A DNA stretch of 64,000 bases from Eutreptiella sp. 'Long Island Sound 2002' (lineage: Eukaryota; Protista; Euglenida). The stretch covers positions 55,118,001 to 55,182,000 of the forward strand of contig OZ038378.1 in the NCBI GenBank assembly GCA_964036045.1, written 5' to 3'. This document shows, in pieces, positions 1-64,000 of the stretch; within the stretch, counting starts at the first letter, position 1; each line of letters starts with the position of its first letter. The position numbers and the translations under genes were made by a program. The notes under the pieces are model-generated. The model saw only the letters and a program-made list of their open reading frames with translations. It had not been told where the DNA came from and did no database searches.

Positions 1-388
1 CTGTCATTTGACAGCCCCCCCCAACAACAACTACAACCCTCCCCTTTAACCCAGAGGCCAAACGCCTGAAAGGGTGCATACCGCTGATGTTTATCACATG
101 GCGATCCGGAAACCCATGGCCCTGTGTTCTGTTTCCCAAGTCTGTGGTGGTGACCACCCTTCAAAACTGGTGGAAACTTCGTGTGAAGCATGTTGGCACC
201 TCATGGAAGATGCCAAGTTGCAGCAGCAGCTGTGAGCAGACCGGCAGCTGCCCCATTCTCTCCTATCAAAAATCTGTTTCCCACCGTCCGTGGACAAGGA
301 ATGTAGGCATTTTCCTCCTGAAACCCCAAACAGCTGCGTACACCCGGCAGTACGAGCACACTAACTGAGCCTTGCACGCCTTCCCCAG

Positions 389-1132
389 ACCGAGGAGGTG
401 AAGGCGGGCCCGCCTGCACAGTTGGATTTCTCCGACGTACCCAAGGCTGTTGTGGAGGGCGAACCACAGCCGTTTGAGGTCCGTGTGTTGGACGACGCCG
501 GGAATCTGGTGACCGATGGTTTGCCGAAGGTGACGCTGCAACTGGCATCCGGCAAAGGGAAGCTCGGAGGCACTCTGGAGGCCATTGCCGAGAACGGCGT
601 GGCACGGTTCCCGGAGGTCACATACAACGGGGTGGACCCATTCACGGTGAAGGCAGTGTCCAAGGGTCTTCCGTCCAATACCGTGGCAGACCCGATTCCT
701 GTGGTCACCCCTCAAGGCCAGCCTGCGAGCGTCGAGTCAGCACAAGCGCTCGACACAATGGCGCGTGCACGCGACACAATGGCGCTGCTCAAACCGACAG
801 GCCCAGCTGCCAGCGCGGCAATGAAGCTGGAGGCCACTCCCCCGGCGTCTGGCATCGAGGCCGGCAAGCCCTTCACGGTCAAGGTGGCGTACAAGGACAA
901 GGACGGCGGGCTGGCCCCAGGGGCCGACCAGAAGGTCAGCGCCAAATTCGTTGCAGCGGACGGCACCGAAGTGCCGCTTTCAGGGCGCACCACCGTGTCT
1001 CCGTTGGACGGGGTCGCCACGTTCAAGGACCTGCAGCTCCCAAAGGGCGTGTCGCTGGTGGGTGGCAAGCTGCTGCTCACGGCGCCTGGGCTCGTGGGCT
1101 CTGCTATTAATGTCACTGAAGACGGATGTGAG
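389..1132 (+). CDS. Exon 1 in window (B domain + variant A domain)
   Basis: ccccag|ACC GAG GAG GTG ... TEEVKAGPPAQLDF...EDGCE|gtagat; 744 nt. An alternative in-frame donor at 1093 is less favoured. Confidence 0.75.
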
Positions 1133-4100
1133 GTAGATTCCACTGCCCTTTGTATTCATCGGCACACACCACTGCCTGCATACCCTCCCTGCCGCCCTCG
1201 GTCCAGTGTTAGCCATTTTCATCATCAGCCAGCAGTAGCCTCAGCCTTGGCGTGGGGAGAGGTCTCCCTTCTGCCGCGCCAGTGTGAACTGGAGGGATGG
1301 GGGACCTGGAAAACAGGCTTGAAAGGCCAGCCAAACATTATTTTCTCTGTTGACATTGTTTCACAGGAGATTTTTTTTGGAAGAAAATGGGCCCGAACCA
1401 GATTTGCCTCAACATTGTGTCAAATCGCTTTTTTGAATATTTTTTAGAAATCCTGCTTTTGGTGGGCCCAGCCTGTGCTATTCCAGGGGACGAGGTCCGG
1501 GAAACAGGTGCAAGGGCCCTCGTTCCGCGGAGTGACAAGGGACCGTGGGCCCTTACCGTCACCTTTACCCTCAGCCTCACCCACCCTGACAATGCCCATT
1601 GTATGCAGCTGCCCTTCAGCTGGGAAGCGACGCTGCTGGTGGACATTTTGAGAGGGATTCTGTTGGAAGGGCGACGGTTCATTGAGGGGCGCACGCCATC
1701 TGTGCGGTGGCCAGAGCTGCAGCAGGAGTGGTTTTCCCAAGAGCTTCTGGAGCAGGGCCAGGAGTTCTGGCAGTGCCATCTCTCAGCTGCTGCCAGGGGC
1801 AGAGAGGCTCACAGCGGCGTACCCTGACCTGCAACTGGGCAGTCACTGTGGGCCAGTTCACAGACAGTGCAAGTTGGGCAGCGCTGCCCTTACCTTCTTC
1901 ACAGTCATGGGCACTGGTGCCCTGTCATTTGACAGCCCCCCCCAACAACAACTACAACCCTCCCCTTTAACCCAGAGGCCAAACGCCTGAAAGGGTGCAT
2001 ACCGCTGATGTTTATCACATGGCGATCCGGAAACCCATGGCCCTGTGTTCTGTTTCCCAAGTCTGTGGTGGTGACCACCCTCCAAAACTGGTGGAAACTT
2101 CGTGTGAAGCATGTTGGCACCTCATGGAAGATGCCAAGTTGCAGCAGCAGCTGTGAGCAGACCGGCAGCTGCCCCATTCTCTCCTATCAAAAATCTGTTT
2201 CCCACCGTCCGTGGACAAGGAATGTAGGCATTTTCCTCCTGAAACCCCAAACAGCTGCGTACACCCGGCAGTACGAGCACACTAACTGAGCCTTGCACGC
2301 CTTCCCCAGACCGAGGAGGTGAAGGCGGGCCCGCCTGCACAGTTGGATTTCTCCGACGTACCCAAGGCTGTTGTGGAGGGCGAACCACAGCCGTTTGAGG
2401 TCCGTGTGTTGGACGACGCCGGGAATCTGGTGACCGATGGTTCGCCGAAGGTGACGCTGCAACTGGCATCCGGCAAAGGGAAGCTCGGAGGCACTCTGGA
2501 GGCCATTGCCGAGAACGGCGTGGCACGGTTCCCGGAGGTCACATACAACGGGGTGGACCCATTCACGGTGAAGGCAGTGTCCAAGGGTCTGCCGTCCAAT
2601 ACCGTGGCAGACCCGATTCCTGTGGTCACCCCTCAAGGCCAGCCTGCGAGCGTCGAGTCAGCACAAGCGCTCGACACAATGGCGCGTGCACGCGACACAA
2701 TGGCGCTGCTCAAACCGACAGGCCCAGCTGCCAGCGCGGCAATGAAGCTGGAGGCCACTCCCCCGGCGTCTGGCATCGAGGCCGGCAAGCCCTTCACGGT
2801 CAAGGTGGCGTACAAGGACAAGGACGGCGGGCTGGCCCCAGGGGCCGACCAGAAGGTCAGCGCCAAATTCGTTGCAGCGGACGGCACCGAAGTGCCGCTT
2901 TCAGGGCGCACCACCGTGTCTCCGTTGGACGGGGTCGCCACGTTCAAGGACCTGCAGCTCCCAAAGGGCGTGTCGCTGGTGGGTGGCAAGCTGCTGCTCA
3001 CGGCGCCTGGGCTCGTGGGCTCTGCTATTAATGTCACTGAAGACGGATGTGAGGTAGATTCCACTGCCCTTTGTATTCATCGGCACACACCACTGCCTGC
3101 ATACCCTCCCTGCCGCCCTCGGTCCAGTGTTAGCCATTTTCATCATCAGCCAGCAGTAGCCTCAGCCTTGGCGTGGGGAGAGGTCTCCCTTCTGCCGCGC
3201 CAGTGTGAACTGGAGGGATGGGGGACCTGGAAAACAGGCTTGAAAGGCCAGCCAAACATTATTTTCTCTGTTGACATTGTTTCACAGGAGATTTTTTTTG
3301 GAAGAAAATGGGCCCGAACCAGATTTGCCTCAACATTGTGTCAAATCGCTTTTTTGAATATTTTTTAGAAATCCTGCTTTTGGTGGGCCCAGCCTGTGCT
3401 ATTCCAGGGGACGAGGTCCGGGAAACAGGTGCAAGGGCCCTCGTTCCGCGGAGTGACAAGGGACCGTGGGCCCTTACCGTCACCTTTACCCTCAGCCTCA
3501 CCCACCCTGACAATGCCCATTGTATGCAGCTGCCCTTCAGCTGGGAAGCGACGCTGCTGGTGGACATTTTGAGAGGGATTCTGTTGGAAGGGCGACGGTT
3601 CATTGAGGGGCGCACGCCATCTGTGCGGTGGCCAGAGCTGCAGCAGGAGTGGTTTTCCCAAGAGCTTCTGGAGCAGGGCCAGGAGTTCTGGCAGTGCCAT
3701 CTCTCAGCTGCTGCCAGGGGCAGAGAGGCTCACAGCGGCGTACCCTGACCTGCAACTGGGCAGCCACTGTGGGACAGTTCACAGACAGTGCAAGTTGGGC
3801 AGCGCTGCCCTTACCTTCTTCACAGTCATGGGCACTCGTGCCCTCTCTATGTGTGTCCAATCGTAAGGAGATCCATTTCTGGATGATTTTGCAATTTTTT
3901 CAGTGAATTAGCCAATTGCTGACTGCATACCGAACGATATTTCATGTCCCTCGGCCCTCCCCCTAGGGATGTATTGCAACGGGTGAGGGGGTAGCCCCCC
4001 CAATGCACCCCTCCCCCATGACTCTGCCCCCTCCTCCTCTTCTAACGTGTAATTGAACACGGTAAACAGTGCGTTCACAAGTTTGGCCCCCCTTTTATCG

Positions 4101-7100
4101 GGGACACCCTGCACTTTGCACTTTGCACCGCCCTCCCCCTCCCCCCTCACCTGCTTTCGACTCTTCCAAGACAATACAGCTGTTAAACAATGCAACATAT
4201 GTTAAACACAGGGCGGCGGTAGATAGCGTCACTTCAAAAAGTTTTTCGGTCCGTGGCACGCCAAAAGTGTTCTTGTTGACATGAATGATGAACCACTTCT
4301 GGCCTGGCAAGTAGTCCCCCCTCACCCTCCCTCACCCTCATATCTTTTGCCATGGCTCGCCCTCACCCTGACCACAGACCGAGGAGGTGAAGGCGGGCCC
4401 GCCTGCGCAGTTGGATTTCTCCGACGTACCCAAGGCTGTTGTGGAGGGCGAACCACAGCCGTTTGAGGTCCGTGTGTTGGACGACGCCGGGAATCTGGTG
4501 ACCGATGGTTCGCCGAAGGTGACGCTGCAACTGGCATCCGGCAAAGGGAAGCTCGGAGGCACTCTGGAGGCCATTGCCGAGAACGGCGTGGCACGGTTCC
4601 CGGAGGTCACATACAACGGGGTGGACCCATTCACGGTGAAGGCAGTGTCCAAGGGTCTGCCGTCCAATACCGTGGCAGACCCGATTCCTGTGGTCACCCC
4701 TCAAGGCCAGCCTGCGAGCGTCGAGTCAGCACAAGCGCTCTCCAAGGCGCTCCAGAAGGCCGTGCCGCCCGGAAGCCCTGGGCCCGGGCAGTGGGGCGGG
4801 CCTGCAGCATACCCTGGCTGGTTGGAGGCTCTCACGGGCCCAGCGGGCGCTGCAACCAAGGTTGTGGTGCAGCCTCTCAAGGACCCGGCCCAGCCCGGCA
4901 AGCCTTTCGCAGTGGACGTGGAGCTGTGCGACCCCGCTGGCAACATTGTGCAGGGGGCGGCGACCCCGATCACGCTCCGGGCTGTGAAGAAGGACGGCAG
5001 CCCGGTTCCGCTTAACGGGACTTCTACAATGGTCCTCTCCTCCCCAGGCATCCTGCATCTAACCCCCCCCCCCCCTTGTTCCTTTCATCCGCCATGTCAG
5101 TTTTCCACTTCCGTAAGCCTCATTGTCGCCTTGTTCTATTGTGTCCCTCCGCCTCCCTGCCACCTGGTTATCTCGGCATCAACGCACCCAAGCGATTCGT
5201 TGATGCGTCCCTCTTCCTACTTCTGACAAATCTCTCTGTTGCGACTAGTCGCCCACCGCCCAGTGCCTGCCTCCTGCATGAGCACCATGAAGGCTGGCGG
5301 TAGATTTTGTAGAAGCGAGCCCGATTAGGGAGGGAGGGACGGACAGAGAGATTCCTTTGGTGGGTGTTGCAGCCCTTCACACAGGTTTGTGTGCACTGCA
5401 TGCCCCCCTGGGTTGCATGCTCTGGCGCTCTCTGCCTGTGTTGGGCATGTTGGGGACACGCAGTCTGTGTGCCTCCATGCGGAGGGTTAAGTGCCTCCAT
5501 ATGGAGGGTTTTGCACCGCAATGTGGAGCAGATTGTGCTCAGGGCTTTGTGAGGGCTTTGTGCCTCCTTGGGGAGGACTTGGGGCCTCCACTCGGAGGAG
5601 AATGTGCCTGGCCTCAGTGGTGTGTAGCCGCAGTCCTGTGTTGTGGCCAGCAGCATTTTTAGCAAGCACGTGCAGCACCCCAGTATAGTGAGACCCTGGC
5701 CTTGGTACCAATTGAGGGGGTATCGGGGTTGATGTTGCTTTTTTTGTTTGTTGTTTTGCACGTGCTGGTGCTTGTCGTGCTGCTGTACAAAACTCGTTGC
5801 TCTCTTCAAGGGTGTTTTATGTGAGCGCACGTTGCTCTGGCATTCCTACCTCGGGCAAGCACACTACCAGGCAGGTGGGGGGCATGGGTTGGATGATGCC
5901 CTCCCTCTAGCAATGCACAGGCTCAGCACTCGAATCCCAGAACCCCTTGCACCTAGTTAGCCACTATGTGCTCTCATGTTGCTCCCTTCAGCGGGGTTTG
6001 GGACCGCTGCCCAGGAGGGTGCTCTCTGTTGTACGGCGTGGGCGGTTTGAGGTAAAGACCCAGGCAGCTCTGTCCACTCGGTTGCGAGGAGGGTGCGCCG
6101 CCTGTGGTGGATATGGGCTCAGGTAGCGGCATCTGTTGTCGCCTAACTCAGGTGGCGACATAATCGTCTCACCCATGAGGCTCAGCATACACACCAGGGC
6201 ACCCCCCTCCCCCCCTCCCTCTCTTCCTCCCTCCCTCCGTCCATCCTCCAAGATGCCGTTCGATGGCACCGCCACTTTCCGAGACGTGACCCTCCCGGAC
6301 GATGTCGACCCTGACGACATACTGCTGACTGCAACGGCGCCAGGACTCGCGCCCTCGCCTGGCATCCCTGCGTCTGGCGGAGAGGCCGTCGACTACTGCC
6401 CGTTAAAGCTGGCACCTACACAGCTTGCGATCTCCAGCGCTCCGGCTGGGCTCGTCGCCGCTGGGGCACCGATGCGGTACGAGGTGTGTGTGATTCGCGG
6501 ACCAATGCGTTTGACGCATTAGCCAAATACCCCCTAATCATCTGTGCACAATACAACAAGCGGCCGGTTGTAGTGATTGTCTTTCGGCCTGCCCCCACCC
6601 AAACCGCGCACTACCCTCCCTTTCTGCCCCCTTTCTGCAACGCGCCAGATGTGAGGATAAATTGATGCTAGCCGAGCCTCTGCCACCACGACGGGCAACA
6701 TATGGTGATCGTCAGCGTTTGGCAGTCCACCAACAACGGCCGGCCGGCACCCGCCATCGCCAGCATTTGGCCCGTGATCACCAGTTAATGTTGTAATTCG
6801 TGTAATTTTTTTTTTGCGGGAAATGCGTGCAACAAAAAAAATTGTCTAGTCGAGTATTTTTTTTTTGTGGTAAGTCGTGTAAGCCTGTCACACGCATTGC
6901 CGCAAAAAAAAATGCACGACTTGACGATTTTTTTTGTTGCATGTGTTTCCCGCAAAAAAAAAATTACACGACATGACGATTTCTTTCTACGCGCGTTTAC
7001 CGCAAAAATACAAAAATTACACGACCTTCCCACAAAGAAACAATTGCCAATTTTACTGAAAATGCATGCCTGTAGGCAATGTGCCCACCTGTGGGCCACT

Positions 7101-10100
7101 TCTGATTTTTTCCCTGCGCAGGGGTGACGTAGGATTTCTGCCCTCTTCTGCAGGGGGGGGGGGAAATTGAGGCCCGCAATTTTTCGCAATTTTCCGCAAT
7201 TTCGCAATTTTTCGCAATTTTCCGCAATTTTTCGCAATTTTCCGCAATTTTCCGCAATTTTTCCGCAATTTTTCACACTTCCCGATTTTCTGACCGCCTC
7301 CCCACGCTGGTGCAGAACAATGAGAATTTTTTTTTTTTACTATTCCATACACTCTCAAATGTTGCAAAGTCACCAGAACCTGGTATAGCTCAATTGGTAG
7401 TACCACTGCACTGTAGTTCCAGGGTCCTGGGTTCAAACCCAGTTGGGCACAATATGGTTACCTTCGCTTTTTTGGTCTTTTTACCTTCGCTTTTTTGGTC
7501 TTTTTCATGCCTGCATGTTCGCATGTTTGCATGTGCATGTCCGATGTGCCAGAGATTGCAGAGCAATGGAGCCTATACATCCGTTGCAAAGTTGTTGATA
7601 TAAATGGGCCAACTGCTTTGCAGGAATGGTGGCAATCTCGTGCCCCTTCACCGTTCCAAGAGAGGGTGCTGTTCTTGATTACGCAGCCCACTTCTGGTGG
7701 TGATGTGGAACGCTTTTTCTCACAGTGTAGGACAGTTTCAAAGCGGCAGCACAAATTGGATGACAACATCCGCCGCCTTCGGTTCATGCTGCAATTCCAC
7801 GGTGATATTGAGGGGCGCCTCCTGTAAGTGTACTGCCCATAGACTATTTGTTTCAGTGAAATTCTGAGAATTCTGAGCCACCTGTCCAGAGTTGTTGCAC
7901 CTTGAGGGTTCAGGAGGGCCGCTTACGACATCGCAATTTTCCCGCCATTTTCCGCAATTTTCCGCAATTTTCCGCAATTTTTCCGCAATTTTTCCGCAAT
8001 TTTTCGCAATTGGATTCGACCCCCCCAGACCGCAATTTCCCCCCCCCCCCCCTGCTCTTCTGGCCACTGAGAAGGCAAGGCTGAGGTAGCCACTTCTGAT
8101 TTTGTCCCCCTTTCTTTGGGGATCCCCGAAATGCAGGGGTGACTAAGCATTTCCACCCTCTTTTGGGCCCCCAAAAAAGCAGGGGTGAGGCACCCACTTC
8201 TGATTCTGTCCCCCGTTGCAGGGCGGGCCCTCAGGAACCAGGTTTTTTTTTTGCTAAGGTTAGCTTAGGGACTCGCAAGCCACGCTTTGTTGCGTGGCCC
8301 CTTGAGTTGGGGTTAGGGACTCTCAATCCACGCTTTGTTGCGTGGCCCTTTGAGTTGGGGTTAGGGACTCTCAATCCACGCTTTGTTGCGTGGCCCTTTG
8401 AGTTCGGGTTAGGGACTCTCAATCCACGCTTTGTTGCGTGGCCCCTTGAGTTGGGGTTAGGGATTCTCAATCCACGCTTTGTTGCGTGGCCCCTTGAGTT
8501 CGGGTTAGGGACTCGCAATCCACAACTCGTTGCGTGGCCCTTTGAGTTGAGGTGAGGGACTCACAATCCACGCTTTGTTGCGTGGCCCCTCGAGTTGGGG
8601 TGACAGACTCTCAATCCACGCTTTGTTGCGTGGCCCCTTGAGTTGGGGTTAGGGACTCGCAATCCACGCTTCGTGGCATGGCCCCTTGAGTTGGGGTTAG
8701 GGACTCTCGATCCACGCTTTGTTGCGTGGGCCCTTGACTTGGGGTTAGAGACTTGCAATCCACGCTTCATTGCCTGGCCCCTTGAGTTGGAGTTAGGGAC
8801 TCGTAATCCACGCTTTCTTGCATGGCCCATTGAGTTGGGGTTAGGGATTCTCAATCCACCCTTTGTTGCATGGCCCATTGAGTTGGGGTTAGGGATTCTC
8901 AATCCACGCTTTGTTGCGTGGGCCCTTGACTTGGGGTTAGGGACTTGCAATCCACGCTTTTTTGCGTGGCCCCTTGAGTTGGGGTTGGGGATTCACAATC
9001 CACGCTTTCTTGTGTGGCCCCTTGAGTTGGGGTTAGGGACTCGTAATCCACGCTTCATTGCCGGGCCCCTTGAGTTGGGGTTAGGGACTCGTAATCCACG
9101 CTTTGTTGCGTGGCCCCTTGAGTTGTGGTTAGGGACTCGCAATCCACGCTTTCTTGCATGGCCCATTGAGTTGGGGTTAGGGATTCTCAATCCACGCTTT
9201 GTTGCGTGGGCCCTTGACTTGGGGTTAGGGACTTGCAATCCACGCTTTTTTGCGTGGCCCCTTGAGTTGGGGTTGGGGATTCACAATCCACGCTTTCTTG
9301 TGTGGCCCCTTGAGTTGGGGTTAGGGACTCGTAATCCACGCTTTGTTGCGTGGCCCCTTGAGTTGTGGTTAGGGACTCGCAATCCACGCTTTCTTGCGTG
9401 GCCCCTTGAGTTGGGGTTAGGGATTCTCAATCCACGTTTTATTGCGTGGGCCCTTGACTTGGGGCTAGGGACTTGCAATCCACGCTTCGTTGTATGGCCC
9501 CTTGAGTTGAGATTAGGGACTCGCAATCCACGCTTTGTTGTGTGTCCCCTTGAGTTGGGATTAGGGGTTCGCAATCCACGCTTTGTTGTGTGGCCCCTTG
9601 AGTTGGGGTTTAGGGACTCGCAATCCACGCTTTGTTGTGTGGCCCCTTGAGTTGTGGTTAGGGACTCTCAATCCACTCTTTGTTGCGTGGACCCTTTAAT
9701 TGTTGTTAGGGACTCTCAATCCACGCTTTGTTGTGTGGCCCCTTGAGTTGGGGTTAGGGACCCACAATCCACGTTTCGTTGCGTGGCCCCTTGAGTTGGG
9801 GCTAGGGATTCTCAATCCACGCTTTTTTTGAGTGGCCCCTTGAGCTGGGGTTAGGGGTTCGCAATCCACGCTTTGTTGCCTGGCCCCTTGAGTTGGAGTT
9901 AGGGGTTCGCAATCCACATGTTGTTGCGTTGCCCCTTGAGTTGGGGTTAGGAACTCTCAATCCACGCTTTATTACGTGGCCCCTTGAGTTGGGGTTAGGG
10001 ACTCGCAATCCACGCTTTGTTGCGTGGCTCTTTCACTTGGGGTTAGGGACTCTCAATCCACGCAATGTTGTGTGGCCCCTTGAGTTGGGGTTAGCAACTC

Positions 10101-13100
10101 TCAATCCGAGCTTTTTTTGCGTGGCCCCTTGAGCAGAGATTAGGGACTCTCAATCCACGCTTTTTTGCGTGGCCCCTTGAATTGGGGTTTAGGGACTTGC
10201 AATCCACGCTTTGTTGTGTGGCCCCTTGAGTTGGGGTTAGGGGTTCACAATCCATGCTTTGTTGTGTGGCCCCTCGAGTTGTGGTTAGGGATTCTCAATC
10301 CACTCTTTGTTGCGTGGTCCCTTTAGTTGTTGTCCGGGACTCTCAATCCACGCTTGGTTGTGTGGCCCCTTGAGTTGGGGTTAGGGACTCACAATCCACG
10401 CTTGGTTGTGTGGCCCCTTGAGTGGAGATTAGGGACTCGCAATCCACGCTTTGTTGTGTGGCCCCTCGAATCGGGGTTAGGGGTTCGCAATCCACGCTTT
10501 GTTGTGTGGGCCTTTCAGTTGGGGTTAGGGACTCGCAATCCACGCTTTGTTGCGTGGCCCCTTGAGTTGGGGTTAGTGATTGGCAATCCACGCTTTATTA
10601 CGCGGCCCCTTGAGTTGGGGTTAGGGGTTCGCAACCCACGCTTTGTTGCGTGGCCCTTTCGCTTGGAGTTAGGGACTCTCAATCCACATGTTGATGCGTG
10701 GCCCCTTGAGTTGAGGTTAGGAACTCTCAAGCCACGCTTTATTACGTGGCCCCTTGAGTTGGGGTTAGGGACTCGCATTCCACGCTTTGTTGCGTGGCCC
10801 CTTGAGTTGGGGTTAGGGACTCTCAATCCACGCTTTGTTGTGTGGCCCCTTTGAGTTGGGGTTAGGGACTCACAATCCACGCTTTCGTTGCGCGGCCCCT
10901 TGAGTTCGGGTTAGGGACTCTCAATCCACGCTATGTTGTGTGGCCCCTTGAGTTGGGGTTAGGGGTTCTCAATCCACGCTTTGTTGTGTGGCCCCTCGAG
11001 TTGGGGTTAGGGACTCACAACGCACGTTTCGTTGTGTGGCCCCTTGAGTTGTGGTTAGGGACCGTCAATCCACGCTATGTTGCGTGGCCTCTTGAGTTGG
11101 GGTTAGGGGTTCGCAATCCACGCTTTGTTGCGTGGGCGCTTGAATTGGGGTTAGGGACTCTCAATCTACACTTTTTTTGAGTCGCCCCTTGAGTTGAGAT
11201 TAGGGACTCGCAATCCACGCTTTTTCGCGTGGCCCCTTGAGTTGGGGTTGGGGACTCGCAATCCAAGCTTTGTTGTGTGGCCCTTTCAGTTGGGGTTACG
11301 GACTCTCAATCCACATGTTGATGCGTGGCCCCTTGAGTTGGGGTTAGGAACTCTCAATCCACGCTTTATTACGTGGCCCCTTGAGTTGGGGTTAGGGACT
11401 TGCAATCCACGCTTTTTTGCGTGGCCCCTTCAGTTGGGGTTAGGGGTTCCCAATCCACGCTTTGTTGTGTGGCCCCTTTGAGTTGGGGTTAGGAACTCTC
11501 AATGCACGCTTTATTACGTGGCCCCTTGAGTTGGGGCTAGGGACTCGCAATCCACGCTTTGTTGCCTGGCCCCTCGAGTTGGGGCTAGGGGTTCGCAATC
11601 CACGCTTTGTTGCGTGGCCTCTTGAGTTGGGGTTAGGGACTCTCAATCCACGCTTTGTTGCGTGGCCGCTTCAGTTGGGGTTAGGGGTTCACAATCCACG
11701 CTTTATTGTGTGGCCCTTTCAGTTGGGGTTACGGTGTCTTAATCGACATGTTGATGCGTCGGCCCTTGAGTTGGGGTTAGGAACTCTCAATCCACGCTTT
11801 TTACGTGGCCCCTTGAGTTGGGGTTAGGGAATCACAATCCACGCTTTGTTGCGCTGCCCGTTGAGTTGGGGTTAAGGACTCGCAATCCACGCTTTGTTGC
11901 GTGGGCCCTTGAGTTGGGGTTGGGGAATTTCAATCCATGCCTTGTTGTGTGTTACCTTGAGTTGGGGTTAGGGACTCTCTATCCACGCTTTGTTGCGTGG
12001 CCCCTTGAGTTGGGGTTAGGGACTCGCCATCCACGCTTTGTTGCATGGGCCCGCAAGTTGGGGTTGGGGACTTTCAATCCACACTCTTTTGCGTGGCCCC
12101 TTGAGTTGGGGTTAGGGACTCTCAATCCACGCTTTGTTGTGTGGCCCCTCGAGTTGGGGTTAGGGACTCTCTATCCACGCTTTGTTGCGTGGCCCCTTGA
12201 CTTGGGGTCAGGGACTCACAATCCACACTTTGTTGCATGGGCCCTTGAGTAGGGGTTTAGGGACTCGCAATCCATGCTTTTTTGCATGGCCCCTCGAGTT
12301 GGGGTTAGGGACTCTCTATCCACGCTTTGTTGCGTGGCCCCTTGAGTTGGGGTTAGGGACTCTCAATCCACGCTTTGTTGCGTGGCGCCTTGAGTTGGGG
12401 TTAGTGACTCACAATCCACGCTTTGTTGTGTGGCCCATTGAGTTGGGGTTAGGGACTCTCAATCCACACTTTGTTGCGTGGTCTTTTGAGTTCTGGTTAG
12501 GGACTCACCATCCACGCTTTGTTGCGTGGCCCCTTGAGTTGGGGTTAGGGACTCGCAATCCACACTTTGTTGCGTGGGCTCTTGAGTTGGGGTTGGGGAC
12601 TCGCAATCCACACTTTGTTGCGTGGGCTCTTGAGTTGGGGTTGGGGACTCTCAATCCACATGTTGATGCGTGGCCCCTTGAGTTGAGGTTAGGGACCCAC
12701 AATGCATGCTTTGTTGCGTGGCCAATAGAATTGGGGTTAGAGATTCTCAACCCACGCTTTCTTGCGTGGCCCCTTGAGTTGGGATTAGGGACTCACAAAC
12801 CACACTTTGTTGTGTGGCCCCTTGAGTTGGGGTTAGGGTCTCACAATCCACGCTTTGTAGCGTGGCCCCTTGAGTTGGGGTTTAGGGACTCGCAATCCAC
12901 GCTTTGTTGCGTGGCCCCTTGAGTTGGGGTTAGGGAATTACAATCCACGCTTTGTTGTCTGGCCCTTTGAGTTGGGGTTAGGGACCCACAATTCACACTT
13001 TGTTGCGTGGCCCCTTGAGTTGGGGTTAGGGACTCGCCATCCACGATTTGTTGTGTGGCCCCTTGAGTTGGGGTTCGGGAATCACAATCCACGCTTTGTT

Positions 13101-16100
13101 TTGTTGCCCCTTGAGTTGGCGTTAGGGACTCTGAATCCACGCTTTGTTGTGTCGCCCCGTGAGTTGGGGTTAGGGACTTTCAATCCACGCTTAGTTGCGT
13201 CGCGCCTTGAGTTGGGGTTAGGGACTCGCAATCCACGCTTTGTTGTGTGACCCCTTGAGTTGGGGTTAGTGACTCGCAATCCACGCTTCGTTGTGTGGCT
13301 CCTTGAGTTGGCGTCAGGGACTCACAATCCACGCTTTGTTGTGTGGCCCATTGAGTTGGGGTTAGGGACTCTCAATCCACGCTTTGTTGCGTGGCCCCTT
13401 GAGTTGGCGTCAGGGATTCTCAATCCACGCTTTGTTGTGTGGCCGCTTGAGTTGGGGTTAGGGACTCGCAATCCACACTTTGTTGCGTGGCTCCTTCAGT
13501 TGGGGTTGGGGACTCTCAATCCACGTCTCGTTGTATGTCCCCTTGCGTTGGGGTTAGGGACCCACAATGCACGCTTTGTTGCGTGGCCCTTTTAGTTGTG
13601 GTTAGGGACTCTCAATCCACGCTTTGTTGCGTGGCCCCTTGAGTTGGGATTAGGGACTCACAATCCACGCTTTCTTGCGTGGCCCCTTGAGTTGGAATTA
13701 GGGACTCACAAACCGCACTTTTTTGTGTGGCCCCTTGAGTTGGGGTTATGGTCTCACAATCTACGCTTTGTAGCGTGGCCCATTGAGTTGAGGTTTAGGG
13801 ACTCGCAATCCACGCTTTGTTGTGTGGCCCCTTGAGTTGGCGTTAGTGACTCAGAATCCACGCTTTGTTGCGTGGCCCCTTGAGTTGGGGTTAGGGACTT
13901 ACAATCCACGCTTGGTTGTGTGGCCCTTTGAGTTGGGGTTAGGGACTCACAATCCATGGTTTGTTGCGTGGCCCCTTTCAGTTGGGGTTAGGGACAAACA
14001 ATCCACGCATTTTTCGCGTTGCCCCTTGAGTGGAGATTAGGGATTCGCAATTCACACTTTGTTGCGTGGCCCCTTGAGTTGGGGTTAGGGGTTCGCAATC
14101 CACGCTTTGTTGTGTGGCCCCTTGAGTTAGGGTTAGGGACTCTCAATCCACGCTTTGTTGTGTGGCCCCTTGAGTTGGGGTTAGGGACTCTCAATCCACG
14201 CTTTGTTGCGTGGCCCCTTGAGTTGAGAATAGGGACTCTCAATCCACGCTTTTTCTGCGTGGCCCCTTCAGTTGAGATTAGGGACTCGCAATCCACGCTT
14301 TGTTGCGTGGCCCCTTGAGTTGGGGTTAGGGGTTCGGAATCCACGCTTTTTTGTGTGGCCCTTTGAGTTGGGATTAGGGGTTCGCAATCCACGCTTTGTT
14401 GCGTGGCTCTTTGAGTTGGGGTTAGGGACTCGTAATCCACGCTTTGTTGCGTGGCCCCTTGAGTTGGGGTTAGGGACTCGCAATCCACGCTTTGTTGTGT
14501 GGCCCTTTGAGTTGGGGTTAGGGACTCGTAATCCACGCTTTGTTGCGTGGCCCGTTGACTTGGTGTTAGGGACTCGCAATCCACGCCTTGTTACGTGGCC
14601 CCTTGAGTTGGGGTTAGGGACTCTCAATCCATGCTTTTTTTTGCGTGGCCCGTTGACTTGGGGTTAGGGACTCGCAATCCACACTTTGTTGCGTGGCCCC
14701 TTGAGTTGGGGTTAGGGACTCTCAATCCACGCTTTGTTGTGTGGCCCGTTGACTTGGGCTTAGGGACTCTAAATCCACGCTTTTTTGCGTGGCCCCTTGA
14801 GTTGGGGTCAGGGACCCTCAATCCACGCTTTGTTGCGTGGCCCCTTGAGTTGGGATTAGGCACTCACAATCCACGCTTTTTTTGCGTGGCCCCTTCAGTT
14901 GAGATTAGGGACTCGCAATCCACGCTTTGTTGCGTGGCCCCTTGAGTTGGGGTTAGGCGTTCGGAATCCACGCTTTTTTGTGTGGCCCTTTGAGTTGGGG
15001 TTAGGGGTTCGCAATCCACGCTTTGTTGCGTGGCCCCTTGAGCTGGGGTTAGGGACTCTCAATCCACGCTTTGTTGCGTGGCCCGTTGACTTGGGGTTAG
15101 GGACTCGCAATCCACGCCTTGTTACGTGGCCCCTTGAGTTGGGGTTAGGGACTCTCAATCCATGCCTTTTTTGCGTGGCCCGTTGACTTGGGGGAAGTGC
15201 TTCGCAATCCACGCTTTGTTGCGTGGCCCCTTGAGTTGGGGTTAGGGACCCTCAATCCACGCTTTGTTGCGTGGCCCCTTGAGTTGGGATTAGGGACTCA
15301 CAATCCACGATTTGTTGCGTGGCCCTTTGATTTGGGGTTAGGGACTCACAATCCACGCTTCGTTGCGTGGCCCCTTGAGTTGCGGTTAGGGATTCTCAAT
15401 CCACGCTTTGTTGCCTGGCCCCTTGAGTTGGGGTTAGGGACCCGCAATCCACGCTTTGTTGTATGGCCCCTTGAGTTGGGGTTAGGGACTCTCAATCCAC
15501 CCTTTGTTGCATGGCCCCTTGAGTTAGGGTTAGTGAGGCCATCCACGCTTTGTTGTGTGGCCCCTTGAGTTGGGGTTAGGGACTCGTAATCCACGCTTTG
15601 TTGCGTGGCCCCTTGAGTTGGGGTTAGGGACTCTCAAGGCACGCTTTGCTGCATGGTCTTTTGAGTTGTGGTTAGGCACTCTCAATCCACGCTTTTTTGC
15701 GTGGCCCCTTGAGTTGGGGTAAGGTACCCTCAATCCACGCTTTGTTGCGTGGCCCCTTGAGTTGGGGTTAGGGACTTTCAATCCACGCTTTGTTGTGTGG
15801 CCCCTTGAGTTGGGGTTAGGGACTTGCAATTCACACTTTCTTGTGTGGGCTCTTGAGTTGGGGTTAAGGACTCTCAATCCACGTTTTGTTGCCTGGCTCT
15901 TTGAGTTGGGATTAGGGACTCACAATCCACGATTTGTTGTGTGGCCCCTTGAGTTGCTGCTAGGGACTCACAATCCACGCTTTCTTGTGTGGCCCCTTGA
16001 GTTGGGGTTAGGGATTCTCAATCCACGCTTTGTTGCGTGGCCCCTTGAGTTGGGGTTAGGGTGTCTCAATCCACGTTTTGTTGCATGGTCTTTTGAGTTG

Positions 16101-19100
16101 TGGATAGGGACTCGCAATCCACGCTTCGTTGTGTGGCCCCTTGAGTTGTGGTTCGGGACTCATAATCCACACTTTGTTGCCTGGCCCCTTGAGTTGGGGT
16201 TAGGGACCCGCAATCCACGCTTTGTTGCGTGGCCCCTTGAGTTGGGGTTAGGGACTCGCAAACCACGCTTTGTTGTCTGTCCCTTTGAGTTGGGGTTAGG
16301 GACTCTCAATCCACCCTTTGTTGCATGGCCCCTTGAGTTAGGGTTAGTGACGCCATCCACGCTTTGTTGTGTGGCCCCTTGAGTTGGGGTTAGGGACTCG
16401 TAATCCACGCTTTGTTGCGTGGCCCCTTGAGTTGGGGTTAGGGACTCTCAAGGCACGCTTTGCTGCATGGTCTTTTGAGTTGTGGTTAGGCACTCTCAAT
16501 CCACGCTTTTTTGCGTGGCCCCTTGAGTTGGGGTAAGGTACCCTCAATCCACGCTTTGTTGCGTGGCCCCTTGAGTTGGGGTTAGGGACTTTCAATCCAC
16601 GCTTTGTTGTGTGGCCCCTTGAGTTGGGGTTAGGGACTCGCAATCTACACTTTCTTGTGTGGGCTCTTGAGTTGGGGTTCAGGACTCTCAATCCACGTTT
16701 TGTTGCCTGGCTCTTTGAGTTGGGATTAGGGACTCACAATCCACGATTTGTTGTGTGGCCCCTTGAGTTGCTGCTAGGGACTCACAATCCACGCTTTCTT
16801 GTGTGGCCCCTTGAGTTGGGGTCAGGGATTCTCAATCCACGCTTTGTTGCGTGGCCCCTTGAGTTGGGGTTAGGGTGTCTCAATCCACGTTTTGTTGCAT
16901 GGTCTTTTGAGTTGTGGATAGGGACTCGCAATCCACGCTTCGTTGTGTGGCCCCTTGAGTTGTGGTTCGGGACTCATAATCCACACTTTGTTGCCTGGCC
17001 CCTTGAGTTGGGGTTAGGGACCCGCAATCCACGCTTTGTTGCGTGGCCCCTTGAGTTGGGGTTAGGGACTCGCAAACCACGCTTTGTTGTGTGTCCCTTT
17101 GAGTTGGGGTTAGGGACTCTCAATCCACCCTTTGTTGCATGGCCCCTTGAGTTAGGGTTAGTGACGCCATCCACGCTTTGTTGTGTGGCCCCTTGAGTTG
17201 GGGTTAGGGACTCGTAATCCACGCTTTGTTGCGTGGCCCCTTGAGTTGGGGTTAGGGACTCTCAAGGCACGCTTTGCTGCATGGTCTTTTGAGTTGTGGT
17301 TAGGCACTCTCAATCCACGCTTTTTTGCGTGGCCCCTTGAGTTGGGGTAAGGTACCCTCAATCCACGCTTTGTTGCGTGGCCCCTTGAGTTGGGGTTAGG
17401 GACTTTCAATCCACGCTTTGTTGTGTGGCCCCTTCGGTTGGGGTTAGGGACTCGCAATCTACACTTTCTTGTGTGGGCTCTTGAGTTGGGGTTAAGGACT
17501 CTCAATCCAGGTTTTGTTGCCTGGCTCTTTAAGTTGGGATTAGGGACTCACAATCCACGCTTTGTTGTGTGGCCCCTTGAGTTGGGGTCAGGGATTCTCA
17601 ATCCACGCTTTGTTGCGTGGCCCCTTGAGTTGGGGTTAGGGTGTCTCAATCCACGTTTTGTTGCATGGTCTTTTGAGTTGTGGATAGGGACTCGCAATCC
17701 ACGCTTCGTTGTGTGGCCCCTTGAGTTGTGGTTCGGGACTCATAATCCACACTTTGTTGCGTGGCCCCTTGAGTTGGGGTTAGGGACCCGCAATCCACGC
17801 TTTGATGTGTGGCCCTTTTTGTTGTGGTTAGGGACTCTCAATCCACGCTTTGTTGCGTGGCCCGTTGACTTGGGGTTAGGCACTCGCAATCCACGCTTTG
17901 TTGTGTGGTCCCTTGAGTTGGGGTTAGGGACTCTCAATCTGTGCTTTGTTGCGTGCCCCTTGAGTTGGGGTTAGGGACTCTTAATCCGCGCTTTCTTGTG
18001 CAGCCCATTGAGTTCGGGTCAGGGACTCGCAATCCACGATTTGTTGCGTGGCCCCTTTAGTTGTGGTTAGGGACTCGCAATCCACGCTTTGTTGTTTGGC
18101 CCCTTGAGTTGGGGTTAGGGACCCGCAATCCACGCCTTGTTGCGTGATCCCTTGAGTTTGGGTTAGGGACTTCCAATCCACGCTTTGTTGTGTGGCCCAT
18201 TGAGTTGGGGTTAGGGACTCTCAATCCACTCTTTGTTGCATGGCCCCTTGAGTTAGGGTTAGTGACGCCATCCACGCTTTGTTGTGTGGCCCCTTGAGTT
18301 GGGGTTAGGGACTCGTAATCCACGCTTTGTTGCGTGGCCCCTTGAGTTGGGGTTAGGGATTCTCAATCCACGCTTTCTTGTGCAGCCCCTTGAGTTGGGG
18401 TTGGGGACTTGCAATCCGCGCTTTGTTGCGTGGCCCCTTGAGTTGGGGTTAGGGACTCGCAATCCACGCTTTGCTGCATGGCACCTTTAGTTGGGGTTAG
18501 GGACTCTCAATCCACACTTTGTTGTGTGGCCCCTTGAGTTGGGGTGACGGACTCGCCATCCACACTTTGTTGCGTGGCCCTTTGAGTTGGGGTTAGGGAC
18601 TCTCAATCCACACTTTGTTGCGTGGCCCCTTGAGTTGCGGTTAGGGACTCTCAATTTGTGCTTTGTTGCCTGCCCCATTGAGTTGGGGTTAGGGACTCTT
18701 AATCCACGCTTTCTTGTGCAGCCCCTTGAGTTGGGGTTAGGGACTCGCAATCCATGCTTTGTTTTGTGGCCCCTTGAGTTGGGGTTAGGGACTTTCAATC
18801 CACGCTTTGTTGCATGGCCCCTTAATTTAGGGTGAGGGACGCCATCCACGCTTTGTTGCGTGGCCCCTTGAGTTGGGGTTAGGGACTCGTAATCCACGCT
18901 TTGTTGCGTGGCCCCTTGGGTTGTGGTTAGGGACTCACAATCCACGCTTTGTGTCGCCTTCAAGCACTCCAATGGATACGTGCATATCCACTCGATACAC
19001 TTCAAGCATTTCTTTCAATTTTTCATTTTTTTTTATAATTTACACGACCCACCGACAAAGAAATTACACGCCCTTACCGCAAAAAGAATTGATTTTATTT

Positions 19101-22100
19101 TTATAATTCACATGACTTACCGCGAAAAAAAAGCTGCACGCATCTACCGCAAAAAATTTACATGAGTAGACGACTTTTTTTTGTACCCAACTTACGGTTT
19201 TCACGATCACCATCGTGGGTGAGCCTACACTGGCCAAAGTACCGAGCAAACTTCAAGAAAGCTGAACCTAACTAATTCTGAGTAGGTCGTGCGTACAAAG
19301 TTAGTCCCACGCAATCTAGCATTAATTGCAAAAAAAAATTGATTGTAGCCGTACAATCGAAAAATACAACGCAAAATTCGAAATAATCGCAAAAATTAAA
19401 TTAATTCCACACATCACATGAGAGGTATTTCGTGTTGTAAGTAACCCCCCCCCGCCCTGCTTTGTGTGCTTTCCTTCCTTGTGTACAGCACCATTTCTAC
19501 CATGTTCACGCTACAACATTATTTCTCTGTCATCCCACATGAAACTGCAGTGCACCGCTATGTTGCAACTGCTGAGCAACTAGCCAGTTATGATTTTTGT
19601 CGTGAGCTCGTCACAACAGCGTTGGGTGCAGCTCTACAGGTCGTTCCGGAGGAGCCGGCCATTGGCCGTCGTCCTGGGCGTCCGCCAGGGAGTCTCAATG
19701 TGGAGATCTGATTTCATTCAATCCTTCATAATGGGGAATTGTTCATGTGTGGGCCTACAATGTGTCATTTGTATGCATGGAAATTTGCATTGGGTGCATT
19801 GGTTTTGTTCGTGAACGCAAATTGAAAAAACAATCGCAAAAAAAATAAATATCTCGCCCGCCATTCAAATTTTTGGTCGCAAAACCAAAAAAAATCGCAA
19901 AAAATTTTATTTTGAGGGGGGGTCCTTTGCAAAAATGCCGGTTTCACAAAATTTAAAAGTTTGCACGGTATCCCACGCGCATGGATGCACGATTTCAGTG
20001 AAGCTCGACATTGCCCCCCCCCCCCCCCCACACACAACATGCAGAATGGCCTGCCTCTGTAGTTGCTGTCAACTGGCGGCTAGACTTGGCGTAATGATCC
20101 ACCCTGAAGGGTCTGTCAGCAAGAAGGCACACATGTATACAGACTTTTCATGCGTGTTTGGCTCTGTGCAGTGGTGGCTGTGGTTGGAATTCCGAACTCA
20201 CCCTTTTGACCTTCAATCAAAGAAAACCTTGTGCAATGCATCCAGAGGGACATGGCGACCGTTGGTGGAACAACGAAGGCCTCCCAAGTGGCAAAGCCGG
20301 ACCCAGGAAATGCAAATCTGTTATTCCTGTTTGGCTCCCTGGGGACCGTGCACACCATGTGGCTGTGAACTGACATGGGCTGTGCTTGCGCAAGGGTTGG
20401 GGTAGTCCTCTGCGTTGATGCTTCCATGCCGACAAGCTGCCGGGAGCTCCCTCCACAAAACTCGGACAAATGCATGACAGCACCCACGCTGTGGCTCTAC
20501 TCCCAATATCCCCCCCCCCCCCTCCCCCCGCCGTGCAAATGCAGCGCACCAAAAACACCAGATGAAGCCCATCATGTGCAAGTTTTGGGGGCCAAATGCA
20601 ATCTGCGGCGCGTCCCTGAGAGGTCGTCGAGGTTGAGGAGGGATGCGCACACGTCCCACAACCCTCCCGCAACCCGTTACAACCCGGCATAATTGTAGGT
20701 CAGGGTCCTGGACGATGACGGCAACCTCGTCACGAACGGCAGCCCCATTGTCGAGCTTGAATTGGCGAGTGGCAAAGGGACCCTCGGCGGTACCGTCCGC
20801 GCCCCGGCCGTGAACGGTATCGCGGTGTTCCCCGACGTGACGTACAAGGGCACGGACTCCTTCACGGTGGCGGCGGCCTCAACCGGCCTAACCCCCGCCG
20901 TCCTCCCCAACGCCATCCGGCCCGTGAGCCCCAGCAAACTCCCTCCGCCGCTGTCCCCCGGGTCAGGGGGGCTCTACAGCGGCTTCGCGTCGTCTGAGCC
21001 CGAAACCCCGAGCCGCATCCCGCTGCCCCCAACGCCACACGAGGTGCCGCTCCCGGGCAGCGAGCCCCCCAGCCCCAGCAGAGTCCGGCTCCCGCCAACG
21101 CCCAGCGACGTGCCACTGCCTGCGTCGCCCTGCGACGTCCCGCTCCCCGAGAGCGCAGCCACCGGTGCGTCGCGCGCGCCCAAGCCACCAAGCAGCAAGA
21201 ACAGCTCGAGGGGGGGGCGGCCGTTGCCGCCAGGGATCCGCAACCAGGTGGGCAGTCGCGACGGCAGCGCGGCCAGGACTCGCGAAGGCAGCCAGGGCGG
21301 CAGCCGCGGTGGCAGCCGGGCCGACGGCATCAGCCCGAAGTCGGGGCGTCGCACTGGCAGCGGCCGGGGCAGCCCCGGCGGGCGCAGTCAGAAATTCCAG
21401 AGCACGCGGCCCGGCCTGGGGACCCACAACGCTGCCGCGTCTGCGGTGGCGGTGCGGGTCCTGCCCCTCGACAGGTCGGTGGAGCCGGGGAAGCCGTTCT
21501 CGGTGGACGTGGAGCTGCGAAACGCCGACGGCAAGGTCGTGCCGGAAGCAACGGTGCCGGTGACTCTGCGGGCCGTGACACCCGGGGGCTCCGCAGCAGA
21601 GCTCCAGGGGACAATGAAGGCGAACCCCTTCGACGGGATGGCCCACTTCGAGGCGCTCGTGCTGCCGGAGGGCATGCAACCGGAGGGGGTGCTGCTGACC
21701 GCCACTGCGCCGGGCCTGGCCCCATCGCCGGCCGTGCCGCTGTCCGGCGGCGAGGGCAACGGCAGCTGCCCTCTGCAGCTGGTCCCCAAGAAATTGGTCA
21801 TCAGCAATGCTCCGGCCGGGGCTGTCCCCGCGGGAGGGGCCATGCTGTTCGAAGTCAAGGTCCACGTTCCGCTGGCTGTGCTCACTGCCTCCCTCGCCTG
21901 TTGCCCTACTCTGGCGCTCCCCCTTCATCCCGGCGCCTCCCTTGCCTCCCCCTTCCTCGCACATGAGGTTGCCGGCAGGACAGGTAGTAGTCATCTGTCA
22001 GCTGTGCCTGCTTTGCGGTATCACCAACAGCGATTGTGAGCCAACCTTACGGCAGTTGGGACCCACGTTTTTTGGCTGGCATCAACCTCTCGTATTTCGC

Positions 22101-25100
22101 GCACAGCAACACGCACCGCGCCCTGAGGGAGCAAAGCCAAAAGGTCACAGAGAGGGGCCTCGATGTTCAAAGCCTCCAGAAACACAGGGGGTTGGGTTGG
22201 GTTGTGAGTTTGGGTTGGAAAAGCTTGTTCGGCGCATGCTTGGAGCCCTTAGACGCACCGACAGGTACGCAGCTTCGGAGAGTAGGCGCAGGCGATCGCA
22301 AGCAAAGAAAATGGCACTGCATCCGGTATGAAGCCCCTGCACGGGGATCTGGGCCAGGCCAGGTAGCCGACGGCGACAGGCTCTCACCAAACCCAAACCC
22401 AAACCAGGCCATATTGCTTAGTAGACAAAATACCCTACCCCCAGGGGGGTGGGGCGAGGGTGGGTACGGATTGGTGGGTGGGTTGGCCCCAAATTCTGGC
22501 ATTTTGGGCCCCAGGGGGGGGGGGGAGGGCGCTTTTTTTGGGTCTTGGGTTTGCGAAGGGTTCTGAGATTGGTAGTCAGGAAGAAAGGACAGTGAGTCTT
22601 CCAGCTCATCCTCCTCTGCTGATGGGGAGCTCTCTCAGTGATGCACTTCATGAGCATTGCCAACAATCATTCTGGGGCATACAGGACAGCAGGTACCCGA
22701 ACGACGTGGTGTCCTTCCTTCCTCCGAACTACAGCCAAATGGGGGTTTCTCAATCAAGTGCTTGCATGTGACTGTGGGTGTAGGGTGCAGGGGGGGGGTG
22801 GATAGGCGGGCGGGTGGGCAGGCGGGCAGGTGGGTGGCTCAGCCCTGGCCAAGGCCCAAAATAAGCCCCCCCTCCCCTAGGTCACGAAGCAATGACCTGA
22901 CCTAAACCCGCCCTCCGTTCCATCCCCCCCTCCCAGCTCTCCCTTGATATATGTCCACGTACATAAAAGCCAAACGTGATCGCGTACAATATTGAGGGTC
23001 TGTCTGAAGTTTGCAGGCATTGGAGGGACGCCAAAGTGGACCTGTGAGCCGAGGGACGACTGTACCACTCTCACCTACCGAACATACATTTCCCCAGTCG
23101 CTTGGAAAAGGCAATGCAGACATCTATTTTTCAAAACTCAAACCAGTGTACACACCCGGAAGTACCAACTGGCACACTTACTGCCCCTTTATGGCAGCCC
23201 CCCGCCTCCTGCGTGCCTTGGTCCCCATGCCATCCCCCTACTACTCAGCCCCCCCCCTTTCCCTCTGTCCCACCTTTGGAGCCTTGGACGAAAATCAACA
23301 CGTGCCCGCCCTGTCTTCGTGGTCTCCCCCCCCCCCCCACCTCCACCCCCACCCCCTGGCCTTTATGGCAACCCCCCCCCCGCCGCCCCTTAAGGGGAAG
23401 TCTGCCCCCAATCCACCTTGACGAACACCTTGAGCCTAGGGAACTTGCTGCACACAGGCACATAAGCCGGGTGCCCCTGAACAACGGGCTGTGTATGAGG
23501 CATTATTTCTGCCGGGGGGGGGGGTGGAGGGGTGGATGTCAACTGTGCCAACAACAATGTTAACGAGATGGCCCAGCGCACAGTGAAGCCAGGAGTGTTG
23601 TGCCTGCAGACTGCTGGGGGTTTGTGTTCTGGAGGGGAGGATGGCGGCTTGGTATGGAGGGGGGGGTATGGTCTGGTATTGGTAGGGTCATGAGGCTGGT
23701 ACCGTGTCTGTGGCCGTCAACATTCTGGGGTGGACAGGTAGCCACCTGCAAACAGGTTCCCATCCACGCCCTTCATCCTTTCGTCGCTTTGTCCCTCTGT
23801 CCGTCCCTCTCTCCATGTTCAGGTAGTGGACGACGACGGCAACCTGGTGACCGATGGCAAGCCAATGGTCGAGCTCAAGTTGGCCGCTGGGGATGGTACT
23901 CTCGGGGGCACCCTGAGCGCCCCGGCCAAGGGCGGCGTTGCCTGCTTCTCATGGGTGACGTACGACGGGACTGAGCCATTTGCAGTGAAGGCGGTCTCGG
24001 ACGGGCTGGAGCCCGCGACGCTGGAACAGCCCATCCGTGTCTCCAGCGCCCCGACCGAGAGCGCTGGGGCACTGTCCCTGAAGGACGCTGGGGGCAGCTT
24101 CCTGGGCAATGCGGCGGTATGCACTTCATCCACCCTCCTCCCGTCTCATTAATCACCCCCCCCCCCTTGAGGTTCCCTTTCGCAGCAAACCACGGGGGGG
24201 GGGGCGGGGATCCATCCCCCCCTTAACCCCCCCCCCCCCCTAATGAAGTGACTGGGCCAAGCCACGCTTTGCGGATCACGGTAGCAATTCTCAGCCGTTG
24301 CTGCTAACTTTGGCTCATGTATGCAACGGGGGGGGGGATTGCAGTCGCGCAAAAAGGTTCGCCCCCCCCCCCCCCCCTTTTCCCTGTCCCTACTCCCTCC
24401 AGACCCCCAAAACTATGCCAAAGAGGAGCAGCAGTGCTGCCAATGGGCCTGCAATGCGGCTTTTTCAAACGGTTGGCGGACGCGTGAGTCTCGATGCTCG
24501 CCCCCTTCGGCACACGACTAAGGAGGACATCCGATGCTTTTATCCCCGCCCCCCACTTGTGTATCTTCAACATGTTCAGATTGAAATGGGAAATTCAAGA
24601 ATGCCCCCCAAACCAGAAACAGAATTGACCCCCCCCCCTCCGGACGCCCTGTACCAGTACCAGTACCAGTACCAGTGTACCTTCCTTTTTGCCTTCACAG
24701 ATCTTCGAAACCGGCTTGGAACCCCCATTTCTGCAATAGTGTATTATGGGATGCGTTTGGTGCTTGTACCAGGGATTGTCCGTCAATTTTTACCCTCAAG
24801 TTTTCTCCACCAAGAAAAGGGTCCCGCAAAACCTCAGGACCCCAGGGTCTTCCCCACGAAGCCCCCCCCCCCCCCCGCCACATTGTGACACGGAACCCAC
24901 TGGCCCTGTGTTACATTTCGCGCATCAGATGTGGTGGGAAGCACCCTCCAAAGGTCATCTTCATGGGAAAGACTTTGTGTCGAGCATGGCTAGCGCCGGC
25001 GTGGGAGGGGGCGCCCAGGTCTATCACAGCAAAGGGCGCCTATGGCATTGTCACTGAAGAGCTTTTTGTTCTGACTGTTGTTGCTTTGCAGCCTGTGCCT

Positions 25101-28100
25101 TGAAGGGTGATGGTTTGCATTCAACATCCGCATCCCACAGAGGGGACGCCAAGGGGCAGAAGTGCCGGAGCCCCCCCCCCCCCCCCCCTCCAGACCCCCC
25201 AGACCTACGTCAGCAGGGAGCACCAGTGTTGCCAATGGAGGGGATCACGTGTCAGGCATCCAACAGCTGCACAGGTGTCAGGTATCCAACAGCCTCCACT
25301 GTTGTGGCAAAGGCCTGTGGGGTAATCGAGTTGATGAAGGTGTGGCGGATGGTGAATCGGGGATGGGATGTTACCCCCCTGACTTGTGTATATTCCAACT
25401 GCTTGGGATGAAATGGGGGTTTCAAGAATGCCCCAAAGACCAGTCACGCCGCGGGATGGGGGTCCGGAACTGAACTCAACTCATCCCCCCCCCCCCCCCC
25501 GTGATTTGGGATTCTTGTGGGTCACAGAGGCTTGTTCAGGGCGAGCAGGGGCTGCCGTCAAAATGCTCCAAATTGAATGGGGTGTTCAAATAAGATCAAC
25601 GAGCAACCCAAAAAATCCGACCCCCCCCCCCCCTGCTCCTCTTCTAACAGGTAAGAAATAATTCGGGCACTGAATACCTGTTGGCGCTGCACATTCACCT
25701 CAGGGAGGCATGATCTTTGTTGCGCTGATGCTTGTTGGTCGTCAGATGATTTTGAGTGTGAGTACTGCAAATCCAATTTTCCAGCCCTGTGGGCTGACAA
25801 CTATAGGAGGAGGCGGGGGGTTTAGGCCAGAGCCCCTCCCCCTCCCCGCTCCCCAACAGGCATGCTCACTCAGTGTTTATGGCAACCCCACTCCCCAGCA
25901 CGAAACCAGCAGCAAAACAATGTTGGACTCGAGGCAAATTTTTTCCTGTCCATGCACCTCGAAGTAACGGAACGCTCACTGAGCCTTTGTGGCGAACCCC
26001 CCCCCCCCCCTTCTAAACATCCTTGGGACCGCCCCCACCACTGTTGTTGGGGTCCAGAACTGCACTGAAATGCCCCAGTGTCCCCAGGTCTGTGTTGAAC
26101 CCCCAAACCTGCGATTGAGGACGTATGCCTGGGGGGCAGTATGCAGGGTGCATGGGACCCTTCACACACCTACATTGTCAGGGGGCGGGGGTGATGAGCC
26201 ACCAAGGCCACGCCCTCCCAACCGCCCTCCTGCACACTTTATGCCCCTGCCCTCCCTGTTACCTGACCCTGGTCTGCAAACAGCAGCAGAACTGTGATGC
26301 CCTCCCCACGGATGTCGTGCTGCTGCCGCTCAATGCGCCGGTGGAGGCGGGCAAACCCTTCGTTGTGAACGGCGAGATCCGCAGCAAGACGGGCGAAGTT
26401 GTGGCCGACGCGTCTGTGCCTGTCACGCTGAAGGCAGTCACGAAGGACAAGAAGCCGGTGCCACTATCCGGCACGACCACCGTCTGGCCGTTCGACGGCG
26501 TTGTGCAGTTCGAGGACGTCACCATCCCTGAGGTCTCCTCCCCATCTTTGCCCTATTCCTTCTACACTCTGTCTAGCGTGTTACCTCCTCTTCCCCTTGA
26601 CCTCCTCTTTGGGTTGGGCATCAAGAAGCTTCCATGACCAACGTCGGTTGGCGTTATACCAGACGTCCGCAGGCATTACGGCCGCCGTCGGTTGGCTCCA
26701 AACCACCGTCAATTAGCTTATAGCCCGTCAGTCAGCTCGCTCACCACAAGCAGACTAGTACAACAGGTGAACCTGTCCTGTCCTTGTGCACAACAGACAA
26801 GACAACAGCATGGTGTACAAAGGCATGGTATGGTGTAGTGGCTATCCCGAGGCACTGGGCCCCTGTGCTGCCACAGTGCATGCTCCTTTCTCTCCCAGAG
26901 CTGTGGGCCCTCATGCTGCCACACTGCGAGGATGGCTCATGTAGAACTAGCGGCCCCTGATCACACACTGGGGGTGCCGCCTCGCACCCCACGTGCCTAA
27001 GGGTGCATGTGATGGACCCGTTGTCGAGTACCTCATTTGCACCCGACACACTAACGCAGTCTCCTGCGCATTCGTACACACGCTCCCAGTGGCACCACAA
27101 CCAGCCAAGTGCTGCTGGTGGGTGGCAGAGAGGGTGCTCTTGCCACGGTGCACGCTCAGTGCAAGCTTTGGGTATGTGTGGGGGATCCACACAGTACCCA
27201 TTCAACACACCCATCCCAATTTTGCGATCTCACATACAAACTTTGAGAAGCACCAACAGAAGGTCACCTTGTCTCCCAAACCGAATTCCGGGCACACAAG
27301 CGTACATCATTTACATCCCATGCTGCAATGGATAAGCCGGCACATAGTTCGGCCGCAAACGACCAATTACAAAGTGATCATTGATGCCATCAATTATGAT
27401 ATGAAGACCCAATAGAATTTTGGCAACAACACCGTGGTGCCCTTGGTGTGTTGGTCGTGGCTTTATTGACAATGCTGGCAACAAGTGCCAATTTGGAAAG
27501 ATCATTCAGCCTGGCCAGCTTATTGGATGATCTGAACCATGTTGTGACTGGTCTCAAACTTCCATGATGTTTAGTTGGCCTACGTGTGAATGGGAATGTC
27601 GAGAAGCAACTCTAGGCTAAGCCGTTGCTGCCCAAGGTCCCGCCATACTTAACTTTAGGGACCCGCCATCCGCCATAATGAGCCATGGGCAGCGCCATGT
27701 GCAAATCTCGACCATTGCCGATAAGTACAAACCATGATGAGAAAATCACAAAAAACAAACAAACCTTGAACAAACTTGAAAAATATACAGAAAGGCAGGG
27801 CCCCATTGGACAACGCATGGGACAACATGACCAACCCGGTGAGGCTGAGAGCCGTGACAACCCTTTTGGTTGCATAAACCTGGGAGATGTAGTTTTCAGC
27901 ATAGTTTGCCGTAATATTTTTTTCGTAATTTCCGTCGTTACAAAAACCGTACTTTGTCCCTATCCTTGATGAAGGGGCTTGTGGTATCTAGTCTACGTGG
28001 GTCGATGAAGCTCTTTGAGCATTGCACGAAGAGGAGTGGGCGTCTTGTCATACCCCAGAAGGCTGACGCGCTTATTGCTCTTGTTGTGATTCTCATTCTC

Positions 28101-31100
28101 CCTGCCTTTGACGTCACTCGTCACGAATTTGTTGCACCTAGCTCGAAGCACGAGCAATGTGACCATTGGCGTTCGAGGGGCCCATGTGTGGGCAAGATGG
28201 CTACGTAACCCTTGCCGTCTTGGGGTCCCCAACGCCAAGCAAGGGGACAAAATCACAAGTGGCTACTTAACCCCTGCCCTCTCCGGGGCCCACATGTGTG
28301 CAAAATAACCCCTCCAAACTCAGGGGTCTCTGATGACAACCGCGGGGCCAAAATCAGAAGAGACTACTTGACCAGTACCATCTCGGGTATTGGGTATGGA
28401 CAACAAGTGCACAATTTGTGAAGGAAAGAGGCCCCAAAAGGAGAATGCAACACTAGAACAGGAGGAGAAGTGGTGTATGGGGGTATCCGGTATGTAAAAC
28501 AGGCGTGTGTGTATGCACCACTATTCCGCCTGTATTCCGGGAGGCTCACCATAGGATTAGCACTCCCATATCCCGTCCTCCTTCGTGAAGGACACACATT
28601 TTTGGAGCAAAAGGAAAATGGAAACGACCCTGCCCATGCAATGTACTGTCCATCCAACCAAGGAATTGAACTTGGTACCCAGGCCTCAAGGATGAACCAT
28701 AAACCCGCCCAAGTGTACAAGAAGAAGAACACAAACAAGAAGGAGAAGGCAAAGGAGAAGATGAAGGCAAAGGACAAGGAGAAGGCAAAGGAGAAGAAGA
28801 AGGATGTGGACAAAGCATGGAGCAAATTAAAACGCGCCAAGAAAGATTCAAGTGGGGCCGAGGACAATAGGCATCATTTACAACAACCTTTCAGCCCCTC
28901 AAGATGCCATGGACACCATTGGGGGCCACACAATGCATCCATTGAAGCAATTGCAAGGGGTAGAGGAGTACAAGAAGGGTGTTGAGGATTGGGCGACGCT
29001 GTGCGGTATTACGCCACAGTGCCAGCAAGTTGCCCGAATTGGCATGGGTGCCTACACCGCCAAGGAGCTATACTTCAAGTACAGGCACAAGGGAAGCCTG
29101 TTTGAGGAGCGGAAAGCCTTTTTTTTTTGTTCCTCTACATCATGAGCACAACCCCGCTTTCGATGCCAAGTGGCAGACCCATGTTGATGGATGTGATCGC
29201 ATTGTGTGGGAAGAGTTTTGGGGTTAGCCTTGACTACTTCTTGCATCACTCGAATGAGTTAGACTTCGAGGGAAGGATGAACAAGCACAACCACTCACCC
29301 CTCTTCCCCTACCTTGTGACACCCATTGGGGACGGCTTCCCTGTTGGGTCCACCGGTGGCACCATCAACGGCGTGCCATTCCATTCCAAGTATGAGGATG
29401 AGGTCTACAAGCTGTTGCTGTTGATTTGCTAGTTGGGTCAATATCGTTGGGCTAGTGGGCTTGCTGGCGGCGTGCAAAGTGACATGGAGACCGTGCTAGA
29501 ACTTGGCCCTAGCTCAAAGATCTCAAGAAGGGGGTTTCCCCAGAAGAAAGCATGGTATTACACCATGGCCGAAGCCAAAGAACAAGGATCAAGCCAAGTA
29601 CAACAATGGGTACTTCTTCATTCGGGGCCATTGAGAGCACATTTGTTTGCCCGATTGGACACCCGGGCTGTGTGCGGCGACCCGTGCATGAACTTGGGTA
29701 AGAACGCTGAGGAGCGCATCCCAAGACTCCATTGGATGGTCCAAGCTGTGGTTCACATCCAACAATTCATCAATAAGCGCAACGTCAAGTACTAGCCATA
29801 GGGTCCATGGGGCCATATCCCAAAGGGGGTGTTTGGGACGAAATCTTGTACCAGTGACAACAACTTGTCCACATCCGACTTCGACTCTGACTATGACTCC
29901 CACTCAGCTTGGATTCACACTCTAACTCTAACTCCAACTCCGACTTCAATTCCGACTCGGGGTCAAGCTTGAACTCATGCTTTGCGAACCCTTTGTTGCC
30001 CGAACCCGACTGCTCACCCGCAAGTAGTCTTTTGCACAAGTGAAATGCGAAACGAATTGAAACGAATGTCATAGGGGTGGGCACCCTCCGACCAACCTTC
30101 GAAACGCAAAACGACTCGAAACACCTACATCATACGATTGGGCACCCCATGATGTAGGGGATCAGGCAACAAAGTGTGATGGTGGGACTGATGTTGTGCT
30201 ATGGTGGGGTGATTGGACATACTTTGTCGGGCAAATTGCGCATCCGAGAGTGCACGCAATGATCCTTTGGGAAAAAAACTTTCAATAAAGCGTGTTGTGC
30301 TACTTCATGAACCTCTCAATGAAACCAAACATCGCAAAAATTGGGTACTGTTTGTTGTTTCGATGTGCTTGCAACACAACCACATAGTGCCGCACGACAC
30401 ACCCATACACACATACATATTTACACACAACCATGGCATGGCGGAGGGCACACATACAGTCATACAAGTTGCCTAATTCAAGGGGTATGGGGGAAGGAGT
30501 AGCATTGGGGCTCTGCTACTTGTGACCGAGGGGTCCCTCCTCCTTAACCATAGTTCAAGGATGGGATTCCCTACCATGCTTTGCACGTTGAGCCGGGGCC
30601 GTAGTCTCTCCTTTGTAGTGAGCGATGGTGTCAACAGATCAACGTGCACAGAACTTTTTTGTTCTGGTGCAAATTTCTTGGACAATGTACACTGAAGCTA
30701 ATTACTCTGACCTACGGCAGCAGGAAGCATTCCCTATATTTAAAGACCAGCTAGAGGAACCATGGTTTGGCTCATTTATGTGGCCACGCAGCAGTCTGGT
30801 GGAACTCATCCATCACAGTCCCCCCACCCCCCAAACCTAGGCGACCCGAAAATTCCTTTGCGGGGGGGGGGGGGGGGGGGATGGCATGGGCGCCCGGCGA
30901 AGGAGGGGGGGGGGGGTTCCAGAAATGGGCTTCCGTGCCGGGCCCTTTGTTTTGTGTAAGGATGGATGTTGCCACCAAAGGCGCCGGAACACAAATTTTG
31001 GCCCGGAAAATTTTTTTCGCGAAAAAATTTTCCCCCACATATGTGTAGTCAAAATGATCAGTGCAACGTGGGGATCATTTTGAGCCATGTATGTTGGGGT

Positions 31101-34100
31101 CGCCCCCCCCCCCCCGTCACGGCAGGTAGGGCAGCGCCAGCCCAAACCCCCCTCCCGGCACAGCGACCAAGGAGGGGGAGGGGGGGGGGGGTTGGGCAAA
31201 TGGGCTTCCGTGCCATCCCCCCCACAAAGCAATTTTCTTCCCGCCCTAGCCTTCCCCTTTCCCGCTCCCCTGGCCCGGTCACCCTGCTCAGCTCTCCCTC
31301 TGGCCCCAAGATAGTGCGGAACAGTCGGGACTTGACCTCCTGAGGCGGGGATGTAGTGCACCAATCCCCCATCCCCCACTGACCTAGTGGCCCTCCCACC
31401 CACCTACCCACTCACACACACACTGAGTCACGCACCCGCCCACCCACTCGCTCGCTCGCTGAAACATGCATCCCAGCCTCCCCTTCCTCTTCTTTCAGGA
31501 CATCAATCCCGAGGACGTGCTGCTGACAGCCACCGCCCCCGGTCTTGCACCATCGCCCGGCATCCCAGCCTCTGGCGGGGCGGCCCTGGATGAGTGCCCG
31601 TTGGAGATGAAGGCCACGCAGCTTGCAATCACGGTTGCGCCCAGTGGGGGTGTGCCAATCGGGGCGACCCTTGTGTTCGAGATCCGAGTGTTGGACGATG
31701 AGAACAACCTCATCACCACTGGCAATCCGCTGGTGACGCTGCAACTGGCAACCGGTTTTGGAAAGCTTCTTGGGACTGTCCAGGTGCTTGTCAGCCATCG
31801 ATGCTGCGGAGCATGGGACGATCCCACAGGGGACACGGGCAGAAAATGCACCAGGGACAGTGAAACAGGGGATAGGGAGCGGGGGAGAAGCAGGGACAGG
31901 GTGGTTTTTAACAATAGAACAAAAGTCCTTCTGCATCCTGAACCTGGCGGTTGTAAGGTAACTGACAGCCGCAGCAGCTGAGCTGACGGCAGTTGGGAGA
32001 ATGACTGCCGGCATTTGGAAGGGCATAAGGCAGTCCCTAGAGGTGACGCTTTTGAGCAACGTAACACGAAAAAACCAGGTTAGGGTCACGTAACAGGAAG
32101 ACACCGGGTCCTGCAAGACCGCCCTGAACATGGAACAGGGAAGCGTTGGGCAGAGGGTGACAATCGGTAGGACCCACCCACATCTGATATGTGGCTCAAT
32201 AGAAGCCAACCACACCTGATATCTTAGGCGGCTGAAAGTGGTACACCTTTGTACCAAGGGCCTGGAAAAAAAATGGAGTAAGACATGCTGGGTAAAATGG
32301 GCAAATTACCCTGTTTTTTTCGTCAACAAATTTTGGGATGGGTAAATCAGTGAAAAAACCCTTGTTTTTCATTACTGAAGGCATTATGGCAAAAAAAAAG
32401 TGACCTCAGTATCGAGGAATGCGAGGCCTTGCAATTCAACATGACATTTATCGGCACATTTTTGATTGCAAGGCCTCGCAATACGGCGTGAGAAGGTCCA
32501 AAATTTCCTTTTGGATATGTGCTGTGGATTGTGAAGATCAGGGTCGTTGCTGGTGTTTGTAGACCTGTCATCTCAAAAATAAGGTAAATTGGCTTGATTA
32601 CCCACTTTGGAATGCAAGGCCTCACATTCCCAGTCAAAATGTAGGTAATTCAAGTCAGTTACCCTGGTTTGTATTTTGTATTGCGAGGCCTAACCCTAAC
32701 CTGGGGGAAGTGGGAAAAGGAGATGATTTACCCACAACCCAGCTAGACAAATTGAAAAAACCACGAAAAAAACATGATGAAAAAAATTTGCAAAAGGCAA
32801 ACCACAAAAACAAGGGTATTGAACACAAAATCCCCTGAAATTAGGCCTCTTCAAGGAAAATGTGCGCAATTCGCCCAAATTACCACAGGCTTTTTTGGTG
32901 CAAAAACATGCATTTTCGCAAAAAGCTTAGTGCTCGAATTTGCCCCACTAACTACCTAGTCCAAAACGGCCGGCACTCTGGTACAAAAGTGTAGTACTTT
33001 CGGCCGCCTAAGAATATGTGGCTCAGTAGGACCCACCCGCATCTGATTCCTCTCAGTAGGACCCAACCATGTCTGATGTATCTCAGAAGAACACTTTGCA
33101 TCTGGTGTGTCTATGTGGGATACCCTCATGTGTGACGTGTCTCAGTATGACGTTCTCACATGTGATATAGTTTCGTTGTCCCATGCCTGCTCGGCTATCT
33201 GTTCTCTCTTGTCTTCCCCCTCCCCCCTCCCTCTTGTCCTAGCTCCTCCACTGTTTCCTACCATTCTACACCCTCACTCTCCACCATCACTCTACACTGT
33301 CGCTCTATGCTATCCTGCTGGATTGCCACTCTACACCGTCATTTTCTCCCGTCGCTCTTTTCCGCCATTCTTTACCATTACTCTACACCGTCCCTCTATA
33401 CTGTCACCCTATCCTGTCACTGTGATGGTATAGAGCTGGAGTGGCAGTACAGATGACAGTATAGACTGACCCCATACCAGGAGGGGCAAAATTTGGGCGC
33501 GGGGAAAAGTTGTTTGGACAAATTTCGAAGGCCTCCCTCGTACCAAATATTTCCTTCAATTTTAAGGATTCAGCAACCCTGTGGTGATTCCATACCATTG
33601 AGCATTTCTGTGTCGTGCAGTCTTCGTGCCATCCACACAGGAATTACCAGCAACCATCCAGAGCCCACCAGGAAATAACAGCAACCATCCAGAGCCCACC
33701 AGGAAATATCAGTAACCATCCAGAGCCCACCAGGAAATAACAGCAACCATCCAAAGCCTACCAGGAAATATCAGTAACCATCCAGAGCCCACCAGGAAAT
33801 AACAGCAACCATCCAGAGCCCAGCCGGAATCCACAATGAACATCCACTAGGAAGTAGCAGCAAGGGGCCGCATACCAAATTTTTCCTTCATTTCTAAGGA
33901 GCAATACCAAATTTTTACCCCTTTAATTTTGGTCATCCGAAAAAAAAACCTCTTAAATTAAAGCCCCTCCTGGTACCGTCGGTTGACGGTGTGCAGCAGC
34001 AGTATACCGTTGACAGTTTCTCGCTGAGGTGATGAGTGGCAGTATGGATGGGCAGAGTGATGGCCCTGTTGAGCTGCAGTACAGAGAAGTGTTCGGAGTC

Positions 34101-37100
34101 AGCTGAAGTCGAAGTCCTCAACGGCACACATTACAGAGTGGTATTATTGAGGGGACCGGGTCAGGAAGGAATTAGTGTTGGTCAGTTTGAGGGAGCCGGG
34201 GGCTATCAAGTCAAGACTGTCGGTGTCAAGAGGGAACGTTTTTGGCCCATGAGGTAGTTGAGCCCAAGGGGCATCGTTGCAGCGAGGACGGATGGTGCAA
34301 TTCGGGCCGGTCGGCTGCCGGCGGGGATGAGGCTCAAGGACGCCTCGTACCAGGGGTGGAATTATTTACAAGGTGAGAAAATTGGTGTGGACAAGTTTGG
34401 AAGCACTCCCTCCTAACAAATATTTCCTTCAATTTTGAGGGTGCTGTGTGCTAAAATGTGTGCACCAGACGGGCTGCCTGTGTAATTGATTTTGTGCCTG
34501 CTGCATGCAGTGTGAGCACCATAGTGATAAGACGCAGTGTCAAGTGACATTGTGTTCTCCGTAGGCACCCAAGACTGACGAACGTTCACAGCGGAGGGCC
34601 ACATGACTGATGGAACCCACGAGGGCCACCAGGGAACCATCCAGAGCCCATCAGGAAATAACAGCAACCATCCAAAGCTCATCCGGAAATAGCAGTGATC
34701 ATGCAGAACCCATCAATAAGTAACAACAACCATCCAGAACCCACCAGGAAATGCCACCAACCATCCGGAGCCCATCCAGAAACAACCATCCACTAGGAAA
34801 CAACAGCAAGGGACCTTATACCAATTTCCCCCTTCATTTCTAAGGAGTAGTACCAAAAATTGCCCCCTCTAATTTTGGCCTCCCCCATAAAACATCCCCT
34901 CAAATTATTCCGCCCCCGGTAGTAATCGCAGGAGTCCTTGGCGCTTCATGCCAGCGCGTAGTTCCTTGGACACTGTGGCACTCACCTTGGTGATGTGGAA
35001 CTGCCCACTCAAGCCCAGATAGTGGTGGGCTTGGGTTTGGATTATGCCAAGTGTCTAGACAGGCTTGATGTAAAGTCTCCCCCTTCCCCTCCTGCTGTCT
35101 CAGGTGGAGGCCGAGAATGGGGTGGCTCTCTTCAATGATATCAAGTACGATGGCGACAGTCCCTTCACCGTCCGTGTGGTCTCCAAAGGGCTCCGATCCG
35201 CTACAACGGGCGGGGCCATCCGGCCCGGCAGCGCCTACAGCGGCCTGTCCGGTGGCAGCACTTTGGAGGGTGAAGGGTCCGTGGCCGACGCCGACGAGCT
35301 CGACGTGGACGACACCATGGAGGACGAGAGTGGCGTGCACATCCTGCCGCCGCCCCCGACGTGTGTGAGGGTGGTGCCTCTTGAGGAGTCCGTGCAGATC
35401 GCGCAGCCCTTCATTGTCGAGGTGCAGATCTGCAGCGCCAATGGCAACGTCGTGAAGGATGCCAAGGCGCCCGTGACACTTAAGTGCTTCAAGGAGGACG
35501 GCACCCCCGTCAACCTCACGGTATGGTCCAGCCATTTGATTCAGGGGTGCCCTGAGGGAAATCTGGATGGATGGTTGCTGGCCGTTTGTACCTTCCAGCC
35601 AACCATCGTGGATTACCAAGTGCCGCCAGTTACTTTTCAAACATTGTTGGTTGCCTTCTAGGTGGTCGTTCCAACTGTCGTCGTTGACAAAGCACAGAAG
35701 AGAACCTCTAGGCCGTCTTGTGGATTGCATGAATGCGTTTACCCCAAGCATGAGCAACATCAACACAAGTTGGGTCACCGGTTCCACAAGGGTCTGCGAT
35801 GATCTATACTCCAACACCAACGGGAGTGTACTGGGAGCGTACCTGGTGTGTAATGGGAGAGGAACGGAACCAGGAGTGCAACAGGATTGTAGCAACGTGC
35901 TCTGTGCGTTATTGGTTTAGTTCCCCTTTCGCATTCTTGTGTGAGGGGGGACACCCAATATTTCTTGGATATTCACCTCAAAAGAGGAGCAGTGTTGTAA
36001 GACGGGGTGTCTTTGCTTCAGAGGCGTCTTATATCCGTATTACATCCGTCTTACATCCGTCTGAGAAAATCTAAGACGGGGCATCTTAGATTATCTAAAA
36101 CGGGGCGTCATATGTAATCTAAGACAGGGAGTCTTAGAAATCTTAGATGGCCCATCTTAATTTTGCTGTATGAGAAAATCTGACGCGGGGCGTCGTACAA
36201 AAGCTAACACGGGGCTCCTCAGATTAATTTAGGTGCAGTGTTTTTCCTTTCAAATAGCAACTGAAGTCAACAAGATGAAGACATGATTCACATGTGGCAC
36301 ACCACATCTACAAACTACAGGCCACCTTGCCCGTGTGCACGGGTGAATGATGCCAGTAACCGCATCTACTTGGGGCAGACAGTGTCTACAAGCTACACGT
36401 CGCCATGCCCGTGTGCATGGGTGAACGATGCCGGTGGACCGTTTTTTGCGGAAGGGGGCTCTTGGCCCTCTCCCCAAATATTGGCACTTCGCATTCACAA
36501 CATGCCAACATGTCTACAATTAGCAGACTGCGTCTATTTGGGGAAGACGGGAAGACAGTGTCTACAGACTATAGGCCACTATGCCCATGTCCAAACACCC
36601 AAACAGGGTGAGAAACACATAATGGGGACACCGGTGCTATAGCATCGGGCGCCCCAAGGGGGCAATTCGTCGACGGGGGCTGCCACAGTGGCAGCCCCAT
36701 GGACAATAGCGTGGATTGGCGGCCAGAGCGTAGTGGCACTGGCCAGCCAGGGTTTATGCACTGTGAGCCATGCTCTGTGCTGCCTGTGCTGCCGGTGCCT
36801 GTGGTGCATGCGCACTTTGCGACGCGCGCGCAGTGCTGTTCGTCATGGTGCTGTGCGTCGTGCCCTGCGCACCGTGCTGCCTGTACACCCCGGTGCTGTA
36901 CACCCTGGTGATGTGCACTGTGTGTTGTGCTCTGTGCTGCCTATGCACCCGCACCTGCACCTGCTTGCCCTGCCCGTCTTGCCTGCCCTGTGTGTGGGGG
37001 GGGGGGGGGGGCTGAGTCGCAATGGGGGCGGGGTTGCCTGCCCCCCGTGCACTAGCAGCGTAGCTGAGATGCTGCCAAAGACATCCTGCAGCCCCTAGGT

Positions 37101-40100
37101 TGCTCCCTGGGGGACTCGACTGACGCCGCAAGGCACGGCAGGCCCGGTTTGTGTGCACGTGGCAACATGGGCACCACGTCGCGGTCCGCTGAGGGCGCCG
37201 GCCAAGCCAGCCATCGCAGCTCCGACCTACGGGACTGCTGTTGGGGCCTTTGTGGTGCTAGCAGCGCTGTGGACGCCGGCCTGGCCCGCCCGAGCCACGT
37301 TGAGAGCGCGCTCGCTCCCGCTTGTTGAGCCCCCGGCACTAGCACTTACCAGCCTGGTCCCCGTTGTTTTGGGGGTGGGGGGGGGGGGTGCTTGTCCTGG
37401 TGTCCTGTGTCCCTCATGCCCCACGCGGGAGCAACGGCTAAGTCCCTAGCCCAGCTGCAGGCAGCGGCGGCACGAAGGCGAGTGGTGCTGTGCACACCGG
37501 GCGCCCAGCGACCCCCTACCATCCCCCTGCCGCCGCGGCCGTTGCTCCTCTGCCCGGGGCACCCCCGGAGCGTGTGCTCGTGGCGGCCAGCAAGCGTAGG
37601 AGAGCAGTGCAAGCCCTCCTTGGGGGGGGGGGGGGGAAGGGAAATAGGCCATGAGGCAGCGTGTTGCTCCCCTAGATGTATGCGCGCCGGCGAGCGCAGT
37701 TGGTGCGTCCTGCGGGTGCAAGGTCACACCCAGCTTCAACAGAATGTCCGCTCCGGCCGCGAAGAACGGCCCTGCCCGTAGCCTCACCCACAGGCAGCCC
37801 CCGAGTGGCACCAGCCTCGGCTACGGTCACCAGGGCTCTCCTCCAAGAGCCGCCTCGTTGCCATGTGGTGTTGTAGCAGCCGCGACGGCTACCGTAGCAG
37901 TTGTGCTCACTCACCAAGCGGGAGGCGCATTCCCCGTAGCTGATGGGGGGGGGGGGGGGGCGCCGGTAGGGCCGGGCCTAGGTCCTTGTTGCAGTCCATG
38001 ACCAATCGTGCTCTTGGTCGCAGGGGGGGGGGGGGGGGTAGCGCTAGCAGTTTTGCTGTTTTTCTGTGTGGTCCCCCCATACCGGCGGCGGATTGTTTGT
38101 GCCAACTAGGGGTGGAAGTGCCCGTGGGAGGCGCCCGCGGCACAAGGCCGGTGTTCTCGCGACGCCTGCAGGCCGGCCGCCATGTGCTGTGAAGGCCTCC
38201 CCACTTGCCCGCCATTTGGGCAGTGAGCACCCTGGTGACGCCCTTGGCACTCCACGGGGCGGCCGTCGCCCCGCTGGCGGACAGGGACCTGTTGGGCTTG
38301 GATACCATGGTCTTGTAGGCTGTGCCGGGGGCAACCAGGCTGTCCCGCGCCAAGGAGGTCGTCTTCGCGGTCATGACGCCGCACCATCGCGTCTCTCCGG
38401 TGATGCATACCCGCTATGAGCGGAGTGTGTGGATGGCCAGAATTGCCCGCACGCTTGGGCTAGTGAGGGTCCCCGTGCGGCCATCTGGGAGGAGAACCGC
38501 CAGCCCCCAACATTAGGGCCGCTGGGGCGAGCCTTGCACGTGGTCCACCGGGTGGGTTGCAAGCAACTGGAAGGCTGGTGGTCTTGGGACGTGCTGGGCT
38601 AGGCAAAGCCGTTGCAACTGGTGCAGATTTAGCATAAGGTGCGTGACAGCCTGCGCCGCCACACCATGCATGGGACGGAGGACCGCCACCCGGCGGACCT
38701 TTGGCGGGCCCGGAGAAGGGGTCAACGAGGAGGTTTGTCAAGCAGCACTCCGCGTGGCGGCCATAGAGCTCTAGGCTACCCCCCCCCCCCCCCTCGACCT
38801 CCCCAGGCACCAGCCGGGCGCACCTCCCACCGGGGGGATGTGGACGTGGACCGAGGCCCACGTCGGAGACCCCTCCCAGCGAGCTCAGGGCATGGGAGGG
38901 TACAGATACAGGCCAACTGTGGGGTGTGGCTCACTGCACGACGCCGTGGGCATCAGGACACACAACCACCGACCCACAGGAGACGCCAGGGTGGAATCTA
39001 CCCGAGGGCCCCACAGCGCATCACACGGGAAACACACTGAGCACAGAACGAAAAGCGCAGTGAGTCGCGCCAGCAAGAGTGGCGGAAGTGCAGGTATGCA
39101 TGTCGCATGACACGCACGCTTACAGCCAAAAGCCAAGAGTCCCCTCAAGTCTCTCTACATCTGTACTTGATGTGGCGTATGCATTCCACGTACCTCCTCC
39201 CCTCTCTTTTCCGCATCAGAGGTGCACTTCGACCCTTTGGGGCTCCACGCCCGCCATGCGGCGACCCTCCCTCATGGGGGCCCGATCCGCCTCTGAAAGG
39301 GAGCGCCCTTGTCACAGTGTTGGTCACCCCGATGCAGCCGGCCTGACTTCGTCCTTCCAGTGTCCTCTTCAACTTTGGTATCATGTCCGTGTCCACAAAC
39401 CCACTGACACCGCCACATCCTCCCTCCGGTAAACGCAAACGGCCAGCGAGCGGGTGGGCTACCCGCAAAGCACGAGACGCTCGGCGTCAAGAAGAGCACT
39501 ACGAAGGCAAGCAGGCCCTAGAGAGCCCCAGCTATACACTGGGTGTACTGGATGATCTCCGACTTCAAGTCCACCTAACACCCCCAGTGCCGGAAAAGTA
39601 TGCAGCAACATCATTTGAACGATTTAGGGGGTGGCCCGTCGGGCGCCTCGGCACGAAGTGGCCGGCAGCAGTAGTCGTCCGGGTCGACCGCGATAAACCC
39701 TCAGGACACCACGGGGAATCTCATCTATGGAGATCGCAGCTTGGCGGCACGAGGGCTCCAGACCCTTTTTTAAGTGTCACCTCTACCATCTTCGCCAGCA
39801 GCAGCAGAGGTTCGTCTTGAGAGGAAAAGCCCGCGTCATTCGCGAGGTCAGTGCACAACTTTTTCCGGACACGACGGCACAAGCACCACTAGCAAATCCT
39901 GTTCGGGCGCGTCCAGCCCCGTGATGACGTAACCCGTTCCAGAAAAGTATGCCGGCCCCTAACCTTCCGCATCTCTGTCCGTGTTCTTCGTCCGGGGACT
40001 TCGCCTACTGCTAACCAACCCTTGTAAGTGACCGACCGGGTGGCACACCTTTGCTGCGCGCCGGTGTTTGCATGTGCTTGACACCGCCGGGGGCTGAACC

Positions 40101-43100
40101 TCCCTCTTTGCATCCAAGCCTTGCGCGGTGGCCAGACTGCTACTAGCGGTCACGGCGATAGGGGGGGGGGGGGGACACCACCAGTGGGGTCTTCTGCTGT
40201 GTCTGCTACGTCTTCCAATATTGGTATCGTCTAACCACGTGCCCTACTGCCTACGGCGCAGCATCCCCGTGATCGCGTTGTCTTTGTTCTCAGTCCAACA
40301 TGCCTCCTTTGCCTGCGTCTCTCACTGACCTCTCCCGCTGGTTCTTACGCCGGTTGGAGCGCAGCACTGAGCCGCGTCTGCAATCGCTACTTTGTGACTA
40401 CACGACAGAGGTCCCTCTGCCTGCGCTACATGACGCGATCAGAGCACTCAGCGACACCACGGGGACAACACTTGGTCATCTCTGTGACACTTGGCGCTGG
40501 CTCACAATGGAAGGGGAGCTCTATGCTGTGAGCGACCTACAAGTCATGCTTACTACCAATGGCGTTTTGCTGTCGGTCACTACCAATCTGAAGACTGCCA
40601 CAGGGGTACAGATCGTTACCCCCTGCCCGGTGGCCATAGCTCAGTCTCTTCCGCTTTTGGCTTTCGCACAGACCGCAGACGCTACCTCTCGGGAGCCGTT
40701 CCTAAGGTGGAACCCTTACTTCCGACGCATTCACGGAAATTTGTTTGGAGCGTGGCTACGGCACTTGCTCGGCCTCACAAAGGCGGATGGGTCACCTGAG
40801 TTCCCAGGCACGCAATATTCGAAGCTGGCGATAGACCCCATTTCACAGCGGTTACTGCCACAGCTTCGGTCGCTGTGGGCGGAGTGGCACAAGAAGGATA
40901 GGGCGGGGCAATGGGCGGTCGTCCGTGACATGCCTACTAGGCCCCTCAACACCCCGCATGTGGCCCTGGACGTCCTGCATCAGATCTACCCCTATGTTCT
41001 GTGGTTGGTAGCCGACCTGGTCGCCACCCCGCAACAAAAGTTTCCGGTGGGCTCTCCCGCTAATGTCAAAGCCCGCAAGATCCCTGTTGCGCAAGCACCG
41101 CACGTGCTCGAGGCGTCTACACTGCTGCCTCGCGACGAAGAAATGGTGGGTCGGGTGATGGATCTTGCATCGCCCCCATGGGCACCGGCTTCTATATTGG
41201 GATTGCACCTAGCTTCAAGTTAAGGCACCCTATGTCCATGTGTTCTCCGCATCAGTTCCTACGCACCCCTCATTTACCTGAGCTATCCTTGGCGGTGTGG
41301 ACTGAAGCCTGGGACGTTGCTACCCCCGCGGAGCTTGGTGGGTTTTTAGTTGACGATGCCTTCTCCCCTCCTCCAACCAAGTTAGCAGCCCGCACCACGA
41401 AAGAGGTCCTAGATAAGTTGGAAGACGGGTACTCTGTGCCCATTGACCTGCTGTTGCAGTTCGATGCGGCGGTCCAGCCAGTGCCTGTGGCAAAGGAGGA
41501 TCCTTAACTTCGTAAATTGTCCAAGCAGCACCATTGGACGTGTGACACCCCACAAGCAACGGAGTATGCGCTGCTTTCGGCGCGCCAAGATCTAGTGCAT
41601 CAAAAGAAGTTGCACAGTGCTGCCACGGAGCGTCTGCAGTCGCGCATTGACAATCTTCAAGTCCAAGTCACCAAGTTGGTACAGACCGTGGATCGCAAAC
41701 GTACCACTGCGGAAGGGACGGGAGCTGTTGACACGCGCATTCAGCCGGCTACGAACACCCTGCTTTCTCTCGCTCGCAAACACCCGCCCGAAGGCACATA
41801 GGTGCCCGACGCCCTGCAGTCGGCTTTGGAGAAGCTCCGCCCTGCAAACTACCCACGGATTGACAGACATCCTGCGGCGTGGTGTCCATCTCTACCGGTT
41901 CTCTTAACCGCTTGGGTGGCGAGGGGATCCCTTGCCTTTCAAGATTTCCAGCTCTTCTTTGCGCAGTTCGAGTCCATGCTTGATATGCCCCCGCCGAGTG
42001 CGACGCCGACAGCGAAGCCTCTCCAAGAAACCCCTATTGCGGACCTCACGGGCGGTGACAATCCAGTAATCTCGGCCTTGCCGCCCAAGGCAAGCGAGTC
42101 TGCGCTGAATTGGGCAACAATTTCCGTGAGCCATGACACGGGTCACACCCCCGATTGCGTGCCTCCGGTACTGAATGGGTTCCTCACCTGGCTCAATACG
42201 GTGGATGACAAGAAAGTGGGGGGCCTGACACGAGCCTTTCACTTGGCCATGCAACTGGCGGGGTGCGATGTGCCCAACTTCCCACATGACTCGGTGAGGC
42301 GGCAGTGGCAACGCCTTTGAGCCTCCCGGTTCTTGAAGCCCACTGTCACTCAGGTAGTCGCGGACTTCGTCAAAGCTCATCCTCAAGATGACCCCTCTAT
42401 CCCGGCGGACCAATCAGTCCACGGGTAGTCTAGGTTCTAGGGGACGGGCACACTCCGACCCGGAGCAATTCCCTGTGGGTGCAATGTCCAGTGGACTCCT
42501 ATCTTCCGACCCCCGTCCCAGCCCATTGGTGCGAGAGTGCTAGCCGGCTTTCTATGCTCCCATTTTCATGATAACCTTTGCACTGTCTTGCATGAGTATG
42601 TCCGAGCGGAAGTTTCCTTTGCTAATTTTGGGGTCCGCGAGGAGGCCCCAGCGTTAGTGGAACAAGGGGGTAAAGTCGCACAGGGAGGTTGGAGAGTACA
42701 ATGGCAGAAGTCCTACCGATAGCCCTGGACCCCCTACACAAGTCGGGGGAAAGGCGGGTCCACACACCGGTCTGCCCCAAGCACGTCTGCCGCGCCCACG
42801 CCCCGCAGGGGTGGGACAGCGACGGCACCCCCCCCCCCCCCCGCCCCCGAGCACATAGGTGGTGCAGAGGAGGGGGAACGGCGCCGGAACAAGCGTTCCC
42901 GTTCAGAGACGGGAGAAGATTCCCGCTCCCCTTCACCGGAACGCAGGTCCCGCCGGCATGGCGGGTCTCGTCGGTCCCGGTCTCGGTCCCCACCATCGCG
43001 GTGGCCACGACACGTTGATTCCTACTACGGTGATCAATACATGCGCAACCTCATGACCTCCCCCACGGGGCCCCCCTTTAAGTACGGGGCAACCTACGGG

Positions 43101-46100
43101 TACCTGCCGGCACACAGTGGTGCAGCCACCCCCACCCTCACATACCATTAGCATCCCCCCGCGTTGGGACATAGTCTTCTCCCATCACCGGGAAACGGGC
43201 CAACAACGTATCCCAGCCCAGCCAACACCCCACAATCGTGACCTCAGGAACAATAGACCAATTTTTCAGACCTCAAGAGCCTCCGGGTTCCCTGAAACCG
43301 GTGACTGAATGCGTGTTGCAGCTACCCCCTGAAGCAAGGAATCAGCAGTGGGGATATGTGTTCGACCGGCGTCAGCTGATCGGGCACGTGGCACTCCCCC
43401 TCCCCTTAGTCTCACTGGTGCCGGCGCCAGGGGCGCTTACCAATGTCACTCTTGTTCGCGTGCGTTTTGATTATACTGGTTGGCGTGCACAATGGAGATC
43501 ACACTGTGTGGTGTAGCAACCGTTCGGCCAAGCGGTGGCCAGTCTGCAAGACCGGTTTGCACGAGAGAGAGTATTCCCCTTGGAGGAGGGGGGAGTGTAC
43601 TACCTCCCTTTTGAGGTTTTTTCTAGCGCCTAGCTCAGCCTTGCGCCCGTTACCACAGGGTCTCTCACCCTCCTGTTGACGGTTCTTAATCCAGTTATCC
43701 TTCGGCGCCTCTTGCACAGGTCAGGAGGCCCGGTTCACGTGTGTCTGCGCCAGTTACAGACCGCCTTATCTTCTCTGCAAGCGTTAGAAAGTGACCCCCG
43801 ACCGGAAACCCCAGTTTCGGTGGCCATGCCAGCTGGATCTGACTTGCTCACACTGAATGTGGAACACACAGTTACAACCAAAGTGATGGCTTTGAGACAG
43901 TTAATACAATGGTCCGGATACCCGGCAGTGGTTCTTTTGCAAGAAACGGGGGTCCTACCCCCTCCTTTGGTGTTTCACTGTGTGTACTGGCACACTTTCA
44001 CGGTGGTCACTTCTTCTTTTGCTGGTGTTACCATCCTGGTACGCCACAATTCCCAGCTCCACATCGGAGATTTGGTGCACCACCCAGAGGGCAAAGCCAT
44101 AGTGTTGGAGCTTGTCTACAAGGGCACACCGGTACAAGTTTTCAACGTGTATATGTCCGCCAAGGGCACATCTAAGGAGTATTGTGGTTGCGTGCTCATG
44201 TCGCTCCTGACTCGCGGCTAGTCCTCATGGGGGGGGACTTCTAGTGCAAACCAGGGTGGTCGGCGGACTGCGTGTCCGTCAACACCGAGATCGACCCAGT
44301 ATTGTCCGAGTTTGTTGCTGATATGACTCTGCTTCCGTTCAACCATGGCAGGTCTGGGCCCACGCGGGTCAGTGCGCAGGGTTTCGTCGGTGTGTTAGAC
44401 TTTTTCCTTAGCCGCCGTGTCTCTCTGGAGATCGGCACTGTCCGTGTTGAAAATGAATCTGTCTTCCCATCGGACCACTACCCAGTCCGGCTTTGCTTGC
44501 ACACTCTTCCAGCGCTGGTACCATGTGGAAACCGCGCCTCCAAAGCACGATTTAACCTGGGTACCAGTGTTTGTAACTGGCAACAAGAGACCTTTGCGCA
44601 TAGCTGTGCTAGCCTGCACTCACTCCCACGAGGGTATAGGGACGACACCACGTGGTGCATTGATTCGGAGTCAGACCTCCCACTGTTTGCGGATAATCTG
44701 CAGCGAGCAGCACCCAAGATGAACCTTAATTTTCTCTTGCGGCCCTAAACAGTTGTTGGTGACCGCCTCGTGTGAGGGCGTTCAAGTCAATTTTCATTCG
44801 CCGTCCGTGTACATGGGTGGATCGCACATGCCTTTGCATCAGGGCCCTGGGTACGTGCGTATAGTAGGCCGGCACCTGTTCCCCCACGTCTACCACAACA
44901 CAGACAAAGTTAAATCTTCCAGTGCTCGCCGACGTGCCTCGAGAGCGCTTGCCATGGTTCAGCTTCCCTCCAACTATTCGGGTCAGATGTACAGTGCCGT
45001 TGCCGGTGGGCAACAACGCTGGCAAGCAAGGGTACATCCTCGGACGCACAATTCCATTCGAGTGGCAGACCAAGCCGCGGCGTCGGTACTACGCGCGATT
45101 ACTGGATGGCATGCCCTCTCGGCAGCCAAGTTTTTCGAGCCCCTGGCCTCCGGATGGGTGGGGGTTAAGCCGGCTGTGGTGGCTGTAATCAGTCAGTTCC
45201 TGCAGACCTATCAGAAGCAGTTGCGCCACGCCAATGCCATGGTGCGACACAGCACACAACATGGCTTGTACGAAGCCATGCAACACTTCCACCCTGATAT
45301 GCCTTGCGTACGTCGCGGCCTCTCTAGGCATTGCAGAGTCCACAACGCAGATCACGACAGATTTCTACTCTACATGCATCTGCTCGACTTTCGCATCAGC
45401 CTGCCCAGGGTCCGCCCCTACTAGGGGGCGGACCATGTCATGTGTCGGGCGGTGCATTCCTGGCAGGCCGCTGCCATCCACGAGTGGATGGACGCAGGTT
45501 GCTTCGGCTTGCGTGATGCGCATGCAGCCGGTTGGCCGCTGGCGCCATGGCAGTGAGGCATGGAGAGCCTCCCTCCATGGCACGGGGTGTCGGTGCCTTT
45601 GCGGTCGGATTTGCCTGTCTTGCGGTCTGTCCCTCAGCACTGTGCTTTCGTCACGGACGGTTCGTGGTTCCCCTCCCACTGTTGTGGTGGTGCTTTCGTG
45701 GTGGTTTGTTTGGATACCCTCACGTGGGTGGTCTGTCCGGTATCTGTCCCCTGTCATCTGGACCACTCCTATGCAATGGAAGTGTATATTTCTTGGGTAT
45801 TGTGCCAGATCAAACACGCTTTGCTTGCTTCGAGTTCGGTAGGTTACGCCACGGCACACAGCCTTCGGGAGGGGGGAAATTTTATAGACTCCCGGTCTTA
45901 CGTACAGGCGCTGTGCAGGCGTCGCCCGGAAGAATGGGGCACAACGTTGGTCGATCTCTTGCCTGCAGACTGTATCAGGTTGGCCGGTCAGTTCCCTCCA
46001 CCTCAGCACCTCTATTCTCATCAGCAGGGCACCTTTCTAGACGTGGTTTTGGATGCTGTTGATCGGGAGGCCAAGGCACAGACGCTGCGCCAGTCTCATC

Positions 46101-49100
46101 CCGTACCAGCAGGGTATCTCGCGGGCTTACAAGTCCCGCAGCCAGCTTTTTGCAGAATTAGGGTGCAATGGCACGACACTAGCACGGTGCAGTACCGTGA
46201 GCTACGCCAGCTTTACGCAAAGCAACAAGACTTGCTATATGCTCCTGAGGTAGCGTCCTACGCGTACTATGCGACTTGTGTTCTATCTGGCTCCCTTTCA
46301 TGGGGAGACCACTTGCGCATGGTAACCCTTCGTCATGAGCTCGGGGCTGCGGTTGCCACCGTTGTGCATTTTGTGACACTGTGCTCACCGTGTCACACTT
46401 TCAGGAAAATTGTCACTACAGTCAGCTGTGGTCTGCTGTGCTGTACACATAGATGGCTTCCGACCTTCGCCGCATAATACCGGAGTGGTCCGTCTCTGTG
46501 CCTACCTGCTGGGGTTTGCTCGTTCAGTGGGGGGGGGGCGTATCTGGGCATTAACACAGAATTCGCTCTAGTCCGTCCGTTGCCTCACGCGTCTTGGATG
46601 ACCCTGTCACTCACCGGCCGTATACTGCCGGCATCAGAGAAGGCGATGATCCGTCACGGGGCCCCACCTGACCCCCAACTACGAAATGAGGATGATTGGG
46701 CTTGGCCTGGTCACACCCTAGTGGCGTTTGACTACCTGCATGCCAACGGGGACTTCCTGGCAGCGGGACATTGGCACCTGCAGCCGCCGGAGTCCTCCTC
46801 CGTGCCCCCGTGCGCCCTGCGCTCCATTTGGACCTTTGGCACCACATCTCCGGTGTGTCTATCTACGTCCCAGACAGACGCATGGCACACTCTGGGACCG
46901 GAGACGTCCTATACTGGTTTCACACTAGACCACGTCTAGCGGAACACGCTCCGTGGCCGCATTTCGTTCGGCAGCGGTCCATGCTTTGTTATGTGGTGGA
47001 TCTTCCCAGGCTGGAAGCATCTAGGGAACTCACGCATTGTCAACGCTGGTTTGTTCTGCGATACGGCGCGGCACCGCACCGCTTTCTCGCCCGATACACC
47101 CGTGGCGACTGCGCGCCTACACCGGCACGAGTCAGGTAGTGGTGGCACATGTGGCGTTTCTATCTCCAAACTTGTGGACATGCGGTACACGCGCACTACA
47201 CGCATCTACGACTGCGTATGTCGTCGGGTTGACAGTCTTCTGCGATGCGCTGTGTGCTCTTGCTGCGAATTTGCGTTTCGCCCTTGCCCGCATGCTGGAA
47301 GTACCACGATCCACCAGGAAATGGCGATTACGAGAGCCGCATGGGACCCTCAGACGGGACGAGTGGGCACGCACGGGACACACACAGAGCACACGGAGGG
47401 GCTTCGGACACCCGTCGGGGAGCGGGGCACTCTGGCACAGTGCAACGGCAGAAGGAGTTTAGACCTCCCGAGCATGTACACTAACTAGAGCGACGTCCGT
47501 CACCCAAACGGCCCAACAGCCGAAAACCACGGGTTGTCTCCGGCGGAAAACCTGTGCCCATTTCTACCCCCACAACCAAAAGGTGGTACCACAGTGGGGA
47601 GGGTGGGTCCGAGCCATGCTCCAACCCATACCATAGCAAGTGCAACTCCTGCAGACCCACAACCACCACCTCCCGACGCGCTGGCCGGCACGCTGGCCAG
47701 CTACTTGTATATGGCCCCTAGGGCCCTTGTGACCCGGGGTCCATGCCCAGCTCCAACGCCACGGCCAGGCCGATGGCGTGGGGGATGAGATTCAAACACT
47801 TGACGTAATTGATGCTCATCTCCATCACCGCCCGCACCTTCAAGTGGCACAGCTCCAAGAGAAGCTAGGTCACAGTGGCGCCGTGCAGGTCGCTTCGCGC
47901 AGGGCGGAAGCCAAAGGCACATGGGTTTGCCCAGGCCTCCTGCCAGCGGATGGCCTCCTCCAGTTTGATCCCCGCCCAAAGGCCGTAGATCATGGAGAGG
48001 ACCGTCAAGGGCCGCGTGTTTAGCGGTCCCGGTGGGCCCTCCTTCAGGATGAGGGCCGTGTAGCCCTCATCGAGGCGTAAGGGCCATCACCCCCATCGCT
48101 CCACCTCTTGCAGGAGGTCAGCTAGCCAGTCCACAAGCTGGTCTAGCAGCGCGCGCCAGCTATCAAGGCCCAGGGCCGAGGGGTGCATCCGCATGAGGGT
48201 CCATCGCAGCCAGCGGCCGGTCAGGGGCCTGGGGATCAGGAAAAAAAAACACTTACACAGGGTCCAAAACATGCTTTACACAGGATATTTGGTCATCGTG
48301 AATGGTCAAAAAATCAAGAAAAATCGGGTCGAGAAATTTCCATTTTTGAGTTGTAGAGGGTGAAAGGTGCAGAAGTAGGTTGTGTCCCAGCCCACATGGA
48401 ACCCCCCCCCCCTTCCAAACACCCAAATAGACTAAAAACAATGGGTATAGGGGGTTCAAAACATGCTTTGCATAGGTTATTGGAGCATTGTGAATGGTGA
48501 GAATATCAAAAACATAATTCAGGAATTTTCAATTTTGAGCTTTAGAGGGTAGTAAATGGCTTATGCAGCTTCTACGCACATCAGGTGCCACTAAACACCC
48601 TACAAACAGCAAAAGTGTTGGTTTTAGAGGGTGCATCGCGGCTACCTAGTAGCCACTATGTGGGTCCCCATGGGTGCTAGACTATTGTCACCAAATGATC
48701 ACAGCTGCATATAGGGGAAGCACTTGACGCGGCGCATGCGCAGCATGGAGATTTAGCGGTCTGGCCTGACCAAGCAGCTGCAGCTTTTGCCCCGGGGGCC
48801 CCTTGTCCAGGGGTTTCAAGCCCAGTCCGTGATACTCTTGAGTTGAACTACTGCACTAAGTTATTCCATCAAACCGTCCATGCTTTGAGCCCCAAATCGT
48901 GCAAGACGAGGCGCTATACGAATGTCATTTGTTGCTCTTTGAAGATCCTGCCCTCGAGGCTTAGCCCTGGTGTGTGGTACCCAAGGGTTATCTCTCCTTT
49001 GGGGGCATTTTGGGAGGTGTGTCAAAGCCAGCCCCTTTCGGGTAGTGCACGGCGCGCGTGTGGTGCAAAAACCCCCCCATACTTTGTAACAGATCACTCA

Positions 49101-52100
49101 AGGCCTACCCATGATATCTAGAGAAAAGTTCCCACCCACTGTTGGCTTACCCCTGCTAGACAGACTTTCGACGTTTTGGTGAGGGCACCCAAAATCTTAA
49201 AAAATAGTAGGCAGACCCTGCTGCCCTTGGTAGAGTACCCGGGCCTCTAAAAATTGATCAACTACCCGTGTAATAGCTACAAAAATACAACTTCAAATGG
49301 CTGGGGCACTCCATGGTGTTGAAAAACACCGTGTTCAACACAAAGTGTGCTAGTCTTCATGGGAACGGCATTAAGGGCCCTCTCAAAAGTCGGAGTATGA
49401 GGAAGCCTCAAACTCCCGGAACGAGGGTGGTGGTGTTGGTGACCATTGTAAAGATGGGGCATCCCACCCACTATCACCCCAACGGTCCGTTACGCCTGCT
49501 GCATGTCTTCGCGTGAGTCTTGCAAGGGTGGGACATGGTATTATACACTATTGTCCCACAGTATTTGGCTGCAACCTGGGCAAGAGCCATCAGTTTTGAA
49601 TGGGCAACCACAAGGAGCACAGTGCAATCATCCCTTTGTGCCCCGCGTGCAGCATCTAAAGGGCACAAGCAACCCTCACAACGTTGAAACGTAGGCATGT
49701 AGTGCATCTGCACATGATAGCAAACATGGCGCACTCAATGCATACTAGTATGCTACGAGAGGCCAAAGTGTTTAACATAGTTATAGTAGCACGGCACAAT
49801 TTCTACACCATTTCTCCAACACACAGCAACAATGGCGGCACCATGGCTTGTGCGGTGTGCATTTTCACATGTGCATCCACCTGTCAGTGAAGCACAAAGG
49901 GAACGGGGGGCACATGCATGCACTCCTCCCCAAACTTCAGGCAAAAGTTGATGCACTCACTCTGGCAACACGGAACTGGGCTGCTACTGATCTGGAGGCA
50001 AAAGCTAGACAGCTACTGTTGGGCTTGCAAGTAGTTTTCAAGGAATACTGCCCTACTGCTTTTAGCATTGGTGTCCTCGTTCAGGATTGCGATTGGGTTG
50101 GTAGAGACCCTAGCTGTAGGAAGAATGCCTTGGCAGTGTTGAAGGCCTGCTTGCGGGTCATGCTTGCCATTGTGGGTGCTGAGTGGGAGAATTTGTAGTA
50201 CATCATGAGTTGGTGTGTGATTTGTTTACCTGGCAACGGTGGCATTCACGGACACCAGGCTGCATTCACGGCTAGGAATATGGGGAGACAACGTTGAGCA
50301 GCCCGTGTGCCCAATGCCAAGTCAAGAGTACTATAACATCCCTACGCGGCACTTCGGAGGTCTTTGTAACTTTGGCCAAGACAAAGAGAGGAACAAAACA
50401 CCTACGGTTCTCACTAACAGACTAATGTGTGCAGAGGTATGGGTCCAACTTGAGGAAATCTATTTTCAACGTTTCCGTGGGAAACCTACCCATTGTCTGA
50501 TGGCAACCCCCACCCCTTCGCATTGTGGAAGTCGTGGCCCTTCATACTATTGATGCCCTTGTTTTTCTCGGTACCTTTGTGCCTGTTCCATCACGAACCT
50601 CCCTATTTGCTGTTTTTCACAAAGATGTTCGGACTCTCCTATGCAGGAACCCCCCTAGCAATGATCTTCTGCAATTACTACAACAAACAGTGTCACCATC
50701 TCCAATCGAGGGGGTAGTATTTGGTACTTCAGGTAGTCTAACCCTGGGAGCATGTGGCTTAGGTGGCGGCATTGGGGCGGGCTTGGGGGGCTTGGGACGG
50801 GGCTTTGGGACGGGGGCGGGAACGTTGGCGCGGGGCCAAGGGGGTTGGGGGCTGCTTGTGGAACACGCTTGGGCACCCTATTTGGTTTCGGTTTGGGTCT
50901 AGATTTCGGTTTTGCTCGCCTGGTGATTTCCCGGACTCGTTGAATCGCAGCATTGCGATGTTGATCTCTTGGTATCGGCATGATCTACCTTAGGGGGCTG
51001 CATAGAGGTTGAGACCACACTAATACATGTGTCGTTGCTATTGTTTGAGGACCTCGCCCTTTGCAAAAGGTAGGACAGTTCATTTTCGGAGTGAAAAGGG
51101 GGGGCAATGGTCCTCGATATTTGTGTGTTTGTTACGCATGGTCCTTTTCACCGGATCCGGCGAAACAGCTGGCCAGGGTTTTTCATATATGTTTTACTTG
51201 CTAGGTTTCGGCGAGGATGATTGAAACCATACCTTTCTGCCATGCACCTCAGCATGTATGTTCATGAACAATCTTCAAACCATTTGCTGCCCAACTTCCC
51301 CACAATCTTGTACTAGTATTGAACCTAGGAACATCACAATTACATTTTATCGCGATAGATACTTTAGCCGGATCCGGCCAAAGTCTGATCTGTAAGGTTT
51401 TTGAATGTTTCATCATTCCTATGGATACATCATAATTCTCAACATCGCTCAACATTAACTTTTTGTGAAGCACCCCTCAATCTAATTTTCTGCGCAATGT
51501 TTGACCCCTTACTTTTGAAAAACCTGTCCGGCGAAACATTCGGTGAAGCCAAAAACCGACCCTCCAACAAGCATAAGGCATCTCTTGAGCTTGGCTGTAC
51601 ACATTGACGCCCCCAAGGACCACTCTCTCACAAGCAAGCAAACATGACAGACTGGGGGCCATAATTAACTGGCCCAACGAGACAAAAGACCCAAAGCAAA
51701 GCACAGCAAACTAGAGACGAAGAGAGAGCACCCTGTCCCATCCATCCCCACAAATAACTGTCATTTCAATAAAGGGGGGGGGCCAATTCCATGACAAAAA
51801 CGGTGTCAACGTCACTGTCACTGTCACTGTCAATGTGACTGTCACTGTCACTGTGACCGTCATTGTCACTGTCACTGTCACTGTCACTGTCACTGTCACT
51901 GTGGCACGGCGTCTTAGAAAATCTAAGACGGGGCGTCTTACATTTTCTAAGACGGTGCGTCTTACATTTGTCTCACATCTGTCTTACATGCGTCTTACAA
52001 CAGTTATGCAAAGGGTGTAAAAAGGGTTGATCCTGTCGAGACGACATGCTGTTATGTGTGGTAGGGTGGGGGTGGGGTGGGACCATAAAGGATGAGTAAG

Positions 52101-55100
52101 TGTGACAGTTGGTTCGCGCACTGGTTTGATTTTTCAAGAATGGACTGTGTGCACTGTTTGCCCTAAGCCACAAGGGAAAAGTATTTTCGGTAAGTGAGAG
52201 TGGGACAGTTGTGCTTCTACTCACGAGTGCTGCTTCTGCCCCTGAGCGTCCGTCGCACGCGGCGCCGGCCATGCTCCACACAAATTCGTTCCCAAGACAG
52301 TGAAGTTTGGAGGGTGCTCACGAACACATCTGATATGGGAGATGTAACACGGGGCCTTGGATTCCCGGAGGGGGGGGGGGTGCACAGCTATTCGTCCGCT
52401 ACTACTAACCGTCCGGGCAAAGCGAAGTGCACAAGGAAGGGTCTGTTCCACCTTGCTGTGATCCTGCAGATTCAATCATATCCCTGTGCATGTTTGGGCC
52501 CACAACATATAGTCAGTTGCGTGTAATTATTTCCATTTGCGATTGGTTCCGCCAGGCCAGTCCGGGGGGGGGGGGGGGATGTTGGTTCCACTGAGGCAGT
52601 CTGGGGCAACAGACAGGTACCGAATCGAGCCTTGGCTGAAAGGGACCTCACTTGATCGTTCTTATCTAGATACTGGCAAATGCACAGGAGTCAGGACATG
52701 GTCCAGATTCCACTGTGTGACCCCAACAGCGGTAGCGGATACGCAGCCGTGATTCTATGGTGTTGCCTTCATACTGCAGGGGACACATCCACACACCCAC
52801 ACCCACATCCACACCCACACCCCCACGCCTCACCGACACGCACACGCACACCCACACCCACACCCACACCCACACCTGCACCCTCCGCCCCCAGCCCTCG
52901 GTCGTGCTTCTGCAGGGCAATTGCAAGGTCTCTGCATCCGCGGGTGTGGCAAAGTTTTATGGGATGGCTGTCATGGAGGCGCCGGAGGGGCTGTTGCTTA
53001 CCGCCACGTCCCCTGGGCTGGCTCCTTCGCCAGGCGTTCCCTTGACCGGTGGAGATGCCGTGGATTTCTGCCCCATGAAGCTTGTTGCCTCTGCGTTGCA
53101 TATCGGGGCTCCTCTCACTGGAAATGAGAAGGTGGGGCAGCCGATCGTATTTGAGGTTGCTTCCCATCCATATCACATTGTGGGCCCTGGCCATCTGCCA
53201 CTGTGTGTCCCTGACACGTGCGCCTCTGCTGCACTGTGTGCTTCCCAATGTCTGTGCCCCATCACCCACTTCACTGCCTTGCATGCTGCTCCCTCTGTGT
53301 GCGTAATCAGCGCACCACATTAGCCCGCCCCCCCCCCTCCTGCTATAACAACCCCATGTCAGAACAACACCAAGTGTTGTTTGAGTTAAATTTTGGAATC
53401 TTTTGTGTTGCTCTCGTATACTGCCCATCGCGTGTGCCTCGCTACGGGCCATCGAATTCTGTGGTACTGCACTGTGTAGTGTGTGATGCACTGCAATCCG
53501 CAGCAGGCAACACGTGTGGCCACCACGGTGCACGGTCCTGCCGACAGCGTGTGCCACATCGCTGAATGATGTCCTGCCCAAGACGCTGACCTCAGCAGTG
53601 CGCCATGTCCCGCGAGACATATGTGCCGCACTGCAGTGCGTCCAACACAGCACGATGTGTTGCCGGACACATGTCCACAAACATGTGTGCCGTACACACT
53701 GCACAGCATGTGTGCTCCATCACCGCATTGCGTGCTGCCTGCCCCATCACTGAGTACGTCACCCCCAACGGTGGCTCCACCTGTTTTGTAACCGCCACCT
53801 TCTGCTCCTTCAGTGCTTTCTCAGCGGTGGCCAAACAGGTTTACTAGCGGTTGCTGCACGACCACATGGTCTTCCTCTCCTTCAGGTGCCGGCCTGGGAA
53901 GGGGTTTTTCCCAATGTGTGTCCCCTTGCACTGCACACTGCACGACATGTGTGCACCACTGCTGTATCACGTAGTGGCCCCAACTGCGTGCGTCAGGTCA
54001 AGATTGTTGATGACGAGGGCAACCTCGTGTCTGACGCCGAACCAGTCATCATGCTGCAGCTCGCCAGAGGCAAGGGCAATCTGGGAGGCACGCTCAAGGC
54101 CACCGCTGTGAACGGCGTGGCACGCTTCGAGGACGTGACATATGACCGGCGCGACCCGTTCACCGTGACCGCAGTCTCGGACGGGCTCAAGCCTTCCACA
54201 TTCCCTGAGGCAATCACCCTCAAGCCCAAGGACGATTTTGTGGTGACCGACGCCGGGTCGGTCGCGGACGAGGTGCCTTCTGTGCCCGCCCCTCCCCCTT
54301 CTGTGCCCTCGTATCTTTCCGCTGGCATACGTGCGGCCTCCACACCCTGCGTGCTCGGTCCCAGCAACGGAGCCCCCCGCATGCCCACCGAGTGGGGGCG
54401 TCCTTGTACGCGACCCCCATCCCTCCCTGCCATCGCTCCAACCCCCTTTGAAAAATTGTGCCCCCGCCCCGACTAGTTACGCAACTAAAGGCCGATGGTG
54501 CCGCAGGAAGAAACGGTTGCTGAACACCATTGATTTGGAACATGTTTGTAGTTCAATGGTCCTTTTTTTTGTGTCCCCTGGTTGCTTCTTGGTCAATGTG
54601 CAGAAGGTTGGTGATAGTCGCTGCGTGTTGTGTCCTCTTCAAGGCTGCCAATCCCAGTGGCCCCCCTCATCCTCGCCCCCCTCCCCCCCCTTGTGGTAGG
54701 TGTCTGTGTTAAACTGGGTAAGTCTACCAAAGGTTCCACCTACGCCTGCGCTTAGCTCACCTGAATTAGGCTTGACCCCCCCTTCCCCTCCTTCAAGAAC
54801 TGTAGTTCCTGGGGAAGGGAAGTTCTGCGCATAGGCCTGTCCTGACGCTTCTTGTATGTATAACCCTCTGTCAGCCCTTTTTTGTTTTCAAATACTTCTG
54901 TGCTGCAAATGCGTCAATACTGTGGCTTGTTTAGTGTGTTGCTGGGAAGGACTGGCTGTGCAGAATCCCGCCCCTGGATGCACAGGCAAGGGCCTATGGA
55001 GGCAGGTGTCAGGCTCGAGACACGGCGGCAGGAGGACCAAGGCAGGGAATTGCATGAAGGGGGGAAGTAGGCCTCCCCACCCTCCCAACACCGTCACCCT

Positions 55101-57670
55101 CTACATCCAACTGGCCGTGATCTCCACCCAAACCACTGTCAACAGCTTTTGTAACTGCCAATACCAACAGCTATTTGGGGGGGGGGGGGGGATGGTTGCG
55201 GCAGGGTCTACAGTCCATCGCAGCTCCGGGGAGGGGTCTGGTGTGCTTTGGGGGGGGGGGGGGGCGGAAAGACCCAATTATTCCCATTGGCATTGGTTCA
55301 GAACAGGTTTTTGCAGAAAAATGGGGCTGAACCAGCGAGGGTATATCATACCCGGAGCCGCTTGACGGTCATACGGTTTTTCGGTCCTTTGACAGCTCCT
55401 GGCAACTATTTGGGAGAAGCGGCGGCGAGGAAGCTGACCACGAAGACAGGCGGACCGGTTCTGTGCCCGTGGTTTACTCCGAGGAGGGGGGCCCTTTGAG
55501 CCTGTTTCCCAGACCTGCTGTCCAAAAGAGCTGGGCAACCATAAGCATTGCAAGCATGTGGGACGTCTGAAATTGCTGAAAAAAGTGATTTTACAAAAAA
55601 TGTGGGCCAAAGCCCCCCCTCTGGCTTGTGGTTGTACCGGGTGCACCTACCGGCTTCGCCCCCATGGAATAACCCCCCTACAAGTGCCCTGCACGACCCC
55701 AGGATGCGGAAGAGGAGGAGGAGGCGGAGCCGATGGTGGTGTCCGTCGTGCCGCTCGAGTCGGCCGTGCAGCGCGGCAAGCCCTTCGCTGTCGATGTGGA
55801 GTTGCGCGACAAGGAGGGCAACCTTCTGACCGATGCCACACCAACGGTGACGGTAAAGGCGGTGAAGCCCGATGGCACCCTCGTAGAGTTGTTTGGCAAG
55901 GTGTCTTAGCTCCGCCTCCTTGCGGGGCCCCTTCCTCCAGCACCCCGCACCCCCCGTGACTCATCCCCTGTGTGGTCCCACGTCCTGTGTATCTCTGCTG
56001 GAACAATGCGATGGCATTTGGAGGGGAAAGCGACCCCAAACAGCAAGTATCCGCGAATATTGATGGTGACGGAGCACCTGCACGAAGTGCGTGGGGTGCA
56101 CTATGCGCGAGTGTTTCGGCATTACTGTGCGTGCTGTGCCCAGGGCTCCCTTTAACAAGTCAGCACCACTGAGGGTGGGGGGGGGTCCCAAACCACCCCC
56201 CCCTCCTCTTGAGTGATTGGGCCAAATTGCTCTCCGGGCCTTCGGACAATCAAATTTTCTCTGGCGCTTTCGGCGCCAATTAGTTTAGGCTCAAAAATTT
56301 CTTCGGCGCGTTTGGCGCCTCCAAAAGTTCAGCACCGCTGGGGGGACGGGGGCTGGACCCCCTTCCCCCCTTTTAAAGGAGCCCTGGCTGTACCCACACA
56401 ATTGCCCCACTGCCGTGTCACGCTCAGCAGGACCGAGGCCCCTTGTTCAAGGGTCAATGAGACATGTTTACAATTTACTGCGCGAGCGCCGGAAACTTCC
56501 GACAGGCAGCAGCCCACGATGTGCACAGGACACTCCATGAAATCCCTCCTGTCAAGTGAGCCTGTGGAGCCCGGAAGCAAAAGTTCACAGGAACTACTGA
56601 TGACAATCCTGCTGCCGCCGCTGCCGCTGCCGCTGCCGAGAGAAGGGCGGTCAACTGCCCCCAGAGTGTTATGTCAGGCTGTGGAGGGGCGACACCCGCG
56701 CCCAGCTCCGGGACGTTGCTGCCCGCAGTGGACCACCAGCCGCCTGTCACCAGCCGCCGGCGGTTAGTTCGGGGTTAGCGCGCCCACTGCCGTGCGTTGA
56801 CCGTTAACCGCCGTCGGTTAACTGCCATCGTCAAGCGTTCTTCAGGGGACGAAAATTTTACAAAAAAGGAAGCAAAACTACACTGAACCCCCCCACCCAC
56901 CCCCAATGCACTGTCCTCAGAAGCCTTTCTTTTGGAACAGCCCGGGTCCCGACGAGCATGTTCCCTCCTGTGCCCCTGCCCCTGACGAGGAACGCCAATC
57001 AAACGCGGTACGTTGCAGCCAACAGCATCACATTGGGACACAGAGGACACGATCTGGGCCTGTGGGCGGGGTGGGGGGTGGGCAAGGGGGTTGGTGTGTC
57101 GGGTACTAACAGCAGACTACTGTCAGTTCCAGTTCAACTGAGCCAAAGGCTGCCCCGCGTCCGTATCCCGTGTCGTCCCCCGCAGCCTCTCTGCCTCTGC
57201 CCCATCCGCAGACGAAGGCGAAGGTGGAGGATGGGCGGGCGCATTTCGAGGGCCTGACGCTGCAGACGTTGCTCTTGGACGATGTGTTCCTCGTCGCCAC
57301 GGGTTCGGGCCTCGAATCCGGCCGTGGGGTCCCGGTGCTTGGCGGGCCGCCCCCGCTGCTGCCGGAGGAGCGCGTCCCCGCACAGCTGGAGATCAAGGCG
57401 CCCAGAGAAATCGAGCTCGGCAGCAAAATGCAAGTCGAAGTCAAGGTACGGGGCTCTTTGCGTGCCAGCCAGCCTCCCGGGGTTGCCATACCCAATTTGC
57501 CAAGCCTGGGGCACTGAGGGGGGAGGGGATTCTACAAGGGGGACATTCTGATGGACAATTTCTGTACGAGTATTTTGTAATGTGTTCGGCCCTTTTAGGG
57601 ATTTGTGCTGCATTTTTTCACAAGTGCTCCGCCACAGGTCCAAACACACCTACATACACGCTCCTGCGCG

Positions 57671-57713
<43 letters not shown>

Positions 57714-59594
57714 GCCCTAAGACCCATACAGGCTTCACTCTATAATAGGGTGCCCCCTTCCCCCCCAACACACATGCATACATACACAGGACAAGCCATG
57801 CAGCCAATGCAGAATCAAACCAGTGCGGACACCCGGGTGCCAACCGGCACACTTGCTGACCCCCCCCCACACGCCCCCCAAAGAATACCGTGCGAATTCT
57901 AAAGATTTGCGAAAATATTTAATTCCTGGCACAAGGCATTGTTGTCCGCAAAAAAAAAAAAACAACGCAAAAAATGATTAATTATTGGCTTCATGCCTTA
58001 CGCAAAAATGGGTTCGCAAAAAAAAAATCGCAAAAATGAAATAATTTTTGCCCCTGCCCCCCTTTTTGCAAGAATGCCAGAATCGCGGGAGAGTTTGCCC
58101 AACTGCTTGTTGTCCCCCTCTTCCGTGTCTCATGCCCGTTCTGCACCTTGCTTTGCTCTCAGAGAATGATGCATCCGGGATTGTCACAAGGTTTAAAATA
58201 GTGGAATGTGGCAGTTGATGTGCCCGAAAGCAGATAAAGGGCTAGCTATTATGGACAAGTTTGGAACTGGTTTGTTGAAAAACTGGTAGACCTGAACCAT
58301 GCTTGTTGGTGCTTATCTGTGCTGTGGACTGCAAAGCCAGAGTCCAAGGTATGCACGGTTTCTTGCAGTAGCAACAAAAGGAATCAACCCCAATCCCGAA
58401 AACGCAAAAAAACCGCCAAAAAAATTAATTTTTGGTCCAACACCCTACGCAAAAATGCGTTCCGCAAAAAAAAATTGCAAATTTTTTTTTGCCCATTTTT
58501 GCCCATTTTGGATGCTGCCGCAAAATTTTTGCTTATTATTAATTCAAAACACCCAACGCAAAAATTAGGATTCCGCGAAACTTTAGAATTCGCACGGTAT
58601 GCCGTAGGTCCTTGCTCTGAAGTGTGTTTTCATGAGTGCGTTATTCACACACCAATTTCCATTGTCCCTGGTTCCCACTTTTTTTGGGGGTTGTCTGCCT
58701 TTGGCTGTTTGCAATCCATTAGCTCTTGGTAGGTGGCTGTGGGTAAGCCTACCGAAGGTTACATTTACACTTTCGCTGAGCTCATCTGAATTGATGGCTG
58801 GCCTATATCGAATGCGTATCAGATAGATCTACATGTCGTAGATTGAACACGCATGGACAGGTACACTGACGGAGGTGTGCACAGTGTGCACAGACTGCAC
58901 ACAGGTAAACGGGTATGTGCACCGTGTCTGTGTGATCTCATATCTGTTAGATTGCGCATGAGGCCAGCTTGACCTTAATCCCCTCCACTCCCCCCTAAAG
59001 GGGCCTTTGGCCCATTCCCCGCCTCCGGAGTCGTGCCTCAGGCCGAAGCCCCTGCCCTTGCCCCTGCCCCCATCCTGCCATGGGCCCTTCCTGCCATCCT
59101 GCCGGCCCTCCGCGCAGCCCCTTTTCACTCCCCCGCGCCCCCAGGTTCTGGACGAAAACGGCAACCTCTGCGTCGCTGCGGACTGCCCCGTCCAACTGGA
59201 GATCGCGGGTGGCAACGGGGATCTCACCGGCACGATCTCGGCCACGGCCAAGGATGGCGTCGCGACGTTTCCGGAGGTCCAGTACACTGGGAACCAGCCG
59301 TTCGGGCTCATGGCGCACTCCGCCAACTTGTCGTCGGGGGCGTCGGAGCACCTCATCGAAGTTCGCCCAACGTCGCGGCTGAACCTCGACGCTCTGAAGG
59401 ATGAGGACAAGGAGGACGCCAAGGACTCCCCGGGCTACACCACTGACAACCCGGATACAGTGCGCATCGAGACGGAGCTCAGCACGCCGCTCTCGCCCAT
59501 CCTCTCCAAGCTCTCCCCCGACGAGCTGGATGGCTTCCGCCGCAAGTTCAAGGCCATTGACATCGATGGCGATGGCTTCATCATGCGACACGAG
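389..59594 (+). CDS. Partial multi-exon gene: giant repeat protein of alternating Ig-like beta-sandwich domains (8 B + 7 A) followed by an EF-hand; join(389-1132,2310-3053,4378-5031,6253-6483,20699-21859,23823-24116,26290-26532,31499-31783,35104-35520,52916-53155,53997-54272,55703-55900,57212-57445,59145-59594)
   Basis: All exons are AG/GT-bounded and multiples of 3. Most junctions restore the repeat consensus: NGTSTM|MPFDG, RYE|VRVLDD, FEVK|VVDD, TIPE|DINPED, LGTVQ|VEAENG, VNLT|GNCKV, VFE|VKIVDD, LFGK|TKAKVEDG, VEVK|VLDENG. No start or stop codon lies in the window. The Ig-like fold is inferred from alternating hydrophobic strands and the D-x-x-G-N turn. Junctions that fall in linkers cannot be verified by homology. 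Confidence 0.85.
2310..3053 (+). CDS. Exon 2, tandem duplicate of exon 1
   Basis: Offset 1,921 bp from exon 1 with the same splice sites; one nonsynonymous difference seen (L to S in DGL/SPK). Confidence 0.75.
4378..5031 (+). CDS. Exon 3 (B domain + start of A domain)
   Basis: cacag|ACCGAGGAG ... NGTSTM|gtcctc; 654 nt. Confidence 0.85.
6253..6483 (+). CDS. Exon 4
   Basis: tccaag|ATGCCG MPFDGTATF...APMRYE|gtgtgt; 231 nt. Confidence 0.9.
7379..7449 (+). pseudogene. Degenerate tRNA-Tyr(GUA)-like sequence inside the hAT element
   Basis: A-box TAGCTCAATTGGTAG; anticodon arm CTGCA-CTGTAGT-TCCAG (one mismatch); B-box GGTTCAAACCC with CTGGG/CCCAG stem; acceptor stem does not pair. Confidence 0.6.
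7540..7827 (+). pseudogene. hAT transposase C-terminal dimerisation-domain remnant
   Basis: ALQEWWQSRAPSP...LITQPTSGGDVERFFS matches the WW...P...TSA.vER.FS motif. Confidence 0.75.
8258..18952 (+). repeat. Intronic satellite array, 48-bp unit GGCCCCTTGAGTTGGGGTTAGGGACTCGCAATCCACGCTTTGTTGCGT, about 220 units
   Basis: Direct reading; one TTAGGG per unit; diverged units with local higher-order repeats (814 bp, 627 bp). Confidence 0.97.
19242..19968. mobile_element. TA-flanked non-autonomous TIR element (Tc1/mariner-like by TSD)
   Basis: TA|CCGAGCAAACTT ... AAGTTTGCACGG|TA; AT-rich subterminal CGCAAAAA repeats; short internal ORF remnant. Confidence 0.7.
20699..21859 (+). CDS. Exon 5 (B domain, Pro/Ser and Arg/Gly/Ser linker, A domain, start of B)
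   Basis: ttgtag|GTCAGG VRVLDDDGNLV...MLFEVK|gtccac; 1,161 nt. Confidence 0.88.
23823..24116 (+). CDS. Exon 6
   Basis: gttcag|GTAGTG VVDDDGNLVTDGKP...LGNAA|gtatgc; 294 nt. Confidence 0.88.
26290..26532 (+). CDS. Exon 7 (acceptor may be 26284, 26287 or 26290)
   Basis: cagcagcag|AAC NCDALPTDVVLLP...FEDVTIPE|gtctcc. Confidence 0.85.
27200..27615 (+). pseudogene. Second hAT transposase 3' remnant
   Basis: A frame with stops reads YEDPIEFWQQHRGALGVLVVALLTMLATSANLERSFSLA...VNGNVEKQL*; not in the ORF track. Confidence 0.75.
28400..29795 (+). pseudogene. Decayed ORF(s) of unknown family, probably TE- or virus-derived
   Basis: Protein-like collinear segments 28470-28985, 28979-29432 and 29433-29795, broken by frameshifts and stops; Lys/Glu-rich run; no motif recognised. 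Confidence 0.4.
31499..31783 (+). CDS. Exon 8
   Basis: tttcag|GAC DINPEDVLLTATAPGL...LLGTVQ|gtgctt; 285 nt. Confidence 0.9.
32222..33013. mobile_element. About 790-bp TIR element inserted in a short tandem repeat
   Basis: About 35-bp imperfect TIR TCTTAGGCGGC(T/C)GAAAGT..TACAC.TTTGTACCA; removing it with a 3-bp ATA TSD restores the flanking unit CTGATATGTGGCTCA. Confidence 0.8.
33477..33973. mobile_element. MITE, TA-flanked, with internal 31-bp tandem repeat
   Basis: TA|CCAGGAGGGGC...GCCCCTCCTGG|TA; about 6 copies of CAGCAACCATCCAGAGCCCACCAGGAAATAA at 33648-33830. Confidence 0.85.
34350..34919. mobile_element. Second, diverged copy of the same MITE family
   Basis: TA|CCAGGGGTGGAATTATTT...AAATTATTCCGCCCCCGG|TA; same 31-bp repeats and shared internal blocks. 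Confidence 0.75.
35104..35520 (+). CDS. Exon 9
   Basis: tctcag|GTG VEAENGVALF...TPVNLT|gtatgg; 417 nt. Confidence 0.9.
38100..38770 (+). mobile_element. Fragment of a second LINE family (region downstream of the RT core)
   Basis: QLGVEVP...LVTPLALHGAAVAPL...LGLDTMVL*AVPG...PHHRVSP...GPLGRALH..GWW resembles post-RT segments of protist LINEs. Recognition is by memory of family patterns only. Confidence 0.5.
39000..47690 (+). mobile_element. Decayed non-LTR retrotransposon: long upstream ORF region, APE endonuclease, partly deleted RT, RNase H
   Basis: APE motifs LLTLNV, VVLLQET, GVTILVR, VFNVY, MGGDF, LDFFL, SDHYPV (43840-44490); RT YRDD at 44635 followed by YVRIVG; RNase H motifs FVTDGS, AMEV, IDSRS, DAVDREAK (45640-46080); many stops and frameshifts. 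Both ends are approximate. Confidence 0.85.
47695..48240 (-). mobile_element. Non-LTR RT N-terminal fragment (motifs 0-3)
   Basis: Minus strand reads ALGLDSW..L..L.DWLADLLQEVERWG*WPLRLDEGYTALILK...NTRPLTVLSMIYGLWA...SINYVKCLNLIPHAIG..LELGMDP. Confidence 0.8.
48840..50980 (-). pseudogene. Decayed Cys/His-rich ORF of unknown family
   Basis: ORF-track pieces 50655-50981, 49753-49956, 49474-49734 and 48861-49097 lie collinearly on the minus strand and read as protein between isolated stops. Confidence 0.35.
51805..51902 (+). repeat. (GTCACT)n hexamer microsatellite
   Basis: Direct reading. Confidence 0.95.
52787..52877 (+). repeat. (CACACC)n-like microsatellite just upstream of the exon 10 acceptor
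   Basis: Direct reading. Confidence 0.9.
52916..53155 (+). CDS. Exon 10
   Basis: ctgcag|GGC GNCKVSASAGVAKF...PIVFE|gttgct; 240 nt. Confidence 0.88.
53997..54272 (+). CDS. Exon 11
   Basis: cgtcag|GTC VKIVDDEGNLV...SVADE|gtgcct; 276 nt. Confidence 0.88.
55703..55900 (+). CDS. Exon 12 (absent from the ORF track)
   Basis: ccccag|GAT DAEEEEEAEPMVVSVVPLESAVQRGKPFAVDVELRDKEGNLLTDATPTVTVKAVKPDGTLVELFGK|gtgtct; 198 nt; clear A-domain match. Confidence 0.88.
56141..56386. mobile_element. hAT-type MITE (246 bp)
   Basis: TIR CAGGGCTCC(C)TTTAA; 8-bp TSD GCTGTGCC/GCTGTACC (one mismatch). Confidence 0.8.
57212..57445 (+). CDS. Exon 13
   Basis: ccgcag|ACG TKAKVEDGRAHF...MQVEVK|gtacgg; 234 nt. Confidence 0.88.
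57671..57711 (+). repeat. (CA)n microsatellite
   Basis: Direct reading. Confidence 0.95.
57888..58597. mobile_element. TA-flanked non-autonomous TIR element related to 19242-19968
   Basis: Perfect 17-bp TIR CCGTGCGAATTCTAAAG with TA on both sides; 710 bp. Confidence 0.85.
59145..59594 (+). CDS. Exon 14 (last B domain, acidic linker, EF-hand loop DIDGDGFIMRHE)
   Basis: ccccag|GTT VLDENGNL...FRRKFKAIDIDGDGFIMRHE|gtatct; 450 nt. The loop has D1, D3, D5, G6, I8 and E12. Confidence 0.88.
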
Positions 59595-59799
59595 GTATCT
59601 CTGCCAAACCCCCCTGCCAGGGGGTGGAAGCAGCACCTGTGAGCAGAGGGACAACTGTCCCACTCTAAGAGTGAAGTGTCACGCGAGTGTAAAACAAAAA
59701 ATTTAAAAAATATCAATTTTTTTTCAAGTGCTACGCGAGTGATTCGCGCTGACACTCGAAAGAAAAATATGCATAAATATTTTTTTTGAGTGTCAGTGC

Positions 59800-60280
59800 C
59801 AGTGTGCCCCAAAAAACCCAAATGGGCACTTCTGATTTTCCCTTCCACTTCTGATTTTCCCTTCGGGCTTGGCGTTGGGGACCCCCGAGAATGCAGGGCG
59901 GACATAGCATTTCTGCCCTTTTTGGGGGGACCATTGGCTACAGGGCGCGCACAGGGTAACTTTTTGGGCTGTTTCCGATCCCTACCCCATGGGTAAGGCA
60001 GCCAATTCTGATTTTGTCCCCCTATGTAGGGGACCCCCGAGAACGCAGGGGTGACATAGCACTTCTGCCTCTTTTGGGCCCCCGAGAAGGCAGCCCACTC
60101 CACCACCCGTGCCTAGCCCCTCTAGCTCCGGGGGACCCTCGGTGGGCGTGGCCTGCTCCCCCCCCCCTCCTTGGTGGAGAGGGGGGAAACCACCTTCCTG
60201 TACCTGCCCACCCCACCCCTCCCTTTGTGTGGTGATCCCCGAGAATGTAGGGGTGACTTAGCATTTCCGCCCTCTTTTGG
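59800..60280 (+). repeat. Dispersed repeat preceding both satellite arrays (other copies about 7075-7150 plus 8055-8250, and about 28165-28395 on the minus strand)
   Basis: Shared motifs CCACTTCTGATTTTGTCCCC and GAGAATGCAGGGGTGAC..AGCATTTC..CCCTCTTTTGGGCCCC. Confidence 0.8.
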
Positions 60281-63200
60281 GCCCCTTGAGTTGGGGTTAG
60301 GGATTCACAATCCACGGTTTGTTGCGTGGCCCCTTGAGTTTGGGTTAGGGACTCTCAATCCACGCTTTGTTGCGTGGCCCCTTGAGTTGGGGTTAGGGAC
60401 TCTCAATCCACGCTTTGTTGCGCGGCCCCTTGAGTTGGGGTTAGTGACTCGCAATCCACGGTTTGTTGTGTGGCCCCTTGAGTACGGGTTAAGGACTCGC
60501 AATCCACGCTTTGTTGCGTGGCCCATTGAGTTGGGGTTAGGGACTCGCAATCCACGCTTTGTTGTGTGGCCCATTGAGTTGGGGTTAGGGACTCGCAATC
60601 CACGCTTTGTTGTGTGGCCCATTGAGTTGGGGTTAAGGACTCTCAATCCACGCAATGTTGTGTGGCCCCTTGAGTACGGGTTAGGAACTCGCAATCCACA
60701 CTTTGTTGCGTGGTTCATTGAGTTGGGGTTAGGGACTCGCAATCCATGGTTCGTTGTGTGGCCCCTTGAGTTGGGGTTAGGGACTCGCAATCCACGCTTA
60801 GTTGCGCCCCCCCTTGAGTTGGGGTTAGGGATTCGCAATCCACGCTTTGTTGCGTGGCCCCTTGAGTTGGGGTTAGGGACTCACAATCCACGCTTTGTTG
60901 CGTGGCCCTTTGAGTTGGGGTTAGGGACTCGCAATCCACGCTTTGTTGCGTGGCCCATTGAGTTGGGGTTAGGGACTCGCAATCCACGCTTTGTTGCGTG
61001 GCCCCTTGAGTTGGGGTTAGGGACTCGCAATCCACGCTTTGTTGTGTTGCCCTTTGAGTTGGGGTTAGGGACTCGCAATCCACGCTTTGTTGTGTGGCCC
61101 TTTGAGTTGGGGTTAGGGACTTGCAATCCACGCTTTGTTGTGTGGCCCCTTGAGTTGGGGTTAGGGACTCGCAATCCACGCTTTGTTGCGTGGCCCATTG
61201 AGTTGGGGTTAGGGACTCGCAATCCACGCTTTGTTGCGTGGCCCCTTGAGTTGGGGTTAGGGACTCGCAATCCACGCTTTGTTGCGTGGCCCCTTGAGTT
61301 GGGGTTAGGGACTCGCAATCCACGCTTTGTTGTGTGGCCCTTTGAGTTGGGGTTAGGGACTTGCAATCCACGCTTTGTTGAGTGGCCTTTTGAGTCTGGG
61401 TTAGGGACTCGCAATCCACGCTTTGTTGTGTGGCCCTTTGAGTTGGGGTTAGGGACTCGCAATCCACGCTTTGTTGTGTGGCCCTTTGAGTTGGGGTTAG
61501 GGAGTTGCAATCCACGCTTTGTTGCGTGGCCCTTTGAGTTGGGGTTAGGGACTCGCAATCCACGCTTTGTTGTGTGGCCCATTGAGTTGGGGTTAGGGAC
61601 TCGCAATCCACGCTTTGTTCCGTGGCCCCTTGAGTTGGGGTTAGGGACTCGCAATCCACGCTTTGTTGCGTGGCCCCTTGAGTTGGGGTTAGGGACTCGC
61701 AATCCACGCTTTGTTGTGTGGCCCCTTGAGTTGGGGTTAGGGACTTGCAATCCACGCTTTATTGCGTGGCCTTTTGAGTTGGGGTTAGGGACTCGCAATC
61801 CACGCTTTGTTGTGTGGCCCTTCGAGCTGGGGTTAGGGACTCGCAATCCACGCTTTGTTGTGTGGCCCTTTGAGTTGGGGTTAGGGAGTTGCAATCCACG
61901 CTTTGTTCCGTGGCCCTTTGAGTTGGGGTTAGGGAACTCGCAATCCACGCTTTCTTGTGTGGCCCATTGAGTTGGGGTTAGGGACTCGCAATCCACGCTT
62001 TGTTGTGTGGCCCCTTGAGTTGGGGTTAGGGACTCGCAATCCACGCTTTGTTGTGTGGCCCATTGAGTTGGGGTTAGGGACTCGCAATACACGCTTTGTT
62101 GCGTGGCCCCTTGAGTTGGGGTTAGGGACTCGCAATCCACGCTTTGTTGCGTGGCCCCTTGAGTTGGGGTTAGGGACTCGCAATCCACGCTTTGTTGTGT
62201 GGCCCTTTGAGTTGGGGTTAGGGAGTTGCAATCCACGCTTTGTTGTGTGGCCCTTTGAGTTGGGGTTAGGGACTCGCAATCCACGCTTTGTTGCGTGGCC
62301 CCTTGAGTTGGGGTTAGGGACTCGCAATCCACGCTTTGTTGTGTGGCCCCTTGAGTTGGGGTTAGGGACTCGCAATCCACGCTTTGTTGTGTGGCCCATT
62401 GAGTTGGGGTTAGGGACTCGCAATCCACGCTTTGTTGCGTGGCCCCTTGAGTTGGGGTTAGGGACTCGCAATCCACGCTTTGTTGCGTGGCCCCTTGAGT
62501 TGGGGTTAGGGACTCGCAATCCACGCTTTGTTGTGTGGCCCTTTGAGTTGGGGTTAGGGAGTTGCAATCCACGCTTTGTTGTGTGGCCCTTTGAGTTGGG
62601 GTTAGGGACTCGCAATCCACGCTTTGTTGCGTGGCCCCTTGAGTTGGGGTTAGGGACTCGCAATCCACGCTTTGTTGTGTGGCCCTTTGAGTTGGGGTTA
62701 GGGACTTGCAATCCACGCTTTATTGCGTGGCCCCTTGAGTTGGGGTTAGGGACTCGCAATCCACGCTTTGTTGTGTGGCCCTTCGAGCTGGGGTTAGGGA
62801 CTCGCAATCCACGCTTTGTTGTGTGGCCCTTTGAGTTGGGGTTAGGGAGTTGCAATCCACGCTTTGTTGCGTGGCCCTTTGAGTTGGGGTTAGGGACTCG
62901 CAATCCACGCTTTCTTGTGTGGCCCATTGAGTTGGGGTTAGGGACTCACAATCCACGCTTTGTTGCGTGGCCCATTGAGTTGGGGTTAGGGACTCGCAAT
63001 CCACGCTTTGTTGCGTGGCCCTTTGAGTTGGGGTTAGGGACTCGCAATCCACGCTTTCTTGTGTGGCCCATTGAGTTGGGGTTAGGGACTCGCAATCCAC
63101 GCTTTGTTGCGTGGCCCCTTGAGTTGGGGTTAGGGACTCGCAATCCACGCTTTGTTGCGTGGCCCCTTGAGTTGGGGTTAGGGACTCGCAATCCACGCTT

Positions 63201-64000
63201 TGTTGTGTGGCCCTTTGAGTTGGGGTTAGGGACTTGCAATCCACGCTTTGTTGAGTGGCCTTTTGAGTCTGGGTTAGGGACTCGCAATCCACGCTTTGTT
63301 GTGTGGCCCTTTGAGTTGGGGTTAGGGACTCGCAATCCACGCTTTGTTGTGTGGCCCTTTGAGTTGGGGTTAGGGAGTTGCAATCCACGCTTTGTTGCGT
63401 GGCCCTTTGAGTTGGGGTTAGGGACTCGCAATCCACGCTTTGTTGTGTGGCCCATTGAGTTGGGGTTAGGGACTCGCAATCCACGCTTTGTTGTGTGGCC
63501 CCTTGAGTTGGGGTTAGGGACTCGCAATCCACGCTTTGTTCCGTGGCCCCTTGAGTTGGGGTTAGGGACTCGCAATCCACGCTTTGTTGCGTGGCCCCTT
63601 GAGTTGGGGTTAGGGACTCGCAATCCACGCTTTGTTGTGTGGCCCCTTGAGTTGGGGTTAGGGACTTGCAATCCACGCTTTATTGCGTGGCCTTTTGAGT
63701 TGGGGTTAGGGACTCGCAATCCACGCTTTGTTGTGTGGCCCTTCGAGCTGGGGTTAGGGACTCGCAATCCACGCTTTGTTGTGTGGCCCTTTGAGTTGGG
63801 GTTAGGGAGTTGCAATCCACGCTTTGTTCCGTGGCCCTTTGAGTTGGGGTTAGGGAACTCGCAATCCACGCTTTCTTGTGTGGCCCATTGAGTTGGGGTT
63901 AGGGACTCGCAATCCACGCTTTGTTGTGTGGCCCCTTGAGTTGGGGTTAGGGACTCGCAATCCACGCTTTGTTGTGTGGCCCATTGAGTTGGGGTTAGGG
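60280..64000 (+). repeat. Second intronic array of the same 48-bp satellite; more homogeneous, runs off the window
   Basis: Same consensus; the variant TTCGAGCTGG recurs at 61821, 62782 and 63742, giving a 20-unit higher-order repeat. Confidence 0.97.

Follow-up and report, generated by a model that had tools for sequence, protein, structure and literature searches.

Immunoglobulin-like domains of the Big_1/intimin type are otherwise found mainly in bacterial surface proteins. With the bacterial Big_1 giants of the invasin/intimin kind the euglenid gene described here has in common the domain fold, a detectable sequence homology and the arrangement of its modules in long tandem arrays. In contrast to these giants, however, it is interrupted by at least 17 spliceosomal introns, is built from paired, alternating domain subtypes, contains disordered linkers and ends in a C-terminal EF-hand pair. 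The stretch of 64,000 nucleotides in which it was found (referred to as the window) corresponds to C1:55118001-55182000 of a 2.28-Gb assembly and consists of GC-rich eukaryotic DNA. Including flanks of 60 kb read on each side of the window, 184 kb were scanned altogether. A first-pass annotation of the window had proposed that fourteen exons spread over 59 kb are spliced into one open frame of more than 2,000 amino acids, in which two types of Ig-like modules, A and B, strictly alternate and finally lead into an EF-hand.

Iterated profile searches of the six-frame translation, seeded with either module, reveal about 20 pieces of one repeated domain between positions 398 and 59354. All of them reside on the + strand and they follow the claimed order, which reads B A' B A' B A B A B A B A B A B and leads to an EF-hand loop at ~59560-59594. 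For each of the fourteen window exons (389-59594, + strand), the borders of which were set by script, an AG behind a pyrimidine tract marks the acceptor and a GT the donor. All window introns are in phase 0, every exon length is divisible by three, and the exons sum up to 2,057 amino acids, so that the single open frame as well as its predicted size were borne out. Where a module is split, its halves match across the intron. Furthermore, AG/GT borders in phase 0 are present at exons U2 and U3 and at the 5' border of exon E15, all outside the window, exactly where the domain alignment demands them. Introns also recur at fixed points of the module, four times just behind the "FEV" strand in B modules and three times behind the "L.G" turn in A modules. 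Such a pattern of exons and modules is far beyond chance. The recognised exons, together with the large repeat elements between them, are listed below in window coordinates, negative values denoting positions upstream of the window.

-21578 to -21150, + strand, outside the window (upstream): U1, a divergent A-like module and the start of a B module
-20219 to -19584, + strand, outside the window (upstream): U2, the rest of the B module begun in U1 and an A' module
-1532 to -789, + strand, outside the window (upstream): U3, a third copy of the E1-type exon
389-1132, + strand: E1, a B module, a helix-containing linker and an A' module (248 aa), based on AG/GT borders, phase 0 and AlphaFold2
2310-3053, + strand: E2, a tandem copy of E1 with 2 differences in 744 nt, based on borders and copy comparison
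4378-5031, + strand: E3, a B module (its first ~360 nt identical to E2 save 1 nt), a different linker and the N-terminal half of a canonical A module
6253-6483, + strand: E4, the C-terminal half of A, the conserved A-to-B junction with Cys-Pro and the first strands of B
8265-18952: 48-bp satellite array of 222 copies in the intron between E4 and E5
20699-21859, + strand: E5, the rest of B, a 174-aa linker rich in Pro, Ser, Gly and Arg, a full A module, the junction and the start of the next B
23823-24116, + strand: E6, the rest of B and the start of a linker
26290-26532, + strand: E7, the N-terminal three-quarters of an A module
31499-31783, + strand: E8, the end of A, the junction and the N-terminal two-thirds of B
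35104-35520, + strand: E9, the end of B, an acidic 46-aa linker and the N-terminal half of A
40300-47500, + strand: LINE-type retroelement with endonuclease/RT-like ORFs, in gene orientation within the intron between E9 and E10, not part of the product
52916-53155, + strand: E10, the C-terminal half of A, the junction and the start of B
53997-54272, + strand: E11, the rest of B and the start of a linker
55703-55900, + strand: E12, the end of an acidic linker and the N-terminal half of A
57212-57445, + strand: E13, the C-terminal half of a divergent A, a degenerate junction and the start of B
59145-59594, + strand: E14, the last B module, a 50-aa acidic linker, an entering helix and the first EF-hand loop
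60280-64000, continuing to ~+111,000 (L010-L014): the 48-bp satellite again, equally oriented, over ~51 kb, making up most of the intron between E14 and E15
112989-113171 (L014:8989-9171): E15, the second EF-hand exon, beginning with a helix behind a phase-0 acceptor

Clearly, the gene is larger than first claimed and extends past both ends of the window, with three exons located upstream and the second half of the EF-hand unit located downstream. As a minimum it spans about 135 kb (134.7 kb) and comprises at least 18 exons, at least 17 introns and at least 2,721 amino acids, i.e. 20 modules plus the EF-hand pair. U1 begins at an acceptor and has no in-frame start codon ahead of its domain; relaxed profile scans over 38 kb upstream of this exon did not reveal any further modules. 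A separate MORN-repeat gene (window -32,610 to -30,250, + strand; L006:7390-7539 and L006:9502-9750; Pfam MORN 39 bits) is present upstream, whose two recognisable exons presumably resemble MORN5, which is a cilium-associated protein. Since this separate gene sits upstream, the 5' end is placed in the interval of ~8 kb between it and the first module exon, within which neither codon-usage ranking nor module-profile scans identified a coding exon.

The EF-hand into which the first-pass annotation had let its reading frame lead proved to be real, and an exon further downstream completes it. At its phase-0 end, E14 stops straight after the twelfth residue (Glu) of the first loop without providing an exiting helix, and reading through its donor yields a Pro-rich, stop-terminated tail. 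Apart from this loop, a single EF-hand loop, that of E15, was found on the two strands of the 184 kb scanned. Both loops, each 12 residues in length, fit the DxDxDG...E Ca2+-binding consensus. When the exons are scored singly against the Pfam family EF-hand_7 (PF13499), E14 aligns with positions 5-21 and E15 with positions 27-64, the latter with 31.8 bits at a cut-off of 30. As these positions are complementary, E14 and E15 are considered the two halves of one EF-hand domain. The intron which separates them measures 53.4 kb and is unusual in consisting of satellite nearly throughout, although the assembly could have inflated its length. Transcription has to cross ~51 kb of tandem satellite to unite the two halves of one small domain and, in addition, the 10.7-kb array between E4 and E5.

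A few further observations concern the repetitive DNA of the locus. Both strands of the 48-bp satellite remain open over long distances, these frames being surely non-coding. About 50 bp at 59615-59667, starting 20 nt past the E14 donor, match more than 1,000 candidate genome sites with 88-96% identity and may represent the end of a short interspersed repeat. A 31-bp tandem repeat of 6.3 copies (33633-33829) is located in the intron between E8 and E9, a (CA)n microsatellite (~52800-52860) directly precedes the E10 acceptor, and a second LINE-like element is present at ~window +117,700 to +121,500 (L015). As expected of a Euglena genome, the assembly contains more than 5,400 occurrences of a 24-mer from the Euglena spliced leader, compared to 0 in a reversed control.

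Searched with the E15 peptide, the whole genome yielded one other site, C7:93781026, which belongs to a paralog on the + strand (C7:93756887-93781154; L047, L019). Over its two exons, the EF-hand tail of this paralog shares 68-71% identity with E15, and it contains one extra intron. Its acceptor is located at the same codon as that of E15, before the "VDR.YR" helix, and the basic helix following loop 2 is the part best conserved between both paralogs. Two weak B-like modules are present 17 and 24 kb upstream of the tail on the same strand. This paralog is diverged and, judged from the modules and the tail that were read, apparently much shorter. Because it keeps the order of B-type module and EF-hand as well as the same intron, we consider the join across the satellite to be real.

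Single-exon copies are scattered elsewhere in the genome. The region C7:6370961-6481853 (L016, L017, L049) was rejected as a site of complete paralogs, as it harbours lone copies of E3 and E4 with no other modules nearby. Taken over this region and C21:11029948 (L044), the stray copies derive from E3, E4 and U1, occur in both orientations and look like dispersed fragments of the Ig-repeat gene rather than genes; one E3-like copy is located ~4 kb from an LTR-type retroelement ORF. At C25:17694654-17694923 (L043), ~145 amino acids of basic, Pro-rich sequence precede, in the same frame, a diverged version of the first (A0-like) module. This piece possibly represents the 5' portion of a third gene of the family and may give a hint at the missing N-terminus.

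Within the array, U3, E1 and E2 together with their introns are 99-100% identical and constitute exon-plus-intron units of 1,921 bp (window 389-4377 together with L009:8468-10000). The intron copies are closer to each other than the exon copies: between U3 and E1, the introns differ at 1 position in 1,177 nt and the exons at 10 in 744, half of the latter being non-synonymous. In a fourth unit, that of E3, the similarity to E2 is limited to the initial ~360 nt of the exon. About 500 of the 2,057 amino acids thus originate from a very recent triplication, the copy number of which is assembly-dependent. The array grew, and still grows, via tandem duplication of phase-0 exon-plus-intron units, and the gene represents a clean case of such ongoing growth. 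As all introns are in phase 0, these duplications, and likewise any skipping of exons, preserve the reading frame. Among the old modules dN amounts to 0.26-0.66 while dS is saturated, and the resulting dN/dS of ~0.2-0.5 is as expected if these modules have evolved under purifying selection.

Near-identity of this kind is also met in collapsed or expanded assemblies, and along with the partial stray single-exon copies at C7 6.37-6.48 Mb and on C21 it would fit a locus which is not one working gene. Such a locus would consist of at least two transcription units, for instance an Ig-repeat gene and a separate small EF-hand gene beyond the satellite, or of a decaying or partly mis-assembled array with artefactual copies and satellite lengths. 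We regard this as quite unlikely, since every exon is open, the splice sites are intact and of one phase, the EF-hand halves complement each other with neither forming a domain alone, and the same split of the EF-hand is kept in the paralog on C7. In addition, a cluster of ORF fragments from a contig-level ENA assembly, which may not be an independent assembly, has three members on one contig. Hence, we consider it very probable that the locus harbours one real, intron-rich nuclear gene of the architecture described.

Since a profile query with A as well as one with B retrieves the respective other type, both are homologous, old subtypes of a single Ig-like domain of ~95 amino acids. The first-pass annotation had compared the modules with bacterial surface Ig-like repeats of the Big type and with Ig-like segments of fibrocystin-like and SMCHD1 proteins, and had recommended fold prediction on single modules. 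With 17 window modules supplied as alignment, AlphaFold2 predicts the B module as a confident Ig-like beta-sandwich (pLDDT 93.3, pTM 0.82), and E1 as two beta-sandwiches with a helix and a disordered segment between them. Comparison of the B model by VIA-align, covering 90-100 of its 104 residues for GH2, intimin and invasin, gives the highest score for C-terminal Ig domains of GH2 enzymes (Z 11.1), followed by intimin D00-D0 (10.9), intimin D0-D1 (10.6), invasin (9.7), complement MG domains (9-9.7) and filamin repeats (8.6-8.9), while Foldseek yields a TM score of 0.77. In the ESM Atlas, the model matches with a TM score of 0.93 bacterial clusters, mostly of Gemmatimonadota, labelled Big_1 or Ig_SMCHD1_6th (PF26198); a feature search of the Atlas leads to identical labels and, in addition, to a pair of eukaryotic clusters, of which one is from Euglenozoa. 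The comparison with Big-type repeats is thus supported, and that with SMCHD1 holds in so far as the automatic labels of these bacterial clusters name it, whereas no link to fibrocystin was seen.

At the sequence level, single exons scanned against Pfam and NCBIfam give Ig-like matches below threshold only. The scores for Glyco_hydro2_C5 (PF18565; 24.3 vs 32 bits), Invasin_D3 (PF09134; 18.5 vs 33) and Big_1 (PF02369; 12.9 vs 34.9) all miss the respective gathering cut-off, so the modules form a divergent subfamily outside the curated models. A sequence search of the PDB with the module profile produced weak matches only. In a library of 1.84 billion proteins, in turn, the module profile matches 15,432 proteins at E<=1e-3, and sampled matches carry Big_1, Invasin_D3 and Glyco_hydro2_C5 above cut-off. 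The best single domains in this library reach 55-64 bits, compared to 85-113 bits for the gene's own modules. The best-scoring proteins are bacterial-looking intronless giants of 1,300-7,100 amino acids encoded on metagenome contigs, several of them with lipoprotein-type signal peptides. Taken together, the predicted fold and these matches characterise the module as a divergent member of the known Big_1-like superfamily of the invasin/intimin type.

A tree of the modules, which the first-pass annotation had suggested as a means to address a horizontal origin, was built including 80 domains from the best-scoring library proteins. It clearly separates a B clade (support 0.96) from a clade of A plus A' (0.94). 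No supported sister groups emerge from this tree of the gene's modules and the library domains, neither between A and B nor with the bacterial-looking domains. Accordingly, the A and B clades stand while a horizontal origin is neither shown nor excluded.

None of the searches made identified a close relative outside this species. The protein databases reached contain only genomic single-ORF fragments of the same species' gene, and word-based protein searches with E14, E1 and E5, confined to targets of 0.55-1.75 times the query length, returned only such fragments. A metagenome scan with E8 gave matches to the pattern but no relative, an ESM Atlas look-up of E14 gave no usable match, and nothing relevant was found in the literature on Euglena in combination with Ig-like and EF-hand domains. 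Among the best 150 of the 15,432 library matches none possesses a C-terminal EF-hand pair, one displaying dockerin-like loops. Consistent with the earlier statement that no named protein has this architecture, the combination of an array of Ig pairs, disordered linkers and an EF-hand pair seems undescribed, its absence elsewhere being weakly established by searches with such length limits.

The most conserved stretch of the entire protein is the A-to-B junction, which comprises the end of A, rich in Thr, Ala, Pro and Gly, together with a Gly-Gly and a Cys-Pro that is almost invariant. The joins from A to B are short, and variable linkers are found at the joins from B to the next A only. These linkers are mostly disordered and either Pro/Ser/Gly-rich or acidic; those contained within single exons measure 28, 44, 46, 53 and 174 amino acids (overall roughly 30-175 aa). 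The disordered linkers which had been proposed to separate the modules thus do so at the B-to-A joins, but not at the short and highly conserved A-to-B joins. Because variable linkers are confined to the former, the A-B pair has to be seen as the structural unit, and about ten such rigid units of two domains each make up the protein chain. The longest linker, that of E5, combines a repeated Pro/Val/Glu motif of the PLPPTP..VPLP type with a subsequent Arg/Gly/Ser-rich (RG-rich) stretch.

As to composition, no recognised exon contains a transmembrane-type hydrophobic stretch, Cys occurs about once per 100 residues and N-x-S/T sites are few. Since these features are accompanied by EF-hand loops of consensus type, we favour an intracellular location. 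The protein would be confined to a single compartment, most probably the cytoplasm or the cytoskeleton. Rigid A-B pairs alternating with floppy linkers would form a long extensible tether or spacer similar to titin and filamin, and Ca2+ bound by the C-terminal EF-hand pair would alter either the docking of that end to a partner or its conformation. As the best explanation of all observations we thus propose a single real gene encoding a soluble modular protein which acts as an intracellular, extensible, Ca2+-responsive tether, and we judge this somewhat better than an even bet. The function as such, i.e. tether, Ca2+ switch and cytoplasmic site, is suggested by composition and by analogy, and taken by itself the reading as tether and Ca2+ switch is possible but tentative. 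More specifically, the protein might be a Ca2+-switched elastic element confined to euglenids, situated in the cell cortex or the flagellar apparatus and coupling Ca2+ signals to the shape changes of euglenoid movement. It would then be a titin-like spring made from an Ig domain of bacterial type, a reading which we consider very unlikely to hold in such detail.

The kinship of the modules with invasin and intimin might also suggest a secreted or surface-exposed, adhesin-like stalk, located outside the cell or in the flagellar pocket or the mucilage, whose EF-hand pair would bind extracellular Ca2+ and thereby stiffen or anchor it. By sequence and structure, the domain is indeed nearest to surface proteins and giant repeat proteins of bacteria, several of which have lipoprotein-type signal peptides. 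As the first recognised exon lacks a start codon, it may moreover be preceded by a signal peptide, a membrane anchor or a targeting domain. In addition, the one conserved Cys per A-B unit could form intermolecular bonds. Yet, signal peptide, transmembrane segment and anchor are absent from the recognised exons, and the content of Cys and of glycosylation sites is very low. Beyond that, it is intracellular proteins which typically combine with canonical EF-hand pairs of the DxDxDG type or with disordered linkers that are acidic or RG-rich. An adhesin-like stalk thus appears unlikely, and the intracellular tether remains our preferred reading.

The Ig_SMCHD1_6th label of the nearest Atlas clusters and the Arg/Gly/Ser-rich stretch of the E5 linker would, in turn, be in line with a nuclear or RNA-associated scaffold, in which Ig domains of the SMCHD1 kind are combined with an RG-rich linker making contacts to nucleic acids or condensates. 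The Atlas clusters bearing this label are bacterial, however, and the RG-rich stretch occurs in one linker only. In addition, none of the exons scanned showed a GHKL ATPase, an SMC hinge or any further domain related to nucleic acids. A scaffold of this kind is therefore highly improbable.

With inverse-autotransporter adhesins such as intimin and invasin the euglenid protein shares the domain type, whereas signal peptide, LysM domain, beta-barrel and lectin-like domain were not seen in its recognised exons. Titin, twitchin and obscurin resemble it in being very long chains of Ig folds with Pro-rich extensible segments, and the E5 linker is reminiscent of PEVK in its composition. In contrast to titin, however, the euglenid modules are not of the I-set or Fn3 type, neither these domains nor a kinase being matched by any exon in Pfam scans, and homology does not reach past the general Ig fold, making this an analogy rather than a membership. 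The Ig rods of filamin match the module model (Z 8.6-8.9, as given above), and in alpha-actinin, as in the euglenid protein, the rod terminates C-terminally in an EF-hand pair. The N-terminal calponin-homology actin-binding domain of filamin and alpha-actinin was not seen in the recognised exons, ahead of which further 5' exons would lie, and the euglenid repeats are nearer to Big_1 than to filamin and are not spectrin repeats. What is common with SMCHD1 is the label of its Ig-like domain 6 (PF26198) on the nearest Atlas clusters, while ATPase and hinge were not seen in the exons scanned and the best-matching clusters are bacterial. If made as predicted, the protein would rank among the largest modular proteins proposed for a euglenid and would be a candidate for the Ca2+-dependent mechanical elements of euglenid cells. 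It would then exemplify a eukaryote which builds a long Ig chain from a domain of the Big_1/intimin type and caps it with a Ca2+ sensor.
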